Positions 1 through 64,000 of a stretch of 64,000 nucleotides of DNA are shown here, piece after piece. Made by a program: the position numbers and the translations under genes. Each line of letters starts with the position of its first letter. Position 1 is the first letter of the stretch. The stretch is from IMG/VR virus record IMGVR_UViG_3300026382_000001; one strand, 5' to 3'. The stretch comes from a virus (taxonomy: Duplodnaviria > Heunggongvirae > Uroviricota > Caudoviricetes). The notes beneath the pieces were generated by a model. That model had not been told where the DNA came from. It saw only the letters and a list, made by a program, of their open reading frames with translations, and ran no database searches.

Positions 1-2
1 TG

Positions 3-71
3 CCAGCTGCTCCAACTGGTGCTCCAATGGGTCAACCAGCTCCAGCAAACTATCCTGGAATCCCAGGTTAA
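3..71 (+). CDS. 3' end of an upstream gene (partial), proline-rich C-terminus ...PAAPTGAPMGQPAPANYPGIPG*
   Basis: Open frame runs from the window edge to TAA at 69-71. This stretch is GC-richer than the rest of the window. Confidence 0.3.
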   Translation, partial: PAAPTGAPMGQPAPANYPGIPG

Positions 72-104
72 TTTAATTAGGAAAGAGAAATCTTTCCTAA
101 TTTC

Positions 105-431
105 ATGTCTTTAAATAAAAGAGGAATTATGTCAGAAAAAGAAATTGAAAAAGAAATACAAGAAAAAAATTTAAACGCTCCAAGACTTACACCAGATTTA
201 ATAGATTCCGTAATTATTGATAAATATTATCATATTGTACCAGAAACTACTATGACTATTTGCGTACTTACTTTAAAAAATGGTTTTCAAGTTATTGGAC
301 ATTCAGCCGCGGCATCTAAAGAAAATTTTGATGAGGGTATTGGACGTAAATTAGCCTTTGAAAAAGCTAGAGAGCAAATTTGGCAATTAGAAGGATATCT
401 TCTAAAACAAAAATTATTTAAGGAAAAATAA
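105..431 (+). CDS. Small conserved phage protein, Gp49-like (Phage_gp49_66-type) fold is suspected. A start at 129 (MSEKE..) with RBS AGAGGA is also possible.
   Basis: The ORF ends in the motif ..KNGFQVIGHSAAASKENFDEGIGRKLAFEKAREQIWQLEGYLL, which I recall from gp49-like phage proteins. Its stop overlaps the next start (ATGA at 431). Confidence 0.35.
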   Translation: MSLNKRGIMSEKEIEKEIQEKNLNAPRLTPDLIDSVIIDKYYHIVPETTMTICVLTLKNGFQVIGHSAAASKENFDEGIGRKLAFEKAREQIWQLEGYLLKQKLFKEK

Positions 432-1033
432 TGAAATGGATTATAGATAAAAGTTTTAGCTTCTGTTATGGGCATCGTGTTCATAATCAAAGATTAGATA
501 CAAAGTTTACCGAATCGGGAGATGCTTGTTTGGCATGTAGACATTTACATGGTCATGAAGGACTAGTAAAGGTTTTTCTAGAAGAAGGTGAAAATGGTTC
601 GAATGTAGCCGATATTGGGATGGTTACTGATTTTAAACATCTTGGTTGGTTTAAGAATTTTCTTGATGATACATTAGATCATAAATTTATTATGGATATT
701 AAAGATCCTTTATTTGAAAATGAATTTGGATTTTGTATTAAAAATAAGAATCTTATTCATATTCATAAAATGAAAGAAGGTTTTTTTATACCAGATTTAA
801 CTTTTCTTAAAGAACAACTTGATATTGATGCTACTTTAACACCAGAACAAAGATCTTCGATATTTGAAAAATACGAAGGTGCTGTTTTCGTAGACTTTGT
901 TCCAACGTCGGAAAATTTAGCAGCTTGGTTATTAGAAGTTGTTCACGAAAAAATGAAAGATCTTCCAAACGTTAGAGTTAAAGCAATTGAATATTGGGAA
1001 ACTCCTAAAAGTCATTGTAGAGTCGAAGCCTAA
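431..1033 (+). CDS. queD: QueD-like 6-carboxy-5,6,7,8-tetrahydropterin synthase (PTPS family), extended 200-aa version
   Basis: The N-terminus has CYGHRVHNQ and then CRHLHGHEG, matching the Cx3HGH zinc/catalytic signature of QueD/PTPS. FolE and QueC are also present in the window. Confidence 0.6.
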   Translation: MKWIIDKSFSFCYGHRVHNQRLDTKFTESGDACLACRHLHGHEGLVKVFLEEGENGSNVADIGMVTDFKHLGWFKNFLDDTLDHKFIMDIKDPLFENEFGFCIKNKNLIHIHKMKEGFFIPDLTFLKEQLDIDATLTPEQRSSIFEKYEGAVFVDFVPTSENLAAWLLEVVHEKMKDLPNVRVKAIEYWETPKSHCRVEA

Positions 1034-1038
1034 TCATT

Positions 1039-1950
1039 ATGACCAAGACTCAATTAAAGAAACTTGAAACTCAGAAAAATAAATTAAAACGATCTCAAAA
1101 AAAGAAAGTTAATATTTATAGAGAGTTAGATGCTTATTTATATAATAATATTCCACTCTCAGATGGGGCTTTAAGTTCTAAAACGGCTTTTAGAACGGCG
1201 GTTACTTATTTATTTGAATCTTTAATGAAAATGCCTTTGATATCTATGTACTTAGATAAACATCTTAACGGGAAAGTTGAAGGATTAATGTCTCATGATC
1301 CATATCAAATACTTGAATTTTATAAAAAATTAATTCAAGAAAATGGTATTAAAGCATATCAATTATATAAATTTTTTCCTAATAGAACCTTTCAAACTTC
1401 TATAAATACTTTAATTTCTAAAAAAGGTTATACTATTAGAGAATCTAAAGAATATTATATAAATAGAAAAGTTATTAATCCTTTAGAATTAAATGCATTA
1501 TTGGAAAATAAGGCTACTAAAAAATCAGAGGATATTGAAATAATTAATAAAGTTATTTCAGAAAGATTAGTATTTGAAAAAAGAAGATCAGAAACAGTTG
1601 CTGAAATTAAACAAGAATCCAATGATATAATAGAAAATGATTTATTTATCACTCAAATGAACGGAGAAGTTATTAAACGGTTGGGTTTAACTTTATTTGA
1701 TATAGCAGTACTTAGAAAATCAAATGAATTTTTATATACTTTTATAGATTCTAAAAATAAAAAAAGATATTATAAAGAACCATTTAAAGTTGAATTTTTT
1801 ATAAATCTTAAAACTGGAGTACTTAATAATAATTATATCGAGGATATTTCCAAAAATTTTCAAAAATATATTATTACTGATATTCAAGATTTAAGTTCTT
1901 TAAAATTTTTATTAAGTAAAATATATAAACAATTTATGAAAGATATATAA
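1039..1950 (+). CDS. hypothetical protein
   Basis: 303-aa ORF in an operon-like array. No motif recognised. Confidence 0.4.
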   Translation: MTKTQLKKLETQKNKLKRSQKKKVNIYRELDAYLYNNIPLSDGALSSKTAFRTAVTYLFESLMKMPLISMYLDKHLNGKVEGLMSHDPYQILEFYKKLIQENGIKAYQLYKFFPNRTFQTSINTLISKKGYTIRESKEYYINRKVINPLELNALLENKATKKSEDIEIINKVISERLVFEKRRSETVAEIKQESNDIIENDLFITQMNGEVIKRLGLTLFDIAVLRKSNEFLYTFIDSKNKKRYYKEPFKVEFFINLKTGVLNNNYIEDISKNFQKYIITDIQDLSSLKFLLSKIYKQFMKDI

Positions 1951-1959
1951 GGTAAAAAT

Positions 1960-2448
1960 ATGGCAAATAATGAAACTTCTGAATGGATGGGTTTTGATTT
2001 AGCAAATGAAAAAAAATACGCATTATTAATTAAAAAACTTGAATTTTTAATTCGTAAAAGTATTCAATATGATATTTGGCAAAAACGTTCTAAAATTGGA
2101 ATACAAGAATGTCCAATATGTATGGAATCGTTGTATTATTTAAAACCGGAATCGCACCATTTCCCAGAAACTTTATTCGATGTAGTTGATAATATTTTAC
2201 AACATCATATCCACGAAAATGATTTAGATTCATTAAATGAATTAGATATAGTTCAAGAAGTACTATCAAAACATAATACGAATAATATAAATTATATAGT
2301 TTTATGTAAACAGTGTCATGAAAAATATCATGATGATGTTCCAGCTACAGTTAAGGAAATGCCAGAAGCGTTTGCTAAGCAGAAGAAGGACAGATATGAT
2401 TATAGACATAAAAATATAAATAAACCGGAAAAGATAAAGGATAATTAA
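1960..2448 (+). CDS. HNH-family endonuclease-like protein
   Basis: CPICxES..SHHFP..N..CKQCHEKYH, i.e. a CxxC...HH...N...CxxCH arrangement typical of the HNH beta-beta-alpha-metal fold. Confidence 0.45.
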   Translation: MANNETSEWMGFDLANEKKYALLIKKLEFLIRKSIQYDIWQKRSKIGIQECPICMESLYYLKPESHHFPETLFDVVDNILQHHIHENDLDSLNELDIVQEVLSKHNTNNINYIVLCKQCHEKYHDDVPATVKEMPEAFAKQKKDRYDYRHKNINKPEKIKDN

Positions 2449-2921
2449 TGGAAGAAAAAGTAAATAACATAGAAGAAACTGAAAAAATAAATTTGGCAGA
2501 CGAATTTATGAATTCTCCGGAATTTAAAAAATTCTTTCCAGATCAAACTATTATTTACAGATCATTTGAATTTCCAAAAGTAGTGGTTCAAACTATTTTA
2601 TCAAATGATTTAGATCATTATAATAATAATCCTCATACTACTGAAATAACAGTTATTGAATATAATGTGATTGTTAATTTTGTAAATGATCCTGATTATG
2701 TTGGACCACTTGAAGACGCCAGTTGTGTTAAAATGATTAATTCTGATGATCCATTTACATTAACTATTCGCACTGACTTAGGTGATTCAGATAAAAAATT
2801 AGATGATGAAATTGAAAAAAAATATCTTGAAAATTTTAAAGAAGTTTTTTTAAAATTAATTCAGATAATTTTAGAAAATTTGGATGAAGACGATATTAAA
2901 AAATTAAATGAGGATGATTAA
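2448..2921 (+). CDS. hypothetical acidic protein
   Basis: 157-aa ORF with an acidic C-terminus (EDDIKKLNEDD). Start overlaps the upstream stop. Confidence 0.4.
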   Translation: MEEKVNNIEETEKINLADEFMNSPEFKKFFPDQTIIYRSFEFPKVVVQTILSNDLDHYNNNPHTTEITVIEYNVIVNFVNDPDYVGPLEDASCVKMINSDDPFTLTIRTDLGDSDKKLDDEIEKKYLENFKEVFLKLIQIILENLDEDDIKKLNEDD

Positions 2922-3673
2922 TGCAAACAGAACAAGATAAAGTAAAAGAAATTTTACGTAATTTAGAACCAAACGATAAAATTATGATTAATGCAGATCT
3001 TAAGGATATTGAATCTTTTCCAGCTCATGAAAATAAAGAACTGGGTGTTCGTTATAGAGCAGTTATGACAGAACAAGTTTCTGAAAAATTAAAAGAGGCT
3101 TTTGATTTAATGAAACTTGATCATAGAAACGATCCAAATCTTAAAGATACTCCAATGAGAGTAGCCAGTATGTGGATTAATGAATTAATGGTTGGTCGAT
3201 ATCAATCTAAACCACGTATGGAAAGTTTTCCTTTACAATTTGGTGGAGATGGAGTAGCTGTAGATAACGAGGAAATTAATACTGATATGATGATATCTAA
3301 GAAAGTTGATGTCCGTTCTTTATGTTCGCATCATTTAGCTCCATTTCATGATGTATCTGGAGATTCTCAATCTTATGCTGTAATCGCATATATACCAACC
3401 AATAGATTACTTGGAATTAGTAAATTACAGAGACTTATTAATTGGTATGGTGCTAGACCACATCTTCAAGAACAATTAACTTATCAAATCTATAAAGAGA
3501 TTTGTGACACTATTGGATCTAATAATGTTTATGTAGCATTTAAAAATATCGAACATACCTGTGAAAGTCTTAGAGGTGTAAAATCAAATTCTGGTAGAAC
3601 TAGTACCACTCAATACGGTGGAGTATTTAAGAATCCGGAATTAAGAAAAGAAGCTTTATTGCAAGCACTTTAA
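2921..3673 (+). CDS. folE: GTP cyclohydrolase I (FolE)
   Basis: Active-site region ..LCSHHLAPFHD.. and ..ELMVGRYQ.. are hallmark FolE/GCH1 segments. 250 aa. Confidence 0.75.
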   Translation: MQTEQDKVKEILRNLEPNDKIMINADLKDIESFPAHENKELGVRYRAVMTEQVSEKLKEAFDLMKLDHRNDPNLKDTPMRVASMWINELMVGRYQSKPRMESFPLQFGGDGVAVDNEEINTDMMISKKVDVRSLCSHHLAPFHDVSGDSQSYAVIAYIPTNRLLGISKLQRLINWYGARPHLQEQLTYQIYKEICDTIGSNNVYVAFKNIEHTCESLRGVKSNSGRTSTTQYGGVFKNPELRKEALLQAL

Positions 3674-3699
3674 AGTTATCCGGAATTTCCGGATAACTT
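3673..3699 (+). repeat. 27-bp near-palindrome AAGTTATCCGGAATTTCCGGATAACTT right after the folE stop (AGTTATC/GATAACT family; inner TTCCGGAA)
   Basis: Read from the sequence. The arms AGTTATC...GATAACT are shared with the elements at 12779, 24201, 32467 and 45118. Confidence 0.75.
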
Positions 3700-3722
3700 A
3701 ATAAATATAAAAAGGAAATACT

Positions 3723-3896
3723 ATGACAGAGGATATTAAACAGGTCTTAGAATATATTATCGAAACTGAAGATCCGTATGGATTAAAATCAGAAACGTTA
3801 TATAATAATATAAAAAATAGTGTCGGTACTCCAGAATCTTTAGCTAAGGTTTTTGGAGTACCTGTTGATCTTGTCGTTAAAATTAAGGAAGATTAA
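3723..3896 (+). CDS. small hypothetical protein (57 aa, MTEDIKQVLEYIIETEDPYGL...)
   Basis: Not in the ORF track because it is shorter than 60 aa. RBS AAAAGGAAA lies 6 nt upstream. Its stop overlaps the next start (TAAATG at 3894-3899). Confidence 0.4.
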   Translation: MTEDIKQVLEYIIETEDPYGLKSETLYNNIKNSVGTPESLAKVFGVPVDLVVKIKED

Positions 3897-4289
3897 ATGA
3901 AAATAGGAAATGATTTTAAAACCGAAATGCACGATTTTGATATAGATAAAATAATGGACATTGGTGGTTATAAAGCTATTATTAAAAAAGATGGTGAAGT
4001 CGTAATACAAGGTATTGGATTATTTAGTGTTAATAAAGCTCGGATAGGTAATATTAGTATAATACCTTTAGATGAAGAATCCCAGTTAGAGTTACATGAT
4101 TTTCCATTTGAAATAGAAAAGCATCAATTAATATTCCAAGTAAGTTTTAATGGATTTGCTTGGTATTTTAAAAATAAAAAGGATGCTTTTATTTTAATGG
4201 ATTTAATACTCCAAGTGAAAGAAATTGCTTTACAGCAAAAGAAAAATAAAATAAAATTTGAAGAAGATAAAGAAAAGGAAGAAAAATGA
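3897..4289 (+). CDS. hypothetical protein
   Basis: 130-aa ORF with a lysine/glutamate-rich C-terminus. Confidence 0.4.
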   Translation: MKIGNDFKTEMHDFDIDKIMDIGGYKAIIKKDGEVVIQGIGLFSVNKARIGNISIIPLDEESQLELHDFPFEIEKHQLIFQVSFNGFAWYFKNKKDAFILMDLILQVKEIALQQKKNKIKFEEDKEKEEK

Positions 4290-4843
4290 TTTTCACATGT
4301 GTAAATACAAATTGTAGAGCTAAGTTTATGGAAGAAGAAGCTTATGAAAAAGATGGTGAATTATTCTGCCCGGAATGTGATACACCAGTAGCTAAAATTA
4401 AAGAAGTTGATTTGGGAGTGGAGGAACCAGGGTTAAAATCTGGTATTGATGTTCAACCAGAATATGTCGTTGGTGCAAGAAAGTTAAATGTACCAAAAGA
4501 AGATAAAAAAGATGAAAGCCTAACAATAGAAGAAACTTCTGATATTATGAAAGAATTAGAAAGTAAAGAATTAAAAGATTGTCATAAATTAGATGATGAT
4601 GAAATTAATAGAATAATTGCTGAGTACAGAGAGGAATTAATTAGTAATCTTTTAATAAGTGACGAAGCTCAATTAGAGATTATTCGAAAATTGGCGGATG
4701 AAAAAGAAGCTGATTTAAGATTTAATCTTACTAAAGCTACTAATACTATTTTACGTGGTCAACAGTGGTTATTAAATCGAGGTCATGATACAGATGGTGA
4801 AGATGAGTATAGTATACTCGGTATGTTCGACCGATTTTGTTAA
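4286..4843 (+). CDS. hypothetical protein with N-terminal zinc-ribbon (CVNTNC...CPEC)
   Basis: Two CxxC pairs in the first 35 aa. 185 aa. Confidence 0.4.
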   Translation: MIFTCVNTNCRAKFMEEEAYEKDGELFCPECDTPVAKIKEVDLGVEEPGLKSGIDVQPEYVVGARKLNVPKEDKKDESLTIEETSDIMKELESKELKDCHKLDDDEINRIIAEYREELISNLLISDEAQLEIIRKLADEKEADLRFNLTKATNTILRGQQWLLNRGHDTDGEDEYSILGMFDRFC

Positions 4844-4852
4844 GGAGGAAAT

Positions 4853-5065
4853 ATGTCATATGCTAGCACTGGTGATGGAAATTTAGCAGCTCTTCAAAAA
4901 TACGAGGAAAAAATAGAAAAAGCAGAAAGAAATTACGCAGCTTTCGAAACAGCAATTGAAGAAGCTGGTATAGAAACAGAATTAGAAGAGTTAATCTCTA
5001 AATATAATTCTATAGCTGAAGATTTTAATATTAATGAAGACTTTAACGAGTACTTCTCAAAATAG
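4853..5065 (+). CDS. small hypothetical protein
   Basis: RBS AAGGAGGAAATATG. 70 aa. Confidence 0.45.
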   Translation: MSYASTGDGNLAALQKYEEKIEKAERNYAAFETAIEEAGIETELEELISKYNSIAEDFNINEDFNEYFSK

Positions 5066-5073
5066 GAGATAAT

Positions 5074-5313
5074 ATGAATGAAGAAAATGAAGAAATAGAA
5101 AATAATTTTCCAATTACTGGAATTTATTTAAGAGTAAAACGTGGGGGAAAATATGAAAATATTCTTATAGAAGATCTTACAAAAGAAGAACTTAAAGAAT
5201 TGTTTTTTACTTTAAACGAGGATGGAAAATATTCCAAAGATAATATGGAAGAATGGATGTTTCCAGTTTTTGAATTACTTCAAAATATAAAAGCTGCTTA
5301 TTTAAATGAATAA
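5074..5313 (+). CDS. small hypothetical protein
   Basis: RBS AGGAGATAATATG. 79 aa. Confidence 0.4.
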   Translation: MNEENEEIENNFPITGIYLRVKRGGKYENILIEDLTKEELKELFFTLNEDGKYSKDNMEEWMFPVFELLQNIKAAYLNE

Positions 5314-5791
5314 AAAAATTGCTATATATCTCGATGTAGATGGAGTATTAAATCAATATGATCATCATGAGAGAATTCGAAGATATAAGATACATAAGAA
5401 AGCCAAGTTTTCTTCAAAGACTGATGTATTTAATCCTTTTCAAAAAAAAGTACTACGTTTATATAAGCTTATTAAAAAATATAATGTAGATACTTATGTT
5501 TTTAGCGCTTGGACTTTGAAAGATTTACAACTACATGTACCTTTTAAACTTTTAGGAGATACTTGTAAATGGGCTAATCAGGTTAATGAAATATCTAAAA
5601 ATTATTCTTTTAATCTTTTAATAGATGACGAAGTATCTTCTTTTATAAATAGAGAAGAAAAAGATTATGAAAAGGGTAGATATAAATTAAATAAAAATAT
5701 AATTACTTATCAACCACATTATAATTTTGGATTAGTAAAAAAAGATTTTAAAAATTTAGAAAGGATTTTAAATGAATTTAGAATTAAATGA
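5306..5791 (+). CDS. HAD-superfamily phosphatase-like (possible 5'-deoxynucleotidase)
   Basis: N-terminal IAIYLDVDGVL (DxDGV, HAD motif I) and a later LIDDE acidic motif. This is inference only. Confidence 0.3.
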   Translation: MNKKIAIYLDVDGVLNQYDHHERIRRYKIHKKAKFSSKTDVFNPFQKKVLRLYKLIKKYNVDTYVFSAWTLKDLQLHVPFKLLGDTCKWANQVNEISKNYSFNLLIDDEVSSFINREEKDYEKGRYKLNKNIITYQPHYNFGLVKKDFKNLERILNEFRIK

Positions 5792-6278
5792 ATTTGGTAG
5801 TTGTCAATACAGTAGTATTAAAGGTTATATGGAAGAATTTAAAAACAATCTACCATTATGGACAAAAACCGATTTATATAATATCAAAATTATCCATGAA
5901 AATAAAGGAAGCATTGGGAAAGATGGGAGTATTAAATTATCTTTTTCAAGCAATGTATTGAATAAAGGTATTATTGATGAGATTATAAATAATATTAAAA
6001 AAGAATTTCTTACTATGTTAGAAGATGATAAGGAATTTTATAAGTTAGAAGACTGTCTAAATAATATAAATAATATAAAATCGATAGACGATTGTTATAA
6101 TTATTGTAAATCATGTTCTTGTGATTTATGGAGCACTAATAATTTTATTATGAATCACTTTTATAAACGAGATGTTGAAGATTTTAGTAATAATGATATG
6201 ATTGCGATAAGTATTTTATGGTTGTTAGAAAATAATATTGTTACCGATATTGAGTGTTTTTATAATTTTGATACATAA
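5772..6278 (+). CDS. hypothetical Cys-rich protein
   Basis: 168 aa, with a CYNYCKSCSCDLW cluster. Confidence 0.35.
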   Translation: MNLELNEFGSCQYSSIKGYMEEFKNNLPLWTKTDLYNIKIIHENKGSIGKDGSIKLSFSSNVLNKGIIDEIINNIKKEFLTMLEDDKEFYKLEDCLNNINNIKSIDDCYNYCKSCSCDLWSTNNFIMNHFYKRDVEDFSNNDMIAISILWLLENNIVTDIECFYNFDT

Positions 6279-6286
6279 GGAAAAAT

Positions 6287-6559
6287 ATGGAATATTTTGG
6301 AAAAGACGATTTAATTAAATGTGGTATCGAGCCAAAAATATCTGAAAAACTTTTGGCTTATTGTGCTAGATCCGGATTTATAAAAAGTAAACATTTTAAG
6401 GCTGAAGATAGTTTTAGACAACTTACTAAATATCATTCAGATGATCTTAAAAAAAGTATATTATCTAAATTAGAAGAAGCTAAAACCAATAATACGCATT
6501 TAAGATATGTTGGTTTATGGAAAGAATATTTAACAATACTATCGGAACTTAAAAAGTAA
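6287..6559 (+). CDS. hypothetical protein
   Basis: 90-aa ORF. Confidence 0.35.
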   Translation: MEYFGKDDLIKCGIEPKISEKLLAYCARSGFIKSKHFKAEDSFRQLTKYHSDDLKKSILSKLEEAKTNNTHLRYVGLWKEYLTILSELKK

Positions 6560-6569
6560 AGGATTTATT

Positions 6570-6767
6570 ATGGATAAGTATCAGGAAATGTCAGTAGTTG
6601 ATATAGATAATATATTAAAAGATCTTCCTAAAGATTTAATAAGTATTGAAAATTTGGAAAGATTAATAATTGAATTAGAAAATGATATAGGAATGTCCTT
6701 AAAAAATAAACGGGACACTATATCAATTCTAAGACAATTTTTAAATATAGTAAAAGGAAAAAAATGA
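6570..6767 (+). CDS. hypothetical protein
   Basis: 65-aa ORF. Its stop overlaps the thyX start. Confidence 0.35.
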   Translation: MDKYQEMSVVDIDNILKDLPKDLISIENLERLIIELENDIGMSLKNKRDTISILRQFLNIVKGKK

Positions 6768-7663
6768 AAGAATTTGTAAATGTACTTGGTATAAATTATT
6801 CTAAACCAAAGGTAATTTTATTAAATGAGAATGGTATTGGTTCGGCTGAATTTGCTGGAAGAGTTGCTTATGATAGCTTTGAATATAGTGAGCACGAAAG
6901 TATTCGAGAATTAAATAATCTTACCAAATTAAATGAAACGGATGATATTAACATGTCATTAACAAGAGTAAAAAGAAATGTCAATGGTATTGAAAATTCT
7001 GAATTACTCGATAGTTTAGCTTGGGTATATCATCACCATAGTGTTATTGAACATTCATCACTTACATTTTTAATAACTGGAACTTCGAGAGGTTCTTTAC
7101 AAGAAATAGTTAGACATAGAATAGCTAGTTATACAGTGCGTAGTACAAGATATACAATGTCTTCTGTATTATATGCATTTCTATTGGCAGTAAAAACTCA
7201 AACACCGAGAGAAGTATTTCATGAGTTAATAACTCCATTAGATTTATTTGTAACAGATGATAATTATAATGGTATTGAAATAGATGCTATGTTTAATAAA
7301 TTATTATATCAGAGAGATTTAGATACGGATAATTTTGCTGGAATGTGTTTATCAAAAGAAGCTTTAATTTGGTATAATACAGTTGAAAACGTAGAAGAAA
7401 TTTATAAAGGAAACAGTATTCAAAAAAGTTTCGAAATACTTAGTACTTTTAAAAAGAAACGTAATGTTGGAGATTCCTTTAAACATTTAGTAACTGATAA
7501 TTGGAAAACTGATTTAGTAATGACTATTAATCTTAGAAGTCTTAAAAACTTTTTCGAACTTAGAGATTCTGGAGCAGCTTACTTTTTAATTAGAGAACTT
7601 GCTAAAGAGATGAAAGCAAAAACTCCAAAAAAATATCTCAACCTTATGGTAAAAGAACACTAA
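6764..7663 (+). CDS. thyX: flavin-dependent thymidylate synthase ThyX
   Basis: The ThyX signature RHRIASYTVRSTRY (RHR-x7-S...RY) is present. 299 aa. Confidence 0.7.
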   Translation: MKEFVNVLGINYSKPKVILLNENGIGSAEFAGRVAYDSFEYSEHESIRELNNLTKLNETDDINMSLTRVKRNVNGIENSELLDSLAWVYHHHSVIEHSSLTFLITGTSRGSLQEIVRHRIASYTVRSTRYTMSSVLYAFLLAVKTQTPREVFHELITPLDLFVTDDNYNGIEIDAMFNKLLYQRDLDTDNFAGMCLSKEALIWYNTVENVEEIYKGNSIQKSFEILSTFKKKRNVGDSFKHLVTDNWKTDLVMTINLRSLKNFFELRDSGAAYFLIRELAKEMKAKTPKKYLNLMVKEH

Positions 7664-7956
7664 ATTTCAATTTATATTTTATCGAGTTATACCCAAATTC
7701 CTAGACACGAACCATATTATTATAGAATATTCTCGTTCTATAATAATGAATAATAATAATAGTCGCAAAATAACGAAGTTAATATTAAGATAATCGAATT
7801 AATATTAAATGTTTAAAACGTTTAATATTTTTTAAATAGAATTATCAATCAGTTATTTTATATGTGAATTTCAGCCATGTATAATTCGATAACGATTCAA
7901 TGAGAAAAAAAATAGAATCGTTTTAAAATTTAAATTAAAATTAAAAAGGAGTAATA
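7664..7956 (+). promoter_or_regulatory. 293-bp AT-rich non-coding region, probably a promoter region for the downstream gene block
   Basis: It is the longest ORF-free stretch in the early block. It contains TATAAT-like hexamers and lies upstream of a gene with RBS AAAGGAG. Confidence 0.3.
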
Positions 7957-8214
7957 TTGCCATATATTAAAAAAGAAGATCGGTTTGAAGCAACAGACTT
8001 TCCAAAAAATGCAGGGGAATTAAATTACGCCATTACAATCTTAATTCAAAAATATCTTCATAAAAATGGTTTAAATTACCAACATATAAATGATATTGTT
8101 GGAGCTCTCGATGGAGCTAAATCGGAATTTCAACGACGAGTTGTTAATCCATACGAAGATAAAAAAATTAAAGAAAATGGTGATGCGTACGCTAAAATTT
8201 TTTTAGGAAAATAA
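7957..8214 (+). CDS. hypothetical protein (TTG start)
   Basis: TTG at 7957 is preceded by AAAGGAG. 85 aa. Confidence 0.35.
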   Translation: MPYIKKEDRFEATDFPKNAGELNYAITILIQKYLHKNGLNYQHINDIVGALDGAKSEFQRRVVNPYEDKKIKENGDAYAKIFLGK

Positions 8215-8215
8215 T

Positions 8216-9340
8216 ATGGAAATAGAAATTTTTAAAAAAGAATTTATATTTACCTTACGTGGAAAAGAAACTATAAATATACAAAGAGTTAATAAAAAAT
8301 TAATTTCAGAATTTCCGAATATTTATAAAAAGATTTTAGAAAGTACTAAAAATTTTAATATCCATCCGGAATTAAATAATATTGGTAATCTTTGCAAATT
8401 ATGGTTTTATGATTTACCAAATCCAGTTTGTCAAGAATGTGGAGAACCTGTTAAAAAATTAGAGAGAACCTTTTGTAGTGTTAAATGCAGAAATAAAAAT
8501 AAAAAAATGTTAGAAATATCTAAAAAAAGTTCTATTAAAAAATATGGAGTTCCCCATTATTCCAAAACGATAGAGTTTCGTAAAAAAATAAAAGAAACAA
8601 CGGTATTTAAAGATAAAAATAAAATAAAAGAAGCCATTTTTAAAAAATATGGTGTTTATAACGTTTCTCAAATTCCAGAAATTAAAGAAAAAAGTACCAA
8701 AACATTTATTAAAAATTTTAGAAAAATAAATAATATTTCTAAAGAAAAATTTTTGAAATTTAAACAGGATTCTTTTTTAGATTTGAATGGTTTGGCTAAT
8801 TATTATAATTGGAGTCACGAATCTTTATCCCAACCTAGAAAATGGGCAAAAAGATTTAATATAGATTATACTAACCGTACGAATACTTCTATAAAAGAAA
8901 AGGAAATAATATCCTTTATAAAAGATAATTATTCTGGTAAAATTATTACAAATGATAGAAAAGTTTTAAATGGTTTGGAATTAGATATTTATTTACCTGA
9001 AATAAATTTGGCATTTGAATATAATGGTTTGTATTGGCATAGTTATGGTTTAAATAATATTTCTGAAAAACAGGGCGATTTGGAATTTCAAAAAAATAGA
9101 CATTTGGATAAAATAATCAAAAGTTCTGCTTGTAATATCGAATTAATTCATATTTTCGAAAATCAAAAATACAAGGAATTAATTTTAAATAAAATTAATT
9201 CCAATAGACAATTTTTAAAATTTGAATTAAAATGTTATAAATATAAAAATAATGATATAACAGAAGCTTTTGAAATATTAATACCAAAATATTTATTAGA
9301 TGGGTATAGAATAATTTGGATACCGGAGGAAATAGTATGA
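8216..9340 (+). CDS. homing-endonuclease-like protein: N-terminal zinc finger plus C-terminal DUF559/Vsr-like PD-(D/E)xK nuclease domain
   Basis: CQECGEP..CSVKCRN zinc finger, then LDIYLPEINLAFEYNGLYWH. The C-terminal motif D-Y-P...I-EY-G..H matches those of the ORFs at 10650, 16272 and 63566. Confidence 0.5.
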   Translation: MEIEIFKKEFIFTLRGKETINIQRVNKKLISEFPNIYKKILESTKNFNIHPELNNIGNLCKLWFYDLPNPVCQECGEPVKKLERTFCSVKCRNKNKKMLEISKKSSIKKYGVPHYSKTIEFRKKIKETTVFKDKNKIKEAIFKKYGVYNVSQIPEIKEKSTKTFIKNFRKINNISKEKFLKFKQDSFLDLNGLANYYNWSHESLSQPRKWAKRFNIDYTNRTNTSIKEKEIISFIKDNYSGKIITNDRKVLNGLELDIYLPEINLAFEYNGLYWHSYGLNNISEKQGDLEFQKNRHLDKIIKSSACNIELIHIFENQKYKELILNKINSNRQFLKFELKCYKYKNNDITEAFEILIPKYLLDGYRIIWIPEEIV

Positions 9341-10650
9341 ATATAGAAATTCCAAAAAAAATATTAAAAGAAAATAGTTGGCATATTAAAGTAATGGGAG
9401 CTTATGTTCAAAACCCAGTTCCAGGTATTTATGGATTGGAAGAGGATACTTTAATTAATTCAACGGATGCGGCTGCTCTATATCCAACGAGTACAGTATA
9501 CTCTAATATTTCTCCCGAAACGATTTTTGGAAGAATATACGATTCAAGTACGATTCAAAATTTTATAGGATTGATGGACAAGATTTTTCTTATGAAAAAC
9601 AAAGGTCAAACTCCAGCTCAAATTAAAGCTTTAGTTATACCAAGTTTTAAATCGGCTATGTTACAATTACTAAAAAATTATAGTACTCAACATAATGTTA
9701 AAAATAAAAAAGAGGCTGAATTAGTAACTACCGAATATTATTGTGAATTACTAAGTAAGTTAATTAATTATAACGGAAATTTAGAGGATATTTATACACC
9801 AAAGGATGATAAAACCTATTATCTTTTGCGCAGTTGTTTCTTTCCTTTAATTGAAAGTATATCTTGGTTAAGTCCACAGAATAAAGGATTTAGCCAAATT
9901 ACAATTGATTATATTTTTTATCCAGAATTATTTGAGACTAAATACCAGACTCAAAAAAGTTATTTATTTACTGATTATAATTCTGTAAATATTAATTTTA
10001 AAGTTCTAGATAAAGAAGAATTAAAAACTCAGTATTTTCAAAATTATTTACTAAATTCATATGGTACTTTATTTTATAAACATTCTGAAAAATTAGCTTT
10101 TGAAGTTCAATTAATTATTGATGGTTTGGCAGAAAGAAGAATTGTTAAAAATAAAATGCTAGTACTAGATGCAATAATAGCTAAATTTAATTCTTGTGGT
10201 AGTATTAAAGAAGCATTTAAAAATCCAATAGAATTTTTAAATACAGAAGTCGCTGATAAAATTTTAACGGAAATCGAAGATGATCAACCACGTCAGAAAA
10301 GAATACAATCATTAATTGGAATAGATTTTGAAGGTAAATCGTTTGAAAATCCTGAAAAATTAAAAGCTTATTTAAATATAAGAAAAGATCAATTTAATAG
10401 TAATCAAAATGGTATTAAAGTAAGTCTTAATAGTGGTTATGGAATTCTTGGAATGATTTCTTATGAGTTTAGTGATCCATTATCAGCAAACAGTATTACA
10501 AATGCTGGAAAAATATTTGGTATTAAAGTTTTCCAAACAGTAAGTGCTTGGGTAATGGAATTATATGAAGAAAAATTAAAAGAATGTGATGAAAATAATA
10601 ATTGGTTGGATCCAGAATGGGTTGATTTAGATTTATTGGAAGTTACTTAA
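9337..10650 (+). CDS. family-B DNA polymerase fragment (T4 gp43-like palm/fingers, motifs A and B only)
   Basis: Motif A region GAYVQNPVPG...DAAALYPTS..NISPETI resembles T4/RB69 gp43 (DLTSLYPSIIRQVNISPETI). Motif B is KVSLNSGYG (Kx3NSxYG). The ORF stops roughly 15 aa before where motif C (DTDS) is expected. The track start at 9316 is a TTG; ATG at 9337 with RBS GGAGGA is more likely. Confidence 0.6.
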   Translation: MNIEIPKKILKENSWHIKVMGAYVQNPVPGIYGLEEDTLINSTDAAALYPTSTVYSNISPETIFGRIYDSSTIQNFIGLMDKIFLMKNKGQTPAQIKALVIPSFKSAMLQLLKNYSTQHNVKNKKEAELVTTEYYCELLSKLINYNGNLEDIYTPKDDKTYYLLRSCFFPLIESISWLSPQNKGFSQITIDYIFYPELFETKYQTQKSYLFTDYNSVNINFKVLDKEELKTQYFQNYLLNSYGTLFYKHSEKLAFEVQLIIDGLAERRIVKNKMLVLDAIIAKFNSCGSIKEAFKNPIEFLNTEVADKILTEIEDDQPRQKRIQSLIGIDFEGKSFENPEKLKAYLNIRKDQFNSNQNGIKVSLNSGYGILGMISYEFSDPLSANSITNAGKIFGIKVFQTVSAWVMELYEEKLKECDENNNWLDPEWVDLDLLEVT

Positions 10651-11540
10651 TGAGTAAATATGGTCGAAGAAAAAAAACAAAAACTGATTGGTTAGAGGAT
10701 TTTAAAAAAGTTCATAGTGATAAATACGATTATTCAAAAGTTAATTATATTGATTCCAGAACCAAAATAGAAATTATATGTCCAATACATGGTAGTTTTT
10801 GGAAAACTCCAGAATTACATTTAAATAATTATGGTTGCAATATATGTAATAAAAAAAATTATTTAAAAAGTAAAAATATAATAAAAGATTTTAAAAAAGT
10901 TCATGGGGATAAATACGACTATTCAAAAGTTAATTATATTGATTCCAGAACCAAAATAGAAATTATATGCCCAATACATGGTAGTTTTTGGAAAACTCCA
11001 GAATTACATAAACTTGGTAATTCATGTCCAAAATGTTCTTTACGAATTAAATCTTTTTCAATTCATTTAAAAGATTTTAAAAAAGTTCATAATGATAAAT
11101 ATGACTATTCAAAAGTTAATTATATTTCTTCCCATATTAAGATAAAAATAATTTGTCCAGAACATGGGAGTTTTTTTCAAACTCCAGCTAACCATAAACG
11201 TGGACATGGGTGTCCTAAATGTTCCGAATCTAAAGGTGAAAGAAAAATCAGAGAATTTCTAGAAGAGAATAATATTAATTATTCTCAAGAAATTAAACTC
11301 TTTGATAATTATAGATTTGATTTTTATTTAGAAGATTTAAATATTACCATTGAGTACGATGGTAAACAGCATTATGAACCAGTAAATTATTTTGGTGGTT
11401 TAGAAGGGTTCTTAAAAACTCAAGAACGTGATAAAATTAAAACCGAGTACTGTATTAAAAATGATATAAGAATTATTCGAATAGGATATTTCGAAGATAT
11501 TGAAGAAGTTTTAAACGCTTCTTTAGTAAAAGTTACTTAA
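10650..11540 (+). CDS. homing-endonuclease-like protein with 3 tandem zinc-ribbon repeats plus a DUF559-like nuclease domain
   Basis: Three copies of DKYDYSKVNYI..KI.IICP.HGSF..P..H..G..CPKC, followed by FDFYLEDLNITIEYDGKQHYE...RD..K..YC...IRIIRI. Confidence 0.55.
   Translation: MSKYGRRKKTKTDWLEDFKKVHSDKYDYSKVNYIDSRTKIEIICPIHGSFWKTPELHLNNYGCNICNKKNYLKSKNIIKDFKKVHGDKYDYSKVNYIDSRTKIEIICPIHGSFWKTPELHKLGNSCPKCSLRIKSFSIHLKDFKKVHNDKYDYSKVNYISSHIKIKIICPEHGSFFQTPANHKRGHGCPKCSESKGERKIREFLEENNINYSQEIKLFDNYRFDFYLEDLNITIEYDGKQHYEPVNYFGGLEGFLKTQERDKIKTEYCIKNDIRIIRIGYFEDIEEVLNASLVKVT
10698..11197 (+). repeat. intragenic tandem direct repeats (~186-189 bp x3) inside the HEG
   Basis: Copies 1 and 2 (from ~10698 and ~10887) are nearly identical at the nucleotide level. 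Copy 3 (from ~11073) is more diverged. Confidence 0.7.
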
Positions 11541-11575
11541 AAGATTGGAGAAGTTCTCCAATCTTATTTAAATAA
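11541..11575 (+). terminator. hairpin after the HEG stop (AGATTGGAGAA/TTCTCCAATCT)
   Basis: A 10-11 bp inverted repeat lies immediately 3' of the stop and is followed by an A/T-rich tract. The U-tract is weak. Confidence 0.35.
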
Positions 11576-11588
11576 AAAAAGGATCGAT

Positions 11589-11951
11589 ATGAAAGCAAAC
11601 TATATAAAATGGCTTTTGGTAATATTATTGGATATTTTTATAATTTTAACTCCATTCTATATAACTGGAGCCTATCTCAACACAATACATATTATTTTAG
11701 TAGCGTTATGGACTATATCTGCTATAACGCTAGTTTTTAATATAACAGATGCAAAAATGGCAAACTATGAAAATAAAGGTTTTAAATTATATTTTAATAT
11801 AATAGCCGATATTGGAATTATTCTATCTTGGGGCTGGTACTATGGGGATTTAGTATATGGAGCATTAATAATTTTAGTTCGTTTAGGTATTTTATATAAA
11901 GTACTTGAATATAGAGAAAGTGAGGAATATATTGAAGCAGAAAACTCTTAA
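11589..11951 (+). CDS. small integral membrane protein (about 4 TM helices)
   Basis: Strongly hydrophobic segments (LLVILLDIFIILTPFYITGAY, IILVALWTISAITLVF, IADIGIILSWGWYY, GALIILVRLGILY). Confidence 0.45.
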   Translation: MKANYIKWLLVILLDIFIILTPFYITGAYLNTIHIILVALWTISAITLVFNITDAKMANYENKGFKLYFNIIADIGIILSWGWYYGDLVYGALIILVRLGILYKVLEYRESEEYIEAENS

Positions 11952-12357
11952 ACAAAGAAAACTTGAAAAAGAATTATCTAAACCACCTTTTGAAACTAAG
12001 GGTATGGCATTTGTTGGTTATAAATTATCATTTCAAGGTTATAGTTGCGATAATGATTATGGCGTTAATTTCAATAGCGCGTATTTAGGAACATATTTTG
12101 ATATTTATAATTTAGCTTTAAAAATTGTCGAACGCGAGAAACCAGATTCAGACTTTGAAAATAATTTAATATCTTATATAGATGGATGCGACTCATTATT
12201 AGAAATAAGTGATGAATTAAGATTCGATAATTTAGGAAATCTTATTAAAACTCATAACTTAATATTAATTATGGGAATAGTTGGAGCAGGTTTAAATTGT
12301 CAGGTTGTTGGAGTTCCACAATGGACAAAATTTGAAATAAATAAAGGACATTTATGA
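11905..12357 (+). CDS. hypothetical protein
   Basis: 150-aa ORF. It overlaps the previous ORF, so the true start may be the internal Met at about 12003. Confidence 0.35.
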   Translation: MNIEKVRNILKQKTLKQRKLEKELSKPPFETKGMAFVGYKLSFQGYSCDNDYGVNFNSAYLGTYFDIYNLALKIVEREKPDSDFENNLISYIDGCDSLLEISDELRFDNLGNLIKTHNLILIMGIVGAGLNCQVVGVPQWTKFEINKGHL

Positions 12358-12785
12358 AAAAAATATGTTTAATATCATGCGTTAAAAGTAAAAATGAAGG
12401 TTCTCATAAAGCAGGAGAATTATATTGTGGTCAGTTATACACTGGTCATTTAAAATATGCAAAAAGTCTTGGTTTCGAAGAAAACGATATTTATATTTTA
12501 AGCGCTAAACATGGTTTATTATCATTCAATGATATTATAGAACCATATGAAAAAACTCTTAATAATATGAAAAAATCGGAACGAAATAAATGGGCAAAAA
12601 ATACATTAAATCAAATCAAAAGTAAATTCAATATCTTAGATACTGAATTTACAATTCTTGCTGGTAAAAATTACTATGAAAATTTAGAACCATTTTTACC
12701 AAATGTTAATTTGCCAAAAGAACTTAAAGGTTTACCTATTGGTAAACGAGTTCAAATGTTAAATAGTTTAGTAAAACTGAGATAA
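12354..12785 (+). CDS. hypothetical protein
   Basis: 143-aa ORF. Confidence 0.4.
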   Translation: MKKICLISCVKSKNEGSHKAGELYCGQLYTGHLKYAKSLGFEENDIYILSAKHGLLSFNDIIEPYEKTLNNMKKSERNKWAKNTLNQIKSKFNILDTEFTILAGKNYYENLEPFLPNVNLPKELKGLPIGKRVQMLNSLVKLR

Positions 12786-12816
12786 CTATTGATAGTTAAC
12801 TATTGATAGTTATCTC
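12779..12816 (+). repeat. 38-bp near-palindrome GAGATAACTATTGATAGTTAACTATTGATAGTTATCTC (member of the AGTTATC/GATAACT family)
   Basis: Read directly from the sequence. It overlaps the stop codon of the upstream gene and the region upstream of the next gene. Confidence 0.8.
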
Positions 12817-12832
12817 TATTGGAGATGAGTTA

Positions 12833-13177
12833 ATGGATTCAAAAAAAAAAGTTAAGTCAGTTATTCAAAAATACGTTTATAATAGGAATAGAGTTCATTA
12901 TTTAAAATGGAAATTGGATAACGCCAATGATTGGAGCGTAAGATTATTTTTTGTATATGATTCAAGACCACAATATATTAAACAATGGGTTTTAAAATCA
13001 CATAAAGAAAAACATTATATAATTTTAACTAAATTGGAAGCACTCGAATACATTCAAAAATTTGCTAAACGATTACAACCAGAAGAAATATTTTCGGTTA
13101 ATGAATTTGGATGTGGGTATCGAAAATTAAACATTCATCCAAAAGGTACTAGCACGTACTTAGATAAGTTGATATAG
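12833..13177 (+). CDS. hypothetical protein
   Basis: The track start at 12803 is a TTG inside the palindrome. ATG at 12833 with GGAG 8 nt upstream is more likely. Confidence 0.4.
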   Translation: MDSKKKVKSVIQKYVYNRNRVHYLKWKLDNANDWSVRLFFVYDSRPQYIKQWVLKSHKEKHYIILTKLEALEYIQKFAKRLQPEEIFSVNEFGCGYRKLNIHPKGTSTYLDKLI

Positions 13178-13213
13178 ATATTACCTATATTAATTAAATA
13201 ATAAGGAAAAAAA

Positions 13214-13444
13214 ATGGAAATCAATATAGATCAAGAATTACAGAAATATAAAACGGAGGTTCAACAATTAGAGGCTAAAAAAGCCGAAATTGAAAAACAG
13301 ATTATTATACAGGATGAAAGAATTCGTTCTTTAAAAGAACAACTTTTGTCTGAGTATGGTACCGACGATGAGGCAAAACTTTTAAAAATAAAAGAAAATC
13401 TCGAAAATGAAATCCAAGAACTTAAGAAAAAAATCAGTGTATAA
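13214..13444 (+). CDS. small coiled-coil protein
   Basis: 76 aa with heptad-like E/K/L/Q composition. Confidence 0.35.
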   Translation: MEINIDQELQKYKTEVQQLEAKKAEIEKQIIIQDERIRSLKEQLLSEYGTDDEAKLLKIKENLENEIQELKKKISV

Positions 13445-13515
13445 AATAATTAGAAAAAACTTCTCAAATCTTGGCAAAATTTTAAATGGCAATTTAAACA
13501 CGTAAAGGAATTTTA

Positions 13516-15492
13516 ATGAAAAAAAATAGAGTAAAAATACTTTCCGAAAAAACACATGCTTTGAAAAGAGCCGGTCGGTATTTAGGTCAAATTACACCTG
13601 CTGAAATTAATAGATATAATATTTTCAATATTGATTCTACCGATTATATTTGGTATGATAAAGTACGTTATGTCCCAGCAGTTCTTAAAATTTTTAGAGA
13701 ATTTTTAGATAATAGTATTGATGAAGCCATCCGTACTAACTATAAATTTGCTAATAAGATTGAGGTACAAGTACATGTGGACCATTTAAGTATTAAAGAT
13801 AACGGTAGAGGCATTCCTATTGTTCCCGCAGTAGATGAACATGGATCCGAAATAGAAATTATGATGCCGGAGGCTGCTTGGGTAAATTTGAGAGCTGGTT
13901 CAAATTTTGATGATGAATCGGACAATACTAGTATTGGTCAAAACGGAGAAGGTGCTTCTCTTGGAGTTTTCTTTGCTAAAAAATTTATTGGTGAAACTAG
14001 AGACGGTGAAAATATTTTTACAATTATTACTGAAAATAATGTCGAGACCAAAGAAATCGTAATAAAAAAGAAAAAATTGGCTGATTCTAAACGAGGTACC
14101 GATATAAAATTTTACCCAGATAAGGAAAAATTAAATTTGGGATTAGATGCTAATTTAAATGATGAATATTCCTCTTTAATTAAATATGAACTATTATTTT
14201 TAAGTATGACTTATCCAAAAATTACTTTTAAAATAAATGGGGAAACTTTAAAAATTAAATCTTTTAAAGATATTAAACCTTATTTAAATTATCCACCTGA
14301 ATTACTTAAAGATGGACAATTTGATTTTCAATATTTTGAAACGGAAAATTTAGTTATTGGTATTGGTAATTCATTAAATAATGGATATACAAACATTCAT
14401 TTTGTAAATGGTATTAATGTTTATAACGGTGGGGATGTTTTAGAATGGGCTGAAAAAAGAGTTATTTTACCTTTAGTTGAAAAGATTCAAAAGAAGTACA
14501 AGAATATAAAAGCGGCAGATATTAAAAATCATTTAACCTTTATGGTACTCGTTAAAAATATTCCTAATCCTAGATTTGGAGATCAGATTAAATCAGTGTG
14601 TATTAATACGGCTTCTCAATTTCCAGAAATAGCTAAGGAACTTTTAGATAAAGCAATGATTGATAAATTCATAAATAAACTTTATAAAAATAAAGTTATT
14701 ATGGAACCGATTATTGATATTTATAGAGCTACTCAAATTATGCTTGAAAATAAAAAAGCTAAAACTGCTCAAAAATCTAAAAAAACTCCAGCAAAGTATT
14801 GGCCAGCTACAAAAAGAAAGAAACGATTATTTTTATCAGAAGGGGATTCTGCAATTAATCCTCTTATTTCTGAACTTGGTAGAGAGGAAAATGGTTTCTT
14901 TCCACTCAAGGGTAAAATGATAAATTGTATGAAAAAAAGTTTAGCTCTTGTTGTAAAAAATGACGAAGTACTTGAACTTGCTGATATCCTTGGAATTGAT
15001 CTTACTAAAGATAATAATGGTGATGAAACACATCCATTAAATTATGAAGAGATTATTATTGGATCGGACGCCGACGTCGATGGTTCACATATTGCTCTTT
15101 TAGTACTAGCATTCTTTGCTAAGTTTGCTCCAGCGTATTTGGAAAAATTAAAGATTTATAGATTTTTAACTCCTGTTCTAATCGCTCTTAAAAATGAAAA
15201 ACCTGTAAAAATGTTTTTTAAATTTGAGGATTATTTAGAATACGATTCTAATAAACCATCTGGTGTATCATACTTCTATGCTAAAGGTCTTGGTTCGTTA
15301 TCTGAAGCTCATTGGGAAGAATTGTTTAAAAAACATACTCTCGAAGAGTTATGCCAACCATTAACTTTCGAGAATTCTAGTAACGCCTCACTAGAAAAAT
15401 CTGAATTTGATCAATGGTTAGGAGACGATACTGATTTTCGTAAAACGAAAGTACTCGAACTTTTATCAGAATTTGATTTAGATAAAGCTTAG
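13516..15492 (+). CDS. DNA topoisomerase II large subunit (T4 gp39+gp60-like, GyrB-type ATPase + Toprim)
   Basis: FLDNSIDEA and KDNGRGIP (GHKL ATPase). LSEGDSA and IIGSDADVDGSHIA (Toprim). Confidence 0.75.
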   Translation: MKKNRVKILSEKTHALKRAGRYLGQITPAEINRYNIFNIDSTDYIWYDKVRYVPAVLKIFREFLDNSIDEAIRTNYKFANKIEVQVHVDHLSIKDNGRGIPIVPAVDEHGSEIEIMMPEAAWVNLRAGSNFDDESDNTSIGQNGEGASLGVFFAKKFIGETRDGENIFTIITENNVETKEIVIKKKKLADSKRGTDIKFYPDKEKLNLGLDANLNDEYSSLIKYELLFLSMTYPKITFKINGETLKIKSFKDIKPYLNYPPELLKDGQFDFQYFETENLVIGIGNSLNNGYTNIHFVNGINVYNGGDVLEWAEKRVILPLVEKIQKKYKNIKAADIKNHLTFMVLVKNIPNPRFGDQIKSVCINTASQFPEIAKELLDKAMIDKFINKLYKNKVIMEPIIDIYRATQIMLENKKAKTAQKSKKTPAKYWPATKRKKRLFLSEGDSAINPLISELGREENGFFPLKGKMINCMKKSLALVVKNDEVLELADILGIDLTKDNNGDETHPLNYEEIIIGSDADVDGSHIALLVLAFFAKFAPAYLEKLKIYRFLTPVLIALKNEKPVKMFFKFEDYLEYDSNKPSGVSYFYAKGLGSLSEAHWEELFKKHTLEELCQPLTFENSSNASLEKSEFDQWLGDDTDFRKTKVLELLSEFDLDKA

Positions 15493-15500
15493 GAAAAATT

Positions 15501-15908
15501 ATGATAAGTAATTCTCCTAAGCAAAAAAAAATAAAAATTCCTATCAAAGTAGATCCAAAAAAAGAATATACACTTTTACATATTTTAAATAGTGGTCAAT
15601 TTCCAATGTATTTTGAATTAGATATAGAATACTTGAATTTATTATACAATCAAACTAAAGATCCACACATGGAATCTCTTTTAAGTTGGGCAGAGGAACA
15701 TAAATATTTTAAAATAAAATCCCAAGCTGTTTTACATGTAGCTTCTAATATAAAAGAAGTTAATTACAGTGGGGATTTTTTCGAAATATATCATGATAAT
15801 TATTATTGGAATTTATTTAGTATTAAAAATATAATTCCTGGTGATGATAAAAAAGCTATTCATAAATTACTTGGAGTTGAAGAATTAAGAATTAAATTTG
15901 AGGAATAA
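15501..15908 (+). CDS. hypothetical protein
   Basis: 135-aa ORF between the two topoisomerase subunit genes. Confidence 0.35.
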   Translation: MISNSPKQKKIKIPIKVDPKKEYTLLHILNSGQFPMYFELDIEYLNLLYNQTKDPHMESLLSWAEEHKYFKIKSQAVLHVASNIKEVNYSGDFFEIYHDNYYWNLFSIKNIIPGDDKKAIHKLLGVEELRIKFEE

Positions 15909-15917
15909 AGGATTATT

Positions 15918-16262
15918 ATGACCAATGCAAAAATTAATCGCATGTTAACGACTAAAGAAAATTTTCCAGTAAGAATTATTTTTGATTTTCAATATATTGC
16001 TAATATTGCCTATCAAGGTGATCAAGAATATCATTATCTTTTAGAAAATTTACCAAGTATTGTAAAATTAGAGTCATATGATGATTTTTCATTAAATAAT
16101 AATTATATTAGATTTGAAATTAATGACCAATTTTTAAAGGATTGTGTTAATGAAGATTTATTTAATACTTCAAAATATTTATCCTTTTCATATGATATAA
16201 TTAAAGATATTATGCTTGAACGACCAAAAATAAAACAACCCGTAAAAATTAACTTCGAATAA
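15918..16262 (+). CDS. hypothetical protein
   Basis: 114-aa ORF between the two topoisomerase subunit genes. Confidence 0.35.
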   Translation: MTNAKINRMLTTKENFPVRIIFDFQYIANIAYQGDQEYHYLLENLPSIVKLESYDDFSLNNNYIRFEINDQFLKDCVNEDLFNTSKYLSFSYDIIKDIMLERPKIKQPVKINFE

Positions 16263-16271
16263 AGGAGAAGT

Positions 16272-17177
16272 ATGTATTCATATGAAAATATTATATCAAA
16301 ATTTATCGATAAACATGGAAATAAATACGATTATTCTTATGTAGATTATAATAATATGAAGACAAAAATAAAAATTATTTGTCCAATACATGGTGAATTT
16401 TTACAAACCCCAACCGAACATATTAAAGGTGGTTGTAAAAGATGTCATTCGACAAGATTAACAACCTCGGAAGTTAAGGCAAGATTTATTTCTAAACATG
16501 GTGATAAATATAATTATTCTCATGTTATTTATATTAAAAATGATAAAGCTGTAAAAATTTTTTGTAATACGTGTAATCAATTTTTTTTTCAAAAACCAAT
16601 TATCCATTGGTCTGGTGGTGGTTGCACTAAATGTTCTTATAAAAAAAAGAGAATTTCTTGGAAAAAAGATATTAAATTTTTTCAAAAAAAATTTAATAAT
16701 AAATACTGTTATAAATATAATCCCGAAATTGATAAAAAAATATATATTTTTTGTCCGTCTCATGGTTGGTTTACAAGTTTAATAGGTAATCATCGTAAAG
16801 GTATTGGATGCCCTAAATGCTCCAATACAAGAACTCTTAGTAAAGGAGCCACTAAAATAAAAAAATTTTTAGAATCTAATCAAATAAGTTTTGAATTAGA
16901 AAAAAGATTTCCAGATTGCCAAAATGATAAAACATCATATTCTTTACCATTCGATTTTTATTTATCTGATAAAAATATTTTAATAGAATTTGATGGAGAA
17001 TTACATTATAAAAATATATCCTTTTTTGGAGGAAAAGAAGAGTTAAAAAAAATCCAAGATCGTGATAAAATAAAAACGGATTATTGCAAAATAAACCATA
17101 TTAAACTTATTCGAATTCCTTATTGGAATTTTGATAAAATAGAAAAAATATTAAAAGGAGAAATATGTCAAATTTAA
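16272..17177 (+). CDS. homing-endonuclease-like protein (3 zinc-ribbon repeats plus DUF559-like nuclease)
   Basis: KYDYSYVDY...KIICPIHGEF..GGCKRCHS repeats and a C-terminal FDFYLSDKNILIEFDGELHYK..RD.IK..YC..N.I.LIRI. It is a paralog of the ORF at 10650. Confidence 0.55.
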   Translation: MYSYENIISKFIDKHGNKYDYSYVDYNNMKTKIKIICPIHGEFLQTPTEHIKGGCKRCHSTRLTTSEVKARFISKHGDKYNYSHVIYIKNDKAVKIFCNTCNQFFFQKPIIHWSGGGCTKCSYKKKRISWKKDIKFFQKKFNNKYCYKYNPEIDKKIYIFCPSHGWFTSLIGNHRKGIGCPKCSNTRTLSKGATKIKKFLESNQISFELEKRFPDCQNDKTSYSLPFDFYLSDKNILIEFDGELHYKNISFFGGKEELKKIQDRDKIKTDYCKINHIKLIRIPYWNFDKIEKILKGEICQI

Positions 17178-18562
17178 AAATGAAAGTATTTTTAGATGAG
17201 GCTGTAGCAACGTATGCAGTGTATAAGGTAGTCCAACAGATTCCAGGATTTATAGATACTTTATCTCAAACACAAAGAAAAATATTGTATGTTATGAGTG
17301 AGGTCCCAAGTAAAAAAGTAAAAACGGCAGAAACCTTTACTATGATTTACAATAAGACTAAATACCGACATGGTGATGTTTCCGTATACACTACTGCCGA
17401 AAATTTAGCAGCTGATTATAATAATGGAATTTCCTTATTAAAACCAGAAGGTACTTTTGGTTCACGAACTGTTAAGAAAGCTTCCAGTCCAAGATATACC
17501 AGTGTTGTTTTTGGACAAAGTTCTCAAAGTATCTTTAATAAAAGAGATTATCCATTAATGGAAAAACAATATACCGAAGGTAAGCGAATTGAACCATATA
17601 ATATGTTACCTATTGTACCACTTGGTTTAATTAATGGTGCTGATGGTATTGGTCTTGGTTTTAGCTGTAAAATATTCCAACGTAATCCAAATCAAATTAT
17701 CGATATCATTATTGATATTTTATCTGGTAAACGTAAAAATATTCCAGCTAGTATAAAACCAGATTTTCCATTTTTTAATGGAAGTATTGAAAAGGGAGAA
17801 GGTAATTCCCAATTTGTAATGACAGGAGTTTTTAAAAAACTTCCAAGAAATACAATTGAAATTACAGAATTACCTATTTCTATGGATAGAGAGAAATATA
17901 TAAAATTTCTTGATACTTTACGGGACGCGAAAAAGATTAAATCTTTTACAGATGAATGTAAAAAGAATACTTTTTACTTTAAAGTAAAAGTAGATCCAGA
18001 AATTTATAATTTAAACGATTCTAAATTAATAGATTTATTTAAATTAAAAGAAACGATATCTGATTCAATTACTTTATTACATAGAGAAGATTCTAGATAT
18101 AATATTCTTACTTTTAATTCAGTATCTGAATTTCTAAAAGCTTGGATTATTGAAAGATTTAAATACTATAATCTTAGAAAAGAGCATGAGTTAAGACATG
18201 CTGAAAATAGATTATTATTAGCTAATGAAAAGATTAGATTTATCTATTGTATTTTAGATGGAAAAATTATTGTAAATAGAAGATCTAAAGCTGATATAGA
18301 AAAGCAGATTATAGATAATGGTTTTAAACCTATGTCCAATGATTCACAAAGTTCAGAAGAAGATAAAAGTTTCAAATACTTATTAAATATGCCTATTTAT
18401 AACTTAAGTCTAGAACAGATAGAAATTCTTAAAAAACAGAAAGATGATATTGAAAAAGAGATTAGTGAATTTAGTTCTTTATCTCCAGCCAATATTTGGA
18501 TAGATGAATTAAAGGCTCTTAAAAAAATTATTTCTAAAGAGCAGCGTTCAAAAGAACTTTAA
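17165..18562 (+). CDS. DNA topoisomerase II medium subunit (T4 gp52-like, GyrA-type cleavage-religation core)
   Basis: N-terminal YAVYKVVQQIPGFIDTLSQTQRKILYVM (winged-helix/CAP region) and SSPRYTSV (candidate active-site Tyr). It lies downstream of the gp39-like gene. Confidence 0.6.
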   Translation: MSNLKMKVFLDEAVATYAVYKVVQQIPGFIDTLSQTQRKILYVMSEVPSKKVKTAETFTMIYNKTKYRHGDVSVYTTAENLAADYNNGISLLKPEGTFGSRTVKKASSPRYTSVVFGQSSQSIFNKRDYPLMEKQYTEGKRIEPYNMLPIVPLGLINGADGIGLGFSCKIFQRNPNQIIDIIIDILSGKRKNIPASIKPDFPFFNGSIEKGEGNSQFVMTGVFKKLPRNTIEITELPISMDREKYIKFLDTLRDAKKIKSFTDECKKNTFYFKVKVDPEIYNLNDSKLIDLFKLKETISDSITLLHREDSRYNILTFNSVSEFLKAWIIERFKYYNLRKEHELRHAENRLLLANEKIRFIYCILDGKIIVNRRSKADIEKQIIDNGFKPMSNDSQSSEEDKSFKYLLNMPIYNLSLEQIEILKKQKDDIEKEISEFSSLSPANIWIDELKALKKIISKEQRSKEL

Positions 18563-18609
18563 AATAAGATAAATATACTATAGATATCTTATAATCGAGA
18601 AGTAATATT

Positions 18610-18646
18610 AAACATCGTTAGATGTTTTAATATTGCTTTTTTTTTA
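18610..18646 (+). terminator. rho-independent terminator (AAACATC GTTA GATGTTT hairpin plus T9 run)
   Basis: A hairpin is followed by TTTTTTTTT about 10 nt downstream, after the gp52-like gene. Confidence 0.5.
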
Positions 18647-18670
18647 TTTAAATAAAAAAAGGAGTTGTCG

Positions 18671-19060
18671 ATGCAACAGGAGTCCCCAAAAGTTGAGCCA
18701 AAAACTCAAAAAGAAATTTCTCAAATTTTATCAAATTTGAGAAAAAAAGCCATAAAAATGGTGATTACAGAATTAGAGTATCAACAGAGAAGAAAGGATA
18801 ATAAAAAAGGAGAATTTTTTTATTGTCGAAAAGTTACTTCTTCTCCTTTTGGAAAAGGAGCCTTAAAGGATGAAATTGATCCTAAAAGAGAAATGGTTTA
18901 CGTATTTGCCAAACAATACGCATTTTACTTATCTAAAGAACATGGCTTGGTAAAAATTTTAAACTTTAAAAATCAATTGCAATATGGTTTTAAGGTTTAT
19001 CATAAAAATAGTAAAAAAATAAACTTTGATGAGACTAATTTAGTTCTCATTAAAAATTAA
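18671..19060 (+). CDS. hypothetical protein
   Basis: The track start at 18665 is a TTG. ATG at 18671 with RBS AAAAGGAG is more likely. Confidence 0.4.
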   Translation: MQQESPKVEPKTQKEISQILSNLRKKAIKMVITELEYQQRRKDNKKGEFFYCRKVTSSPFGKGALKDEIDPKREMVYVFAKQYAFYLSKEHGLVKILNFKNQLQYGFKVYHKNSKKINFDETNLVLIKN

Positions 19061-19075
19061 ATAAAAAGGTTAATT

Positions 19076-19279
19076 ATGGATGATATGAAAGTAGATGAAG
19101 TAAGAAAATGCTTCGATACCTTAATTTGGTCAGGTGGTTCTGAAGCTTCTCCGGAAGTTATTTGGGCAGCGAATGATTTCATGAAAATGTTTCTTAATAA
19201 AGAAGATATCTTATTGTTAGAAGAGGATAGCTCGAATTGGGAAGATTTTATTGAACAATTAAATTTATTAAGAGGTTAA
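19076..19279 (+). CDS. small hypothetical protein
   Basis: 67-aa ORF. Confidence 0.35.
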   Translation: MDDMKVDEVRKCFDTLIWSGGSEASPEVIWAANDFMKMFLNKEDILLLEEDSSNWEDFIEQLNLLRG

Positions 19280-19281
19280 TT

Positions 19282-21393
19282 ATGAGTAGACGAGGAAGAC
19301 GTAATAGAGCTCGTAATAAAAATAAAGAGCAGAAAACTGTAACTGGTGAAGAGTTGGGATTTCAAGGTGGTCCTAAAGAGAAGCTTACGAAAGCTCAAAA
19401 AAAAGCATTAAAAAAACAACGCAAAAAGGAAGAAAAAATGATAAAAAAAATTGGATTTAATACACAAAATAAAAGTTGGTTTGGTGGTGGTAAATATGCA
19501 GCAGGTGGATATAAAGCAATTACAAAACCATCGGATGGAACAGATGATAAAACACTCAATATAGTTTTATTCAAACAATCATTTTTAAATGATTTAGCTA
19601 ATCAATGTGTTCCTGTCGCTGGTGGAGCGGAATTCCAAGTACATTACAGAGCATTACAAATTGTAATAGCTAAGGAAGGTATCGGAAGAATTGTATATAC
19701 TATACCAACAGTATTTTTTAATTTTAATCAAACCGTAACTTCTGGATCAGTTGATTACGATTTAGTCGAAGTAGATAAAATTTCTAAAGAGTTGCAACCA
19801 GAATCAATGGAGGTTGCTAATCAAATTGCTGCTTTATTTCCAAAAGCCTTTTTCGAAGGTAATGGTTTTAATGTAAGTTTTAAAGAAGATGAAGTTGGAA
19901 GTATTCATAGACATCCAGGGGATTTTTCGTTTAGTTCGATTGATTTGGATAACAATCCAAAACATCCTGGTGTTATTTATAGACGTGGTAATGCTGTGGA
20001 TTTAGTTCAAACCGATTCGGTAATGTATATTACTGGAACCGCTGGTGCGCAACATGTTAAATTGGTTACTACTCAAACACGTGTTGTAAATGTAAGTTTA
20101 TTAAATAATGGGGAAGATGGTATTGAAGGTTCTTATGATAGAGCGAAAACGGTTGCTCTTATTCTTAAAGATACCGATACAGCTGAAACTATTCAGCAGA
20201 AAATCAGTATTAACTTTAATGCTTTCTTTACTGAAGATGAAGTTAAAGAAATCGAAACACCAGGAATTGATGCAGTTAAGGAAGATTTTCTCCCAAGATA
20301 TGACAAAATTAAGGAAGATGAAATTCAAGAAGTTCTTGAAAATACTGCAAAAATTTTTAAACTATTTGCTGTAAAAGTTCCTGCTCCAATTACAAAAGTG
20401 GATGAAAAACTTATCAAAGCGAGAGGGTATGGTAACTATGTTGGGAGTGGATACGGATATCAAGGATATGGAAATACTCGCACTGTTGGTACTGGCCGCC
20501 ATTATGATCATGTCACTTGTACTTGGGTAAATGATGAAGAGGAAGAAGAAAAATATCCAAAGAAATTCAAAGTAACCGAGTTTTTAAAATATAAAGGGTT
20601 AACTGATAAAGATACTAAAGTAACCGATATTTTAGATGATGCTGTTATTAAAGAAATGTTTTGGATGTGTGCTGGGGAAGATGAAAAAGTTACTTTTAAA
20701 TTAAACGATAAATTAGTAGTTATTGAACCAGTATCTAAAGCTTCCCAACTTCTTAAAGTTGTATATTCTGGTACAACGTCATATAAAGCTAAAAGCATTT
20801 TTGAAAATAATGATATCTCGGATGAACTTAAAGCGGCTGGTTATATAGATGAGGAAGAAGATGATACTATAGAAGATGATCTTATAGATATGAGTCTTTT
20901 GGATTATGCTGGGTTAGACGATGATTTTGATCCGACTGGAGATTTGGCAACCGAACAACCAGATAATAATCCAAAAGAGGAAGCCGCTGTAAATGGTGGT
21001 GTAAATTCCGGCCATAGTGATGTAAAAGAATTAGAAAATTCGCAAGAACTTTTAAAAATTTCTAGATTATTTGAAAATCATTCTTTACAAATTCCAGATC
21101 GTCTTTTAAAAGATATTGGTAAAGATACTCATTGTGAGCAGATTTTTAAGAAAGCTTACCCAGGTTTTCTATACGATAACAATGGTCTTCTTAAAGTTTA
21201 TGGTGGGGACGGATTTAGTGAGATATTAATGATGTTACCAACGGATACCGGTATTCTGTTTTATCCAAAAACCGACACGGATTCATTTGTATACATTGCT
21301 CCAATAGATGAAAGTGATACTCATGGTTTAGTTAATTTCTGTAACAATGCTGTACAATTTTCTAAACAGGTTCCATTATATCAAAAGGATTAA
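19282..21393 (+). CDS. large hypothetical protein with a highly basic N-terminus (possibly virion-associated or DNA-binding)
   Basis: 703 aa. The first 60 aa are rich in R/K (RRGRRNRARNKNK...KKQRKKEEK). Confidence 0.45.
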   Translation: MSRRGRRNRARNKNKEQKTVTGEELGFQGGPKEKLTKAQKKALKKQRKKEEKMIKKIGFNTQNKSWFGGGKYAAGGYKAITKPSDGTDDKTLNIVLFKQSFLNDLANQCVPVAGGAEFQVHYRALQIVIAKEGIGRIVYTIPTVFFNFNQTVTSGSVDYDLVEVDKISKELQPESMEVANQIAALFPKAFFEGNGFNVSFKEDEVGSIHRHPGDFSFSSIDLDNNPKHPGVIYRRGNAVDLVQTDSVMYITGTAGAQHVKLVTTQTRVVNVSLLNNGEDGIEGSYDRAKTVALILKDTDTAETIQQKISINFNAFFTEDEVKEIETPGIDAVKEDFLPRYDKIKEDEIQEVLENTAKIFKLFAVKVPAPITKVDEKLIKARGYGNYVGSGYGYQGYGNTRTVGTGRHYDHVTCTWVNDEEEEEKYPKKFKVTEFLKYKGLTDKDTKVTDILDDAVIKEMFWMCAGEDEKVTFKLNDKLVVIEPVSKASQLLKVVYSGTTSYKAKSIFENNDISDELKAAGYIDEEEDDTIEDDLIDMSLLDYAGLDDDFDPTGDLATEQPDNNPKEEAAVNGGVNSGHSDVKELENSQELLKISRLFENHSLQIPDRLLKDIGKDTHCEQIFKKAYPGFLYDNNGLLKVYGGDGFSEILMMLPTDTGILFYPKTDTDSFVYIAPIDESDTHGLVNFCNNAVQFSKQVPLYQKD

Positions 21394-21399
21394 AAAAAA

Positions 21400-22437
21400 A
21401 TGAATAAAATAGCTTTCATTAAAGATCCACATCTTATGTTTGGGTTTTCTAATAATATTAGAAAACCTTTATCAGGTGGTTCTGGAAATAGTTGGGAAAG
21501 AAGTATCCGATATAAATTAGAATTTATAGCCAAAACAATGAAAGATAATGGTATAAATATTTTAATTATATCCGGAGACGTTTTTGATCGGGCAAAGCGA
21601 AGTGATTGGTCATTTAATAAATGGTTAAAACATAAAAATATATTATTGGATATTTTTGTACACGAAGGAATTGAAATTTATTCAGTACAAGGTAATCATG
21701 ATATGTTTGATGGTAAAGCAGAATTAGACGGAACTGTTTTTGGAGAAATGGTCGAAGAAGATATTATTAAACATTTGACTACATATCCATTAGAATTTCA
21801 AACAATAGTTGGTATTATTAAAATTCATGGAATGGATTATTCATTCACTAAAGATGAACAAAAAAGAAAATTTCACTCCATGAATGAGGATTCAAAAGAT
21901 TATATTAGCATATGCGTTTCGCATACTAACATTAGTCCAAATGATGAACATTTAGTCGATTTTACCTATCAAGAATTAACCGAACAATTTCCAAATATTG
22001 ATGTTCATTTATGTGGACACTATCATTTAGGTTATGAAAGTACCCAATTAAATGAAGTTACTTTTATTAATCCTTGGAATATGACTCGGGTATCCCGAGA
22101 GTATCAAGTTCGTATGGATAACCATACCCCAGAAGTTGTATTGATAGATCTGGATAGATATAGTTCAAATAATATTGATTGGATTGAACACGTGGAACTT
22201 CCACATTTGCCATTCCATAACGCATTTAACGAGGAGGTTATATCGGTACTAAAGGAAAATCAAAAGTTTAAATTTTTTGAGGATTCTTCTGGGGAAGTTA
22301 TTAGTCTGGATGGACTTATCGATGAGGATTTAGATGATAATCAATTACTTAGTGTAATTATTAATTCAGTTCTCGGAGATAAAGATCCTAAAGAAAAACA
22401 AGCTTTATTAAATAAAGCTTTAGAATATTTAATTTAA
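21400..22437 (+). CDS. Mre11/SbcD-like recombination nuclease (T4 gp47-like)
   Basis: The phosphoesterase motifs DPHL, ISGDVFDR, QGNHD, SHTN and GHYH appear in the canonical order. 345 aa. Confidence 0.65.
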   Translation: MNKIAFIKDPHLMFGFSNNIRKPLSGGSGNSWERSIRYKLEFIAKTMKDNGINILIISGDVFDRAKRSDWSFNKWLKHKNILLDIFVHEGIEIYSVQGNHDMFDGKAELDGTVFGEMVEEDIIKHLTTYPLEFQTIVGIIKIHGMDYSFTKDEQKRKFHSMNEDSKDYISICVSHTNISPNDEHLVDFTYQELTEQFPNIDVHLCGHYHLGYESTQLNEVTFINPWNMTRVSREYQVRMDNHTPEVVLIDLDRYSSNNIDWIEHVELPHLPFHNAFNEEVISVLKENQKFKFFEDSSGEVISLDGLIDEDLDDNQLLSVIINSVLGDKDPKEKQALLNKALEYLI

Positions 22438-22448
22438 GGAAAAAAATT

Positions 22449-23420
22449 ATGGAAAAAATTAAAAAAATTATGGAATTATTAGAAAACGATTATGGTACTG
22501 AAGATAATGAAAAACAAGTCATTGCAAAAAAAGAAATTATTGAGAAGTTATTTCTCACTGTTAAAATGGACCCATTTAATAATATGGACGATGCAAAAAA
22601 AGTTCTTAAAGTAATTAAGCAGTGCCAAAAAATCGCTAAAAAAAATGATTTAATGGATCAACTTGGAGATGTTTTAAAGTTTATGGAAACGATCGTTATT
22701 GAAAAATTAGAAATTAATTTAAAGGAAAATCCAGAACCAGTATTAGATAAAGAAGAAGCTTTAGAAATCAATAATCTTCTTGATGATGTAACCAATTTGG
22801 TAAACAATTTAATGAAAGAAGTATCAAAAGATAGAGATACTGAAGAAGATAAAGACTATGAATGTGATTTAGCCGAATTACCATCTAATGGTAAAACCGA
22901 TAAACCAAGTGGAGTACGTTTATCAAAATTTATGGAAATTGCTTTTATAAAAAATGATAATGAAACTGTATCATTAACTGCTACAAATTTACCAAGCGAA
23001 ATTTCTAAAAAAGAGTTTAAAAAACTTATCAAATATAATGGACTTTGGTTAGATAAAAAAACAGTTCTTAAAGAGGGTAATCATTATATGGGTATAAGAT
23101 TATTGTATTCTAAGTTTCATACCACTATGCTTTTAGCTGATAAAAATGTAAAAGTAAAAACTGATACAGGGGTAATTAATCAAAAATTTGTGCTGGTGCA
23201 GAAAGAAACAGTTAATGGAAAAAGTAAACTTAAAATTGCTAACTTCCTTAATTATGCTGGTATGAAAGTAAAAGACGTTGTAAAAAGTAAAGATATGCGA
23301 AAATTTTTAAAAGAAGTTACTTTTGAGAATGATGTAAATTTAGTACAAGACCAATACTGTATCGATGATCAAAATAACTTTTACCGTATTTGTATCCCAT
23401 TTCAAAGAGAATCTAAATAA
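22449..23420 (+). CDS. hypothetical protein
   Basis: 323-aa ORF. Confidence 0.4.
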   Translation: MEKIKKIMELLENDYGTEDNEKQVIAKKEIIEKLFLTVKMDPFNNMDDAKKVLKVIKQCQKIAKKNDLMDQLGDVLKFMETIVIEKLEINLKENPEPVLDKEEALEINNLLDDVTNLVNNLMKEVSKDRDTEEDKDYECDLAELPSNGKTDKPSGVRLSKFMEIAFIKNDNETVSLTATNLPSEISKKEFKKLIKYNGLWLDKKTVLKEGNHYMGIRLLYSKFHTTMLLADKNVKVKTDTGVINQKFVLVQKETVNGKSKLKIANFLNYAGMKVKDVVKSKDMRKFLKEVTFENDVNLVQDQYCIDDQNNFYRICIPFQRESK

Positions 23421-24163
23421 TGAAAAGTATTGCTATTATTTCTAGTAGTGGTGGTTTAGATTCAAGTACCTTAATTTATAAGGTACTGAATGAAACTAAT
23501 TGGGACGTTGTTCTAGTTAGTTTTAATTATGGTCAGGTTAATAAAGTGGAGCTTATGGCCCAAGAAAAGTTATATAGTATTTTAAAAGAAAGTAAATTTT
23601 CAAATAGAATACTTATGCGAGCGAAATTAAGTATTCCACTTTTTGATGATATTGGGTTAGTAAATATGCAAGGTATTGATGATGCAGATCATGAGTACTA
23701 TACTCCAAGCAGAAATTTATTATTTGGTACTACGGTAGCTAGTTTTGGTGAAGCTATTGCTACTAAGTACGGTTATGATAATGTATTTCTTGGTATGGGT
23801 TTACATAAACATACCGAAGAAGCTTATGGTGGGAAAGGTGAAGGAGAAGTTTCTCAGTATTGGGATATTACTCCAGAATTTGCCAAACGACTTCAAAAAG
23901 TTTTTGATCTTAATGATCAAAAACATATCGAAATTTATGCACCTTATATAAATTCTTATAAAAAGAATATTATTGAGGATGTTGTAAAATACAAGGTACC
24001 GTATAAAAATACTTGGACTTGTTATGAGCCACAAAAGGTATTGGATAATGGAAGAGATATCTATACACCATGTCTAAATTGTGAAGCTTGTATGGAGCGG
24101 GAAATCAATGCAAAAGGAATTATTGAAGATATTAATGATTATAAAATAATTTTAGAATCGTAA
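23420..24163 (+). CDS. queC: 7-cyano-7-deazaguanine synthase QueC
   Basis: PP-loop IAIISSSGGLDSS and a C-terminal Zn-binding CYEP...CLNCEAC cluster. 247 aa. Confidence 0.7.
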   Translation: MKSIAIISSSGGLDSSTLIYKVLNETNWDVVLVSFNYGQVNKVELMAQEKLYSILKESKFSNRILMRAKLSIPLFDDIGLVNMQGIDDADHEYYTPSRNLLFGTTVASFGEAIATKYGYDNVFLGMGLHKHTEEAYGGKGEGEVSQYWDITPEFAKRLQKVFDLNDQKHIEIYAPYINSYKKNIIEDVVKYKVPYKNTWTCYEPQKVLDNGRDIYTPCLNCEACMEREINAKGIIEDINDYKIILES

Positions 24164-24269
24164 ATAACTATCAATAGTTTAAGAACTGGTGGTGGTAGTT
24201 TAGTTATCTATATAGATAACTATTGTACTATTAATACACTCAACTATCAATAGTTAACTATTGATAGTT
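24164..24269 (+). repeat. compound palindromic element (AACTATCAATAGTT; TAGTTATCTATATAGATAACTA; perfect 28-bp AACTATCAATAGTTAACTATTGATAGTT)
   Basis: Read directly from the sequence. It sits between queC and the clpB-like gene. Confidence 0.8.
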
Positions 24270-24345
24270 GTTATTAAAATATGATGTGGAGGATGAAAAC
24301 CTCCTAAAAAAATCAATATTAAATAAAAAAAAGAAGGAATCGAAA

Positions 24346-26922
24346 ATGATTTACAAAAACTTAACGACAGAAGTATTAGAATTAGTAACTGAGAGTATAA
24401 CAGAAGCAAAAGCGAATGGTATTATTGATAACCATCCGGGTATTTTATTAAAAGTTATCTTATCGAAAGATACTATTCTTAGGAATATTCTTGAGGATTT
24501 AGAGATTGATATTAACGGTATTTTTAATACTATTGAAGATCAAATTAAAAATGATCCTATTAAATACGGTGAAGATGCAGATACTTCATTTGGTTCATTC
24601 ACTCCGGAATATCTTAAATTATTCGAGGTCGCTCATGATTTAGCTTTACGAAATCAAGATAAATATTTAGCACTAGATATTTTAATTATTGCTGGAATTA
24701 GTTCTGGTAATTCATTTTTCACTTATCTTGATCAATTTTTAGATCTAGAACTTTTAGAGATGTATCTTAAATCGCTAAGAGGAGATAGAAAAATTAACGA
24801 AAAAAGTTTTAAAGAGCAAAGTTTCTTAACAACTTTTTGTATCAATTTAAATGAAAAATATTTGGCCGGTGAATGCGATTTGGTTCATGGTCGAGTAGAT
24901 GAAATTGATAGAGTGGCGAATATTCTTAGTAAACGTACTAAGAATAATCCTATTTTAGTTGGTGAACCGGGTGTTGGTAAAACGGCTATTGCTGAAGGAA
25001 TGGCAGGTAAAATCGTTAACCATGAAATTGAAAATCTTACCGACGTTATCATCTGGAACCTTGATCTAACAGCTCTTATGAGTAATGCTGGTAAAGATGA
25101 AGTAGCTGGTCGCATGAATGGATTAATTAAAGAGATTCAAAGAAAAAATAAATTTGAAGATTCTAAAATCGTTCTATTCATTGATGAAATTCATTTAATT
25201 GTTGATAATGCTGGTGGAATGGATTTAGCAAATATTCTTAAACCTGCTTTAGCTCGTGGAGAACTTAAAACAATTGGTGCAACTACTACTAAAGAGTATA
25301 ATAAATACTTTGAAAAAGATGCTGCTATTCAACGTCGTTTCCAATTAGTAAAAATTGATGAACCAGATGAAGAACAATCGTTAGTTATTTTAAGAGGACT
25401 TAGAGAAAAAATCGAAGAGTTTCATAAAATCGAAGTAACCGACGAAGCCTTAGTATCAGCGGTAAAATTATCTAAAAGATATATTACTGATAGATTTTTA
25501 CCAGATAAAGCTATAGATCTTTTAGATGAAGCAGCATCTGTTGTAAGTAATTCGCGATTTATTGAAAGTACCGAAATCAAAAACTTAAGATTAAAAATTC
25601 AAGAAATTGAATTTAAAATTAAGGGTATTGAAAAAAGTATAGAAGCTTCCGATAAAAAAAGTTTTATATCTAAACAACAAACTTATTTAGAGGAGCTTAA
25701 TCAACAGTTAGTTACAACCAAAGAAGAACTTGATAAAATGGTTTCTGAATTTCAATTAGCTAAAGAAAATCGTCAATCAATTATGGTACTAAAAAATGAA
25801 ATTAAAAAAGCTGAACAAGAAGCTTTTGAAGCAAAAGCCGAATTAGATTTAGTTAAAGTAATTGAATTGGAAAAAAATATTATTCCAAAATTACTAAAGG
25901 AAATTAAAGAAATTGAATCGGGTATAGTTTCAATTAGTGTTCAAAAAGGAGATATTTCTTCGGTTGTTGAAAATTGGACAGGTATTCCAATGGAAAAAAT
26001 CAAAGAGGAAGATTCGAATGAGAATATTAAAAATATTCTTAACCTTATGAAAGAACGTGTTAAAGGCCAAGATGAAACTCTAGAAGAGATTTCAAAAGCT
26101 ATCCGTAGAAATAGTGCTGGTCTTTCTAAAGAGGGTAAACCAGTTGGTAGTTTTATGTTACTTGGACCAACAGGTACTGGTAAAACAGAAACTGCTAAAA
26201 GTATTGCTGAAATAGTTTTTGGGGATGCTAAAAATATGGTTAGATTCGATATGTCTGAGTTCATGGAACCACACACGGTATCCAAATTTATTGGTAGTCC
26301 TGCTGGTTATGTTGGACATGATGATGGTGGCCAACTTACGAATGCTATTAAACGCAATCCATATTCTTTAATTTTATTCGACGAAATTGAAAAAGCTCAT
26401 CCAAAAATCTTTGATGTACTTTTACAAGTACTTGATGATGGTAGATTAAGAGATGGTAAAGGTCAAGTGGTAGACTTTAGCAATACAATTATTGTATTTA
26501 CTAGTAATATTGGTGGAAGTGATTTAGCTAATATTCCAAATAAAGTCGTACGTGATAAAGAGAAAATGCGTTTACTTCAAGAAACATATAGACCGGAATT
26601 CTTAAATAGATTGGATTGTATTTCAGTTTTTAATAAACTAGATATGGTTAATCTTATTGAAATTCTAAATCGTAATTTAGATACTCTTGCAGAAAAACTT
26701 TGGAAAGATCGTTATATCAATATTATGGTATCGGATGAGTTTAAAGCTCATCTTATCTCAAGTATTGATATAGAAGCGTTTGGTGCAAGACCTCTTAATA
26801 GATTAATTTCATCTGAAATCGAAGATAAAGTAACCGATTTAATTCTCGATGGAATGTTAGAAATTGGTTCTGAAATTATTTTCGAAATGGCGGATGATAA
26901 AATTATAGTCGAAGTAGTATAA
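24346..26922 (+). CDS. clpB: ClpB/Hsp104-type AAA+ disaggregase (two NBDs plus coiled-coil M-domain)
   Basis: NBD1 has GEPGVGKTAIAEGMA, FIDEIH and GATT..EY.KYFEKDAAIQRRFQ. NBD2 has LLGPTGTGKTE, RFDMSEFME, IGSPAGYVGHDDGGQLT and DEIEKAHPKIFDVLLQVLDDGRLRDGKG. No ClpP-docking IGF-type loop is seen. ATG at 24346 with RBS AAGGA is preferred over 24268. Confidence 0.75.
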   Translation: MIYKNLTTEVLELVTESITEAKANGIIDNHPGILLKVILSKDTILRNILEDLEIDINGIFNTIEDQIKNDPIKYGEDADTSFGSFTPEYLKLFEVAHDLALRNQDKYLALDILIIAGISSGNSFFTYLDQFLDLELLEMYLKSLRGDRKINEKSFKEQSFLTTFCINLNEKYLAGECDLVHGRVDEIDRVANILSKRTKNNPILVGEPGVGKTAIAEGMAGKIVNHEIENLTDVIIWNLDLTALMSNAGKDEVAGRMNGLIKEIQRKNKFEDSKIVLFIDEIHLIVDNAGGMDLANILKPALARGELKTIGATTTKEYNKYFEKDAAIQRRFQLVKIDEPDEEQSLVILRGLREKIEEFHKIEVTDEALVSAVKLSKRYITDRFLPDKAIDLLDEAASVVSNSRFIESTEIKNLRLKIQEIEFKIKGIEKSIEASDKKSFISKQQTYLEELNQQLVTTKEELDKMVSEFQLAKENRQSIMVLKNEIKKAEQEAFEAKAELDLVKVIELEKNIIPKLLKEIKEIESGIVSISVQKGDISSVVENWTGIPMEKIKEEDSNENIKNILNLMKERVKGQDETLEEISKAIRRNSAGLSKEGKPVGSFMLLGPTGTGKTETAKSIAEIVFGDAKNMVRFDMSEFMEPHTVSKFIGSPAGYVGHDDGGQLTNAIKRNPYSLILFDEIEKAHPKIFDVLLQVLDDGRLRDGKGQVVDFSNTIIVFTSNIGGSDLANIPNKVVRDKEKMRLLQETYRPEFLNRLDCISVFNKLDMVNLIEILNRNLDTLAEKLWKDRYINIMVSDEFKAHLISSIDIEAFGARPLNRLISSEIEDKVTDLILDGMLEIGSEIIFEMADDKIIVEVV

Positions 26923-26946
26923 AATAATATAATTAAAGGGTTATTT

Positions 26947-27183
26947 ATGGTAAGTTTTAAAAAATTTAAACGACTTGGTTTCAGTGAAATGAGACCAGTT
27001 GTTAAAGATGAAATTAAAGCTGGAACAGAAGCTTTACGTAACCGTAGTATTATGGTTAGTAAAGTTGACGAAAAAGAAGGTTCTCCTAAAGAGGGGGATA
27101 TGATAGCTAGAAATCCAGAAGATCATCTCGATCAGTGGTTAGTAGCTAAAAAATATTTCGAAGAAAATTTTGAGGAGCTTTAA
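26947..27183 (+). CDS. small hypothetical protein
   Basis: 78-aa ORF. Confidence 0.35.
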   Translation: MVSFKKFKRLGFSEMRPVVKDEIKAGTEALRNRSIMVSKVDEKEGSPKEGDMIARNPEDHLDQWLVAKKYFEENFEEL

Positions 27184-27411
27184 ATGGAGTATATAAAACC
27201 TTTACCAGAAGATCAATTAAAACGTTACTTTTGTTCCGGTCTTAGTTTGACTGGAATAAGATAAAAAGATGGTTCTATAAAATGCCCGACCGATTTAAAT
27301 TATTTTTTAAATGATTGGCCAGACGAAATAAATTGTGGTCCAAATACTTATACTTTGGAGAATATACATAAATTCAATAATGGCTTAGAACAAGCTAATT
27401 ATTGCTAAATT
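27184..27411 (+). pseudogene. small ORF interrupted by an in-frame TAA (26 codons, TAA, 49 codons, same frame)
   Basis: MEYIKPLPEDQLKRYFCSGLSLTGIR-TAA-KDGSIKCPTDLNYFLNDWPDEINCGPNTYTLENIHKFNNGLEQANYC* reads in one frame. Confidence 0.25.
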
Positions 27412-27424
27412 AAAAAAAGGAAAT

Positions 27425-28243
27425 ATGATGAGAGAAGTTATCAAACATAGAGGCGCTAAAGTAAAGTTAAGTACATCTGATATAGATGAAATAGTAGAAT
27501 TTCTTACGATTGGTGATGTGACATTTAAAGAATTGGCTAGTACTTATCAAGTACAGATACAATACATTAAAAATATCTTTAATGGTAAAGGTCGTTTTAG
27601 ATATCTTTTAGGAACAGAAAAATATTTTAAAATGCATGAGGCACAACGTAAAATAAAGGAAGAAAAATTGAAAAGAGCTCAACAAATGAATTATTCCAGT
27701 AGTAATCCTACGTCAAATAAAAACGGGAAAAAAACTTTACTTAGTATGTCTCAAGAAGAATTAGATATTCTTTATACAAGATTACATAACGAAAGAGCAA
27801 TTGATTTAATAACTGAATATGGTATTGGTCAATCTCAGTTAAGTAAATTTAAACACGATAAATTTAAATCTATTAAGGGTAATCTTTTAGTTGATGGTAT
27901 TGATGGTATTGATGGTATTGATAAAGAAGTTTCGGTAATGGAAATTACGGAAACTAATGAAGTTAAAGAGGAACTTCTAGATTTAGCTAGAAAAACAACA
28001 GCTGCTAAAAAAATTAGTATTCTTGAAGTACTTCGCAATCATTTGGATTGTGTTGGTAAATCAAGATTACATGATTTATTAATAAGCGAAGAGTATATTA
28101 AACATGCGGTACATAATCCATTTGTAAATAATATGCAAACTGGTTTATTAATTTATGAAGTACTTCATTTAATTACTAGTTATAGTACTTTTGAAATTGG
28201 TATGTTTCTCGAAGAGATTAAAGAGGCTAATTATGAAAGTTAA
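27425..28243 (+). CDS. hypothetical protein with an internal DGIDGIDGID repeat
   Basis: 272 aa. Contains (GATGGTATT)x3 at 27893-27919. Confidence 0.4.
   Translation: MMREVIKHRGAKVKLSTSDIDEIVEFLTIGDVTFKELASTYQVQIQYIKNIFNGKGRFRYLLGTEKYFKMHEAQRKIKEEKLKRAQQMNYSSSNPTSNKNGKKTLLSMSQEELDILYTRLHNERAIDLITEYGIGQSQLSKFKHDKFKSIKGNLLVDGIDGIDGIDKEVSVMEITETNEVKEELLDLARKTTAAKKISILEVLRNHLDCVGKSRLHDLLISEEYIKHAVHNPFVNNMQTGLLIYEVLHLITSYSTFEIGMFLEEIKEANYES
27893..27919 (+). repeat. (GATGGTATT)x3 microsatellite-like tandem repeat inside the CDS (encodes DGIDGIDGI)
   Basis: Read from the sequence. Confidence 0.8.
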
Positions 28244-29042
28244 TATTAATTATATATCTGATCTAAATTTAGATCAGATATCGTTTGATGGTAATATGGA
28301 GGAATATATTGAAAGTATTCTTCCAAATATCAAAGGAGATATTTTAATTATCGCTGGTAATCTAGGTTCGGATTTAAACAAAAATCTTTTATTTTTAAAA
28401 AAAATAAGTCCGTATTATCATAAAATATTTTATGTAACTGGACCAAAAGAAATGTATTTGAATGACGAACATTATTCATTTAATTCAAATTCCTTTGAAA
28501 AATTAAATACTTTAAAACGTATATTAAATAATTTTCCGGAATTTGAAAATATTGTGCTTTTAGATGGTTTTGATAAACAGCGAATAGTTTTAGAAGAATA
28601 TGATAATCTTAGTATTTCTGGACTAAGTATGTTTTGGGATTATTCTGGATTACCTTTAAATTTAACCCACCGGGAAATAAACGATCTTTATAAAGCTACC
28701 GTTAAAGATTATAAATTTATTAATTTTGGTACTGATCATCGTACTGAGAAATTAAATAAATTAAATCCATCTAAATTATTTAAAAATAATTTTAAAAGAC
28801 TTGATAAATTAGAACCGGTCGATATAATGGTTACATATTACTGTCCTCTTAATACGGAAGAATCTTTTCAATGTTTTGATGGAGAATACCATATAAAACG
28901 TTTACAGCCAAAAACGTGGATTTTTGGTGGAATAATGAAGTTTGAGGATACTTTTTATAATAATACCTTATTGACAAATGCTTTTAATCTTAAAAATAAA
29001 ATTAAAACTTTAACAATAAAAACCTCATCAAAGGATATTTAA
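28233..29042 (+). CDS. degenerate paralog of the calcineurin-like phosphoesterase at 32528 (catalytic motifs lost)
   Basis: Same N-terminal I.YISDL.LD architecture as the 32528 ORF, but GD has become GN (IIAGNLGSD) and GNHD has become GPKE. ATG at 28233 with RBS GAGG is preferred over 28191. Confidence 0.45.
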   Translation: MKVNINYISDLNLDQISFDGNMEEYIESILPNIKGDILIIAGNLGSDLNKNLLFLKKISPYYHKIFYVTGPKEMYLNDEHYSFNSNSFEKLNTLKRILNNFPEFENIVLLDGFDKQRIVLEEYDNLSISGLSMFWDYSGLPLNLTHREINDLYKATVKDYKFINFGTDHRTEKLNKLNPSKLFKNNFKRLDKLEPVDIMVTYYCPLNTEESFQCFDGEYHIKRLQPKTWIFGGIMKFEDTFYNNTLLTNAFNLKNKIKTLTIKTSSKDI

Positions 29043-29326
29043 TGAAATTGTTAACAAACCGAGGTGAATGGTTGATAGCGGTGATTATGAGTTTAATCAT
29101 AGTAGTCGCCTTTCAGAGTATTCAATTACAATATTTAAAAAAGTCGTATTTGAAAAATATCCAAATTTTGGCAGATAATCAAAAAACAATTATTAAAAAA
29201 GAAACCAAAATATTCGAATTGATTTCTAAAATTTTAACTTATCAAACCAAAATTATTTTAAAACATGAAAAAATTTTAGATTCGAAAGATAAAATAAAAA
29301 AGAAAAGGAGTAAGAATGAAAGATAA
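29042..29326 (+). CDS. N-terminally membrane-anchored small coiled-coil protein
   Basis: One TM segment (WLIAVIMSLIIVVAF) followed by a K/E-rich helix. Confidence 0.4.
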   Translation: MKLLTNRGEWLIAVIMSLIIVVAFQSIQLQYLKKSYLKNIQILADNQKTIIKKETKIFELISKILTYQTKIILKHEKILDSKDKIKKKRSKNER

Positions 29327-29984
29327 TTTAAATTCTTCTGGAGAATCACGTATGGAAATATTACGATTAAAGGAAGATATATTAAAATTAAAGAAAAAAA
29401 TTAATTTTTACAAATATGATCAATTAACTGGATTAAAAACTAGAAATGATTTTGTTTGGGATTTTAATGATTTGATTTTAAAAGATAAACCATTTATGGT
29501 ACATCTATGCGATATTAATAATTTAAAATCTATTAATACCAAATATGGATATGTTAATGGTGGGGATACTTTAATAAAAAAAATGGCCAAAAAATTAAAA
29601 ACGATTTTTGATCATAGTTTTATTTATCGTATTGGTGGTGATGAATTTGTGGTATTTGATTTTAATTTAAATGAATATAATGATGATAATAATGAATTAT
29701 CCGTTGTATCTAAAGTAATTGAACCGATTTCACACATGGATATTGGGACAGAATCCGAAATAGATATTAATAATATTCTTATGGAAATGGATAAAGATAT
29801 GTTAAAATTAAAAATTAATTTGGATCGCCGTGGAACCAGACAAATTATAAAAGTGCATCATGGTTTAGATATGTGTTTAAATATTGATGGGTATATTGAT
29901 GTAAACTTAAAATATAAAGCTGGTAAACTTAAATTAGAACATAATGGTGATGAATCAGTTATTTATTTAAAAGAAAAGGATTAG
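29316..29984 (+). CDS. GGDEF-domain protein (putative diguanylate/nucleotidyl cyclase) with an N-terminal coiled-coil
   Basis: ..LCDINNLKSINTKYGYVNGGD.. and an intact ..YRIGGDEFVVF.. signature. Confidence 0.55.
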   Translation: MKDNLNSSGESRMEILRLKEDILKLKKKINFYKYDQLTGLKTRNDFVWDFNDLILKDKPFMVHLCDINNLKSINTKYGYVNGGDTLIKKMAKKLKTIFDHSFIYRIGGDEFVVFDFNLNEYNDDNNELSVVSKVIEPISHMDIGTESEIDINNILMEMDKDMLKLKINLDRRGTRQIIKVHHGLDMCLNIDGYIDVNLKYKAGKLKLEHNGDESVIYLKEKD

Positions 29985-29986
29985 AA

Positions 29987-30274
29987 ATGACGTTTGGTAA
30001 AGTAGTAGAGTTAATGAAAATGGATAGTAGTATTAAAGTACAACGTAGTGGTTGGAATGGAAAAGGAATGTATCTTTTTTACGTTCGCCCTGAAACCATT
30101 ATAGTTACTCAAGGTCATCCTTTTAATCGAGTATTTATCGAAGGTACTGAAATTCAAATACAATCATATATTGCTATGAAAACTGCTCAGGATACTATTG
30201 TTCCTTGGTTAGCTTCGCAAACGGATATGTTAGCAGATGATTGGGAATTATTTGGAGGAGCGAAAAGTGAGTAA
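29987..30274 (+). CDS. DUF2829-like small protein (the family that contains the anti-Thoeris sponge Tad2)
   Basis: 95 aa with MTFGKVVELMK....RSGWNGKGMYLF........LADDWELF. The GWNGKG and C-terminal DWE pattern matches what I recall of DUF2829. Confidence 0.45.
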   Translation: MTFGKVVELMKMDSSIKVQRSGWNGKGMYLFYVRPETIIVTQGHPFNRVFIEGTEIQIQSYIAMKTAQDTIVPWLASQTDMLADDWELFGGAKSE

Positions 30275-30686
30275 TTTAAAATATCCGATTCTTAGAGAAC
30301 GTTGGATTAAACTTAGAAAAAATAAAGATAAATCCTCGGAAGATATTATTTTACAAAAGCTTCTTGGATTAATTATCGATAAAACTGCCAAGTTGGCTAA
30401 AGAAGATAAATCAGAGAATTTAACAAAGTATGTTGATAAAGCTATTAAAAGCGAATACAAACAACAGTTAGACTCGTTAAGTAAAGGGGTTAAATGTGAA
30501 ACGGAAATTAAACTTTTAGAAGATATGTTACCAAAAACATTATCCGAAGAAGAAACGGTTAATATTATTTTAGATATTTTAGCTAGAAATAATAAACCAA
30601 ATATGGGATTAGTGATGAAGGAATTAAGAACGATTCCAAATTTAGATATGAAACTAACGTCTAACTTAGTTAAAAAATTATTATAA
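30267..30686 (+). CDS. YqeY/GatB-C-terminal-domain-like protein
   Basis: ..MLPKTLSEEETVNIILDIL.....NMGLVMKEL......KLTSNLVKKLL resembles the YqeY consensus (YLPKQLSEEE..., ...LVKELL). A GTG start at 30267 with RBS GGAGGAG is proposed. Confidence 0.45.
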   Translation: MSNLKYPILRERWIKLRKNKDKSSEDIILQKLLGLIIDKTAKLAKEDKSENLTKYVDKAIKSEYKQQLDSLSKGVKCETEIKLLEDMLPKTLSEEETVNIILDILARNNKPNMGLVMKELRTIPNLDMKLTSNLVKKLL

Positions 30687-30696
30687 GGAAAGAATT

Positions 30697-31008
30697 ATGA
30701 AAAAAGTTATAAAGATATTTACAGGATTATTAATAATAGGTGCAAGTTTATTTGCGGATAGTTCGTCTGGTAAAAATAAATGGAATAATGGTTCAATAGA
30801 TATTGAAACAAGTTTAAATAATGTTTACATTTACGATAAAAAAAATTATTTATTAAAAAACCAAAACCAGTACGAAATGGAAGCAGGTTTACGAGATAGT
30901 ATATATAAAAAACCAAATTTATGTAAATTGGTTAATACTAAACCAGCTATTTTTGTATATATTTATTCAGATGGTGCATTAACAATTACAATAGATGGAT
31001 GTAAATAA
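30697..31008 (+). CDS. small secreted protein (signal peptide)
   Basis: MKKVIKIFTGLLIIGASLFADSS N-terminus. Confidence 0.4.
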   Translation: MKKVIKIFTGLLIIGASLFADSSSGKNKWNNGSIDIETSLNNVYIYDKKNYLLKNQNQYEMEAGLRDSIYKKPNLCKLVNTKPAIFVYIYSDGALTITIDGCK

Positions 31009-31322
31009 TGGAAATTACGATACAATGGTTTTGGTTAATTGGAGTGGTCGTTATGACAATCGAAGCTTTTTTAGCTTGGAAGTGGTTCAATACTGGCTTT
31101 TCAAAAAAATGGGGATATACTTTACTAGTAACTATTATACTAGTAATTATAACTGGAAGAATGGTTAAAATTGAGCAAATTACTAAACGTGATTTTAATA
31201 TTTTACAAACTCAAAATATAGAATCTCATAAAAAGTTACCACCTAAAGTAACGGACGATTCTTTTATCGAGAATGATAAAAATACCAAAAGTATTGATAT
31301 CAATTTTGTTAATGCTCATTAG
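31008..31322 (+). CDS. small membrane protein (2 TM)
   Basis: Two hydrophobic segments: WFWLIGVVVMTIEAFLAW and LLVTIILVIITG. Confidence 0.4.
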   Translation: MEITIQWFWLIGVVVMTIEAFLAWKWFNTGFSKKWGYTLLVTIILVIITGRMVKIEQITKRDFNILQTQNIESHKKLPPKVTDDSFIENDKNTKSIDINFVNAH

Positions 31323-31331
31323 GGATATTTA

Positions 31332-31559
31332 ATGAAGTATCTATACAAAACTTTTATAATTGGATTAATATTTATTGGATATGTATTTAACATATATTTT
31401 CTAACAGTTGATCCAAAAATAAGAGATTACCAATGGGTTAATAAAGTTGGGATAGTGATTATTCCACTTGGATCAGTTATGGGTTTAGTTTATGCACTTG
31501 ATAATATCAAATGTGTTTCATATTGTAAGAGTAAAAATATAAAAACAGAGGAAAAATAA
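31332..31559 (+). CDS. small membrane protein (2 TM)
   Basis: Two hydrophobic segments: FIIGLIFIGYVFNIYFL and IVIIPLGSVMGLVYAL. Confidence 0.4.
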   Translation: MKYLYKTFIIGLIFIGYVFNIYFLTVDPKIRDYQWVNKVGIVIIPLGSVMGLVYALDNIKCVSYCKSKNIKTEEK

Positions 31560-32444
31560 ATGAGAAAAGTTTTAAAAAAATTAATGTTCGTAGTGAGTTT
31601 AGGTTTAGCTATGATAGTAATGACTGGTTGTAATGAACAAGTACCAGCTGGTTATGGTGGAAAGATTCTAGGTAAAAATGGGTGGCAACCAGAGATTTAC
31701 CCACCTTCTAAAGTTTGGGTAGATACTACTTTTACTTTTACTCCAGAAAAATTATTTCTTTATCAAACAACTACACAAAAATTTGTACAACCAATCAAAA
31801 TTCTTTTAAAAGATAAGTTGACACTTAATGCCGAAATAGTATTCCGTGGTAGAATAACTACAAATAAAAAAATCATCAATGGTTTATTTAATGATATGCC
31901 AATGAATGACAATATCGTTCAAACCTCAGAAGTATATAATACTTATGGTAAAATGATTGTACTTAATACGGCTCGAGAAGTAATTTCTAAATATAATGTC
32001 GACGAAGTTAATAAAAATTATGCTCGTATTACTATTGAATTATATGAAGCTATTAAGCCCAAGTTAGAAGGTTTACCTATTCAAATTTCAGATGTGACAT
32101 TGGGAAATATTCAATATCCTAAAATAGTAACGGAAGCTATTGAAAAAGCTAAACAACGTAGAATGGCTATCGAACAGGAAAAAGCTCAAGTACAAATCGA
32201 ATTGGAAAAAGCTAAAGGTAGAGAACAGGTTGCTAAAGCGGAATATCGTATTAAAATGTTAGAAGCAAAACGAATACGCGATTATAATAAAATGATTGAG
32301 CAAGGGGTTACACCAAATCTTCTTAAACTTCGTAAGTTAGAAGTACAAGAAAAAATGGTGGAAGCTATTAAAGAAAATAAAAACGTGGTTTATATGCCTA
32401 TGGATATGATGAATGGTAGCACAAACATGAGAATTATTAAATAG
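31560..32444 (+). CDS. SPFH/band-7 (prohibitin/HflK-like) lipoprotein
   Basis: Lipobox MIVMTGC after the signal peptide. The C-terminal helical region (AIEKAKQRRMAIEQEKAQVQIELEKAKGREQVAKAEYRI) is typical of SPFH proteins. Confidence 0.5.
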   Translation: MRKVLKKLMFVVSLGLAMIVMTGCNEQVPAGYGGKILGKNGWQPEIYPPSKVWVDTTFTFTPEKLFLYQTTTQKFVQPIKILLKDKLTLNAEIVFRGRITTNKKIINGLFNDMPMNDNIVQTSEVYNTYGKMIVLNTAREVISKYNVDEVNKNYARITIELYEAIKPKLEGLPIQISDVTLGNIQYPKIVTEAIEKAKQRRMAIEQEKAQVQIELEKAKGREQVAKAEYRIKMLEAKRIRDYNKMIEQGVTPNLLKLRKLEVQEKMVEAIKENKNVVYMPMDMMNGSTNMRIIK

Positions 32445-32466
32445 CTGGTTGTCGTGAACTAGTTTA

Positions 32467-32500
32467 GAGATAACTATTAATAGTTATCTCTTTTTTATTT
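32467..32500 (+). terminator. perfect 24-bp palindrome GAGATAACTATTAATAGTTATCTC followed by TTTTTTATTT (AGTTATC/GATAACT family member acting as a terminator-like element)
   Basis: A hairpin plus U-tract lies 22 nt after the SPFH gene stop. Confidence 0.5.
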
Positions 32501-32527
32501 ATATATTAAATATAAAAAAGGATAAAT

Positions 32528-33406
32528 ATGAAAGAATTAAGAATAGATTATATAAGTGATTTGCATTTAGATTTTTGGATGAAAGAAGTTAATCCTCAAT
32601 CACCAAAGTTTCAAAAACAATTACAAGAATTTATAAATATGATTCAACCAAAACCAGGTAAAGTTTTAATTCTTGCTGGAGACCAAGGGCATTATTTCTC
32701 TCAGGATTCAGCATTACTTCTGGAACTTAAGAAATACTATGAAAATATTTTAATAGTTCCAGGTAATCATGATATGTATTTAATTAGTAACAAACAGGAA
32801 AAAAAATATAACTGGAATTCTAAAAATAGACTTTTAGAAATGAAAAGATTTTGTAATGAACATGATGGTTTATATTTTATGGATGGTGATGTAATATCTA
32901 TAGATGGTTTTAAAATTGGTGGTATTGGTATGTGGCATGATTGGTCTTATGGAAAAGAACTTGGTTATTCGGATACCGAAATGGAAGAGATTTGGAAACG
33001 GGTTATGAATGATGCTAATTTAATATTTCAAGATTCGAAAAAGAATTATAATATTTCTTTCGGTTATGGGGGAAAAGAAAAAATAGTTCATTTCAAACCT
33101 ATGGAATTATATAAAGAGTACCGAGAAAAATTAGATAAGATGGAACCATGCCATTTAATGTTTAGTCATTATGGACCAATTATTCCAGATAATATTGAGG
33201 AAGATTATAAAGAAGATGAAGTAACTTCATTTTATTATTTTGATGGAGCTTCGGATATTTTTAGATTAAAACCACAGTACTGGATACATGGTCATACACA
33301 TTCAGTATATGAAAGTAACCGTTCTGGTACTAAAGTTATTACCAACCCACTTGGATATCCAAGTGAAAATAGTTATGTAACTATTAAAAGTATTTATTTA
33401 AAATAA
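32528..33406 (+). CDS. calcineurin-like metallophosphoesterase
   Basis: DLHLD, LAGDQGH, PGNHDMY and HGHTH motifs. 292 aa. Confidence 0.6.
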   Translation: MKELRIDYISDLHLDFWMKEVNPQSPKFQKQLQEFINMIQPKPGKVLILAGDQGHYFSQDSALLLELKKYYENILIVPGNHDMYLISNKQEKKYNWNSKNRLLEMKRFCNEHDGLYFMDGDVISIDGFKIGGIGMWHDWSYGKELGYSDTEMEEIWKRVMNDANLIFQDSKKNYNISFGYGGKEKIVHFKPMELYKEYREKLDKMEPCHLMFSHYGPIIPDNIEEDYKEDEVTSFYYFDGASDIFRLKPQYWIHGHTHSVYESNRSGTKVITNPLGYPSENSYVTIKSIYLK

Positions 33407-33416
33407 AGGATTAAAA

Positions 33417-33614
33417 TTGAAAAAAGAATATTTTTATTTTTACTGCGTAGCAATATTTGAAGATGAAAAACAATTAATACTGGATGGTACGATTACCACC
33501 AATAGTCCTATAAAATCATCAGAAGATTTTAAAGAGTTATCTATCCGATTAAAAAATAATTATAAAACCAAAAATTTAGTAATTATGAATTTAAATTTAT
33601 TATTTGAGGATTAA
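33417..33614 (+). CDS. small hypothetical protein (TTG start)
   Basis: 65-aa ORF. Confidence 0.3.
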   Translation: MKKEYFYFYCVAIFEDEKQLILDGTITTNSPIKSSEDFKELSIRLKNNYKTKNLVIMNLNLLFED

Positions 33615-33618
33615 AAAA

Positions 33619-34167
33619 ATGAAGAATAAAATAAGAGAAGTTATTTACGAAGAGATAATTAAAGGACAACATCACGTTTTAACAAAATTGATTTTAAATA
33701 ATAAATTATCCCATTATGAATATTATGTGGGTATTCCTAAAGAACATCCATATTATAGAAAGAGTGATAATATGAAATCTAGATGGTTTAAAGAACCGGA
33801 TAAAAGTCAAGAATATTTATACAAAATAAGTAAATCAATCTCTTTTAATAATACACAAAATCTTAGAAAAGTAGTTAGGAGCTTGAAGGAACCTTTTAGA
33901 ATTAAAAATATAAATGATTTTAATTTTGATAGTGTTGTTGCTTTGGAACATGCTTGGTTATCTTTTAGTGGAAACTTCTACGAGTTTCTAAAAGAGGATT
34001 ATTGTTATTATGGTGGTGGCATGTATGTACCAAGTTTTGGAGATGATTCTTGTAAAAAATCTTCAGAAATAGCTTTAAAATTACTTGGGAATCATTTTTT
34101 AAAGGTACATGATATTAGCCCGAAATATTCCGATTTTAAAATAAACTTTGAAGGAAGGGAAGGATAG
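33619..34167 (+). CDS. hypothetical protein
   Basis: ATG at 33619 with RBS GAGGA. The track start at 33604 is also possible. Confidence 0.4.
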   Translation: MKNKIREVIYEEIIKGQHHVLTKLILNNKLSHYEYYVGIPKEHPYYRKSDNMKSRWFKEPDKSQEYLYKISKSISFNNTQNLRKVVRSLKEPFRIKNINDFNFDSVVALEHAWLSFSGNFYEFLKEDYCYYGGGMYVPSFGDDSCKKSSEIALKLLGNHFLKVHDISPKYSDFKINFEGREG

Positions 34168-34170
34168 TAA

Positions 34171-34578
34171 TTGAAATTATACGAATTAAAAATACATAAA
34201 CGTGATGATTATTTTTATAACCATGATACATTTAGTGTTAAACTTATTAACGTTATTGAAACTATTAAATGTGAATACACTTATAAAGAAAATAAAAAAA
34301 TAATTAGAAATAATACTTTTTTAAAATATAAAATAAAAAATGGTAACGATATAGAAACTATTGATGTTACGGATGGAACTTATTTTAAAACGTTAGACGA
34401 ACTTCTAGAATATTTTAAAAAAAAATATTTTAAAGTTCATTCGGATAAATATTATGATTATTATATGAATATTGATAATAAAGATTCTATCACGTGTGTA
34501 TCAAATTTATCGGCTAAGGGATTAGGATTAACCGAAGGTTATATAGATTTACAAAAAAAATTAAAGGAGAATAAATGA
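34171..34578 (+). CDS. hypothetical protein (TTG start)
   Basis: 135-aa ORF. Confidence 0.35.
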   Translation: MKLYELKIHKRDDYFYNHDTFSVKLINVIETIKCEYTYKENKKIIRNNTFLKYKIKNGNDIETIDVTDGTYFKTLDELLEYFKKKYFKVHSDKYYDYYMNIDNKDSITCVSNLSAKGLGLTEGYIDLQKKLKENK

Positions 34579-35543
34579 AAAAAGTAAAAAGTTTAAATGA
34601 ACTTATAAATGGAGAATATTATTGGATGCATAGTAAAATGATTTTTGATAATGGTTTTAGAAGTTCACAAATGTTAATACACCGTTATCGAAATCTTGAA
34701 GATAGTAGAGCTTATTTTGGGGACCGTATTTGGGCATTTGATGGTAATAACCAAGCTATGGAAAAATATGATATTTATGGACCAGTTCCAAAACCATTTA
34801 GAGGTGATTTAAGCAATCCAAATAATTCACAATCTTCGGAATTTGAAAAAGTATTTGGAAATAATGAAGAATTGGATTTAATGATTGCTCAAATTAGAGA
34901 TAGTTTTACAGAAGAAATTACAAAATATATTCCGGAGAGTAGCGCTTATAGTTCACCTGAATGTGTTTTATTTGCTCTTTATAAAAGTATTGAAGATAAG
35001 TTATCAACTTCAAAAGAGATAACTAAAGGTACTGATAGTTTACTATCAATAGTTGACGTCTCAAAAGAAAATAAATTTGAATTTTTTTGGGGAGGAATAT
35101 TTTCACAATGGGCTAAATATAATTTTACCGATGAATATGGAGTAATCTATAATTGTGCTGAACAGTACATGATGGCTCAAAAAGCAAAAGTTTTTCAAGA
35201 TAAGGAAACGTATGATAAAATTATGGCTAGTACTAATCCAAAAGAACAGAAAGCTCTTGGTAGAAAAATAAAAAATTTTAATGATGAAACTTGGGATAAA
35301 TATAAAATAGATGTTGTTCGAACTGGAACGTATTTAAAATTTTTGCAACATCCAGAATTAAAAGAATATCTTTTAAGTACTGGTAATAAGGTAATAGTAG
35401 AAGCTTCTCCGTATGATAAAGTTTGGGGAATTGGTCTCAGTGAAACAGATCCATTAAGATTAGATCCAAAAAATTGGAAAGGGCAAAATCTGCTTGGTTT
35501 TATTATAATGCAGGTAAGGGAACAATTAAAGGAGATTAAATGA
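34575..35543 (+). CDS. NADAR (YbiA/DUF1768)-domain protein with an N-terminal extension of about 150 aa
   Basis: The C-terminal half has FWGG.FSQW....F......YNCAEQYMMAQKA..F.D......IM.S..P.EQK.LGR.I.NF....W.........G....F.QHPEL...LL.TG...IVEASP.D..WGIGL. Confidence 0.55.
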   Translation: MKKVKSLNELINGEYYWMHSKMIFDNGFRSSQMLIHRYRNLEDSRAYFGDRIWAFDGNNQAMEKYDIYGPVPKPFRGDLSNPNNSQSSEFEKVFGNNEELDLMIAQIRDSFTEEITKYIPESSAYSSPECVLFALYKSIEDKLSTSKEITKGTDSLLSIVDVSKENKFEFFWGGIFSQWAKYNFTDEYGVIYNCAEQYMMAQKAKVFQDKETYDKIMASTNPKEQKALGRKIKNFNDETWDKYKIDVVRTGTYLKFLQHPELKEYLLSTGNKVIVEASPYDKVWGIGLSETDPLRLDPKNWKGQNLLGFIIMQVREQLKEIK

Positions 35544-36316
35544 GATTTATGCAATTAGGAAACGGTGGTGGATTAGATCCAACAGCTACGAATAGTAGTT
35601 TTTTAGTCCAGGTAAAAGATAATGAATATCTATTGTTTGATTGTGGTTTTAATATTATGCAAAGACTTATAGAAATTGAAAATAATCCTTCAAATGAATT
35701 TAATATTGGAATGATTAAATATGTATATGTTTCACATATACATGATGACCATGTCGGGAATTTAGAAACATTAATGTTTTGGAATTATTTTAAAAATAAT
35801 TCCAGTATTACTTTTCTTTATGCAAATGATGAAACGGAAGAATACTTTAAAAATAAATTATTTCCAAAATTATACAATGGTGGTAAAATTGATACAAATT
35901 CTGTTATTAACTCAACAATGATAAAATTATATCATGGTTCTACACAAGGTTATAATATAAAAAAAGATATCAAACATATACAAAGTACTAATGTTTCTAT
36001 ATTGGCATTATATAAAACATTTCATGGTGATTGTCAATCAAATGGTTTGGTTATTATTAATAATATAACTAATACTGCTTTGGTTATAAGTGGAGATACA
36101 AAGGCATCACTGCACTTAGAAGAAGAGATATTATATAAATTAAAAGATTGTAAATCTTCTATAATTTATCATGATTATAGCGATTGGGATTGTCCTAGTA
36201 AAAATGTTCATGCTTGCAAAACAGATTTTGAATGTGAGTATTCTGAAGATTTCCAAAATCAAATTATAAAATATCATGATAATGGCGATTTTATAACCGA
36301 TTGGCAAAATTGGTAA
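35540..36316 (+). CDS. metallo-beta-lactamase-fold hydrolase
   Basis: HxHxDH motif (VSHIHDDHVGN), plus a downstream HGD and a C-terminal H. Confidence 0.5.
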   Translation: MRFMQLGNGGGLDPTATNSSFLVQVKDNEYLLFDCGFNIMQRLIEIENNPSNEFNIGMIKYVYVSHIHDDHVGNLETLMFWNYFKNNSSITFLYANDETEEYFKNKLFPKLYNGGKIDTNSVINSTMIKLYHGSTQGYNIKKDIKHIQSTNVSILALYKTFHGDCQSNGLVIINNITNTALVISGDTKASLHLEEEILYKLKDCKSSIIYHDYSDWDCPSKNVHACKTDFECEYSEDFQNQIIKYHDNGDFITDWQNW

Positions 36317-36341
36317 AAGGATCTTCGGATCCTTTTTTTTA
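36317..36341 (+). terminator. rho-independent terminator AAAGGATC-TTCG-GATCCTTT plus T-run (C(UUCG)G tetraloop)
   Basis: A perfect 8-bp stem, UUCG loop and U9 tract lie immediately after the stop at 36316. Confidence 0.75.
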
Positions 36342-36367
36342 TAATTAAAAATAAATAAAGGAAATTT

Positions 36368-38425
36368 ATGTCAGAAATATTACCAAAATTAGATAATATA
36401 CCAGATTTTGAAAATAAATTAATTCAATTAAATAATCAATTTCATATCAGTTCAAAGATTAAAGAAAATTTAGAAAATGAAACTGGAACATTTTTAGAAA
36501 AAAATACTCTTATTGAAGATGAATTAAAATTATTAAATGATACTAAAATGCTTTTAGAGACTTTAAAAATTCATAAACTTAAAGAGAAAAAAGATTTTAT
36601 TCTTAATATAGTAAATACTGCTTTAGTGGATATCTTCCAAGATAATATTAAAATAGCGATCGAACCTCAAGAAGGTAAAGGTAAAGTTAATACAAGTGGA
36701 ACTCAAAAATTTGATATAATTTTTTATCAAAATGATATTGAATTAGCTAGAAATGAAGAATTGCTTATTTCTAATGGTGGTGGTATAATGCAAGTTGTAT
36801 CGATGCTTTTTAAATTATTAATAGGTTTTATTTATTCTAAAAATACTTTTTATATGTTTGATGAAAGTTTTAGTCAGTTAAGTGCAGATAACAGAATTCG
36901 TCTTAGTAAATTTTTACAAATGTTTTGTGAACAATATAACTTTACTATAGTTGTTGTTTCTCAAGTTCTTGATTTAGATGAGTACGCTGATATCATTTAT
37001 AGCGTGAATGCTAAATATAATAGTAATGGGGTTCGAGAATTAGTACTAGAGGATACTACTGTTAAAGAAGGTATTCTTGAAAGAAATATTGGTGAAGGAC
37101 AAGAAGGATTATGGGGATTAAAAATAAAAAATTTCCAAAGTATTAAAGAAATTGATTTAATTTTTAAAGGTTATACAATTATACGTGGTCCAAATAATTC
37201 TGGTAAAAGTGCTATACTTAGAGCAGTTTCATCTATTTTGTATAATTCATTTAATGTAAAAAAATATCCTCGTAAAGCTGGTGGTTTAGATACTAAAGGT
37301 AATCCAAGTAAGAAAGTTTTAAATACTGAAATAATTTTAGAAAAAACTTATTTTAAAGATCCAACAATAGAAGATGAAAAAAATGAAATAATTCAAAAAC
37401 GAGTAGGATTGCGTTATAAAAGTTCTAAAGTATCCTTTGTTATAGAAGGAGAAGAATATTACGGAAAGAATTTAGCCGCTGAAAAACTTATGGAAAAAAT
37501 TGAAGAACTTGGATTCAAGTACATTAATTTAAAAGAATTTTATAAGAACTTTAAAGGTAATTTAAAAGATCAAACAGAAAGAATTGCTAGTACTACTCAG
37601 TACGACGGATTATTTTTAGTAGGTTCAAAAGGTAATGAAACAGAAAAAATTTTTAACTTTTTATTCAATACTGAAAATATTACTAAAGCTATTTTAAAAG
37701 TAAAAGAAGATATGATGCTTTTATCAAAGAATCATGAAACTAATCAAGAACGTATTCTTGAAAATACTTCTAAAATAGAAGAAGTCAATAATGAAATTAG
37801 ATATTATTTAAAATTATATTATTTAACAATTATTGAAAATTTATCTTTATTCGATACAAAAGAATTAAAAAATTATATAACCAATCTTGATTTTGAAATC
37901 AATACTAGAAATCAGATTATAAATTTAATTTCTAAAAATCTTAATTTATTTAATGATTCTTTTTTACAAGTTAAGCAAACGGTTCAATATACAAATAATT
38001 TAAAAGATAATTTTAATGAATTAAGTACTAGAACGGATTACTTAAATAAGCAAATTTTGAAATTAGAAGAATTAAAGATATTAATAGATGAAACTTCTGG
38101 AAAATTAGAAATGGTTAATCAAGGACTTCTTTTAAAGAAAAATATAGAAACCTTAAAATTCAATTCAAATATGAAAGTAAGCGAGATCGAAGTAATTGAT
38201 TTTAGTTTACGAATTAGATATCAAATTGTAGAACGATTGGAAAAGATTTTTAAATTAAATAATTATCTTGATCAATATTCAAAGGATTATTCTAAAAAGA
38301 ATAATCTTGACTTATATTTGGAACCAGTGATTAATCAATTACAAGTTCTAAAATTAAAACACCAATCTTTATTTACGGAATGTAATAAATGTTCAGGTAA
38401 AGGTTTTATATTAAAAGGAAAATAA
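36368..38425 (+). CDS. Rad50/SbcC-like SMC-family ATPase with domain order apparently permuted (T4 gp46 analog)
   Basis: Residues ~130-200 carry a signature-like LISNGGG, a Walker B/D-loop FYMFDESFSQLSADN and IVVVSQ. A canonical Rad50 N-terminus (LKIKNFQSIKEIDLIF..GYTIIRGPNNSGKSAILRAV, Walker A) starts at about residue 250. The rest is coiled-coil. Confidence 0.45.
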   Translation: MSEILPKLDNIPDFENKLIQLNNQFHISSKIKENLENETGTFLEKNTLIEDELKLLNDTKMLLETLKIHKLKEKKDFILNIVNTALVDIFQDNIKIAIEPQEGKGKVNTSGTQKFDIIFYQNDIELARNEELLISNGGGIMQVVSMLFKLLIGFIYSKNTFYMFDESFSQLSADNRIRLSKFLQMFCEQYNFTIVVVSQVLDLDEYADIIYSVNAKYNSNGVRELVLEDTTVKEGILERNIGEGQEGLWGLKIKNFQSIKEIDLIFKGYTIIRGPNNSGKSAILRAVSSILYNSFNVKKYPRKAGGLDTKGNPSKKVLNTEIILEKTYFKDPTIEDEKNEIIQKRVGLRYKSSKVSFVIEGEEYYGKNLAAEKLMEKIEELGFKYINLKEFYKNFKGNLKDQTERIASTTQYDGLFLVGSKGNETEKIFNFLFNTENITKAILKVKEDMMLLSKNHETNQERILENTSKIEEVNNEIRYYLKLYYLTIIENLSLFDTKELKNYITNLDFEINTRNQIINLISKNLNLFNDSFLQVKQTVQYTNNLKDNFNELSTRTDYLNKQILKLEELKILIDETSGKLEMVNQGLLLKKNIETLKFNSNMKVSEIEVIDFSLRIRYQIVERLEKIFKLNNYLDQYSKDYSKKNNLDLYLEPVINQLQVLKLKHQSLFTECNKCSGKGFILKGK

Positions 38426-39178
38426 ATGGATTATTTAAATTATTTAAAAACTACTCCAATAGATAATCAACAAGTTATATCCAGTACACGTGGATTACCA
38501 AAATCAGTTTCTAAACAACCAGAAAATAAAATACCGAATCAAACACATTCCAAAGATTCTATAAATCAAATTAATAAAAGTATTTCTAGTATAGGTAATA
38601 ATATTATGGGTGTTCAATTGCCTAGTGATTTAGGGGGAGATATTTTAAAAAATTCCACCCTTAATGATATATTGGATTATTCTGATTATCAAGAATTACT
38701 AATGGATATAAAAAAATTTATTACTAAACAATATGGTGATATTTGGTATGCTAAAGAATTAGAGTCTTTAAATTTATATAGTTATTTATTAAGTGAAGTA
38801 ACTGGTATCATAAATAACATATTTCCTAGTAATAAAACTTTTGACATTTCTAACTACAGAGAGGATATTATTTTTGAAAAATTGGCTAATTTATATTTTG
38901 GAATATTTCTTATCTTTTTACATGAAAGTGATGAGATGAGTATTTACAGTCTTTTAAATAGTTATATTAAACTTAGCGAAGATCCAAATTTTCAAAGAGA
39001 TAAAGGTATTATTTTTAATAATGCTTGGGATACATTGGTTCTTCCAATTAGCATTAAACAACATCATTTAGTACTTATAAAATTACTTGACTTTTGGTTT
39101 GGGATAGGCGGGACATGGGAAATTCTTAAAAAAAGAATTAAAATTAAGTTGTTAAAGGAAAGTGAAACTTTAAAATAA
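38426..39178 (+). CDS. hypothetical protein
   Basis: 250-aa ORF. Confidence 0.4.
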   Translation: MDYLNYLKTTPIDNQQVISSTRGLPKSVSKQPENKIPNQTHSKDSINQINKSISSIGNNIMGVQLPSDLGGDILKNSTLNDILDYSDYQELLMDIKKFITKQYGDIWYAKELESLNLYSYLLSEVTGIINNIFPSNKTFDISNYREDIIFEKLANLYFGIFLIFLHESDEMSIYSLLNSYIKLSEDPNFQRDKGIIFNNAWDTLVLPISIKQHHLVLIKLLDFWFGIGGTWEILKKRIKIKLLKESETLK

Positions 39179-39260
39179 CTTTAATAACTTAACAACGAAA
39201 TATAGATATCATTTATAATAAAAAATTAAATTAAAATAAAATAAACATTAAGGAATTAAT

Positions 39261-39761
39261 ATGGTAAAAGAATTAATAAAAGAAAATCAAAAAGAATTAG
39301 TATCGTTAGAAATTTTAACTTTCAGTGAGGATGTAACTGGATATTCAGAAAAACAATTAAAAGAAAAATATCATAGTTTTAAAGAAACTTTTACTTTAAT
39401 AGATGATCTTTCTCAACCTTATGTTATTAGAACGGTCGTTGGAGAACATAAAGACATTAGATCATTAGAACCAGAAATGATTCCAGAATGTGATAGATTC
39501 GAAGTATCGGAAAGTGTTCAAAGTATTTTAAAAGATAATGAACTTCCAGTATATAAAAGTGATTTTGACCAAAATAATATCGCTAATATTGCTAATCTTA
39601 AAGAACAACAGCTAAATGCAGCTATTAAACAAGAAATGTTTAATGGTCTTAAGGCTATGGAAGATGGAAAAATTAATCCGGATATAATTAAAGAAGCTAA
39701 AGGATTATCTGATAAAGTTATTATCGATGTTCAACCTGAAGACGAGAAAACGGAAAAATAA
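39261..39761 (+). CDS. hypothetical acidic protein
   Basis: 166-aa ORF. Confidence 0.4.
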   Translation: MVKELIKENQKELVSLEILTFSEDVTGYSEKQLKEKYHSFKETFTLIDDLSQPYVIRTVVGEHKDIRSLEPEMIPECDRFEVSESVQSILKDNELPVYKSDFDQNNIANIANLKEQQLNAAIKQEMFNGLKAMEDGKINPDIIKEAKGLSDKVIIDVQPEDEKTEK

Positions 39762-39769
39762 GGATTCTC

Positions 39770-41293
39770 ATGAAAATGGTTAGAAGTAAGCTCGATGATA
39801 AACGAGAAAAAAAGATAAAAATTGATTATAATGTAGTCGAGCAAAAAATAGAAGAATTTTTAATTAAATATAATATTGATGGGGAAATGGAAATATTTAT
39901 CCAAAATAAAATCAATAATGAATTAAATATTGATAAAGCTTATTTAAATATTATTAATAAAAAGGGTACTAGTCAACCACAAGTACAAGTAGAATTTTTT
40001 ACAGATATAAAACGATACTTGACTAGCCTTATTAATGAAAAAATTCTTTTAGAAATCGAATATGTTAAAGCTAATGAGTCCGAAGAAATGGCAGATCAAA
40101 TAAAAGAAATATTAAATAATACATTAGAGGAAATTCCTTTAACTATGTTTGATAAAGGAATTAGTAGACCTACTTTAACAGCGTATCATTATTTTTTAAA
40201 AGTACTTCATAAAAATACAGAAGCTTATATGGAAAAGAATGGTATTAAAAAAATTCGTAATGTTAAAAATCCAAATGAAATATTCTCAAATGAAATTTAT
40301 AATATAGTTGGTAAAGATAATGAGTTAATGAGATTTACCTTAACTCTTAAAAACCTTATTGAGAACTGGTTAATTAAGTACAGTACTAAATCTCAAATTG
40401 GAGAATTTTATTATAATATTTTAATGATTACTCCAGAAACTATTATAGAAAAAATTTTAAAATATTTGGTAATGGTTGCAATTCGTAATAAGAATCCTAT
40501 GACTCTTAGAGCCATTTTTAGCTCGTATATAACACTTATACATAAGAACCTATTCTCTTATTACAGTACGAATCTTAGTAACGTTAAGGTTGGTTATTTT
40601 AAACAACTTGAAGAATTATTTACGGAAAACTTTGATTTAATTTTCGATGATAATGAAAAAAGAGATTCTAAAAAAACTATAACTGATATTATGGTTAAAA
40701 CATATCTTATGAAAAATAAAAGATATTTAAAAGATGATTTTGAATTCTTAAATAATGAGTACTTTCAAAGTTTCTTTGAAACCAACTACTACGATGCTAT
40801 TACCTCATATAATTATAAAACCGAATTCTCATTGTTGGATCACATGTATTTTTATGAAACTGCTTATAAATATACTAAGAACTTTGGAGATGATGGTAAT
40901 GCTTTTGGTATTAATGAAAATAAACTTCCAGTGAGTTTAGAAAATACATCTGTGATTAATAGTTCATTTTTAAAGAAAAATACAAAAAAGAAAAATATTT
41001 TGTATATTAAAGAAAAACTAACTAAAAAATTATTTAGATATTTCTATAATATATTTGGGGATAAAGAATCAGTTTTAGAAATTCTTACCAAAATGGCGGA
41101 GGATATATTAACCAAGTTAAATTTTAATCTTTATTTAGATGAAAATTTAAATAAGTTGGATTTAACCTTTAATGAGTACTTAGATAATATTGATTTCTTT
41201 ATTGATAAAATAGAAAAAATTATACTAAGTGATGGTATAGAATCTCCAAATTCCGAAACCATATCCGATTTAATACCACAAAAGGTTATATAA
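39770..41293 (+). CDS. hypothetical protein
   Basis: 507-aa ORF. Confidence 0.4.
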   Translation: MKMVRSKLDDKREKKIKIDYNVVEQKIEEFLIKYNIDGEMEIFIQNKINNELNIDKAYLNIINKKGTSQPQVQVEFFTDIKRYLTSLINEKILLEIEYVKANESEEMADQIKEILNNTLEEIPLTMFDKGISRPTLTAYHYFLKVLHKNTEAYMEKNGIKKIRNVKNPNEIFSNEIYNIVGKDNELMRFTLTLKNLIENWLIKYSTKSQIGEFYYNILMITPETIIEKILKYLVMVAIRNKNPMTLRAIFSSYITLIHKNLFSYYSTNLSNVKVGYFKQLEELFTENFDLIFDDNEKRDSKKTITDIMVKTYLMKNKRYLKDDFEFLNNEYFQSFFETNYYDAITSYNYKTEFSLLDHMYFYETAYKYTKNFGDDGNAFGINENKLPVSLENTSVINSSFLKKNTKKKNILYIKEKLTKKLFRYFYNIFGDKESVLEILTKMAEDILTKLNFNLYLDENLNKLDLTFNEYLDNIDFFIDKIEKIILSDGIESPNSETISDLIPQKVI

Positions 41294-41302
41294 AGGAAAA
41301 AT

Positions 41303-41857
41303 ATGAAACCAGAAACAAAACAAAAATTCTTAAATGAAAAAATAGGTTATGTTGATGTGTTATTCGATTCAGAGTCTAATAGATTAATGAATCAAATAAT
41401 TAAAGATCTTGGATTAAAGAAAGATTTTAATGATGATTTTCATTGTACTATTTCATATTCTAAAAAAGATTTTAATTTTATATTACCTGGTGAAAAGTTA
41501 GATAATATAAAAATTAAAGATAATAAAGTACATGTTGATATAAACGAAAATTGTACTATTAAAGGTTTTGGTAATTTTAAAACAAATGAAGGTTTAAATT
41601 TACATATTGAATTAGATTGTCCTTTTTGTAAATCTGAATTTAAAAGATGTGTTAAAGCCGGAGCAGTATATGATTATCCAGAATATATACCACATATTAC
41701 TCTAATGTATAATTGTTCTTTACCAGGAGAAGACAAAGGTATACCGAAAGAGTATTTTAAAAATACTCTTAATAAGTACATTGGGAAAAAAATAAAGATA
41801 ATTAAAGAACGTAAACAAAAACTTAATAAAAATTGGGTTAAAGAATCCAAAAAATAA
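41303..41857 (+). CDS. 2H-phosphoesterase superfamily protein (LigT/cyclic phosphodiesterase-like)
   Basis: Two H-x-T/S-x motifs about 85 aa apart: FHCTISY and PHITLMY. Confidence 0.45.
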   Translation: MKPETKQKFLNEKIGYVDVLFDSESNRLMNQIIKDLGLKKDFNDDFHCTISYSKKDFNFILPGEKLDNIKIKDNKVHVDINENCTIKGFGNFKTNEGLNLHIELDCPFCKSEFKRCVKAGAVYDYPEYIPHITLMYNCSLPGEDKGIPKEYFKNTLNKYIGKKIKIIKERKQKLNKNWVKESKK

Positions 41858-41866
41858 GGAATTGTT

Positions 41867-42127
41867 ATGACGTTAAAAATTAATAAAAAAGCTATTTTAG
41901 AGGAATTTGAATTAAATCCTTTTAAAGCTTATGCGAAATATAAAATTAAGAAAGAAATGGGCGATATGGATAATGGTACATATAAACCAGAAACTCTTCT
42001 AAAAGATACACGTGAACTTGCTCAGGATGATACCAGTGATATCACTGGTACTTGGGGAAATACTATAAATAATATACATAAACATAACGCTGCTTTGGAT
42101 GACGCTATGAAAATGTTAGATCATTAA
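41867..42127 (+). CDS. small hypothetical protein
   Basis: 86-aa ORF. Confidence 0.35.
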   Translation: MTLKINKKAILEEFELNPFKAYAKYKIKKEMGDMDNGTYKPETLLKDTRELAQDDTSDITGTWGNTINNIHKHNAALDDAMKMLDH

Positions 42128-42135
42128 GGAAAAAT

Positions 42136-42498
42136 ATGTTTTTAAAATTTCAAAATACTATTATTAATATTAATAATATTGGTTTTATAAAAAAGAAAGA
42201 TGATAAATACTTTTGTCAATATCGAAAAAAAGCTAGTATAAAAGAGATACAAATACATATGGCATTTGGCGATTTAAACGATAGTCAGTATTTTATGAAA
42301 CATGATTTTTATAAATTAGATAATTATTTCATTAATCCTAATGCTATTAATTTTGTAAATGCAGAACCAGTAAAAGATTCAAAAGATGTAAATGTTCATT
42401 TTTCTTTTATGAACGGTTTAGAATTAGAATTTAAAATCGATCAGGGGCGATTTAATGTATGGGTTGATAATAGACTCAGAAATTCACGAAGTAGATAA
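42136..42498 (+). CDS. hypothetical protein
   Basis: 120-aa ORF. Confidence 0.4.
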   Translation: MFLKFQNTIININNIGFIKKKDDKYFCQYRKKASIKEIQIHMAFGDLNDSQYFMKHDFYKLDNYFINPNAINFVNAEPVKDSKDVNVHFSFMNGLELEFKIDQGRFNVWVDNRLRNSRSR

Positions 42499-42500
42499 AT

Positions 42501-42522
42501 GATAGTATCTTCGGATACTATC
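42501..42522 (+). terminator. stable hairpin GATAGTATC-TTCG-GATACTATC (C(UUCG)G tetraloop) immediately 3' of the stop. It lacks a U-tract, so it may be an RNA processing or stability element rather than a terminator.
   Basis: Perfect 9-bp inverted repeat with a UUCG loop. Confidence 0.4.
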
Positions 42523-42545
42523 ACTTCCTGTCGTTAAATTTTGGA

Positions 42546-42553
42546 TATAAATA
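42546..42553 (+). promoter_or_regulatory. TATAAATA motif (T4 late-promoter-like) in a 260-bp non-coding region
   Basis: Exact TATAAATA about 200 nt upstream of the next gene block. Identifying it with a gp55-type late promoter is inference. Confidence 0.25.
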
Positions 42554-42758
42554 CTTTAAAATAACGTATTCTAAGTATAGATATCTTATAAACAGAGAGA
42601 TATAATTAACATGCAATTGTTAAATATCTTTTATTAAATTTATAGTTTTCTATGGATTTGGTAAGGGATATCTATATTATTTCTAAGGTGCTCTTCGGAG
42701 TATTTATATGGCCTCAAAGGCAAAGGTTTTCATAGCCTAAATTCGAGAAGGAGAAATT

Positions 42759-42977
42759 ATGGAAGAGTTAAATAAATTTGAGAAAGCTTTAATAATGTTT
42801 TCAATATTTGAATTGTATACTATGTTAACATTAGATATGAGCATAACTGAGTTAAATATATTAACCATTGTTACAATATTGCCTATACTAGGCCTATTAA
42901 TATATAATATAATTGATTATATTATATTTGAGTATAATATTTATACTAAAAAAAGAGGAGCGCGTTATGGTATATAA
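42759..42977 (+). CDS. small membrane protein
   Basis: RBS GAAGGAG. Hydrophobic segments ALIMFSIFELYTMLTL and ILTIVTILPILGLLIYNII. Confidence 0.4.
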   Translation: MEELNKFEKALIMFSIFELYTMLTLDMSITELNILTIVTILPILGLLIYNIIDYIIFEYNIYTKKRGARYGI

Positions 42978-43125
42978 TACAAATACAAGAAGACTTTTCG
43001 AAATCTTCTTAAAGTTAAATCCGCGTGGATCGGTAAGTGAGTTTGCTCGTTGTCGAGCAGCTTTACAAGCAGAGTTAGATTTCCAGATCACTTCTGGAAA
43101 TCAACAATCATTGAATGCTCTTTAA
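42966..43125 (+). CDS. small hypothetical protein (52 aa, MVYNTNTRRLFEIFLKLNPRGSVSEFARCRAALQAELDF...) in a locally GC-rich patch
   Basis: RBS GAGGAG 7 nt upstream of the ATG. A terminator hairpin overlaps its stop. Confidence 0.3.
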
Positions 43126-43140
43126 GAGCATCTTTATTTT
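43113..43140 (+). terminator. hairpin ATGCTCTT/AAGAGCAT plus T-rich tract
   Basis: A 7-8 bp stem spans the stop codon and is followed by CTTTATTTT. Confidence 0.4.
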
Positions 43141-43165
43141 GTAATTAAATTTAAAAAGGATATAT

Positions 43166-43588
43166 ATGTTAGAGAGACAAATTCTAATGGGAATAATATT
43201 ATATAGTTTTCTATATACTATTCCCAAACAATTTCCTATTGGTAAAATGGGAAGAAAAAACATTATGAAAGCTTTAAAAAAGCAACTTAAGATTTACGAT
43301 GTAAAGAAAGGTCATGATAAATATCTAAAGCTTATTAAACAGGCTGAGATAGTTATGAATAATACGAAAGTTGTTTTTTCTGGGGAAGAATTGGAAATGC
43401 TCAATCCGGGAGCGTTATTTGCAATTCTTGAAAAGAATTATCCTGAGTACTTAGAATTCTTTGATTTTAATCAATCTTGGATTGATAATATAAAAGGGAA
43501 CTATTTGAGTACTGGTAATAATACGTTTGTAAGTATTAAGTACACTAATAAATTAGTCCAGGAGATAGAAGATGCTAATCTCTTATAG
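43166..43588 (+). CDS. hypothetical protein
   Basis: 140-aa ORF. Confidence 0.4.
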   Translation: MLERQILMGIILYSFLYTIPKQFPIGKMGRKNIMKALKKQLKIYDVKKGHDKYLKLIKQAEIVMNNTKVVFSGEELEMLNPGALFAILEKNYPEYLEFFDFNQSWIDNIKGNYLSTGNNTFVSIKYTNKLVQEIEDANLL

Positions 43589-43787
43589 AAAAAACCCAGA
43601 ATGGAATACATGCAATTTAATTCTTTCTGGAGATGAAAAACAGAATATAAAATATCATATATATAAGAAATTGGAAATCTTATATATTAATTATGATATT
43701 GATATAATAGATGTTTCTATTAATGGTATTGTAGGTGGAGATGTAGAACTAACTATATTCTTTCAATTAATAGCTCAAAGCAATTAA
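43572..43787 (+). CDS. small hypothetical protein
   Basis: 71-aa ORF. It overlaps the previous ORF. Confidence 0.3.
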   Translation: MLISYRKNPEWNTCNLILSGDEKQNIKYHIYKKLEILYINYDIDIIDVSINGIVGGDVELTIFFQLIAQSN

Positions 43788-43810
43788 ATAAATTAGCCAA
43801 AGGAGAAATT

Positions 43811-44224
43811 ATGGCAACGTTAGATAAAGAGAAACTAGAGTTTCTTAAATTAGCAAAAGGTTATAAAGCTGGAGAACCAGCGTTAGTGTCCTTTGATACA
43901 TTAGTAGGGTTGATTGAAACTAAGGATAATGCCTTAGATAAGATTCAAGAACTAGAAGAAGAAAATCGTTTATTAAAAGTACGGTTAAAAGAAGCGCATG
44001 CCTCTAAATTAGCAGAACGAAAAGCTAATGCAGATAAAAAAGAAGATTATTTAAAAGAGCTAAAAAAATTGGAAAATCAAGTTGATAAAGCGAACCTAAG
44101 AGCGAGTACTTTTTTAGTTGCGGATGCTCACCGCAAAATAAAAGCTAAAAAAGAAAGAGAAAAACTAGAGAAAAGAAAAATCTTTTCAAAAACGGATCTT
44201 ATGTTAGGAGCATATTATGAGTAA
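43811..44224 (+). CDS. coiled-coil protein
   Basis: 137 aa with a K/E/L-rich heptad composition. Confidence 0.4.
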   Translation: MATLDKEKLEFLKLAKGYKAGEPALVSFDTLVGLIETKDNALDKIQELEEENRLLKVRLKEAHASKLAERKANADKKEDYLKELKKLENQVDKANLRASTFLVADAHRKIKAKKEREKLEKRKIFSKTDLMLGAYYE

Positions 44225-44609
44225 AATTGAAAGAACATTAAAAGAAAAATCAGATAAGAGTGTTGTAATTGTTTGGCCTGCGTTAATTCTTCAAGAAGAA
44301 GAAATTCCAAAAGCCTTAAAATTGCTTCAAGAAATTGGAGCTAAAAAAATTAATTATTTGGGTATGGTAATTACTAACCCAGATATTGATGATGATGGTA
44401 ACGATATCCCAGAAACTGGAGGACGAACTGATCATTTTTTTGAAGTTCTAGACGCCGAAAGTGGATTTTGGGTCAATCGTTTAAGACTAGGCCTTAGATT
44501 GTTATCCGATGTTTTATGGTCGGTTAATGATTATGATAAAAATCCAATCTATCCTAATTGGATTAAGGAATACGTCCCAGATGAAGATAATTGGGATATA
44601 CAAAAATAA
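44217..44609 (+). CDS. hypothetical protein
   Basis: 130-aa ORF. Confidence 0.4.
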   Translation: MSKIERTLKEKSDKSVVIVWPALILQEEEIPKALKLLQEIGAKKINYLGMVITNPDIDDDGNDIPETGGRTDHFFEVLDAESGFWVNRLRLGLRLLSDVLWSVNDYDKNPIYPNWIKEYVPDEDNWDIQK

Positions 44610-44636
44610 AAATAAAAATAAAAAAAAGGATTCGTA

Positions 44637-45041
44637 ATGAATTTAGTTAAAAAAATATTAATGGCTTTAATTTTAGTAGTTGGTTTAAATTCCGTATTAT
44701 CCGCTAGACAAGAACTTGGTTTAAGATGTGAAGGAATTAATAATCCAAATGTAAAATATTATACTATTTTACTTGGGTGGATTGGGGATAATTCTATAAT
44801 TATTTCGGAAATTACTAGAGGGAATCATAGACATAACATATATTCCGATGATAATTATTTTCCACCATTATCAATTACAGCGATAGATGTTGCAGCCGAT
44901 ATTGGTTATATTTTTCAAATTATGAATAATAATATAATCTTATATACAGTTTCTTCTTCGCCGGAAGATATCCAACGATACGAATGTAATACTGTTCCTT
45001 TGATGACAATATCCAACGAATTAAATACAGACTTTAAATGA
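44637..45041 (+). CDS. secreted protein (signal peptide)
   Basis: MNLVKKILMALILVVGLNSVLSA N-terminus. Confidence 0.4.
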   Translation: MNLVKKILMALILVVGLNSVLSARQELGLRCEGINNPNVKYYTILLGWIGDNSIIISEITRGNHRHNIYSDDNYFPPLSITAIDVAADIGYIFQIMNNNIILYTVSSSPEDIQRYECNTVPLMTISNELNTDFK

Positions 45042-45050
45042 CAAAAAAAT

Positions 45051-45110
45051 GAAATAATAGTATAGATAATACTATTATTTCTTCCGCAAAATTTTTTTTA
45101 TTTTTTATTT
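45051..45110 (+). terminator. terminator: 13-bp stem GAAATAATAGTAT-AGATA-ATACTATTATTTC followed by a long T-rich run
   Basis: A perfect inverted repeat lies 10 nt after the stop, then AATTTTTTTTATTTTTTATTT. Confidence 0.55.
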
Positions 45111-45117
45111 AAAACAG

Positions 45118-45176
45118 GATAACTATTGATAGTTAACTATTGATACCACGTGGTATCAATAGTAAGTATAGTTATC
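45118..45176. repeat. 59-bp near-palindrome GATAACTATTGATAGTTAACTATTGATACCACGTGGTATCAATAGTAAGTATAGTTATC (centre CCACGTGG)
   Basis: Read from the sequence. It lies in the convergent intergenic region between the + and - gene blocks. Confidence 0.8.
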
Positions 45177-45195
45177 TATATACGTTTGTCTCTTT

Positions 45196-45217
45196 AGTTA
45201 ACTATTAATAGTTAACT
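45196..45217. repeat. perfect 22-bp palindrome AGTTAACTATTAATAGTTAACT
   Basis: Read from the sequence. Confidence 0.8.
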
Positions 45218-45263
45218 AAGTGTCGTATGTTAGTTATTTATAATTATTTTAACGACAGGAGAA

Positions 45264-45285
45264 GAATTCCGGAATTCCGGAATTC
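45264..45285. repeat. perfect 22-bp palindrome GAATTCCGGAATTCCGGAATTC (three overlapping GAATTCC units) just 3' of the minus-strand gene end
   Basis: Read from the sequence. Confidence 0.8.
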
Positions 45286-45295
45286 TAAAAATTAT

Positions 45296-45808
45296 TTAAT
45301 TTTCAATTTTATTAACTAATGGGCCCTTTCTACGGTACTTTGTTCCTATGGATTGGATAAGACCAACCTCATAATCTAAAAGTTCTTTAGCGTCATTAAA
45401 GACCTGATGGATAACGATCCAGTTCAATTGATATTCTTTCCAATCATGTGGAACTCCTATATCATTGTTCTTTTTCGCTCTTTCCATATTTTTTTCTATT
45501 TCTTTAAATTTTTCAACTTTTAAAACATTATGTTCTTTATTTTTTAAGTAAGATTGTATATGTTGATTATGTCTATAACCAGCACCTCTAGAGGCTTTAC
45601 CAACGTAAATAGGTTCATATGCACTACAATATGGTTTACCATCTGGAGCCTTAATATCAAAAGCTTTATTCAATTTTTTAAAAGGATCTAAATAAATATA
45701 AATATAAAATTGATATCTGTTATAATTGAAATTATCTATTTTTGGATAAATTTTATAAAGTTTTAATAAGTTCATATTATTACAAGTGCTTTTGATATTT
45801 TGGTTCAT
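45296..45808 (-). CDS. hypothetical protein (possible small nuclease-like, low confidence)
   Basis: 170 aa. ..EPIYVGKASRGAGYRHNQH.. is weakly reminiscent of a GIY-YIG/HNH-like core. Confidence 0.3.
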   Translation of the reverse strand: MNQNIKSTCNNMNLLKLYKIYPKIDNFNYNRYQFYIYIYLDPFKKLNKAFDIKAPDGKPYCSAYEPIYVGKASRGAGYRHNQHIQSYLKNKEHNVLKVEKFKEIEKNMERAKKNNDIGVPHDWKEYQLNWIVIHQVFNDAKELLDYEVGLIQSIGTKYRRKGPLVNKIEN

Positions 45809-45809
45809 C

Positions 45810-46178
45810 CTATACTCCTAATTTTTCAATTGTTTTTTCAGCTACAGTATCTATAAAAGAAATATCTTGAATTAAAGAATTTTGAATTTCTTTTTCAATT
45901 ATTTTTTTATCTTCTGTCAATGAAGTTTTTAAAAGTTCTAATTCTAATTTTAATTTGCTATTTTCTTTATTTAAATTATCTATCAGTTCTTTTTCGTCTT
46001 TTATAAATTTTTTTAAATTATCTATTTCGTTTTGAATTTTTTTATCCAAAGTTTTTTGAAAATAATCAGAACTTTTTTCGTAGCTTTCAAAACGAGTATT
46101 TAATTCCTTTTTAAATGTTTTTATATTATTAGAAAAATAATTTTTTAATTCTTTAAATACTTCGCTATAATTTTCCAT
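45810..46178 (-). CDS. small coiled-coil protein
   Basis: 122 aa. K/E/L-rich. Confidence 0.35.
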   Translation of the reverse strand: MENYSEVFKELKNYFSNNIKTFKKELNTRFESYEKSSDYFQKTLDKKIQNEIDNLKKFIKDEKELIDNLNKENSKLKLELELLKTSLTEDKKIIEKEIQNSLIQDISFIDTVAEKTIEKLGV

Positions 46179-46188
46179 ATTTAAATCC

Positions 46189-46383
46189 TTACTCAGTTTT
46201 AGAAGCTTCTTGCTCCATCAATAATCTTAATTCTTCTTTAGTTTTTAGAAATTCTTTTTCAAGATCTATTCCACCAAAATCAATTACTTTGCCATCCGCT
46301 TCTACTACTTTAGTATCTGTATCGTACTTGATTACTTCCGCTTCCGGAAGTAATCTTTTAAATGTGTGCATTTTTATTCTCAT
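46189..46383 (-). CDS. small hypothetical protein
   Basis: 64-aa ORF. Confidence 0.3.
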   Translation of the reverse strand: MRIKMHTFKRLLPEAEVIKYDTDTKVVEADGKVIDFGGIDLEKEFLKTKEELRLLMEQEASKTE

Positions 46384-46392
46384 AATATACCC

Positions 46393-49300
46393 TTATTTTA
46401 ATTTATAAAGTTGAGTTTTAATTAAGAATGTTATTTTATCTCGGATCAAACTTCTTAACATAATCCTAACTTCTTGTCTTTCTTTTAGAACTATTTGCCC
46501 AGATGTATTATTATAATCATCTTGAGTACAATCCATAAGATTAAACATATTTGTATCTTTTGATTTATAAATCTCATCATTATAAGTACTTTTGGTTAAA
46601 CTACCATAAGAATCAAAATCCCCTTGTGGAAGTACAAGTGCTTGACCAATGAATTCATCGACATCCGTATAATCAGTTCTCCAATTATTAACATAATTTT
46701 CAGTACTAATATTAAAATTATATACACCTGCATCTAAAACAATACTTCTCATATTTTGCCAATCAGTATTCTTAACAGTAATGTACTGAGAACTTCTTAA
46801 TGTATTCTTTTCCGTTCTTAATTCTGGTAAATTTGTACTAGAATTACTAGAAGTTTCCTGAATTGGTAATTCTACAGTTTCTATAAAACCATTGCTATTA
46901 GTAAGACTTAATATATTACCGGAAATATCTAAAGCTTTACCATCTTCAGCTAATCCAACATAATCAGTTTTAAGAACTAAATCTGTAATTGGTTTACCAT
47001 TTAAAGTACTTGCGTTGGAAGCTTTTGAAACTATTTTTCTACCAGTTAATATATCGTTAAAATTATTTTCTAATTCTAATTCTTTATCAGTACTTCTTTT
47101 AATCTCGTCTTCTATTTTATTATCTAGTATTTTTTCAGCCGCTATAGCACGTTTTTCTTCTTTTTCTATTTTTTCTTTAATATCTGAATCATCGTATTCA
47201 ACAACATTTCCAGAAATTCCAGAATTAATTAAATTAGATAATTTAACATCTAATTCATTTAAATCAGAAGTTAATGTAACTATATTGTCAGTAAGAACAT
47301 CAGTTCTTGAAATACTGTCTATTTTTAAAGCCGATGTACTAGCAGCATTTTCAGCAATTGCTTGTTCTAAATTAATATTTTTAGATTGAACATCTTCTAA
47401 AGTATCTTTAATAGTATTTAAATCGGAAAGTACTTGTGTTAAAGCTTCCGTTTTAGTTTCTAATGAACTTAAACGTTCTCTATTAGCAGTAATTAAATCA
47501 CTAATATCTTTATTCTCGATATCTATAGAATTAATATAATCAATTACTTCGGCAAATGAATTAAGATCCATTGTACTACCATCAATAATACTAGTTATCT
47601 GATCTTTTACTTTTATAACTTCTTCTTCTAATTCTAATTCTTTAGTAATAGCTCTTTCTTCTTCTTTAGTAATTAAAGAACGAACTTCTGAATCATTATA
47701 AGCTTCGGGAATTTCTAAATTAGATAATTGAGCAATTTGGGCACTTAAAGAATCTAATGAATTGTTTATAGCTTCAATATCTTCTACAACTTGTTTTAAT
47801 TTTTCTTTATTATTATTAGATAAAGTATTAATTACCGCAATTTCTTCATTATTATTTGTAGTTTCTTCAATGGTATCTGTTTTTAACCAGTTATCGAAAT
47901 ATTTTACTCTTCTATGAACATATGTAAAATCATTATTTAAATTATTTAAATAATCTTTTAATCCTTTTATTGAATCAGTTTTCTTAACTTTTTCGTCAAT
48001 ATCTATATTTTCTAATTCAAATATTTTTTCATTAAGGCCTGTTATTTTTTCTTCAGCTTCTTTTAATTTTAGTAATACTGATTCAGTATTTGTATCTAGA
48101 ATTGTTTCAGTCGTACTTAACTTAGTTTCCGTTTGATTTAAACGTTCTTCTAAGGTTAAATGTTTTTTACCAAAATCATCAAATTTGAAATCATAATCTG
48201 CTTTTAGTTTCGCTTCAATTTCATTAATATTTTTAGTTTTTTCATTTAATAAATTGCTAAATTTAACATCCTTTAAATCCAAGGCACTTTTTAATTCTTC
48301 AATATTTTCAATAGTTTCACTATCCAATGATTTGTATTTTCTTTCAAATTTAACATCTAAGTCTTTAATATCATTTTTAGTTTTTTCTAATTTAACTCCA
48401 TGATCAGTTAAAAGGTTTTCGAGTATTTGCTCAACGTTTTTTGATCTAGTAGTTTCATTTTCAACTTTAGTATCAATTCCAGAAATACTTTCAATAATTT
48501 CTAAAATCTTTTCTATTAATTCTGCTTTAATTGATCCTTCTTCTCGAGAAGCTCTTGCAATTTCTAGAATTACTTTATTATCAACATCTTTAATAATAGC
48601 TTTTATTTCAGAAATAAGTGCTGGTAAGTGAGTATCTGAATCTAAGTTAATACTATTTACAAAATTTACTATTTCTGTAAAAGTTGTTTTATCTGCGGTA
48701 CTTGCAGTAAGTATTGAATCGATACGTGATTTTTCAATTGTTAAATCAGTATTAATTTTATCAGTTTCTAAAATACATAATCTATGTTTTTCATTGATTT
48801 CTGTTTGAAGGCGTTGTTCCTCTAAAATAGCTCTAGTTGTTTCAGTTTCAATTTTTTTATTTAATTGAATTTCTTCTTCTTTCGCTCTTTTATTTTCATT
48901 GATAATATCTTCTCTAAGAGAATTTTCATTAGTTCTTGAAGTTAATAATTCTTGATCTAATTTAACACTTAGTATATCATTTTTAGTGATACAATCTTCT
49001 TCTAAAACATCTATTTGATCCTGAAGATCATTTTCCACACCTTTAGCTCTAGAAATTTCTTGATCTACTCTAGAATTAATATAATTTTCTTCTTTTGTAG
49101 CTCTAATATTTTCTTGTGAAATTAAACTTCCAAGATATTCTTCTTTTACTTTTGCTCTATCGATTTCATTATCTAAATTATCCGAAATTTTATTTTCTTC
49201 CGTCTTAGCTCTTTGAATTTCATTTTCTAAATCAATAGTAATTTCTTTTTCTCTTTTAGAAGCTCTAGCCGTTTCAATATTTACAGAATTTTGAATAGTA

Positions 49301-50679
49301 CTTTCAGAATCAGTAGCTCTAATTATTTCGTTTTCGATTCTATCATCTAATTTTAAATAATTTGCTTTATGTTTTGAATTACAATCATCAATCTGTTCCT
49401 GGAGATATCTTTCTTCTTCTACCGCTCTATCATTTTCATCAGAAATTTTAGTATCTAAAACTTTTTCAGAATCGCTAGCTCGAACTATTTCATCTTCTAA
49501 TTCTAGCGCAATTTCTTTTTCTCTTTTAGAAGCTCTAGCCGTTTCAATATTAAGTTGATTTTGGATAACATCTTCCGAAGTCTTAGCCCTAATAATTTCC
49601 GATTCTAATCTATCATCTAAATCCTGAACAGCTTTATTATTACTAACTACATAACCAGCAAATGCAGTATCATTTTCTAAATCAACCGCCTCGATAAAAT
49701 CAACAATCTCTTTAAAAGAATCTTTATCAGTTGTACTTAAAGCCAACATACTATCAATTCTTTCAGTTTGTGTACTTAATTCATTTTTTAAAGCAATATC
49801 GGAAGCGATTCTAGATTGTTCTTCTTGGGATAGATTAAAAGTTAAAGTATTATTATTTTCAGTAATCTGATCCTGTAAATCTGCCTCGACCGCTTTTGCT
49901 CTAGAAATTTCATCATTCAAATCGGTGTGAATTTTAGTATCGTTTTCATCTATTTGATCTTGGAGATCTTGTTCCTTTGCTTTCGCTCTAGAAATTTCCG
50001 AATTAAGATTATTTGTAATATTTAATTCTGCGTCTGTAGCTCTAATAATTTCGTTTTTAATACTTGTATTTAAAATACTTTCTTGATTTTTCGCTCTAGA
50101 AATTTCAGTATTTAAATTATCTGTTATTTCTTCTTCGCTTTCTGTAGCACGATTAACTTCTCTAGAAATTAAATCCTTAATATTAGCTAATTCTGCCTGA
50201 ACTGTATCTTTATCAGCTTTAGTAAGTTTTAAATTATCAATTTGATCTTGTAAAGAAATTCTTAAAGTGTTGATAGTATCTGTTAAAGCGGCATTTAAAT
50301 CATCAATGAGTTTTTGAGCTAAAATTTTATCAATTTTTCTATCATCTAATTCATCTGTAATATTAATAAGTTCATGACGAACTTTTTCTAAGTTTTCTGC
50401 TGATTCAATTTTATCAATTTTCTTTTCATCCAATGTTTCATAATTAGAATCAATCTTGTCGTTAAGATCCGCTAAATCTTTTGCATACTCTGATTGAGTA
50501 ACGAAATCTTTAACAGCCTTTTCAAATTTTTCATCAACATACTCTAAAGTTTCCGTTTGAGTATCAGCAATTTTTTGCTCGAGATCCTGAACTTCTTTTT
50601 CAATAGTTACAAGAACATCTTGTATTTTACCATTTACATATATTGAGTTCTCGACTGCTAATTCTTGTAATAATGACAT
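46393..50679 (-). CDS. giant (1428 aa) coiled-coil tail-fibre-like protein with a C-terminal putative receptor-binding domain
   Basis: Long arrays of EISRAK/EIIRATDSE/IETARASKREKEI repeats. The last ~300 aa are non-repetitive and rich in G/N/T/Y (..TLNGKPITDL..YNFNISTENYVNNW..). Confidence 0.5.
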   Translation of the reverse strand: MSLLQELAVENSIYVNGKIQDVLVTIEKEVQDLEQKIADTQTETLEYVDEKFEKAVKDFVTQSEYAKDLADLNDKIDSNYETLDEKKIDKIESAENLEKVRHELINITDELDDRKIDKILAQKLIDDLNAALTDTINTLRISLQDQIDNLKLTKADKDTVQAELANIKDLISREVNRATESEEEITDNLNTEISRAKNQESILNTSIKNEIIRATDAELNITNNLNSEISRAKAKEQDLQDQIDENDTKIHTDLNDEISRAKAVEADLQDQITENNNTLTFNLSQEEQSRIASDIALKNELSTQTERIDSMLALSTTDKDSFKEIVDFIEAVDLENDTAFAGYVVSNNKAVQDLDDRLESEIIRAKTSEDVIQNQLNIETARASKREKEIALELEDEIVRASDSEKVLDTKISDENDRAVEEERYLQEQIDDCNSKHKANYLKLDDRIENEIIRATDSESTIQNSVNIETARASKREKEITIDLENEIQRAKTEENKISDNLDNEIDRAKVKEEYLGSLISQENIRATKEENYINSRVDQEISRAKGVENDLQDQIDVLEEDCITKNDILSVKLDQELLTSRTNENSLREDIINENKRAKEEEIQLNKKIETETTRAILEEQRLQTEINEKHRLCILETDKINTDLTIEKSRIDSILTASTADKTTFTEIVNFVNSINLDSDTHLPALISEIKAIIKDVDNKVILEIARASREEGSIKAELIEKILEIIESISGIDTKVENETTRSKNVEQILENLLTDHGVKLEKTKNDIKDLDVKFERKYKSLDSETIENIEELKSALDLKDVKFSNLLNEKTKNINEIEAKLKADYDFKFDDFGKKHLTLEERLNQTETKLSTTETILDTNTESVLLKLKEAEEKITGLNEKIFELENIDIDEKVKKTDSIKGLKDYLNNLNNDFTYVHRRVKYFDNWLKTDTIEETTNNNEEIAVINTLSNNNKEKLKQVVEDIEAINNSLDSLSAQIAQLSNLEIPEAYNDSEVRSLITKEEERAITKELELEEEVIKVKDQITSIIDGSTMDLNSFAEVIDYINSIDIENKDISDLITANRERLSSLETKTEALTQVLSDLNTIKDTLEDVQSKNINLEQAIAENAASTSALKIDSISRTDVLTDNIVTLTSDLNELDVKLSNLINSGISGNVVEYDDSDIKEKIEKEEKRAIAAEKILDNKIEDEIKRSTDKELELENNFNDILTGRKIVSKASNASTLNGKPITDLVLKTDYVGLAEDGKALDISGNILSLTNSNGFIETVELPIQETSSNSSTNLPELRTEKNTLRSSQYITVKNTDWQNMRSIVLDAGVYNFNISTENYVNNWRTDYTDVDEFIGQALVLPQGDFDSYGSLTKSTYNDEIYKSKDTNMFNLMDCTQDDYNNTSGQIVLKERQEVRIMLRSLIRDKITFLIKTQLYKLK

Positions 50680-50689
50680 ATATTTTCCT

Positions 50690-51058
50690 TTATTTTAAAT
50701 TATTTTTAAAATCTTCTATAGTACCAATATAATTTTTAAAATTGGTAATATCAGCCTTTATATTTAGTTTATCTAAATCATTAGCGTCTTTATATTCTGT
50801 ATCTCGAACTAAAAAATTTTGAAAATCGACATGAAAGCTATAAACATCCATTTTGATAATATTTAATTTCATCATTAAGTCTTTATATACTTTTCCAACT
50901 TTTGAACCTATAAAAGGTAATAATTTATCTTTAGGTACATCATCTGTATATAAAACATCCTCCTCAGAAGTATTAGTAATAATACTTCTGAGTACATTTT
51001 CGTCTTCTTTTACCATTAAATCAATTTGATCTACTGGATCATTAACTGTATCTGCCAT
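50690..51058 (-). CDS. small protein between the two fibre genes (possible fibre assembly/chaperone or adaptor)
   Basis: 122 aa. The proposed function is from position only. Confidence 0.3.
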   Translation of the reverse strand: MADTVNDPVDQIDLMVKEDENVLRSIITNTSEEDVLYTDDVPKDKLLPFIGSKVGKVYKDLMMKLNIIKMDVYSFHVDFQNFLVRDTEYKDANDLDKLNIKADITNFKNYIGTIEDFKNNLK

Positions 51059-51070
51059 AATTTATTATCC

Positions 51071-54000
51071 TTATAAGTTTTGTAAGATGAATGCGTCATC
51101 AAATTCGTCAGCACTTCCAAATTTTGGATGAGTCGCTTTATATAAAGTTTCATTAATCGCTTGAACTAAATCATCTTTGTTTTCTGTATCAAGATCATCC
51201 AAATCTCCAATCTGAGTTTGTAAATCTCTAGTGTTATCTGATAAAGTAGTGTCTAAAGTAATAAGACTATTTTTAACAGACATATTATCAATATAATTAC
51301 TTCCTGTAATAATTAAGTCATTATTATCCTCAAGTCCAATACTAACCCGCATTTGGTTATCATTAAGAATTCTGTCTTGAATTTCATCATTAACAACTTC
51401 TGTTAAATCTTTAATATCTTTAGTATTTGTATCTATATCTGATCTATTTTGACTAATTTGATCTTGAAGTAATTTTTGAACCGTATCTATTTTAAGATTT
51501 AATGCTTTAACATCATCAATTCTTTTTTGAATTTCGATATTTAAATCATTAGTTAATTTTTCAATATCTCTTATACGATCCTCGTTATTTGCATATACAA
51601 CTTCATCTAATCTATCTAAACAGCTATAAACTGTATTATTAGTACTTAGATAATGAGCGTTTAACATAGTTACGAATTCACCAAGATTATTTAATCCTGT
51701 TCCAGCAATAATATTATTTTGAATTTTTAATAAATCACTGTCTGCTTGATTAATATAAGCTACAACTTCTTCAACTGAATTTAAATCAACTGAGCTATCT
51801 TTTAGAATATCTTCTACTATTAATCTTAAATCTTGAACTTGAGTTTGAAGATTCTCTTCATCATTATTAAGAGATAATAACATATTTTGAAAATCTTGAA
51901 CTTTAGTATCTATAATTACAGATTTGTCAGTTAAGTCTTGGCTCAAATTAGCAAATTCTTGTTCTAAGGTACTTGTTTTATCATTAACTATTTCCGTAGT
52001 ACTTGCTAAAATATCAGCAGTTTGATTATTACTAGTAATAATTAATTCATTTAATTTAGAAGTAGTATTGTCAATATCATTTGCATTCATTGTTACACTA
52101 GATTCAAGTTTAGCAAATTCTACTGTACGTACTTCAACTTCTTTAGATAATTGATAATTAGTATCTTTTAATTTAAGATCCAATGTATCTACTATATTTT
52201 TGAAGTCTCCTATTTTAGTATTAACCATATCGATAATATCATTGGTAATATCTTTTACTAATTTAGTATTTTCTTCTAATCCCAAATCATTATCAGAACG
52301 CAATTGAATAATTTTAGCTTCTAAATCAAGTTCTTTAGTTTGAGCTCTATTAGATTCCTGAAGTACCACAGTACTAATTCTTGAATCAATAGTATTTAAT
52401 AAACTTTGAGTATCGAATGCATCAAGATTTATTCCATTTCCATCTGTAGAACCATTATAGGAAATTCCAGTAATGTTGCCATTTTCAATATCATTTTTAA
52501 TTTCATTATAAACATCTTGTTGGATATCTAATAATCTATTTAATGATGCTTGGACTGCAGCACTTAAATTATCATAATCTGTTACACCATCCCCTAGAAT
52601 TTCTTGAAATGTGGTCACACGATTATTAATATTTTTAGTAAATGTGTTAATTTCATCGGTATTTGTATTAATAAATGTATTAATAGTATTTAACATTGAA
52701 TCAGTTACAAATGTTCTATTAGTAATTTCTTTATTTAAAGCATTGTTTAAAGTAAGTAATTTATCTAATACCACACTGGCATTTAAATCAATATTATTTT
52801 GAAGTTCTTTTCTTAAATCAAGAATATCATTTTGACGAGCTTCAGTTTCTCTAATTAATTTAAGATTTAAATTATTATCTTCCGTAACTCTAAATGTTTT
52901 CTCACTTTGCAATGAAGAATCTATATAATTTTTAATACTGTCATAAAAACCTTGTCTAGCAGTTAATTCATTCTCTAACTTAGAAGTTAAAGTATCTATT
53001 TCTAAATTCGTATTAAATTCGGAATTTTGAATACTTGCTAATAAAGTATTTTTAAGATCATTAAATTTATTAGTATAATCTTCGGTCATTGAAGTAATTA
53101 AACCAAGGGCTTCTTGTTTAATATTTAAAATTTCTTCTTCTATATAATCTTTATTAAGATCCATATCGGCATTAACTTGAGATATTTTAAAATTAATATC
53201 ATCTTTAATATTTCTAATAATATCTGTATTTGGATCAATACTATTTAGAACATCTACGATTTTTTGGAATTCTTCTGTATCTACTAATGAACCATCTAAA
53301 ATACTTTCAACTCTAGAATTTAAATTATCTATTCTAGTGTTTGTAGCATCATCGTTATTATCAACTTTAGTTTCTAATAAATTTATTTCATTTTGAAGAT
53401 TTTCATCTTGAACTTGTCTATCTATAACTTCTTGATTAATTAGACCTTTTACTTCATTAATATTATTATTAATTTTTGTACTAGTATCATTAATTTTTAA
53501 ATTAATCGTATCTATTTTAGCATTTTGATCTACAATTGCATCTTGGATAATTACTTCAGAATCATTATTCATATTTTCTATTTTATAAACGGCTTCTTGA
53601 ATATTTTTATTACAAATTGCATATTTTTCTTCAACTGAAACCATAATAGCATCAAAATCAGTTCTAAGGTTATTAATATAATATTTTCTATCTTTTACTT
53701 CTGTAAGTAAATCAGTATTAACTGCTTCTATTAAAGTTCTAATATTGGCAAAGTCGTCATTAAGTGATTTAATAATTAAACCAGTTTGGGTATTATTATC
53801 ATTAATTGTATCAATAACTACTTCTTTAAAATTAGAATTTTCTTGAGCAACTTGAACTTTATTAGTTTCAAAATCTTGTACTAACCCTTTAAAGTCTGCT
53901 ATTCTTTCACGAATTTCATTATTTAATTGGATGCGAATAAGATTATCTTCACCAGCTCTTGCATTCATTTCATTACTAATTAAAGTATGTAATTCATCAA

Positions 54001-57000
54001 TATTATCATATACGGTTTTACTAAAATTAAGTAAATTTGTATCATTGCTAAAATCTGTACTATTAATTAAATCAACTATTTCTCTAAAAGAATTTAAATC
54101 GTCAGTGCTACCATCAAAAATAGTATTAACTGTTTGAGTTAAAGAATCTACTTGTACTTGAAGTTTAGCGTCTTCTGACGTTCTTTCGGTTCTTTCAGTA
54201 TCCAAATTTTTAGTAAAGTTTACAGTCATATTATAATTAGTAGTAATTCTTTCGCTTAAATCGCTATCTGCTTGTAGTCTTTCGTTAGTTTCTAAATTTA
54301 ATGCATTTCTTAAATCTTGGTCAGCTGTTGCTCTAGTACTTGTTTCTTGGCTTAATGCTGTTCTTACCTCTTTAATATCATTAATACGAGTTTGAATTTC
54401 AGTATTAATAGTATTTGTAGTATTAGTATTCCAAGTATTTTGCTTAATTTCATTATCCGAAACTACTTTAGATAAATCATTTACCGAATTTGTACGATCT
54501 TGAATTTCTTGATTAAGAATAATTTTAATACCATCAGTATCTTCAATTCTATCCGAGATTTCTTTATCAATTCTTGCATTTATATTAGCATCCGATTCTT
54601 TAAAAGTTGCTTCAACTGTATTAATTCTATTAGTAAATTTAGCATCTGTTTGAATCATTGCATCACGGACTTCTTTAAATGAATCTAAACTTGCATCCGA
54701 ATCCGCCATAATTTTAGAAATATCGTTAGCATTTTTATTAGCAAGTGCTTCTAATTCGATATCCTTAGTAACTGATCTATTAATTTCATCATTAATAATA
54801 GTTTCTAAAATACTATCTTGAGCTTTTCTATCTGTAGTTTCATTAGTAATAAGAGTTAAATTACTTCTGTATTCATCTTCTTGTTTTGTACTAAGATCTG
54901 AAATCGTTTTGGTAAATTTTTCTTTTTGTAATTCTGTACTAGCTTCTAAATCATTTAATTCATTTTGTAGATTATTAACTTGAGTAGTTCTCGTATTAAT
55001 TTCATTACTTAATTTATTATTTAAAAGAGCATCACCATTTTCTCTATCAACTATTTCTGAATCAATTCTAGCATTTACATCGGAATCTAATTGTTGGATA
55101 GTATTAACATTTTCTACGATTTTACCATCAAGTATTTTATCTTGAGAAATTCTATTTTGAACTTCAGTTTCTAAATTACTAACATCATTTGCTATTCTTT
55201 GACTTAATTCATCGGTAGTTACTTTAATAGCGCTTGCTAATGTATTATTATCATTTTCGGCTTTAATAATACTATCTGTAATTTTTTGACTTAATTCATT
55301 GTCACCATCTTGAATTTTAGAATAAATAACATCTAAAGTATTACTATCTTTTGGATAGTTACCAAAGAATTGATCTATAATATTATTGATACTAGAAATA
55401 TCCTGAATCATAGAATCGTGTTCCGAAGCATTTGTAGCTTCAAAAGCTTTTACATAATCCATAGTGTTATCAATATTAATTTGAAGTTCCGCTTTAGATT
55501 CGGCAATAAGATTTAACAACTCTGTTACTTTATTATCAATTTTTAAATTAGTATTATCAATTAATTCGATTACTGTATCAAGGTTTGTCTGAACAGTTTC
55601 AGTTAATGTTTCTAATCTATTTTCTTGAATTTTTAAAAGATCGTTAAAAATAATCTTTTGGTTTTCAATATTTGTATTAATTTCTTGAATAGCATTTAAT
55701 CTATCTTTAACTTCTTGTGTAATTAAGGCCGTTACCTTTTCGATGCTTTCAATGCGTAATTGAGCTTCTGTTTGAATACTTTCGGTAAGGATATCGTCGG
55801 CTTCTAATCTAAATTCGGATTCTTTATTAACTGCATCTAAAATAGTTATTTTAAAATCTTTAATATCTTGGATAAGATCAGTAAACATATTTTCTTTTTC
55901 ACCAGAAAGTTGGTTCACATAATCAAGTATTTCTTTAAGAGAATCGAATGCTTCTGTACTTCCATCAAGAACTGCTGAAAGTTTATCAGCTTGAATAGTT
56001 ATTTGATTTTGAAGATCTTTGGCTTGAGCAATTCTAGTATCAATTTCCTGAACTAGTTTATCATCTAAATTTTTAATAGCTAATGAACGAGCCTGAACTT
56101 CTTCATTAATATTAGCATTTAATTCAGTTTGAACAGAATCAAAAGTATCTTTAATAGTATTAATTAAAGCAGTATTAGCATTAATATCTTGAGTAAGGGT
56201 ATTAGTGGCAGTTTCTAAATTAATTTGTAATTCGTTATCTTTATTTCTTAATTCTTCGGTCAGAACTTTTAATTCAGTACTAGCTTTAAGAGCGTTATCA
56301 ATAATTAAACCATAATTGGTATCTACTTTATTTTCAATAAGATTTATTTTAGATGTTTTAATTTCATCCATTTCTAAGAAATCTTTATTAAGGTTATTAA
56401 TAAGAGTTCTTAAATTAGTATCATTTAATGAAATAGTATTTTTAACTTCTGTTAAACCACCTTCCAAAAGGGTTACTCTAAGATCCAAAGCGTTACATCC
56501 AATTTTTAACTGAGTATCTAGATCAGTTAGACCAGAATTTAAAGAATTAAAATTATTAGTAATAATAGTATTAAGATTTTCTAAATTAGTAACTTCAGTA
56601 TTGGCACCAGCAGTAATTGCTAAAATTTCATTTTCTAATCGTTGAACATAAGATTCTAAATTAGAAATATTAATTTGGCTAAGATTTAAAGCACTTTCAG
56701 CCGTAGTTACAGCATCTTGTACTTGATTTGAAATTACTAAATTTTTATCATTGATATCTTTAAGAATATTAGCCTTAGTATCCAACATTAAAGAATTTAA
56801 AGTATTAATAGTATTTATATTATTAGTAATTGATGTTTGTAAAACTGTTATTTGATCTTGAATACTTTCCGATGTAATCGTAGTACTATCTGTTTCAGTA
56901 CTAGCTTCAAGATTAATAATTCTAGTTTCTATTTGGGATATCGATTTATTAATTCCGAATAATTTTTTATTCATGTCTCCAGTTCTTTCGTCAAAACTTT

Positions 57001-58372
57001 GAACAAGATTTTCATAATTACTAGTATTTGCATCTACTGCCGTATCAATTCTAGAAAGTAAATCATTTTTAAGCGAATCCATTTTAGAAGAATTAGTATT
57101 AATTTGTCCATAAATATCAACAAATTTATTAACATTTTCTAAATTCTTAGTTTCCATTTCTAGAATAGCATCTTCTATTCTTGTATCAAGAGCTTCAAAA
57201 TTACTAGAGTAATCAATAGCTTCCAAATCCTTAGTAAATTGATTAACAAAATTATTAATTTTAATTTCTAATACATTATTACTATCAACTCTATTTTTAG
57301 ATTCAATTTCAACCATATTAAAAGTTTTAATATAATTATCATTTACTAATTTAATTACATCCGCGAATTTACTTTTAATTTCCTGCTCTTTAATATTAAA
57401 GATACTAATAAAATCATCTAAGTCTGTTCTAAGACCTTGAAGAGTTTCAGAAACCCGAAATTCAATTTTAGAAAGATCATTATTAAGATTTTTAACATCT
57501 AACTTACGTTCAGTTAATTCATCAATAATTTTTTCTTCATTTGCTTTAATTAATGCTTGGATAGCTTCCAATTGAATATCAATATTTATATTTAATTTAG
57601 CAAAGTAATTACTAAGAGTAGTTACACTATCAGCAGTTTTCTTATTTTCAATACTTAAAGAATTGATAATATTTAAATTTTCATCCGTTCCAAGATTAGT
57701 AATTTCAGATATAATATTTAATTTAGTATCCAGTTCGGCTCTATTAAGTACCAAATAAGATAATTTAGTTTCTTGTAATAAAAGATCTGATTTAATATCA
57801 GTAATAATATTAAGCAATTGTGTAAAAGTGCTATTAATTTTAATTTCGGAAGCAGTTTTTAAATTACTAATATTAGTCTCTACTGCACTAGTACTTGCTT
57901 TAGTATTTACTCGAGTTTGTAAATCAGAATTTACATTTTCTATTTTGGAATCGAGTAATTGGATATTACTATCAGCTAACTTTCTATCATTTTCAATAGT
58001 TACTCTAAGATCGTTTTGATCATTTTCAATAAGAGCTTTATTAATTATATTAATACTATTTTGAATATTTGCTAAAGTAGTGTCAAATTTTGTACTAGTT
58101 TCCTGTAAAAGAAAACTTTGATTTTGAGTTTCATTTTCTAAAAACGAAATTTTAGTTTGAGCATTATTTACAGAAGTAATACAATCGTCACCGCATGGGT
58201 TACACTCATGGGTATTTTTTATTTGATATTCCTCTCGTTCTGGTACCCATTCTGGTACCCATTCTGGTACCCGTTCTGGTGCTCGTTCTACGGTTTGAAC
58301 TCCAGATTTACCAAAAGTTTGAATATTACTTGTTTTATATGTTTTTATTTCCGACATAGCAAAATTATGCAT
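51071..58372 (-). CDS. giant (2433 aa) coiled-coil fibre/structural protein
   Basis: An uninterrupted 7.3-kb ORF with N/I/L/D/T/E-rich heptad-like composition. It has an N-terminal PERVPEWVPEWVPER repeat and CNPCGDDC, plus periodic DGS..D..SF.EIVD.IN motifs shared with the 1428-aa protein. Confidence 0.5.
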   Translation of the reverse strand: MHNFAMSEIKTYKTSNIQTFGKSGVQTVERAPERVPEWVPEWVPEREEYQIKNTHECNPCGDDCITSVNNAQTKISFLENETQNQSFLLQETSTKFDTTLANIQNSINIINKALIENDQNDLRVTIENDRKLADSNIQLLDSKIENVNSDLQTRVNTKASTSAVETNISNLKTASEIKINSTFTQLLNIITDIKSDLLLQETKLSYLVLNRAELDTKLNIISEITNLGTDENLNIINSLSIENKKTADSVTTLSNYFAKLNINIDIQLEAIQALIKANEEKIIDELTERKLDVKNLNNDLSKIEFRVSETLQGLRTDLDDFISIFNIKEQEIKSKFADVIKLVNDNYIKTFNMVEIESKNRVDSNNVLEIKINNFVNQFTKDLEAIDYSSNFEALDTRIEDAILEMETKNLENVNKFVDIYGQINTNSSKMDSLKNDLLSRIDTAVDANTSNYENLVQSFDERTGDMNKKLFGINKSISQIETRIINLEASTETDSTTITSESIQDQITVLQTSITNNINTINTLNSLMLDTKANILKDINDKNLVISNQVQDAVTTAESALNLSQINISNLESYVQRLENEILAITAGANTEVTNLENLNTIITNNFNSLNSGLTDLDTQLKIGCNALDLRVTLLEGGLTEVKNTISLNDTNLRTLINNLNKDFLEMDEIKTSKINLIENKVDTNYGLIIDNALKASTELKVLTEELRNKDNELQINLETATNTLTQDINANTALINTIKDTFDSVQTELNANINEEVQARSLAIKNLDDKLVQEIDTRIAQAKDLQNQITIQADKLSAVLDGSTEAFDSLKEILDYVNQLSGEKENMFTDLIQDIKDFKITILDAVNKESEFRLEADDILTESIQTEAQLRIESIEKVTALITQEVKDRLNAIQEINTNIENQKIIFNDLLKIQENRLETLTETVQTNLDTVIELIDNTNLKIDNKVTELLNLIAESKAELQINIDNTMDYVKAFEATNASEHDSMIQDISSINNIIDQFFGNYPKDSNTLDVIYSKIQDGDNELSQKITDSIIKAENDNNTLASAIKVTTDELSQRIANDVSNLETEVQNRISQDKILDGKIVENVNTIQQLDSDVNARIDSEIVDRENGDALLNNKLSNEINTRTTQVNNLQNELNDLEASTELQKEKFTKTISDLSTKQEDEYRSNLTLITNETTDRKAQDSILETIINDEINRSVTKDIELEALANKNANDISKIMADSDASLDSFKEVRDAMIQTDAKFTNRINTVEATFKESDANINARIDKEISDRIEDTDGIKIILNQEIQDRTNSVNDLSKVVSDNEIKQNTWNTNTTNTINTEIQTRINDIKEVRTALSQETSTRATADQDLRNALNLETNERLQADSDLSERITTNYNMTVNFTKNLDTERTERTSEDAKLQVQVDSLTQTVNTIFDGSTDDLNSFREIVDLINSTDFSNDTNLLNFSKTVYDNIDELHTLISNEMNARAGEDNLIRIQLNNEIRERIADFKGLVQDFETNKVQVAQENSNFKEVVIDTINDNNTQTGLIIKSLNDDFANIRTLIEAVNTDLLTEVKDRKYYINNLRTDFDAIMVSVEEKYAICNKNIQEAVYKIENMNNDSEVIIQDAIVDQNAKIDTINLKINDTSTKINNNINEVKGLINQEVIDRQVQDENLQNEINLLETKVDNNDDATNTRIDNLNSRVESILDGSLVDTEEFQKIVDVLNSIDPNTDIIRNIKDDINFKISQVNADMDLNKDYIEEEILNIKQEALGLITSMTEDYTNKFNDLKNTLLASIQNSEFNTNLEIDTLTSKLENELTARQGFYDSIKNYIDSSLQSEKTFRVTEDNNLNLKLIRETEARQNDILDLRKELQNNIDLNASVVLDKLLTLNNALNKEITNRTFVTDSMLNTINTFINTNTDEINTFTKNINNRVTTFQEILGDGVTDYDNLSAAVQASLNRLLDIQQDVYNEIKNDIENGNITGISYNGSTDGNGINLDAFDTQSLLNTIDSRISTVVLQESNRAQTKELDLEAKIIQLRSDNDLGLEENTKLVKDITNDIIDMVNTKIGDFKNIVDTLDLKLKDTNYQLSKEVEVRTVEFAKLESSVTMNANDIDNTTSKLNELIITSNNQTADILASTTEIVNDKTSTLEQEFANLSQDLTDKSVIIDTKVQDFQNMLLSLNNDEENLQTQVQDLRLIVEDILKDSSVDLNSVEEVVAYINQADSDLLKIQNNIIAGTGLNNLGEFVTMLNAHYLSTNNTVYSCLDRLDEVVYANNEDRIRDIEKLTNDLNIEIQKRIDDVKALNLKIDTVQKLLQDQISQNRSDIDTNTKDIKDLTEVVNDEIQDRILNDNQMRVSIGLEDNNDLIITGSNYIDNMSVKNSLITLDTTLSDNTRDLQTQIGDLDDLDTENKDDLVQAINETLYKATHPKFGSADEFDDAFILQNL
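58236..58290 (-). repeat. tandem 12-nt repeats (TTCTGGTACCCA-like x4) encoding a (P)EWVPE peptide repeat at the N-terminus of the giant protein
   Basis: Read from the sequence: ttctggtacccattctggtacccattctggtacccgttctggtgctcgttc. Confidence 0.7.
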
Positions 58373-58412
58373 ATTAGGTCCTTATTTTTAATTATTTATT
58401 TGTTGAATCATT

Positions 58413-60872
58413 TTAAAACGTTAGATTAATGTTTATATTCTCTAGGTCAAATTGAAAGAAAGGTGGACAAAAATCCAATAAATCCTCAAAAGTCATCTGT
58501 TCCTTAATATTGTAGTATATAGTATCAGAATCATTTATAATAAATACAGATGGTTCAAGTACTTCAACATTTTTAATATAAGCATAATCGGAATCTAAAT
58601 TATATTTAGAATATATGATATTCTCTAATTCCGATTCAAAGTATCTCATTTGAAATCCTCTTTTTTCTTTAAAGAAATTAATAATATCTATTTCAAGACT
58701 TAGATTTAATTCCGATAAAGTTTTAAAAGTAGTACTTATATCGAAATAGTTTTTATCTACATAAATATTTAAAGTAATTTTTTTATTAAGACTTAAGTCA
58801 ATATTATTATTCTTTTTATATACTGGAATATTATATTTTGGATCCAAAAATAATGTATTATAAAAACATTGAAAAATTCTAGTATTAAAATTTACCAAAT
58901 CTTTTGTATCCTGTACTTTAAAGAAATCGTTTAAAATATTATATTGTGTTTGAAATTCTAAATCATTAAACGCAGTTTCTATAAATGGAAGTTTTAATAA
59001 GATACTTGTTTCTTCATTTGAATATGGGTGTAATATTTCATTTGCTTTTACTAATATATTTCTTAATTCATTATCTAAATAACCTAAAGAAATATCGGAT
59101 AAATCTACAATTTCTGGAATATAATTTTCCGAATTATGTTGATAATATTTAAAAGCAATTTGTTTAGAAATTAATTGATAAACTTCTTCTGTACAATAAA
59201 ATTTATCAAGTACGGTATTATTACTATCCTGTACTTCTAATTTTATTTCTTGAATAGGTTCTTTAATAATACAAAAATCATCCGTAAAAAGAGTATTAAC
59301 TTCCCAAGTAAAATTATTAGCATAATCCAAAGTAAATGTAAAATTATCTGTTTGGAAATGATAACTTTTATCACTTACAGCACCTTGATCCAAAATAAAA
59401 TAACTTTTATTTGTATTAAAATCGTAATTTAATGAAAACACAATTTCGCTATTAATAGTATTAGCTAAATCTGGAACTAAGTTAATATATATTTTAGGAT
59501 TAACTATATACATTTCCGTTTCGTTCGAACTTAGGTACTTATAATAAAATGGACTAATCATCTCTTTACCATTTATATTTATACGGGGATAAAATGGATT
59601 TGTACTGATTATACTTTCTTCGATATTTTGAGAATAGGTATCTAGTACTACACTATTATTTTGTATTTTAGTTTCTAAAGTATTATAAATATATACAAAG
59701 TTCTGACCATTTAAAAATTTATTATCTATAAATGGACGTATACCATTCTCTTTAAAAAATATTTCAAAATCGTTCACAGAAGTTAAACTTTTTCTATATG
59801 ATATTTTATTAAATATATCTTGTTTGATTTCATCTATATTTTGAATATTTTTTCCATCTGATCCACCATCGATACTAACACCATTTAAAGAATATTTTGT
59901 TAATTCGAATAACCCATTCTTATTTTCTATTTTAGTCTCAACATCTGTTAAAATAAAAGAAAGATTATTAAAATTTCCTTCAATTCCTAAGGTTTCATCT
60001 ATACATAAAATTATTTCATCATTTGTATTTAAATATTTACCTACTCTACCATCCCCGGTTTCAAAGGAAACACTATTTTCAAATATAGTTAGAAATAAAT
60101 CTAAACTTAATCTATTACTTTTAAATTTAAAAAATTTATTTGTGAATTCGTCTATTCCGAAAGCCGTAGATACCTCATTAGGTTCATATTTTTCTAATAA
60201 ATCCATTGGAATTTTTTCTTTGGTTGCATGATTATACCAAGAACGTATTTCTTTAATATTTTTGTAATTATCTACATTCATATTGAATTTAAAAGTTTCA
60301 CCGATGTTATAACTTGGAACGATTATTTTTTTATATGTTCTTTTCATTTGTAATACATTATCATAATGTATTAAGTAAATATTTTTTCCTGGTTTAGTAG
60401 GATCTGGCGCTAATGTAACTAACAATTGAATTTTAGAAGTATCTGTATATTTAAAAGCGGTTACTTGATTAGTACTTTGTATAATTTCTATTTTATCCAT
60501 AATCATAAAATTTATATTATTTTCATCTACAAATTCAAAATTCTTTGGAATATTATATATCATATTTTTAACGTTTGTTATAACTATTTCTGGAACAATA
60601 ATACTTATATTAAATTTTGCTGGTTTGGCAAAATTTAATTGAGTATCGTATATACTACTGTGAAATAGCATACTATTAAAATCTCTAGCTAAACTAGGAT
60701 TCATTTCTCTAAATAAAGTACTATAATAATTAGCCATATCGTATTTAATATTTGCTAAATAATTTGTAATTACTCCAAGTACTCCCGATTTTAATAAAAC
60801 TGGATTAGTAATATTTAATTCATCTTGAACCATATTGCGGAATTCAGTCTGTGTAATCTCTATTGATTGCAT
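58413..60872 (-). CDS. large structural protein (819 aa), possibly a baseplate or fibre-attachment component
   Basis: Its position is upstream (in the direction of transcription) of the fibre genes. No motif was recognised. Confidence 0.35.
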   Translation of the reverse strand: MQSIEITQTEFRNMVQDELNITNPVLLKSGVLGVITNYLANIKYDMANYYSTLFREMNPSLARDFNSMLFHSSIYDTQLNFAKPAKFNISIIVPEIVITNVKNMIYNIPKNFEFVDENNINFMIMDKIEIIQSTNQVTAFKYTDTSKIQLLVTLAPDPTKPGKNIYLIHYDNVLQMKRTYKKIIVPSYNIGETFKFNMNVDNYKNIKEIRSWYNHATKEKIPMDLLEKYEPNEVSTAFGIDEFTNKFFKFKSNRLSLDLFLTIFENSVSFETGDGRVGKYLNTNDEIILCIDETLGIEGNFNNLSFILTDVETKIENKNGLFELTKYSLNGVSIDGGSDGKNIQNIDEIKQDIFNKISYRKSLTSVNDFEIFFKENGIRPFIDNKFLNGQNFVYIYNTLETKIQNNSVVLDTYSQNIEESIISTNPFYPRININGKEMISPFYYKYLSSNETEMYIVNPKIYINLVPDLANTINSEIVFSLNYDFNTNKSYFILDQGAVSDKSYHFQTDNFTFTLDYANNFTWEVNTLFTDDFCIIKEPIQEIKLEVQDSNNTVLDKFYCTEEVYQLISKQIAFKYYQHNSENYIPEIVDLSDISLGYLDNELRNILVKANEILHPYSNEETSILLKLPFIETAFNDLEFQTQYNILNDFFKVQDTKDLVNFNTRIFQCFYNTLFLDPKYNIPVYKKNNNIDLSLNKKITLNIYVDKNYFDISTTFKTLSELNLSLEIDIINFFKEKRGFQMRYFESELENIIYSKYNLDSDYAYIKNVEVLEPSVFIINDSDTIYYNIKEQMTFEDLLDFCPPFFQFDLENININLTF

Positions 60873-60885
60873 TTATATCCTTTAA

Positions 60886-61854
60886 TTATATTTTGTGAAT
60901 GTTTTTATTTTCTGCTCCAGAATAAGATAAAAAATTAAAGAATTTTTTACTTAATGTTGTATTTGTATCTTTATCATCAGTATTATTCTTTTGTAATTTA
61001 TCCCAACCATCTATAAACGTATATTGCATATCCATAAATTTAAAATTTAAATTATATGTTACTGCTTTTGGGGAACCTCTATCGCCAATAAGATTTTTAA
61101 ATGGCATATTCATTGGCATTACTCCAAACAGTGCTATAATCCCTCTAAGATCAACTCCTTTAGAATCCAATAATGCTATCCAAATAGTATTATTATATAA
61201 ATTATCTATTAAATAATCTTCGGTTTCTAATTTTCCTAAAAATTTTTGTACCGTTGAGGAAGAACTATCTAAAAATAACCCTTCTCTTATTAAATCTATA
61301 CTTTTATTCCAGGCTTCCATATATTTAAAAACCCCTAGTTCCTTATTATCTATAAAAGACATACTAAAATCAGAACCAACATAATCTCGTGTATTTACAA
61401 ATGAATTTTTTTGTCTTGTACTAATTGCCATATATTCTTTATTTGGTTCTGGTAATTGTATATCCGTAATAGTTTGGCTAAATTTTAAAAAGTTCTGAAA
61501 TTTAGTTCCATACATATCATAATTTTTTAAATTTATATCGGATTTATTATTATTCATTATACTAATATAATCTTTTATCGTTTTTAGAGCGCTTGCTTCT
61601 GTATCAGATATGTTATCAATTTTACTCATATAATCTTTTAATATTTGCCACCAAGTCCCATGCTGTATAAATACTGCGTAATTTCCATTGATGAATGGAC
61701 TAAATTCTGAATAGTCTAAACCAAATGTTTTAGTAAGATTAGTTAAAAATGTTATAAGTTCTTCATCTTGTAATCCATAGCCACCGATATCTTTATCCGC
61801 TCGTAATTGACTTTCTACGTGTTGTTCCATAATATTTTTAAATGAAAAAGCCAT
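60886..61854 (-). CDS. hypothetical protein (322 aa), probably structural
   Basis: Assigned by position within the late module. Confidence 0.3.
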   Translation of the reverse strand: MAFSFKNIMEQHVESQLRADKDIGGYGLQDEELITFLTNLTKTFGLDYSEFSPFINGNYAVFIQHGTWWQILKDYMSKIDNISDTEASALKTIKDYISIMNNNKSDINLKNYDMYGTKFQNFLKFSQTITDIQLPEPNKEYMAISTRQKNSFVNTRDYVGSDFSMSFIDNKELGVFKYMEAWNKSIDLIREGLFLDSSSSTVQKFLGKLETEDYLIDNLYNNTIWIALLDSKGVDLRGIIALFGVMPMNMPFKNLIGDRGSPKAVTYNLNFKFMDMQYTFIDGWDKLQKNNTDDKDTNTTLSKKFFNFLSYSGAENKNIHKI

Positions 61855-61939
61855 ATTATTTCCTTATTGATCTTACAGACCTTTTTAATTTGTATATTAT
61901 CTTTGTTAATTCATTTTTATTAGTCCTTATTTTTAAAGA

Positions 61940-61975
61940 CAGGAAAACGAAGAGGTTAAACCCTCTTCGTTTTAT
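61940..61975 (-). terminator. bidirectional terminator hairpin CGAAGAGG-TTAAAC-CCTCTTCG flanked by A/T runs, overlapping the stop of the 61956-62948 gene
   Basis: 8-bp GC-containing stem with T-runs on both sides (TTTTATT on the plus strand, TTTTCCTGTCTTT on the minus strand). Confidence 0.55.
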
Positions 61976-62948
61976 TATAACTAGATATATTTTCTAAATG
62001 ATTTAAAGAATTTAAATCATTATTTTTTGGTAAATATTTTTTACCTTTTAAATTATATTGGGCTTGAATAAAATTATCCAAATCTTTTGGAAGACACTCT
62101 CCACCTACCCCAAGTTTTCCATCTTGAGCTATACTAAAAGTATTAAAACTATAAGCATGTTTTTTCTGATATTGATCAAATCTTCTAATATCTGTTTCAA
62201 ATAAATCCGGAATAGTATTTAAAAATAAAAAGTGATTCATAAGTAACATGTTTCTAAAATATTTATATTCCATAACTTCGGTAAAAGTACCAGTACTGTA
62301 ATATTGAATATCATATTTTAAAAATTTATTTAATACTTGGACAACTTTTTCAATGATAATTGGATCTCCACCAAATAATGGAATCTCAGTACTAAAATCT
62401 TTTTCTGCGGTTCTAGCGTTTAAAAATTCAGGCCAAAAGATTAGATTAAAATTCTCTAATTTTAGTCCATATTTTTTAAGAAGTCTTTTTTCTAAAAGTT
62501 TTGGAAGTACCGTACTTTTAATTACTAGTATTCCTTTATAATTAAAATCATGATAAGCTTTAAGTAATTCGACCAAACCTTTTAAAGATTTCTTACTTCC
62601 GAATTTTTTAAAATTATTTTCTTTAGTTACTATATTTTCTTTATCTAATTTATCTGGAAAATAATCAGTGTTAATAGTAATGATATTTAAATCCGTTTCT
62701 AATGTTTCCAAAAAATTATTAAGGTATTGCTTTTCCAATGAATAAATTTTTACATAATCTTTTAAAGTATTTTTTACATTTTTATAAATAGCTTGATTAA
62801 CTATTCCAAAACCAACTAAACCAATTTTGGTTAATTTTGGATTTGATAAGTTTTCTGTTTCTTCAATAACTTTTACTAATTTATCCAAAGGTAATTCCAT
62901 TTCGTAATCTAAATTATTAATTTCTTCTTCCATTTTTTGATAACTCAT
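61956..62948 (-). CDS. nucleotide-sugar (UDP-glucose/GDP-mannose) dehydrogenase-like protein, short form
   Basis: The C-terminus GKLGVGGECLPKDLDNF resembles the catalytic-Cys motif GGxCxxKD of UDP-glucose 6-dehydrogenases. The N-terminus KIGLVGFGIV is Rossmann-like. At 330 aa it is shorter than canonical enzymes. Confidence 0.35.
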   Translation of the reverse strand: MSYQKMEEEINNLDYEMELPLDKLVKVIEETENLSNPKLTKIGLVGFGIVNQAIYKNVKNTLKDYVKIYSLEKQYLNNFLETLETDLNIITINTDYFPDKLDKENIVTKENNFKKFGSKKSLKGLVELLKAYHDFNYKGILVIKSTVLPKLLEKRLLKKYGLKLENFNLIFWPEFLNARTAEKDFSTEIPLFGGDPIIIEKVVQVLNKFLKYDIQYYSTGTFTEVMEYKYFRNMLLMNHFLFLNTIPDLFETDIRRFDQYQKKHAYSFNTFSIAQDGKLGVGGECLPKDLDNFIQAQYNLKGKKYLPKNNDLNSLNHLENISSYNKTKRV

Positions 62949-62957
62949 TTTGGTACC

Positions 62958-63572
62958 TTACAAAATAATATTTACATAATTCATAATTAAATTATGAATT
63001 TCATTTATTTCTAACGTAGCGTCGATTACTAGAATATTGTGTCCGGATTCTTTTAGTTTTTCTATTTCTTGTAAATACTTTTCTCGAACTTCAGTTAACT
63101 TTTCTAAATTTTCATATCTTTCTATATTTGTAAGATCATTTTTATTACGTTTATGAATTCTTTTTAAACTATGAATAGGTCCCATATCTAAAAAAATAGT
63201 AAGATTTGGTTTTATTAATTCCTCGGTATTCATCTGTTTAGAATTATAAACTTTGGAACTTAAAGAATATCTAACACTTATATAATGTTTTTTATCTTCA
63301 TTAATAATTTTATAAATACCATTGGTATTATTCCAAGTTTGATAGATTCTATCAGTATGCATTAAATATGATAAAAATAATTCTTCATTTTGTTGATACA
63401 TACTTGGATTAATTAATTCTTCTCTAATTACTTCTTGTAACTTACCTTTTCTTGTTGGTGCATAACCAAGATAAGAATTTGGTAAAGCTGCTTGTAAAAG
63501 CGCGGCTTGCGTATCTTTCCCACTCGCATCCAGGCCTTCCAGTACTATAAATTTTCCATTTTTTTCTAACAT
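62958..63572 (-). CDS. tmk: thymidylate kinase (dTMP kinase)
   Basis: The N-terminal P-loop FIVLEGLDASGKDTQ matches the Tmk consensus (F.EG.DG.GK.TQ). 204 aa. Confidence 0.6.
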   Translation of the reverse strand: MLEKNGKFIVLEGLDASGKDTQAALLQAALPNSYLGYAPTRKGKLQEVIREELINPSMYQQNEELFLSYLMHTDRIYQTWNNTNGIYKIINEDKKHYISVRYSLSSKVYNSKQMNTEELIKPNLTIFLDMGPIHSLKRIHKRNKNDLTNIERYENLEKLTEVREKYLQEIEKLKESGHNILVIDATLEINEIHNLIMNYVNIIL

Positions 63573-64000
63573 AATTTTTCCTTTAAAATTGTTTTAATAT
63601 TATTTATTTCTTTATATGAAAGTCGAATAAGATTTATATTATTATTTTCGCAGTACTTATTTTTTATAAAATCTCTTTTCTTAGTTTTTTCAAAGGCCTC
63701 TTTACCACCAAAATAACGATAAGCTTTAAAATGTTGTTCTCCGTCATATTCAATGATAGTATTTAAATCTGGTAAATAAAAATCAAAGGGTAATGGTAAA
63801 ATATTTTTACAATCATTAAATTTATATTCTTGTGTAAAATTAATATTATTTTCTTCTAAAAATTTTCTAATAGCTTTTTCACCTTTTGAACTTTTACATA
63901 TTGGACAACCAATACCAGACCAATGTGAACTAGATACCTGCCAAAAACTACCATGCTTTGGGCAAATAATTTCTACTTTTTTATCTTTTCCAAAATATTT
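63566..64000 (-). CDS. homing-endonuclease-like protein (partial; 5' end beyond the window), paralog of the 10650 and 16272 ORFs
   Basis: Reverse-strand translation gives ..KVEIICPKHGSFWQ..HWSGIGCPICKSSKGEKAIRKFLEENNINF..FDFYLPDLNTIIEYDGEQHF..RD.IKNKYC..NNINLIRL..*. Its stop overlaps the tmk start. Confidence 0.55.
   Translation of the reverse strand, partial: KYFGKDKKVEIICPKHGSFWQVSSSHWSGIGCPICKSSKGEKAIRKFLEENNINFTQEYKFNDCKNILPLPFDFYLPDLNTIIEYDGEQHFKAYRYFGGKEAFEKTKKRDFIKNKYCENNNINLIRLSYKEINNIKTILKEKLC

Follow-up and report, generated by a model that had tools for sequence, protein, structure and literature searches.

In positions 27425-41857 of the window, by which we mean the whole 64-kb stretch of DNA analysed here, members of four families that phages use against bacterial immune signalling lie within 14 kb, as judged from sequence: Tad2, Acb1, an Apyc1-like enzyme and NADAR. 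We consider it rather likely that this region belongs to the non-structural gene block of a jumbo phage, with four single-gene inhibitors of nucleotide-based immunity set into a conserved backbone. For these four, membership of the families is established from sequence or fold, together with intact key residues, and the Tad2-like, Acb1 and NADAR proteins pass the curated Pfam cut-offs. The phage is uncultivated, its contig is at least 281 kb long with a G+C content of 26%, no cultured relative of its lineage was found, and by sequence comparison its topoisomerase II is only ~33% identical to that of T4-like phages. An earlier note had suggested that the stretch is an anti-defence or host-manipulation island. 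That proposal stands for the gene content, with Tad2, Acb1 and NADAR members whose residues are intact and an MBL-fold protein nearest to Apyc1, but not for a single discrete variable island, as the 14 kb are three terminator-delimited units and a conserved backbone.

All open reading frames of the region lie on the plus strand at the positions where the earlier note had placed them, and each domain it named was recovered there, through Pfam or PHROG matches, through profile and fold for the MBL protein, and through paralogy for the dead phosphoesterase. Of the 26 ORFs, about half are without an assignment. The features are:

27425..28243, plus strand: 272-aa protein with a GIDGIDGID repeat, first gene past a 240-bp gap, conserved backbone
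28233..29042, plus strand: phosphoesterase paralogue, predicted to be catalytically dead (pseudo-enzyme), 30% identical to 32528-33406
29042..29326, plus strand: 94-aa membrane/coiled-coil ORF, conservation 58-65% among close relatives, not present in L021 or L023
29316..29984, plus strand: small putative GGDEF diguanylate cyclase, Pfam GGDEF E 7.1e-13, RIGGDEF motif
29987..30274, plus strand: Tad2-type putative sponge of 95 aa, short-insertion (SPO1-like) form, Pfam Tad2-like/DUF2829
30237..30686, plus strand: YqeY/GatB-C-like protein, backbone, Pfam YqeY 25.9 bits, PHROG 1460
30697..32444, plus strand: membrane module of a signal-peptide protein, two small transmembrane proteins and an SPFH/Band-7 lipoprotein
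31560-32444, plus strand: the SPFH/Band_7 lipoprotein of this module, Pfam Band_7 E 1.8e-17, PHROG 200 'lipoprotein' E 4e-38
32528..33406, plus strand: active-looking calcineurin-like metallophosphoesterase, Pfam Metallophos E 4.1e-14, PHROG 1649 E 1e-39
33417..34578, plus strand: three ORFs of 65, 187 and 135 aa, conservation 43-71%
34575..35543, plus strand: NADAR domain protein, putative ADP-ribosyl-glycohydrolase of the Glu type, Pfam NADAR E 5.6e-53
35540..36316, plus strand: Apyc1-like MBL-fold protein of 258 aa, candidate class II phosphodiesterase, Lactamase_B E 1.9e-8
36368..38425, plus strand: Rad50/SMC-like ABC ATPase of 685 aa, backbone, conservation 72-78%
38426..41293, plus strand: three proteins of 250, 166 and 507 aa, identity 39-48%, 88-90% and 93-96%
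41303..41857, plus strand: Acb1-type 2H protein, candidate phosphodiesterase, T4 gene 57B homologue, Pfam Acb1 E 1.6e-20

By analogy with characterised family members, biochemical activities and in vivo anti-defence roles can be proposed for the four. The Tad2 protein scores 83 bits against a Pfam cut-off of 25 (E 1.7e-23), and its PDB matches are Tad2, ModTad2, HgmTad2 and SPO1 gp34.65 (E about 1e-13 to 1e-15). Like SPO1 gp34.65 and HgmTad2/AcrIIA7, it has the DUF2829 fold by sequence at a size of ~90 aa, and its GWNG and WLASQTD motifs, which correspond to the gcADPR-contact residues of HgmTad2, are identical to those of that protein. As a tetramer, it would sequester the Thoeris signal gcADPR and thereby keep ThsA inactive. 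The insertion between beta2 and beta5 is ~26 aa, near that of SPO1 (24) and unlike the 35-41 aa of forms that bind cGG or cGAMP (41 in the cGG-binding ones), and of the cyclic-dinucleotide contacts of HgmTad2 R31 alone is retained (R34 here). Because the insertion is of this short SPO1 type, gcADPR sponging is predicted and cyclic-dinucleotide sponging is not, which narrows the earlier proposal that the protein sponges Thoeris signals.

The 2H protein scores 73.7 bits with the Acb1 model (Pfam cut-off 27) compared to 16 bits with the generic 2',5'-RNA-ligase model, it matches PDB entry 7T26 (E 4.8e-6), and its tblastn matches land on gene 57B of T4-like phages, the T4 copy of which is an experimentally defined Acb1 (PMC9117128). 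It is thus Acb1/T4-57B-like and not the tRNA-ligase partner that had been named as a possible outcome. The HxT/HxT tetrad defined in the same work (PMC9117128) is found here as H47-C-T49 and H131-I-T133 and is invariant across four lineages; through it, the enzyme would cut the cyclic di- and trinucleotides of CBASS on the 3' side of adenosine in a metal-free reaction. It shares with the Acb1 of T4 and of Erwinia phage FBB1 (7T26) the tetrad and a YDYPxYxPHITL segment, whereas it is 184 aa long with a lysine-rich C-terminal tail, compared to a 144-aa chain for FBB1 Acb1, and shares only ~30% identity with Acb1 proteins from cultured phages.

In the NADAR protein, the domain covers residues about 165-320 (Pfam match 174-319), shares 50-59% identity with common stand-alone NADARs of bacteria, and matches PnNADAR (PDB 8BAU) by sequence (E 2.3e-18) and, in the predicted model, by Foldseek (E 2.3e-10, target TM 0.75). 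Residues E196, K203 and E276 align with the catalytic E43, K50 and E125 of PnNADAR. The domain would strip ADP-ribose off guanine where DarT1-type transferases have modified the phage DNA. As with the phage NADAR anti-DarT factors (AdfN of T4 gp30.3, Bas32, Bas60; PMC11825919), it is phage-encoded and has no linked DarT toxin. It differs from AdfN and PnNADAR in a clade-specific 170-aa N-terminal extension, modelled at low confidence, and it is of the Glu type (YbiA/PnNADAR), in contrast to the His type of T4 AdfN. Experiments have shown that phage NADARs not of the T4 type can counter DarTG1 (PMC11825919). NADAR activity in vitro is no guarantee of protection in vivo (PMC11125620). The earlier suggestion that the protein reverses DarT ADP-ribosylation fits the aligned residues, but it is less specific than it appeared, as the protein also passes the NCBIfam model TIGR02464, 'riboflavin intermediates N-glycosidase', with 164 bits.

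The MBL-fold protein is the least clear-cut of the four in Pfam, where it reaches 19.4 bits, under the Apyc1 cut-off of 50; it also falls far under the cut-offs of both the NCBIfam cyclic-nucleotide phosphodiesterase model and the RNase Z model. Searched against the PDB, its family profile matches Apyc1 over the full length (7T28, E 6.3e-19), ahead of ELAC2 (4e-10) and RNase Z (3.5e-8). The best four Foldseek matches of its AF2 model (pLDDT 92.6) are all Apyc1 (E 8.5e-15 to 3.4e-13), with a lead over YhfI and RNase Z of just about three orders of magnitude at TM ~0.68. Residues H66/H68/D70/H71 and E76 correspond to H64/H66/D68/H69 and E74 of Apyc1. By profile and predicted fold the nearest relative of the protein is Apyc1 rather than RNase Z, the alternative that the earlier note had raised. 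It would cleave cyclic mononucleotides (cCMP and cUMP of Pycsar) at its di-zinc HxHxDH site, and probably cAMP and cGMP too; in Apyc1 homologues, a nucleotide-binding loop decides cNMP activity (PMC11370490). The likeness to Apyc1 of Bacillus phage SBSphiJ/Bsp38 and Paenibacillus (7T28, 7U2R, 7U2S) extends to size class, HxHxDH motif and the glutamate equivalent to E74, and it is one of profile, fold and motif, at an identity of 18-21% and a TM of about 0.63-0.71. Other large phage-like contigs carry homologues of this MBL subfamily, in accessory regions that are unrelated.

Our comparison covers five related phage lineages, including L001, L016 and the distant relatives L021 and L023. The backbone runs from the dead phosphoesterase through YqeY, the membrane genes and SPFH to the active phosphoesterase and, further on, to the Rad50-like ATPase and the 507-aa protein. 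Both phosphoesterases, YqeY and SPFH are shared even by a distant relative. The three or four close lineages also retain the ATPase and the 507-aa protein. The 27425..28243 protein, which has no Pfam, PHROG or PADLOC match, has orthologues in L001 (duplicated, 491 aa), L016 (50%) and L021 (46%). YqeY, just below its Pfam cut-off of 27 but with PHROG 1460 at E 6e-14, is found in L016, L021 and L023 and lost from L001. The membrane/SPFH module, in which three small signal-peptide or transmembrane ORFs (30697-31559) precede the SPFH gene and a terminator-like hairpin (32466-32491) ends the module, is 75% identical in L021 and absent from L001 and L016, and has homologues in jumbo Pseudomonas phages and Vibrio phages. 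A second such hairpin (36315-36336) lies downstream of the MBL gene. In the 685-aa ATPase, the order of the head lobes is permuted, and the protein contains a coiled coil and, C-terminally, a CxxC. No family matches were found for the 33417..34578 ORFs, of which those of 65 and 135 aa are each missing from some relatives, nor did the 250-, 166- and 507-aa proteins match Pfam, PHROGs or PADLOC; the first of these is fast-evolving, and the last, the most conserved protein of the region, also has no match in the PDB or in cultured phages.

The active-looking phosphoesterase has all five motifs intact, and is 72-85% conserved across relatives; its homologues include proteins of phage G, of T4-like rhizobiophages and of other jumbo phages. 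The other copy, with no Pfam or PHROG match, aligns with it at E 1e-30 and by its sequence is a true paralogue with every metal ligand lost (DxH to DLN, GD to GN, GNHD to GPKE, H to Y, GHxH to GGIM), in agreement with the earlier view that one of the pair is degenerate. It is 74-78% conserved in close relatives and also present in L021 and L023. The dead motifs are also found in homologues at 42-44% identity.

The counter-defence genes lie in or near variable slots of this backbone. Together with the 94-aa ORF, GGDEF and Tad2 form a cassette that separates the dead phosphoesterase from YqeY as an insertion; L021 and L023 lack GGDEF and Tad2, and in both of them YqeY comes immediately after the dead phosphoesterase. 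The L001 Tad2 is a pseudogene with two in-frame stops, and L021 has a zinc-ribbon-Tad2 fusion just after its 34171 homologue, at about the position of NADAR here. Tad2, GGDEF and NADAR have been gained, lost and relocated among relatives, and the block is not the invariant core that the earlier note had named as the opposite outcome. GGDEF, MBL and Tad2 also diverge more quickly (53-69% identity) than the genes around them (84-96%). Acb1, NADAR, MBL and both phosphoesterases are retained wherever the stretch is visible in close lineages (3 or 4 of 4), which could equally reflect a core function.

The GGDEF protein consists of an N-terminal coiled coil, a full GGDEF domain and a clade-specific C-terminal tail. 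It passes TIGR00254 (40.6 bits, cut-off 37.4), its PDB matches are diguanylate cyclases only, and it has no RxxD I-site. It is probably an active c-di-GMP synthase, judging from D66, N74, D84 and R105-IGGDEF, which are invariant among phage homologues just 53-58% identical overall. An active-looking phage diguanylate cyclase here adjoins Tad2. The earlier note had also listed GGDEF, YqeY, SPFH and both phosphoesterases in its accessory cluster; for these we find no demonstrated or family-level link to anti-defence.

The region could instead serve a second-messenger takeover of the host, in which the cyclase raises c-di-GMP, the MBL, 2H and metallophosphoesterase proteins remove host cAMP, cGMP or other messengers, and motility, surface structures or metabolism are reprogrammed, for example for superinfection exclusion, with the SPFH module at the envelope. 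The invariant cyclase residues, a coiled coil available for dimerisation, and small GGDEF-only proteins of similar kind on other phage-like contigs agree with this, as do Apyc1 homologues, which also cleave cAMP and cGMP and are mostly bacterial housekeeping genes (PMC11370490). Furthermore, the phage's own c-di-GMP would be spared, since T4 Acb1 does not cleave it (PMC9117128) and the short Tad2 insertion argues against its binding. Against it, Tad2 and NADAR have no known general-signalling role, the region has no recognisable effector or receptor for c-di-GMP, and L021 and L023 lack GGDEF yet keep the backbone. We regard takeover in place of immune evasion as unlikely, though it is compatible with an anti-defence reading of the other four genes.

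A little less probable still is that the four genes form no functional unit and came independently, by chance, to lie together in 12 kb of a long same-strand non-structural run, so that the cluster would reflect nothing more than the usual organisation of phage genomes. They fall within 17 consecutive genes of ~90, for which simulation gives a chance of ~0.017, uncorrected and for the 64-kb window of a genome of at least 281 kb, so that clustering is suggestive but weak; no further anti-defence family was found among the other window ORFs tested. The genes are spread over three terminator-delimited units with highly conserved unrelated genes between them, and ~66% of known anti-defence genes stand alone (PMC11370490). 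However, gain, loss and relocation concentrate in the 14-kb stretch, and co-location of anti-defence genes is a recognised property, described at a range of 10 kb for about a third of phage genomes, that of T4 among them (PMC11370490). This explanation touches only the word island, not the gene identities.

Least probable of all is a housekeeping block for nucleotide and RNA metabolism, conserved because replication needs it, in which the MBL protein is an RNase Z/BN-like tRNA or RNA processor, the 2H protein heals 2',3'-cyclic phosphate RNA ends, NADAR is a YbiA-like N-glycosidase that removes reactive riboflavin- or NAD-derived intermediates, and the phosphoesterases process DNA or RNA ends. 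The TIGR02464 match, the name 'ribonuclease BN' given by JGI to several MBL homologues, the label 'RNA ligase' of the 2H family in PHROG 755, the still significant RNase Z and ELAC matches, synteny of most of the block in all close relatives, and a weak Swiss-army-knife HAD RNA-repair match elsewhere in the window (5306-5791) favour it; they are outweighed by the Acb1 score and T4-type 57B counterparts, by Apyc1 standing ~11 orders of magnitude above RNase Z in profile and taking the best four fold matches, by an MBL length of 258 aa, which is the short Apyc1/YhfI length and not that of RNase Z, by a window with no tRNA genes and no RNA ligase or kinase beside the 2H gene, and by the in vitro hydrolysis of ADP-ribosyl-guanine by all NADAR subfamilies tested so far, YbiA included (PMC11125620).

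We therefore return to four inhibitors within a backbone, for which there are precedents. A survey of jumbo phages (Iyer et al. 2021, PMC7824862) lists 2H, NADAR and calcineurin-like phosphodiesterase domains among 'Counter-nucleotide and NAD+-centred systems', with the degradation of defence signals of the host as their predicted task. The same domains occur here; neither this lineage nor the Tad2+GGDEF cassette nor the dead phosphoesterase paralogue is part of that survey. As in the islands of T4, lambda and BASEL phages (AntiDefenseFinder, PMC11370490), inhibitors of several defences lie within ~10 kb on one strand, small unassigned ORFs are interspersed, and gene content differs between relatives. 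In contrast to those islands, the inhibitors here sit in three transcription units, within a backbone shared with a distant relative, in a phage lineage with no cultured relative. As the anti-defence-family genes are embedded in a largely conserved backbone, the region adds a good new example, from a novel jumbo-phage lineage, to a known type of phage anti-defence cluster, and does not represent a new type of system.

We consider the 14-kb region to be best read as a conserved non-structural block that has gained, lost and relocated single genes, each of which would inhibit one of four kinds of defence (Thoeris, CBASS, Pycsar and DarT1-type). The earlier note had suggested an anti-defence or host-manipulation island; the term anti-defence island claims too much for the backbone genes. 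Each domain proposed in that note is at its position, as seen in Pfam and PHROG profile searches of the region's ORFs and, for the degenerate phosphoesterase, in a comparison with the active enzyme, and the features discussed here are as follows:

27425-28243, plus strand, 272-aa ORF with a GIDGIDGID repeat
28233-29042, plus strand, degenerate (dead) phosphoesterase
29042-29326, plus strand, 94-aa ORF
29316-29984, plus strand, GGDEF cyclase
29987-30274, plus strand, Tad2-like protein
30237-30686, plus strand, YqeY-like protein
31560-32444, plus strand, SPFH protein
32528-33406, plus strand, active phosphoesterase (Metallophos)
34575-35543, plus strand, NADAR protein
35540-36316, plus strand, MBL-fold protein
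36368-38425, plus strand, 685-aa ABC ATPase
39770-41293, plus strand, 507-aa protein
41303-41857, plus strand, 2H phosphoesterase of the Acb1 family

The GGDEF, Tad2-like, SPFH, Metallophos, NADAR and MBL domains each lie above a Pfam curated cut-off. The YqeY-like assignment held with PHROGs (PHROG 1460, E 6e-14) but fell slightly below the cut-off in Pfam.

The window has a G+C content of 26%, its genes switch from the plus to the minus strand at about 45 kb, and its PHROG and Pfam matches point to a large phage. They include T4-type topoisomerase II subunits and DNA polymerase, both gene sets with HNH homing endonucleases, together with a thymidylate synthase, an SbcD-like nuclease and a ClpB-like ATPase; two giant ORFs of 1,428 and 2,433 aa lie on the minus strand. 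Compared with cultured phages, the topoisomerase reaches an identity of only about 33%. An identical copy of the GGDEF protein is found on a 281-kb metagenomic contig, which indicates an uncultivated jumbo phage, and three further assemblies hold the same phage nearly unchanged. A megablast search with the 14 kb as query had no match among 50,697 phage records; tblastn gave none for the 507-aa protein and one short, marginal ATPase match for the 685-aa protein, and neither search identified a relative. In IMG/VR, just two close contigs emerged when three anchors were used, and a scan with the phosphoesterase alignment returned five distant phages that share the phosphoesterase gene only. No tRNA genes were found in the window. 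The ClpB/Hsp104-like double-AAA+ disaggregase (24268-26922, 884 aa) is 91-93% identical in close relatives, and a scan of genomes with it, limited by the search pattern, gave matches of only about 40% in many phyla, with Campylobacter nominally first (~41%), which is only a weak hint at the host. Three genes for HNH homing endonucleases (8216-9340, 10650-11540 and 16272-17177) interrupt or flank those for DNA polymerase and topoisomerase II (8216-11540, 13516-18562). Genes of the 7-deazaguanine (queuosine-precursor) pathway are scattered at 431-1033, 2921-3673, 12354-12785 and 23420-24163; the set comprises QueD/PTPS, GTP cyclohydrolase I and a QueC-like protein, with a DUF6884 protein putatively linked to the pathway, and suggests that the phage may also counter restriction by modifying its DNA bases.

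Of the inhibitor-type genes, the Tad2-like protein belongs clearly to its family (DUF2829, PF11195; 83.4 bits against a curated cut-off of 25) and matches ModTad2, HgmTad2/AcrIIA7, SPO1 gp34.65 and SptTad2 in the PDB with E values of about 1e-15 to 7e-11. In HgmTad2, gcADPR is contacted by W21/N22/G23 and by W87, L88, S90, T92 and D93 (10.1101/2023.11.15.567273), and in a HMMER alignment W23-N24-G25 and W74-L-A-S-Q-T-D80 of our protein are identical to these contacts, so that the GWNG and WLASQTD motifs of HgmTad2 are both kept. The two proteins differ in the insertion between beta2 and beta5, which in the HgmTad2/SptTad2 subgroup has 35-41 aa and binds cGG (c-di-GMP)/cGAMP, whereas here it has about 26 aa, similar to the 24 residues of SPO1 Tad2, and the equivalents of N85, S47 and F70 are not conserved. 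Because the insertion is short, we predict that this Tad2 sponges gcADPR only. The idea that it serves as a sponge for c-di-GMP made by the neighboring cyclase is unlikely, as its insertion domain is of the short type.

The GGDEF protein consists of a coiled-coil N-terminus and a full domain, and it exceeds both the Pfam and the TIGR00254 cut-offs. Its active-site residues (R105-IGGDEF, D66, N74 and D84, which cover the metal-binding Asp and the guanine-specifying Asn/Asp) are invariant even though overall identity among the orthologues is only 53-58%. The I-site is absent: TIFDHSFIYRIGGDEF precedes the active site, without RxxD five residues upstream. Judged from these features, the protein is probably a constitutive c-di-GMP synthase. 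We reject an mCpol/Cas10-like cyclase, given the canonical GGDEF motif and matches to diguanylate cyclases only. The presence of such an enzyme bears on the strongest of the alternatives, itself unlikely, namely that the region serves the takeover of host second messengers, a reading compatible with the one that we prefer. Outside the clade we found no recurrent pairing of GGDEF with Tad2, other small GGDEF proteins being bacterial or phage-like without a neighboring Tad2. Small coiled-coil proteins with a GGDEF domain only (163-178 aa) do occur on the phage-like contigs L018 (2327-2863) and L019 (454-945), where the neighbors include one terminase and one HD-domain protein, and phages may recurrently carry diguanylate cyclases of this minimal kind.

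Next to the cyclase and its 94-aa neighbor lies the phosphoesterase that the earlier note had listed as degenerate; it is a paralogue of the active enzyme with all metal ligands replaced (30% identity, E 1e-30). The active enzyme carries all five metal motifs (DxH, GD, GNH[DE], H and GHxH) and has family members in phage G, T4-like rhizobiophages and other jumbo phages. The dead paralogue carries none of the five, and it is thus a relative by descent and not an enzyme of the calcineurin-like class; it has no family match in Pfam or PHROG. A search of 1.8 billion representatives showed the five motifs intact in most of its relatives and lost in a small clade of the window protein and three homologues (P0211, P0212 and P0215) that are 42-78% identical across phage lineages. 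In close relatives the dead form is 74-78% conserved, which argues for a maintained pseudo-enzyme, and the clade is possibly a ligand binder.

It is very improbable, in our estimate, that the dead phosphoesterase and the adjoining cassette of the 94-aa ORF, GGDEF and Tad2 work together as a module instead of being neighbors by chance. Were this so, the phage would produce c-di-GMP, and because T4 Acb1 leaves c-di-GMP uncleaved (PMC9117128) and the short form of Tad2 is not expected to bind it, this product would survive the phage's own counter-defence. The c-di-GMP could then swamp or mislead host cyclic-dinucleotide sensing, Panoptes-type guards included, or alternatively could shut off surface receptors, and the dead phosphoesterase would have been retained to bind nucleotides without catalysis, making it a sponge of a new class. 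A Panoptes-type guard fires once phage sponges deplete a pool of decoy nucleotide. We assign a low probability to the cyclase taking part in a conflict with host cyclic-dinucleotide sensing, Panoptes-like guards among them.

Returning to the block with inserted, lost and moved inhibitors, this reading draws on the comparison with relatives. Gene order is common to four roughly equidistant lineages, which are the window phage and the metagenomic contigs L001/L004/L014, L002/L003/L015 (where the contig covers only the active phosphoesterase onward) and L016; a more distant lineage (L021/L022 and L023, ClpB 78% identical) was used to infer the ancestral state. The backbone runs from ClpB through a 78-aa ORF, the 272-aa ORF, the dead phosphoesterase, YqeY, small membrane proteins and SPFH to the active phosphoesterase, a 187-aa ORF and a 135-aa ORF. 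Since the distant lineage has the SPFH module, it was not inserted in the window phage but lost in L001 and L016. The cassette is missing from L021 and L023, where the dead phosphoesterase is followed by YqeY 10 bp away. In L001 (about 5600-5821) Tad2 is a pseudogene, MTFGKAIDLMKLDPSIKF*REG*NGKGLYIFYVR, with two in-frame stops, one of them within GWNG; YqeY is deleted, and a 35-bp remnant of its start follows the pseudogene. In L021 (7055-7444) Tad2 is instead fused behind an N-terminal double-CxxC (zinc-ribbon-like) segment, in a gene within which the contig ends; this fusion directly follows the homologue of the 135-aa ORF (34171) and occupies approximately the NADAR position of the window phage. 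Farther downstream, the three relatives for which that stretch was recovered all share the order of the MBL, ATPase, 166-aa, 507-aa and Acb1 genes. Mere co-location of the inhibitor-type genes, the next alternative, is again unlikely and would be compatible with our preferred reading. The region falls into three units at terminator-like hairpins (32466, 36315 and 43115), and identity over it ranges from 39-48% (250-aa ORF) to 93-96% for the 507-aa protein, its most conserved gene.

The 2H phosphoesterase noticed just downstream turned out to be specifically of the Acb1 family (PF23474), at 73.7 bits against a cut-off of 27, compared to 16 bits for the generic 2',5'-RNA-ligase profile. Its tblastn matches are gene 57B of T4-like phages, which is Acb1 by experiment, with the tetrad H44, T46, H113 and T115 in T4 (PMC9117128). 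The HxT/HxT tetrad of T4 Acb1 is shared here as H47-C-T49 and H131-I-T133, invariant in four lineages, and the same activity is predicted.

As a single sequence, the MBL protein scores below the Apyc1 models (PF23023, 19.4 bits against a cut-off of 50; NF041851, 32 bits against 400), although the precomputed hits of the collection assign PF23023 to it and to all 66 homologues. A family profile of 41 sequences matched 7T28, the founding Apyc1 structure, over its full length with E 6.3e-19, ahead of ELAC2 (4e-10) and RNase Z (3.5e-8). The AF2 model (pLDDT 92.6) ranked Apyc1 structures first to fourth in Foldseek, with YhfI and RNase Z trailing by about three orders of magnitude. By both profile and fold, Apyc1 is thus the closest of the MBL enzymes to this protein, ahead of RNase Z, YhfI and others. 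The HxHxDH residues H66, H68, D70 and H71 are present, as is E76, the equivalent of Apyc1 E74, and a conserved Tyr (KLYNGG) aligns one position off the catalytic Y112 of Apyc1. We call the protein Apyc1-like and do not claim a proven Apyc1. Its homologues, 44-55% identical, lie among small uncharacterised ORFs on unrelated large phage-like contigs, a spread more in keeping with a mobile accessory gene than with a housekeeping RNase. A housekeeping block for RNA and nucleotide metabolism is the least likely of the three alternatives.

The NADAR domain (PF08719, 180 bits; residues about 165-320) aligns with PnNADAR (8BAU, E 2e-18) and also with YbiA, and its model superposes on 8BAU with a Foldseek target TM of 0.75. 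The catalytic Glu/Lys/Glu is kept, E196, K203 and E276 aligning with E43, K50 and E125 of PnNADAR. The residue in the last strand is Glu (VEAS), as in YbiA and PnNADAR, in contrast to the His of T4 gp30.3-type AdfN and the Asp of the DarT1-linked BC4488 type; the protein also passes the NCBIfam model for the riboflavin N-glycosidase domain. Phage NADARs other than the T4 type act against DarTG1 (PMC11825919), and all NADAR subfamilies tested removed ADP-ribose from guanine in vitro while protection in vivo was specific (PMC11125620). By analogy, the predicted role of the window NADAR is to remove ADP-ribose from guanine in DNA and so counter DarTG1. Its 170-aa N-terminal extension occurs only in this phage clade, and the AF2 model of this part is of low confidence, leaving no fold assigned. 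The first 74 residues of the extension recur (73-74% identity) and then diverge at the ends of L008 (8240-8566) and L009 (3298-3519), two otherwise unrelated phage-like contigs from the metagenome of L002; they may be a separable N-terminal module.

Several further genes merit description. The 685-aa ATPase, 72-78% conserved in relatives, has its head lobes reversed compared to Rad50: residues 138-205 correspond to the C-lobe of T. maritima Rad50 (signature motif and Walker B), residues 251-301 to the N-lobe (Walker A), and about 200 aa of coiled coil and the end CNKCSGKG follow. PHROGs divide it between two families, as if its halves were separate genes elsewhere, and it is separate from a pair of a 703-aa and an SbcD-like protein (19282-22437). 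The L001 orthologue of the 272-aa ORF (2351-3826) is 491 aa long and contains an internal duplication as well as tandem repeats of DEIVKFLxIGE, indicating a protein that is expanding by repeats. For the 507-aa protein, no homologue could be detected in cultured phages or in Pfam, PHROGs, PADLOC and the PDB. With PADLOC, the ATPase had generic Walker-A matches only and there was one weak phosphoesterase match, so that no phage-borne defence system is indicated, and a sigma-70 promoter scan of this AT-rich region performed no better than on shuffled sequence.

While the cluster alone leaves current concepts unchanged, it adds a jumbo lineage without cultured relatives to the range of four counter-defence families that were defined by experiment (Tad2, Acb1, Apyc1 and NADAR/AdfN), and their presence suggests a low-G+C host under pressure from Thoeris, CBASS, Pycsar and DarT1-like systems alike. 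By separating a conserved backbone from variable slots, the comparison of relatives also provides a short "guilt by association" list of new anti-defence candidates: the phage diguanylate cyclase, both phosphoesterases (the active one and the conserved dead one) and the small ORFs in the slots. Inhibitors that are inserted, lost and moved agree with the published picture of anti-defence islands (PMC11370490), and our reading of the region likewise agrees with the "counter-nucleotide" repertoires of jumbo phages (PMC7824862).

Follow-up and report, generated by a model that had tools for sequence, protein, structure and literature searches.

The stretch of DNA analysed here (the window; 64,000 nucleotides) comes from a jumbo phage of ~280 kb and 26% GC that occurs in hydrothermal-vent-type metagenomes. 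Two genes lie directly next to one another on its + strand:

29316..29984, + strand: GGDEF gene; 222 aa, stand-alone, a predicted diguanylate cyclase.
29987..30274, + strand: Tad2 gene; 95 aa, short-insertion type, a predicted gcADPR sponge (anti-Thoeris).

A sequence-only reading of this locus had called both open reading frames, and our analysis bore out their coordinates and strand, the assignment of their products to the GGDEF and Tad2 families (matches to PF00990, TIGR00254 and PF11195) and the motifs 'YRIGGDEF' and 'DINNLKSIN', which leave the active-site signature intact. The same reading had placed the genes 3 nt apart; the tight junction stands, but the spacer is 2 nt (TAG-aa-ATG). 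The GGDEF gene has an AGGAG Shine-Dalgarno sequence 8 nt upstream, and its start overlaps the preceding ORF (29042..29326) by 11 nt. Related contigs carry the same two genes with a similarly tight junction, in the form of a 1-nt stop/start overlap in L007 and an 11-nt overlap in L008, so that the juxtaposition is real rather than an artefact of assembly. The two genes are probably co-transcribed, and are possibly translationally coupled. The co-directional array that holds them plausibly ends at a hairpin identified by a consensus scan only, in which one match is about what chance would give:

32466..32491, + strand: terminator-like hairpin, 3' of the Band_7 gene; the sole one across 26.5-33 kb.

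Promoter-like sites did not exceed the frequency seen in shuffled sequence, no c-di-GMP riboswitch or other RNA in the window reached the Rfam gathering threshold, and no tRNAs were found in the window.

The pair sits within a variable island that is framed by two conserved genes and contains several further small or altered genes:

24346..26922, + strand: ClpB-like AAA+ chaperone gene; conserved, bounds the variable island on the left.
26947..27183, + strand: p78 gene; small conserved protein directly 3' of ClpB, fused to a Tad2 domain in L015.
28233..29042, + strand: calcineurin-like phosphoesterase paralog; all catalytic motifs lost.
29042..29326, + strand: small ORF (orf94); 94 aa, a single predicted membrane helix and then a helical tail rich in Lys.
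30267..30686, + strand: YqeY/GatB-like gene; 139 aa, GTG start, 8-nt overlap with the Tad2 stop.
36368..38425, + strand: SbcC/Rad50-like ATPase gene; conserved, bounds the variable island on the right.

Alignment of the phosphoesterase paralog revealed that DxH has become DLN, GD has become GN and GNH has become GPK, while GHxH is lost. The position of this dead paralog upstream of the GGDEF gene is conserved in the clade, and its identity between lineages is 73-78%; in L271 the corresponding GGDEF-adjacent phosphoesterase gene retains all of the motifs. Between the dead phosphoesterase and GGDEF genes, orf94 is shared by the window, L003 and L007 and absent from L008, and the YqeY/GatB-like gene, which adjoins Tad2 in the window, L007, L008 and L271, has been lost along with Tad2 in L003. 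Identity between lineages is 91-96% for core proteins, against 67-71% for Tad2 and 53-59% for the GGDEF protein, which evolves much faster than its neighbours. Further window genes encode Acb4 (105-431), Acb1 (41303-41857) and NADAR. The best cellular relatives of the phage ClpB are found in Campylobacter and Helicobacter (41-43% identity), a weak host hint that is biased by heavy sequencing of C. jejuni, and the host is probably a member of the Campylobacterota. A profile search of genome contigs with the GGDEF alignment returned only distant, partial Clostridia-type genes (at most 46% identity), and no prophage copy of the GGDEF gene was found in these contigs. When the locus was used in a blastn search for close relatives in cultured phages, the only match was an 80-nt segment of Tad2 in Bacillus and Staphylococcus phages.

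Turning to the GGDEF protein itself, three parts can be distinguished:

29352..29417, + strand: N-terminal helix (aa 13-34); a predicted dimerising coiled-coil stalk that runs straight into the GGDEF domain.
29412..29831, + strand: GGDEF catalytic domain (aa 33-172).
29832..29981, + strand: C-terminal extension (aa 173-222), ending in a conserved V-I-Y-L-K-E-K.

The protein matches Pfam PF00990 with E=7e-13 (49.1 bits against a cutoff of 23.8), over profile positions 2-87 of 161 only, and NCBIfam TIGR00254 with 40.6 bits (cutoff 37.4; profile positions 7-120 of 168). No sensor domain is present. The helix at aa 13-34 carries hydrophobic residues at 3-4 heptad spacing (I15, L18, I22, L25, I29 and Y32), the AF2 model has an N-terminal helix at residues 6-31, and the protein is predicted from this pattern and from its structural similarity to zipper-GGDEF fusions to dimerise via a coiled coil. 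The key residues of the catalytic domain are D66 for metal binding, N74 and D84 for guanine recognition, R105, the motif G107-G-D-E-F111, D159, K166 and R171/R172, as called from our alignments and also from a HMMER alignment to the T. maritima DGC 4urs. All of these up to and including K166 are invariant in the alignments of 14 phage and cellular GGDEF domains. We take their PleD equivalents to be D327 for the metal Asp, N335/D344 for the guanine Asn/Asp pair and K442/R446 for the phosphate binders of the last helix; the R171/R172 pair, a 'DRR' motif kept in the phage family, lies one residue out of register with PleD R446. The RxxD I-site is missing, positions -9 to -6 before the first Gly being F98-D-H-S101, and product inhibition is therefore predicted to be absent.

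The AF2 model (pLDDT 72.6, from an alignment of only 9 sequences) matched solved diguanylate cyclases with a Foldseek probability of 1.0 and target-normalised TM-scores of 0.55-0.66. It has a loop at residues 116-127 and no clear helix at the expected alpha3 position. A description of the domain as truncated, with alpha3 deleted, had been suggested by this model and was dropped, since the segment from F111 to D159 is just 7 residues shorter in the alignment than in cellular GGDEF domains. On the conserved residues and the modelled fold, the protein is predicted to be catalytically competent. One could instead see in it a degenerate domain whose C-terminal extension lets it act as a receptor for nucleotides or as a scaffold. 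Such a role would suit the divergent C-terminal half of the domain, the lack of a confident alpha3 helix in the model and the extension itself, which is modelled with pLDDT below 60, was seen solely in the window protein and P0002-P0004, and evolves fast (dN/dS 0.33-0.78, versus 0.13-0.33 in the catalytic half); the dead paralog of a phosphoesterase encoded nearby likewise indicates that pseudo-enzymes occur in this operon. We nevertheless consider a non-catalytic protein quite unlikely, because every catalytic and substrate-binding residue is invariant, distant family members included, and because the F111-D159 spacing is so close to that of canonical cellular domains. In degenerate GGDEF receptors it is typically the GGDEF motif that is lost and the RxxD site that is retained, the reverse of the situation here.

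The same residues bear on the likely product. Hypr (GacA-type) enzymes have a Ser in place of the guanine-specifying Asp, a position at which D84 is invariant, and since both the guanine-specifying Asn and Asp are retained, the window protein is not Hypr-like. Synthesis of 3',3'-cGAMP, c-di-AMP or some other nucleotide might still be envisaged, given that single residues can switch base specificity in GGDEF-fold enzymes and that one residue is inserted before the specificity Asp (G-Y-V-N-G-G-D, compared with the canonical G-H-x-x-G-D). With the Asn74-Asp84 pair invariant, however, and with Acb1 and Acb4 of the same phage expected to degrade or bind any cGAMP, such a product seems hardly credible. 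In P0005, the closest GGDEF relative outside the clade, a gene for an HD-GYP c-di-GMP phosphodiesterase overlaps the start of the GGDEF gene, which supports c-di-GMP as the relevant molecule for this family.

In its helical stalk-GGDEF architecture and its catalytic residues, the protein resembles a group of coiled-coil cyclases that are its closest structural counterparts, comprising GCN4 zipper-WspR (3i5c, the top structural match), C. crescentus DgcB (6ttr), SadC (4wxo) and DgcR (6zxb). It differs from them in being phage-encoded, in having neither a receiver or sensor domain nor an I-site, and in its shorter, divergent alpha3-beta4 region, and shares 14-25% identity with them. Its family, one of short GGDEF proteins encoded by phages, is rare (PHROG 5594 and relatives, among them gp39 of Bordetella phage FP1 and Pseudomonas phage PC1_015); its other members are also small (~150-200 aa), likewise consist of an N-terminal helix and a GGDEF domain with an intact motif, align to Pfam over the first half of the domain only in all cases, and are similarly encoded among early or accessory genes. 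The window protein is ~30-35% identical to these proteins, and is set apart by its own 50-aa C-terminal extension and by its position in a jumbo-phage counter-defence island, adjoining Tad2. In the literature searched, we found no functional characterisation of the PHROG 5594-type proteins.

The Tad2 protein matches PF11195 (Tad2-like) with E=1.7e-23 over profile positions 1-72 of 73, and matches the solved structures 8v3e, 9eib, 8kbi (HgmTad2), 8sme (SPO1 Tad2) and 8wjd with E=8e-15 to 7e-11. The gcADPR pocket of HgmTad2 is formed by W21, N22, G23, M76, A78, V84, W87, L88, S90, T92 and D93 (PMC10680739). Ten of these 11 residues are identical in the window protein (W23, N24, G25, M64, V72, W74, L75, S77, T79 and D80), the sole change being from A78 to T66. 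The family members HgmTad2/AcrIIA7 and SptTad2 share this pocket, and equivalents of their R31 and P32 are present in the window protein. SPO1 Tad2 (8sme, 8wje) and ModTad2 (8v3e, 9eib) also share the pocket, are of similar length (88-96 aa) and are ~40-45% identical to the window protein (HMMER E ~1e-13 to 1e-15).

The family differs in what else it can bind. The Tad2 proteins that bind cyclic dinucleotides, namely HgmTad2, SptTad2 and SaTad2, are distinguished by 35-41 aa inserted between beta2 and beta5, together with S47, F70, R31 and N85 (PMC10680739). In HgmTad2, which binds cGG, this insertion measures 41 aa; in SPO1 Tad2, which binds no cyclic dinucleotide, it measures 24 aa. The insertion of the window protein (P35-S60) is 26 aa long; the positions of S47 and N85 are gaps in its aligned sequence, I58 stands in for F70, and R34 alone is kept, which places the protein outside the cyclic-dinucleotide-binding subclass. 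The insertion is likewise short in L007, L008, L015, L269 and L271, and every Tad2 of the clade is of the short type. The window Tad2 is thus predicted, from its pocket residues, to sequester gcADPR and not to bind c-di-GMP, and the length of this insertion can serve as a rapid screen wherever a Tad2 is claimed to bind c-di-GMP.

These observations bear directly on whether Tad2 might bind the product of its neighbour, as a buffer or store or as part of a decoy-plus-sponge unit. In favour of such a pairing are the 2-nt junction described above and the overlapping genes in L007 and L008, the finding that HgmTad2 and SptTad2 bind c-di-GMP at pM to nM affinity (PMC10680739), and the arrangement in L015, where a Tad2 domain lies one gene away from the GGDEF gene. 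The short insertion with its missing or replaced residues speaks against it, as does the distribution of the two genes. In L003-L006, a Tad2 pseudogene adjoins an intact GGDEF gene; two stop codons interrupt it and 144 nt are deleted, with the same lesions in four samples. In this sister lineage the GGDEF gene is under purifying selection. Across the jumbo-phage clade all four combinations of presence and absence were seen: Tad2 is present with no GGDEF gene in the island of L269, both genes are present but four genes apart in L271, and L273 and L275 have neither, with L275 carrying the anti-Thoeris sponge Lockin instead of Tad2.

Co-occurrence in other phages, which the sequence-only reading had put forward as a check, largely fails. 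Around 80 viral Tad2 loci, no GGDEF gene was found at a distance of up to 6 kb. Conversely, no Tad2 was found near any of 160 GGDEF loci (80 from cellular genomes, 80 from metagenomes), nor next to the GGDEF gene in the cultured phages FP1 and PC1. One of 17 viral GGDEF loci represents the Tad2-pseudogene lineage, and among the other 16 only L015 has a Tad2 within 6 kb. Clustering of the ORFs over the 17 loci identified no recurring neighbour family shared beyond the clade, and a topoisomerase single-protein scan used for the clade membership of L015 returned only a sister contig of 96% identity. A two-gene module would be expected to recur in more than one lineage and to be gained and lost as a unit. 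These loci do not display that pattern, and we judge a pair of signal maker and binder to be very unlikely. It is also the case that GGDEF and Tad2 genes lie at most 3 kb apart in five lineages (the window, L007, L008, L271 and L015, the last of these with the order rearranged), which exceeds random placement. We attribute this proximity to a shared hot-spot island, and some functional linkage is possible. The window lineage differs from L269 by the block orf94-GGDEF-Tad2, whose genes could have moved together.

Taken together, these data point to two functionally independent accessory genes in a rapidly reshuffled ClpB-SbcC island, one for a constitutive phage cyclase that would manipulate c-di-GMP and the other for an unrelated anti-Thoeris sponge, a reading to which we assign a probability of roughly 0.6. 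Among the three interpretations that the sequence-only reading had offered, manipulation of host c-di-GMP physiology is the best supported. Its decoy-plus-sponge and signalling-pair interpretations are contradicted by the 26-aa insertion, the lack of S47, F70 and N85 and the conserved gcADPR pocket, by the scarcity of the pairing elsewhere, and by the decay of Tad2 beside an intact, selected GGDEF gene in the sister phage. In the mechanism that we propose, the short coiled coil would bring two GGDEF domains together, and the protein, once expressed, would convert GTP to 3',3'-c-di-GMP in an unregulated manner, driving the infected cell into a high-c-di-GMP state. Motility would be expected to fall, adhesion and matrix production to rise and surface structures to be altered. 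The phage might gain from this through superinfection exclusion, or through retention of the infected cell within a dense susceptible population. Tad2 would meanwhile sequester the Thoeris signal gcADPR and leave c-di-GMP free. Acb1 leaves cGG uncleaved and Acb4 homologs avoid binding it; since characterised members of both families thus also ignore c-di-GMP, a signal made by the phage would survive the phage's own counter-defence arsenal.

The fast evolution of the GGDEF protein and its C-terminal extension fit a protein engaged in an arms race better than a plain host-physiology gene, and raise the alternative that the enzyme itself serves in counter-defence. Its cyclic dinucleotide might jam or pre-occupy immune receptors, or might refill a decoy pool and so silence Panoptes-like guards; the latter would explain why the gene is positioned beside that of a sponge. 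The Panoptes cyclase OptS (mCpol) is also a minimal, sensor-less and constitutive palm-domain enzyme that is functionally linked to phage sponges, which drain its product, and a second guard system reportedly likewise uses a constitutive minimal cyclase from which phage sponges drain the product. A phage counter-measure was explicitly anticipated by the Panoptes authors. The presence of anti-Thoeris sponges in the variable island (Tad2 here, Lockin in L275), the low GGDEF identity between lineages relative to the core, the dN/dS of up to 0.78 in the C-terminal extension and the proximity of the two genes in five lineages are all consistent with this idea. However, Panoptes is host-encoded and paired with a 2TM-beta effector, and the decoys known so far, 2',3'-c-di-AMP and 3',2'-cGAMP, are products of mCpol proteins nearly devoid of a GGDEF motif. 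The window enzyme is phage-encoded, lacks such a partner, is a canonical, guanine-specific GGDEF protein and is expected to form 3',3' linkages. These features, with no match to PADLOC models for the GGDEF gene or its neighbours, set it apart from a Panoptes-type decoy cyclase. In addition, a guard of this kind should be insensitive to a short-insertion Tad2, for which no binding of cyclic dinucleotides is predicted, the GGDEF gene survives where Tad2 is dead, and in most phages the surroundings of the GGDEF gene contain no sponge gene. We therefore regard a counter-defence enzyme as unlikely. A more specific version, in which the protein silences or jams a host immune pathway, either with an excess of c-di-GMP or via its C-terminal extension, for example against a guard that watches the cyclic-dinucleotide pool, and in which its position in the island is functional, strikes us as a long shot. 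Were it to hold, the protein would be the 'anti-anti-anti-defence' foreseen by the Panoptes authors, directed at guards that sense the action of Tad2, Acb4 or Acb1.

Phage diguanylate cyclases are rare, with matches in 21 of 50,697 phage records, and in the literature searched we found none with a demonstrated role. The window protein offers a clean test case, being minimal, sensor-less, devoid of a feedback site and under purifying selection, and a benefit of the cyclase to the phage, once shown, would tell whether viruses exploit the main lifestyle signal of their host for takeover. Its adjacency to Tad2 should not be taken for functional pairing. The p78 family and the conserved dead phosphoesterase paralog may be more novel than the GGDEF-Tad2 pairing. 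Searches of p78 against Pfam, PHROG, PDB sequences and Foldseek returned no match. As a separate observation, proteins of the p78 family are widespread, 70-80 aa in length, and repeatedly associated with anti-Thoeris sponges.

Adjacency of the GGDEF and Tad2 genes, which the sequence-only reading had proposed as a possible signal maker beside a signal binder, was confirmed. Both open reading frames lie where they had been placed, on the same strand, each preceded by a purine-rich ribosome-binding site, and the spacer between them, earlier counted as 3 nt, is 2 nt (TAG-aa-ATG).

29316-29984 (+): GGDEF gene, 222 aa, containing CDINNLKSIN and YRIGGDEF
29987-30274 (+): Tad2-like gene, 95 aa
30267-30686 (+): YqeY/GatB-like gene (PHROG 1460)

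Both domain calls held: the 222-aa protein matched Pfam GGDEF (E=7e-13) and scored above the cutoff of NCBIfam TIGR00254, and the 95-aa protein matched Pfam Tad2-like (E=1.7e-23) and five solved Tad2 proteins (E=1e-11 to 1e-14). The GGDEF protein was also found on contigs of up to 281 kb, and the pair was seen again in independent assemblies. Each gene belongs to a known kind: the cyclase falls among the short GGDEF proteins of phages and is similar to coiled-coil cyclases, and the sponge is an SPO1-type Tad2.

Both genes sit in one hot-spot island and are probably transcribed together. Across the clade of related jumbo phages that share ClpB, the interval from ClpB to an SbcC-like gene (24346-36316 in the window) has conserved borders and a variable interior, an island of 2.4-9.4 kb whose cargo differs in each of the relatives compared (L269, L271, L273 and L275). 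Core proteins of the window phage and its sisters are 91-96% identical, their GGDEF proteins 53-59% and their Tad2 proteins 67-71%.

Window: Tad2, GGDEF, NADAR, Band_7, MBL
L269 (ClpB 83% identical): Tad2 with a zinc-ribbon N-terminus, and a radical-SAM gene
L273 (ClpB 59%): thioredoxin, Gp157
L275 (ClpB 57%): Lockin, CHAP

A further block of the window's island is wholly absent from the sister lineage named for its GGDEF homologue P0002, and partly absent from the related locus L007.

30697-31559 (+): three small ORFs, of 103, 104 and 75 aa, predicted to have a signal peptide or membrane helices
31560-32444: Band_7/SPFH gene, directly after the three small ORFs

The order GGDEF-Tad2-YqeY is kept in two relatives (L007 and L008). 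In the P0002 lineage, the stretch directly 3' of an intact GGDEF gene reads MTFGKAIDLMKLDPSIKF*REG*NGKGLYIFYVRAE/DWEIFQKTQ*. This is what remains of a Tad2 gene, carrying a TAA stop, a TGG-to-TGA change in the codon for the conserved Trp and a 144-nt internal in-frame deletion.

L003 5666-5806: Tad2 pseudogene directly after the intact GGDEF gene, identical in L004, L005, L006 and L009

This remnant is identical across four independent samples and is followed by a YqeY gene that is truncated too, while the GGDEF gene beside it has a dN/dS of 0.20-0.27. L269 carries a dead phosphoesterase-YqeY order, lacks a GGDEF gene and has a longer Tad2 at another place in the island; L271 (ClpB 66%) has the order active phosphoesterase-GGDEF-DUF7205-QueC-ThyX-YqeY-Tad2; and L273 and L275 have neither gene, with Lockin, a different anti-Thoeris sponge, present in L275. 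Taken together, the contents of these loci show that all four states of GGDEF and Tad2 presence or absence exist. Elsewhere, Tad2 was found near none of 80 cellular and none of 80 metagenomic GGDEF loci, and beside neither of two GGDEF genes checked in cultured phages, and no GGDEF gene occurred at 80 viral Tad2 loci (796 kb in all); the sole case among other viral GGDEF loci was a 227-kb contig (L015) with a Tad2 domain one gene upstream of GGDEF. These counts, the pseudogene beside an intact cyclase gene and the four states all speak against a cyclase whose product is bound by the adjoining Tad2, a pairing that is real as adjacency and quite unlikely as function. Judged by gene content and decay, GGDEF and Tad2 are gained, lost and inactivated independently of each other, and their pairing defines no system. 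YqeY keeps company with Tad2 more consistently than GGDEF does, adjoining Tad2 in the window, L007 and L008, standing in reversed order in L271 and having decayed along with it in L003.

HgmTad2 has two pockets: one for gcADPR (W21, N22, G23, M76, A78, V84, W87, L88, S90, T92 and D93) and one, within a 35-41 aa insertion, that binds cyclic dinucleotides (R31, P32, D34, L36, K46, S47, F70, T71 and N85), with picomolar affinity for c-di-GMP; SPO1 Tad2, with a 24-aa insertion, bound no cyclic dinucleotide (Li et al., PMC10680739). In the window protein, 10 of the 11 gcADPR-pocket residues are identical to those of HgmTad2, P35-S60 forms an insertion of 26 aa, S47 and N85 align to gaps and Ile stands in place of F70. 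All Tad2 proteins of the clade have this short-insertion form. With the gcADPR residues kept and a short insertion that lacks S47, F70 and N85, the protein is predicted to be a gcADPR sponge without an HgmTad2-type c-di-GMP site.

Three full-length homologues of the window GGDEF protein (53-59% identity) all come from syntenic phages, and the next-nearest relatives are stand-alone GGDEF proteins of 150-200 aa. Similar short genes occur in 17 IMG/VR contigs and a handful of cultured phages, among them Bordetella FP1/MW2 and Pseudomonas PC1/Rocky/Aergia (PHROG 5594), and only 21 of 50,697 phage records have any GGDEF match. Across 14 aligned domains from phages and cells, D35, R43, D66, L70, N74, G83, D84, R105, I106, G108, D109, E110 and K166 are invariant and G107, F111 and D159 nearly so. 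By correspondence with PleD, D66 is the metal ligand, N74 and D84 are the guanine readers and K166 is a phosphate ligand; a non-catalytic GGDEF protein appears improbable. The Pfam alignment spans only the first half of the domain, as for every short phage GGDEF tested, and the F111-to-D159 segment falls just 7 residues short of its length in cellular domains; we read this as divergence, not truncation, with the alpha3 region uncertain.

The I-site positions are F-D-H-S, not RxxD, and the protein has no sensor domain. Within residues 15-32, I, L, I, L, I and Y recur at a 3-4 spacing, a coiled-coil pattern, and in an AF2 model (pLDDT 72.6) residues 6-31 form a helix ahead of the palm core, with a GCN4-zipper-WspR fusion, SiaD, SadC, DgcR and DgcB as the best PDB matches. 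A C-terminal extension (residues 173-222), modelled with low confidence, is confined to the window lineage and is the fastest-evolving part, with dN/dS of 0.33-0.78; the catalytic half has 0.13-0.33 and ClpB 0.06. All these ratios are rough because dS is near saturation. The closest homologue outside the clade, P0005, is encoded in a compact pair that would set a c-di-GMP maker beside a c-di-GMP breaker.

L282 1782-2863: overlapping HD-GYP (181 aa, HHEKLNGSGYP) and GGDEF (178 aa) genes, the former overlapping the GGDEF gene start

This arrangement supports c-di-GMP as the likely product, and a different product would be very unlikely. On the L282 contig, GC content is 28% and many small ORFs lie on the same strand. 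No phage GGDEF protein with a characterised function was found in the literature searched.

Once expressed, the coiled coil would pair two GGDEF domains, and the enzyme, with neither sensor nor I-site, should make c-di-GMP continuously. Tested members of the Acb1 and short Tad2 families do not cleave or bind it, respectively, and Acb4 homologues avoid binding it, so the signal would persist alongside the phage's counter-defence arsenal. The benefit might lie in lower motility, increased attachment, changed receptors or the exclusion of competing phages, with Tad2 independently removing the Thoeris signal; the Lockin of L275 shows that the clade faces Thoeris. The cyclase might instead serve counter-defence, as is suggested by its place in the island, by its rapid evolution and by recent guard systems that rely on constitutive minimal cyclases, but known decoys differ chemically, no dinucleotide binding is expected of the adjoining Tad2, and the cyclase is retained where Tad2 has been lost, which leaves this role unlikely.

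Two genes upstream of the predicted cyclase gene deserve mention.

26947-27183 (+): p78, 78 aa; also at L015 4460-5194, L269 11638-12090 and L276-L280 4001-4240
28233-29042 (+): calcineurin-like phosphoesterase paralogue upstream of GGDEF; compared with window 32528-33406 and L271 10763-11584

The p78 family has at least 180 highly conserved members of 70-80 aa, with the motif SEMRP..GE..VSIS..D..NGSPKxGDMIARNPxxHxDQWLVAKKYFExNFE, and gave no match in Pfam, PHROG, PDB sequences or Foldseek. It directly follows ClpB in the clade, is one gene away from Lockin in unrelated phages and is fused N-terminally to the Tad2 domain in L015; following the fusion argument of Tal et al. (PMC12265669), p78 is a candidate for a new family of sponge or anti-defence proteins. 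The phosphoesterase paralogue has lost all its metal-binding motifs (DxH to DLN, GD to GN, GNH to GPK, GHxH gone) and despite this is 73-78% identical between lineages; it may be a ligand-binding pseudo-enzyme. Its dead form occurs in L269, which has no GGDEF gene, and in L271 the copy next to GGDEF has all the motifs intact.

GC content across the window is 24-31%, with a strand switch near 45 kb. The window has no tRNA genes, no Rfam matches and no close relative among cultured phages; its relatives are contigs of 200-280 kb, one labelled hydrothermal-vent metagenome. It encodes a type II topoisomerase, a family-B polymerase fragment, ClpB, an SbcC-like ATPase, NADAR and an MBL-fold hydrolase, and the closest cellular ClpB homologues (Helicobacter and Campylobacter, 41-43% identity) give a weak, sampling-biased hint of a Campylobacterota host. 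Two further matches predict that the phage carries anti-CBASS proteins together with an anti-Thoeris one.

105-431 (+): Acb4-family sponge (PF13876, E=3e-30)
41303-41857 (+): Acb1-family 2H phosphoesterase (PF23474, E=2e-20)

Homologues of QueD/PTPS, GTP cyclohydrolase I (FolE) and QueC, of the 7-deazaguanine pathway, suggest that the phage DNA carries a 7-deazaguanine modification; they and ThyX are encoded at 431-1033, 2921-3673 and 23420-24163 (+), and also at 6764-7663. Three paralogous ORFs (10650-11540, 16272-17177 and 63569-64000), all of which match a single ORF of L011, resemble dispersed genes of the homing-endonuclease type. A DUF4379 treble-clef zinc finger is present in one of them; one is placed between the polymerase fragment and the genes downstream of it, and another separates the two topoisomerase subunit genes. 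Finally, the ORF at 12354-12785 (+) matches DUF6884 strongly and over the full length (E=4e-39).

Follow-up and report, generated by a model that had tools for sequence, protein, structure and literature searches.

A phage Rad50/SbcC-like ABC ATPase with circularly permuted head lobes

The 64,000-nucleotide stretch of viral DNA analysed here (the window) encodes, at 36368-38425, what is very probably a circularly permuted Rad50/SbcC-type ABC ATPase, the subunit of an Mre11-Rad50-like DNA-end-processing nuclease of the SbcCD or T4 gp46/gp47-like kind. The biochemical part of this assignment is inferred; there are no biochemical data on ATPase activity, zinc binding or interaction with the Mre11-like protein. 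The gene is a single continuous frame on the + strand with an ATG start and 685 codons for amino acids, exactly where the first-pass annotation had placed it. An AAAGGA ribosome-binding site lies close to the start, and a terminator-like site (hairpin plus T8) is also found just 5' of the frame. The protein is the window's only one with an ABC-type Walker A motif, and its chain runs from a coiled-coil helix and C-lobe through a linker to the N-lobe, a coiled coil and a C-terminal CxxC motif. The features, with the inferred nuclease partner, are as follows.

36368..38425, + strand: whole gene, circularly permuted Rad50/SbcC-like ABC ATPase, 685 aa (ORF list)
36395..36637, + strand: N-terminal long helix, aa 10-90
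36647..37063, + strand: ABC C-lobe, aa 94-232 (profile matches and invariant residues)
36773-36784, + strand: signature-like NGGG in the C-lobe
36848-36865, + strand: Walker B FYMFDE in the C-lobe
36866-36883, + strand: D-loop position SFSQLS in the C-lobe
ending at 36964, + strand: H-loop position VSQ in the C-lobe
37064..37108, + strand: 15-aa linker, aa 233-247 (alignment variability and models)
37109..37666, + strand: Rad50-type N-lobe, aa 248-433
37118-37141, + strand: first N-lobe strand LKIKNFQS
37187-37210, + strand: Walker A GPNNSGKS in the N-lobe
37562-37612, + strand: Q-loop region LKDQTERIASTTQYDGL in the N-lobe
37673..38359, + strand: coiled-coil arm, aa 436-664
38381..38404, + strand: CNKCSGKG (CxxCxGxG), aa 672-679, putative zinc-hook equivalent (conservation)
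21400..22437, + strand: Mre11/SbcD-like metallophosphoesterase, 345 aa, inferred nuclease partner (Pfam Metallophos)

PDB searches aligned aa 251-301 with residues 6-55 of T. maritima Rad50 and 6-60 of P. furiosus Rad50, and aa ~138-215 with the Rad50/SMC C-lobe from Walker B to the C-terminus. The latter segment also matched the C-terminal part of the ABCE1 nucleotide-binding domains, and in a profile search aa 150-214 matched the C-lobes of P. furiosus Rad50 (296-357) and of SMC heads. The independent ABCE1, Rad50 and several SMC C-lobe matches all fell on the same residues of the 685-aa protein. These results bear out a C-lobe-like segment proposed at residues ~130-200 and a Rad50 N-terminus proposed near residue 250. 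In absolute terms, the Rad50 matches were weak, with a best PDB E of about 1e-5, and so were the individual C-lobe matches in the PDB searches (domain scores of 3-16 bits); an NCBIfam search of the protein gave sub-threshold matches only. The AAA_23 (PF13476) score was 30.8 bits, above the cut-off of 27 bits. In native order, the Pfam SMC_N (PF02463) match was a fragment (aa 251-292, 31.7 bits). De-permutation (aa 245-685 followed by 1-244) gave one collinear match over both lobes, covering profile positions 5-199 of 220 with 39.8 bits; the gathering cut-off of 40 bits was not reached in either order, in the latter case narrowly. Together with the same order in more than 150 homologues, this supports the permuted domain order that had been suspected. 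A PHROG profile, phrog_15167 ('ATPase', 211 positions), spans aa 16-218 end to end and phrog_4747 spans aa 251-481; the two halves thus belong to separate PHROG families.

The first-pass annotation had given the coiled coil ~400 aa. The N-lobe extends to about aa 433, and the coil measures about 230 aa (436-664), a stretch in which the AF2 model contains only helices. It was correct that no ATPase lobe follows the coil, but the conserved CxxCxGxG at 672-679 had been overlooked. The possibility that a conventional C-lobe is encoded by the downstream ORF (38426-39178) failed, since this ORF had no ABC match in Pfam or PHROGs and an hhalign probability of 0.2%. A Pfam scan of the permuted ATPase found no hinge domain and no TOPRIM, nuclease or other effector domain.

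Conservation was assessed in an alignment of 39 sequences (32-78% identity). The invariant residues are NFQS (255-258) and G274, N276, G279, K280 and S281 of Walker A in the N-lobe; G137-G139, F164-D165-E166 and S172 in the C-lobe; and C672, C675 and G679 at the C-terminus. Q402 and Q411 are both invariant as well. Q411 lies within a Q-x-D-x-x-F pattern that is also found in the split relatives described below. The Q-loop assignment is made from sequence only, because the model has low confidence there (pLDDT 30-60). In the C-lobe region, the signature, Walker B, D-loop and H-loop positions follow one another in the expected order and at the expected distances. NGGG stands in place of the LSGG signature, with GGG invariant; the D-loop position reads SQLS, without Asp; and the H-loop position is Gln in the protein's own subfamily and His in other family members. 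The linker at aa 233-247 is the most variable and gap-richest stretch of the head in this alignment. It falls between strands E223-232 and E248-256 in both AF2 models, connects the final strand of the C-lobe with the opening strand of the N-lobe, and is the join made by the permutation. The helix at aa 10-90 is the counterpart of that portion of the descending coiled-coil strand which lies next to the head and enters the C-lobe.

Hundreds of relatives are split into two proteins, one comprising the N-lobe and coil with a hook-like CPxCG end, the other the helix and C-lobe. These are the nearest detectable relatives outside the fused family, and they share with the permuted ATPase the same two modules with the same boundaries. 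The chain of the first module ends a few residues past its CxxC, in CPxCG/E-type motifs such as CPTCGQ, CPHCGG, CPLCEQ and CGKCGD; the second consists of a ~60-90-aa helix and a C-lobe with GGG, hDE and (V/L)S motifs. They form two polypeptides, whereas the permuted ATPase is one polypeptide in the reverse order. Split relatives are present in isolated Bacillus, Tunturiibacter and Microbacterium phages, alongside SbcD, UvsX and RuvC. The Bacillus phages keep the canonical gene order with small genes in between: prophage phBC6A51 has halves BC1852 and BC1855, and its genes run 'Exonuclease SbcC' (518 aa), 'Chromosome segregation ATPases' (211 aa) and 'Exonuclease SbcD', while vB_BboS-125 has halves gp32 and gp35 with the AP2-domain protein gp33 between them. 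In 0305phi8-36, gp8 combines an Mre11-like nuclease and the N-lobe half in one fusion protein, and gp5 is the C-lobe partner. The halves of Tunturi_5 and Magritte lie tens to 100 kb apart. The Tunturi_5 N-lobe half gp181 adjoins UvsX-like, RuvC-like, SSB and SbcD-like genes, about 100 kb from the C-lobe protein gp14; the halves in Microbacterium phage Magritte are genes 155 and 2. Tunturi_5 gp23 ('exonuclease recombination-associated') was rejected as the N-lobe half because it has no P-loop. GenBank labels the halves separately, as exonuclease and ATPase, and the free-standing C-lobe homologues within split SbcC operons are annotated as ATPase or chromosome segregation ATPase. On three short contigs with free-standing C-lobe genes, no adjoining N-lobe gene was found. 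No paper discussing split SbcC was found in the searched literature.

The inferred nuclease partner at 21400-22437 matches Pfam Metallophos (E 9e-11) and, weakly, the PHROG SbcD-like and TIGR00619 sbcd profiles. It contains DPH, GNHD, SHTN and GHYH motifs, with GDVFD seen in the alignment. It lies 13.9 kb from the ATPase gene, as the earlier figure of ~14 kb implied, and about 14 kb of accessory and anti-defence-like genes separate the two. Orthologues of the nuclease share 34-39% identity with it. In three related phage contigs they immediately precede the permuted ATPase gene, and in two others they lie 4.5-5.4 kb upstream of it. Because of the direct adjacency in those three contigs, the separation in the window is a derived state; large phages with SbcC and SbcD genes apart from each other have been described before (PMC5105663). 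Two other window genes were rejected in this connection: a second metallophosphoesterase (32528-33406) as the orthologue of the ATPase-adjacent nuclease (E 0.42), and a 703-aa upstream ORF, which has no Walker A motif, as a hidden canonical Rad50. PDB searches with these two proteins and the Mre11-like protein gave nothing useful.

An Apyc1-like metallo-beta-lactamase gene and a NADAR gene lie upstream of the ATPase gene, Tad2-like and GGDEF genes further upstream, and Acb1 three genes downstream. With such anti-defence-like genes on both sides, one may ask whether this Rad50-derived ABC ATPase no longer works with Mre11 and has another role instead. It might act in phage-host conflict, where it would serve as a sensor or decoy with kinship to ABC ATPases of the OLD, Gabija, PARIS, Lamassu or Septu type, or it might organise DNA in the manner of SMC/RecN. 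The atypical motifs are compatible with such a role, as are weak matches to MADS3 and to the OLD-family ATPase 6p74, the latter confined in PDB searches to aa 251-292 of the N-lobe (E 0.001-0.0025). We regard it as improbable, though it cannot be dismissed outright. The best sequence matches are Rad50 N-lobes, and the protein has no effector domain (TOPRIM, nuclease). Its orthologues in related phages sit directly downstream of the Mre11-like gene. Its split relatives occur in recombination clusters with SbcD, UvsX and RuvC, and 0305phi8-36 has one half joined to an Mre11-like nuclease. In the window itself, a terminator-like hairpin divides the ATPase gene from the Apyc1-like gene.

Phage contigs as long as 295 kb carry more than 150 homologues (32-78% identity) with the same fused order, which answers the question of whether related phages share it, and the fused-permuted family is widespread in large AT-rich phages. 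Among 263 retrieved relatives, 156 were fused-permuted by motif order, about 73 were N-lobe-only (69 of these ending in CxxC), and 29 were of short helix plus C-lobe size (20 with a regex Walker B match and 9 without). CxxC lies within the last 30 aa in 134 of the 156 fused homologues. No fused homologue was found by tblastn among isolated phages (50,697 GenBank phages); the 685-aa query gave one weak match there, to Tunturi_5 gp14, in the C-lobe only. Free-standing versions of both halves in many other phages, and their assignment to separate PHROG families, might suggest that the fused ORF is an artefact, with a C-lobe gene and an N-lobe gene merged by a sequencing, assembly or frameshift error or the two parts translated separately. 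This explanation is effectively refuted, and we give it almost no weight. The fused order is not an assembly artefact because more than 150 homologues share it, and 5 independent metagenomic contigs from different assemblies encode an identical 685-aa protein. The distance from the helix end to the NFQS motif is 153-168 aa, in one uninterrupted frame, in more than 150 homologues down to 32% identity, and the junction (aa 233-247) contains no stop, no conserved Met and no ribosome-binding-like signal.

Just as little credible is that the N-terminal ~230 aa are an unrelated domain fused to a truncated Rad50 N-half: the individual PDB matches to the C-lobe are weak, but the profile results effectively refute this reading, with Rad50, SMC and ABCE1 C-lobe matches converging on the same residues and collinearity once de-permuted. 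Also against it are the ordered motif positions with invariant GGG and FDE, full-length matches to free-standing helix plus C-lobe phage proteins, and the ATPase annotation of free-standing homologues in split SbcC operons. The best structural matches in BFVD were free-standing helix plus C-lobe phage proteins of 193-219 aa (TM-score on target 0.58-0.72). The BFVD search returned no full-length permuted structural match.

The best reading of the window protein is that a split Rad50 was re-fused in reverse order. The new termini lie beside the CxxC hook motif, and the likely origin is gene fission at the hook followed by this re-fusion. A phage SbcC gene would have been broken just after the hook, where vB_BboS-125 has its AP2-domain gene, possibly starting with insertion of a mobile element; the halves would have become independent genes and then been re-fused, with the C-lobe gene first and the N-lobe gene second. 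A neighbour-joining tree built from the N-lobes nests the main fused clade within the split forms, with three further fused lineages at other positions. This tree is rough and has no support values; it suggests that re-fusion may have occurred more than once.

In the proposed mechanism, the C-lobe and N-lobe would pack into a normal ABC head, the packing itself being inferred. The N-terminal helix would pair antiparallel with the first ~90 residues of the helix leaving the N-lobe, and re-create the head-proximal coiled coil, the usual place of Mre11 binding. Two heads would dimerise around two ATP, each pairing its Walker A with the NGGG signature of its partner. The head dimer would close on DNA and control the Mre11-like nuclease (21400-22437), and the outcome would be resection of ends or opening of hairpins for recombination-dependent replication. 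The single C-terminal CxxCxGxG knuckle could supply half of a tetrahedral zinc site, zinc binding being inferred, and one zinc would then link two chains in the way known from the Rad50 hook.

In canonical Rad50 the zinc hook, with its CxxC, forms the apex midway along the coiled coil (PMC7752040). In the permuted ATPase, the CxxCxGxG lies 6 residues before the chain end, not at a mid-coil apex. With only ~80 aa in its descending helix against ~230 aa in the ascending arm, a simple canonical Rad50 arm is ruled out. AF2 gave a full-length monomer model with pLDDT 77 and a head-only model with pLDDT 79 and pTM 0.69. The monomer model predicts a fold-back at aa 596-599 that places the CxxC halfway up the arm, beside the N-terminus; if real, such an intramolecular fold-back would be unprecedented. 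With a chain that terminates at the hook and a returning helix of only ~80 aa, the distal arm may not be an intramolecular antiparallel coil. It is conceivable, though we hold it only tentatively and would not bet on it, that the distal arm is a parallel two-helix coiled coil between protomers, its tip closed by a shared zinc, in a minimal 'rod-only' Rad50. Among homologues, the proximal ~90 aa of the arm are constant in length and the distal part (aa ~525-645) is length-variable; these properties fit parallel and fold-back arms alike and do not discriminate between them. If the parallel arm is true, Mre11-Rad50 function requires neither an unbroken chain through the hook nor a returning helix of full length, and the split, fused-canonical and fused-permuted forms are a natural series for tests of hook-head signalling.

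The order N-lobe, coiled coil, hinge or hook, coiled coil, C-lobe is held as defining for Rad50, SbcC and SMC-like ATPases. The permuted ATPase resembles Rad50, SbcC and T4 gp46 in its SMC-like ABC head of a Walker A lobe and a signature/Walker B lobe, in the Rad50-type first strand (NFxS) followed by the P-loop, in the long coiled coil leaving the head and the CxxC motif, and, by gene linkage only, in its association with an Mre11-type metallophosphoesterase. It differs in placing the C-lobe before the N-lobe and in its NGGG, its Asp-less D-loop and the Gln at the H-loop. SMC, RecN, RecF, Lamassu LmuB and retron Eco7 PtuA also keep the canonical order; compared with other SMC-like ABC ATPases, the permuted ATPase has no hinge domain and no effector partner domain, and its sequence profiles favour Rad50 N-lobes. 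Canonical SMC proteins of the condensin, cohesin and MukB kind have a globular hinge for dimerisation midway along the coil. OLD, Gabija GajA and PARIS AriA have a TOPRIM/effector nuclease and no long arm, whereas the permuted ATPase has a 230-aa coiled coil and no TOPRIM. YjeQ/RsgA/YlqF GTPases are circularly permuted P-loop NTPases that function despite the permuted motif order. They belong to another superfamily, with the permutation inside a single compact domain, whereas the permuted ATPase swaps two lobes that are separated by a coiled-coil arm. A viral rearrangement of the Mre11/Rad50 gene pair is also seen in the Mre11-Rad50 fusion proteins of Mimivirus (R555) and relatives (PMC3175470). 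Those are end-to-end nuclease-ATPase fusions that keep the canonical Rad50 order, in contrast to the window protein, which is permuted and has no nuclease domain. No description of a permuted or split Rad50/SbcC was found in the searched full-text literature, where 'permuted' matched permuted genomes or methylases only; subscription journals were outside the scope, and a prior description is possible.

A chain broken at the hook in a large natural family implies that the polypeptide need not run through the hook, and that such a protein can do without most of the returning helix. This touches the open question of the mechanical role of the Rad50 coiled coil and hook in ATP-controlled nuclease gating, and the family documents circular permutation by gene fission and re-fusion. 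Pipeline labels such as 'EcfA2 transporter ATPase', 'ATPase' and 'hypothetical' make such phages seem to lack Rad50. Compact permuted and split proteins are convenient for structural and single-molecule work. The fused proteins have 600-750 aa, and the split ones 200 + 400 aa as two chains.

The ORF at 36368-38425 (plus strand) is real, with an ATG start, and encodes a 685-aa Rad50/SbcC-like ATPase whose C-lobe precedes its N-lobe, as the first-pass annotation had proposed in suggesting an SMC-type ATPase permuted head to tail. In a search of PDB sequences, residues 251-301 aligned with residues 6-55 of T. maritima Rad50, residues 138-205 aligned weakly with residues 282-349 of the same construct, and residues 104-224 aligned with the C-terminal part of ABCE1 nucleotide-binding domains. 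A profile built from 39 homologues gave a sharper comparison with the PDB: positions 231-284 matched P. furiosus Rad50 residues 6-60, and positions 151-213 matched Rad50 296-357 as well as the C-lobes of several SMC heads. PHROGs assigns the two parts to different families: phrog_15167 ('ATPase', 211 positions) is covered end to end by residues 16-218, and phrog_4747 spans residues 251-481. When residues 245-685 were re-joined in silico to residues 1-244, the Pfam SMC_N match, a 42-residue fragment in the native order (31.7 bits), became one collinear alignment over profile positions 5-199 of 220 (39.8 bits). The downstream ORF at 38426-39178 was tested and is not a C-lobe. These results remove both grounds for refutation that the first-pass annotation had named, namely an N-terminal segment unrelated to the C-lobe and a conventional C-lobe encoded downstream.

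The order is shared by relatives: judged by motif order, Walker B precedes Walker A in 156 of the 263 retrieved, and 134 of these 156 end in CxxC. A word-indexed protein search yielded 173 homologues. They come from contigs as long as 295 kb, and the majority measure 600-750 aa with near-complete coverage. Aligning 39 of these (32-78% identity) showed no variation at NFQS (255-258), at G274, N276, G279, K280 and S281 of Walker A, at Q402 and Q411, at G137-G139 in the signature position, at F164-D165-E166 (Walker B) and S172, or at the C-terminal C672, C675 and G679. At the H-loop position (199), the subfamily of this ATPase has Gln and other subfamilies have His. It is very unlikely that the fused ORF arose by an error in sequencing or assembly, or that its halves are translated separately, because the order is conserved, five independent contigs carry the identical protein, and the junction (residues 233-247), where the head varies most, has no conserved Met in the alignment.

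A full HMM scan over 1.84 billion representative proteins gave 8137 matches at E<=1e-3, of which 923 reached E<=1e-10; among them were about 55 fused clusters and two further protein classes. One class (190-230 aa) consists of the helix and C-lobe and matches profile positions ~8-214. The other (345-500 aa) is the N-lobe class, matching positions ~229-637, with the '(I/V)KNFQS' strand at its very start and its end a few residues past CxxC (CPTCGQ, CDKCGQ, CPHCGG, CGECKQ). CPxCG/E is the form of canonical Rad50 hooks. Family members are labelled 'ATPase', 'exonuclease', 'chromosome segregation protein' or 'EcfA2' in GenBank and JGI. Isolated phages, and one uncultured phage, carry the two halves as separate genes too, arranged as follows.

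Bacillus prophage phBC6A51: 'Exonuclease SbcC' (518 aa, ending ...CPLCESPMSFDHSH), two small genes, 'Chromosome segregation ATPases' (211 aa), one small gene, 'Exonuclease SbcD'
vB_BboS-125: split halves gp32 and gp35, with gp33 (AP2-domain protein) and gp34 between them
0305phi8-36 (L012 2472-6508): gp8, an Mre11-like phosphoesterase fused to the N-lobe, coil and hook half; then gp7, gp6 and the C-lobe protein gp5
Tunturi_5: N-lobe half gp181 among SSB, RuvC-like, UvsX-like and SbcD-like genes; C-lobe half gp14 ~100 kb off
Microbacterium phage Magritte: both halves, at separate sites
Uncultured 485-kb phage: both halves, at separate sites

A conserved helical protein of 77-92 aa (BC1854, vB_BboS-125 gp34, 0305phi8-36 gp7) is encoded between the Rad50 halves in all three Bacillus phages (for example at 5346-5579 in L011 and 5972-6208 in L009) and could serve as an adaptor or additional arm subunit. 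Full-text literature searches turned up no account of a permuted or split Rad50/SbcC, but they left out most subscription journals, and the negative result is only an absence of evidence.

In a rough neighbor-joining tree of N-lobes, made without support values, the main fused family was a single clade nested among split forms, and three further fused lineages (P0173/P0189, P0174 and P0252) lay elsewhere. The simplest reading is fission beside the hook, with the C-lobe gene later fused ahead of the N-lobe gene, perhaps repeatedly. AP2 domains occur in homing endonucleases, and the AP2-domain gene between the halves in vB_BboS-125 suggests that insertion of a mobile element may have begun the split. 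The opposite direction, a permuted ancestor undergoing fission, is not excluded. An N-lobe-only metagenomic relative (P0168, 446 aa) grouped with the fused clade and has a hydrophobic, transmembrane-like C-terminal segment (…YYGFGIAGVIIIALVFALIFLK) in place of the CxxC motif.

The full-length AF2 model (pLDDT 77) consists of a long helix (residues 11-90), a beta-rich C-lobe (94-232), the N-lobe (248-433), helices 436-490, 498-595 and 600-664, and a small beta-hairpin bearing CxxC. For a head-only model (residues 1-478; pLDDT 79, pTM 0.69), the top BFVD structural matches were free-standing phage proteins of 193-219 aa, and no full-length permuted protein was among the best matches. The N-terminal helix is 75-93 aa long across all family members, and the region from N-lobe to CxxC ranges from 201 to 321 aa. 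All indels in that region fall within residues ~525-645 of the window protein; none occurs in residues 434-524, a stretch as long as the N-terminal helix (~90 aa), or in 645-671. In the AF2 monomer the arm turns back on itself at 596-599. The ascending stretch 436-595 (160 aa) is then about as long as the N-terminal helix (80 aa) and the descending 600-664 (65 aa) together, and CxxC is left mid-arm next to the N-terminus. A model of a monomer would in any case bend a long unpaired helix back on itself. The length and indel data are also compatible with a parallel coiled coil between protomers whose two CxxC motifs come together at its tip, and the arm geometry is unresolved. Under either geometry, one CxxC(xGxG) per chain amounts to half a tetrahedral zinc site, from which we infer that zinc would bridge a pair of chains, as it does in the Rad50 hook. 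Unlike Rad50 family members, the window ATPase does not meet the family's criteria of chain order and hook position.

The genes around the ATPase include the inferred Mre11-like partner and the accessory genes (QueC-like to Apyc1-like, with a second phosphoesterase) that lie between the two.

19282-21393: 703-aa ORF with a very basic N-terminus
21400-22437, plus strand: Mre11-like metallophosphoesterase, 345 aa
23420-24163: QueC-like protein
24268-26922: full-length ClpB/Hsp104-type double-AAA+ ATPase, 884 aa
28191-29042 and 32528-33406: two paralogous metallophosphoesterases, ~30% identical to each other
29316-29984: GGDEF
29987-30274: Tad2-like
31560-32444: Band_7
34575-35543: NADAR
35540-36316: Apyc1-like metallo-beta-lactamase
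41303-41857: Acb1-like gene, downstream of the ATPase

The Mre11-like protein carries the metallophosphoesterase motifs DPH, GDVFD, GNHD, SHTN and GHYH; its SbcD-family matches were weak, and its orthologues are 34-39% identical. The orthologue lies 300-500 bp upstream of the permuted ATPase in three related phage contigs (L005, L015, L016), 4.5-5.4 kb upstream in two (L019, L004), and more than 10 kb away, as in the window, in the closest relatives (L013, L014). In the window lineage, ~14 kb of accessory genes make up the separation noted in the first-pass annotation. A homologue of the 703-aa ORF precedes the Mre11-like gene in L005, L015 and L016, so the ancestral order was likely 703-aa gene, Mre11-like gene, ATPase. 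This ORF, directly upstream of the Mre11-like gene also in L018, had no Pfam, PHROG or PDB matches and may belong to the same module. The stretch 27425-36316 is rich in accessory and anti-defence-like genes and looks like an insertion that parted an ancestral Mre11-Rad50 gene pair. SbcC and SbcD genes were already known to lie apart in phiKZ-like phages (PMC5105663).

What is observed here is which domains the protein has and in what order, how its motifs are conserved, how widely the family is spread and how the genes are linked. Beyond this, the protein most probably works like Rad50, its action as an ATPase being inferred. The two lobes would form a normal composite ABC site, and ATP would drive head dimerisation and the clamping of DNA, with the arms paired through zinc. 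The ATPase would regulate the Mre11-like nuclease in end resection or hairpin opening for recombination-dependent replication, on the models of T4 gp46/gp47 and E. coli SbcCD. Judging from the sequence, the unusual motifs, namely NGGG, a D-loop lacking Asp and Gln at the H-loop position, may alter the kinetics. The main rival reading, that the ATPase descends from Rad50 but acts in conflict or in some other role, draws on the anti-defence-like neighbours in the window, but loses weight through the synteny seen with Mre11-like genes in other phages and through the recombination clusters in which split relatives occur.

The window (G+C 24-31%) is clearly phage in gene content, with topoisomerase II subunits, the ClpB-like ATPase, QueC, homing endonucleases, NADAR, Apyc1-like, Acb1 and Tad2-like genes, and encodes no ABC-type P-loop protein besides the ATPase. 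Upstream of the ATPase start are an AAAGGA ribosome-binding site and, separating it from the Apyc1-like gene, a perfect hairpin with a run of eight T's behind it (36317-36340; AAGGATCTTCGGATCCTTTTTTTT). The hairpin looks like an intrinsic terminator, so that the ATPase may open its own transcription unit. Genes are co-oriented on the plus strand as far as ~45 kb, where both GC skew and strand flip (45296-63572, minus strand). Three large ORFs beyond this point, with absent or weak PHROG family matches, may encode structural or virion-associated proteins, and mobile endonuclease genes appear to interrupt or separate essential replication genes at 8216-11540 and 13516-18562.

46393-50679, minus strand: large ORF, 1428 aa
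51071-58372, minus strand: large ORF, 2433 aa
58413-60872, minus strand: large ORF, 819 aa
8216-9340: homing endonuclease, on one flank of the DNA polymerase fragment
9316-10650: DNA polymerase fragment
10650-11540: HNH endonuclease, on its other flank
16272-17177: HNH endonuclease, between two topoisomerase II subunit genes
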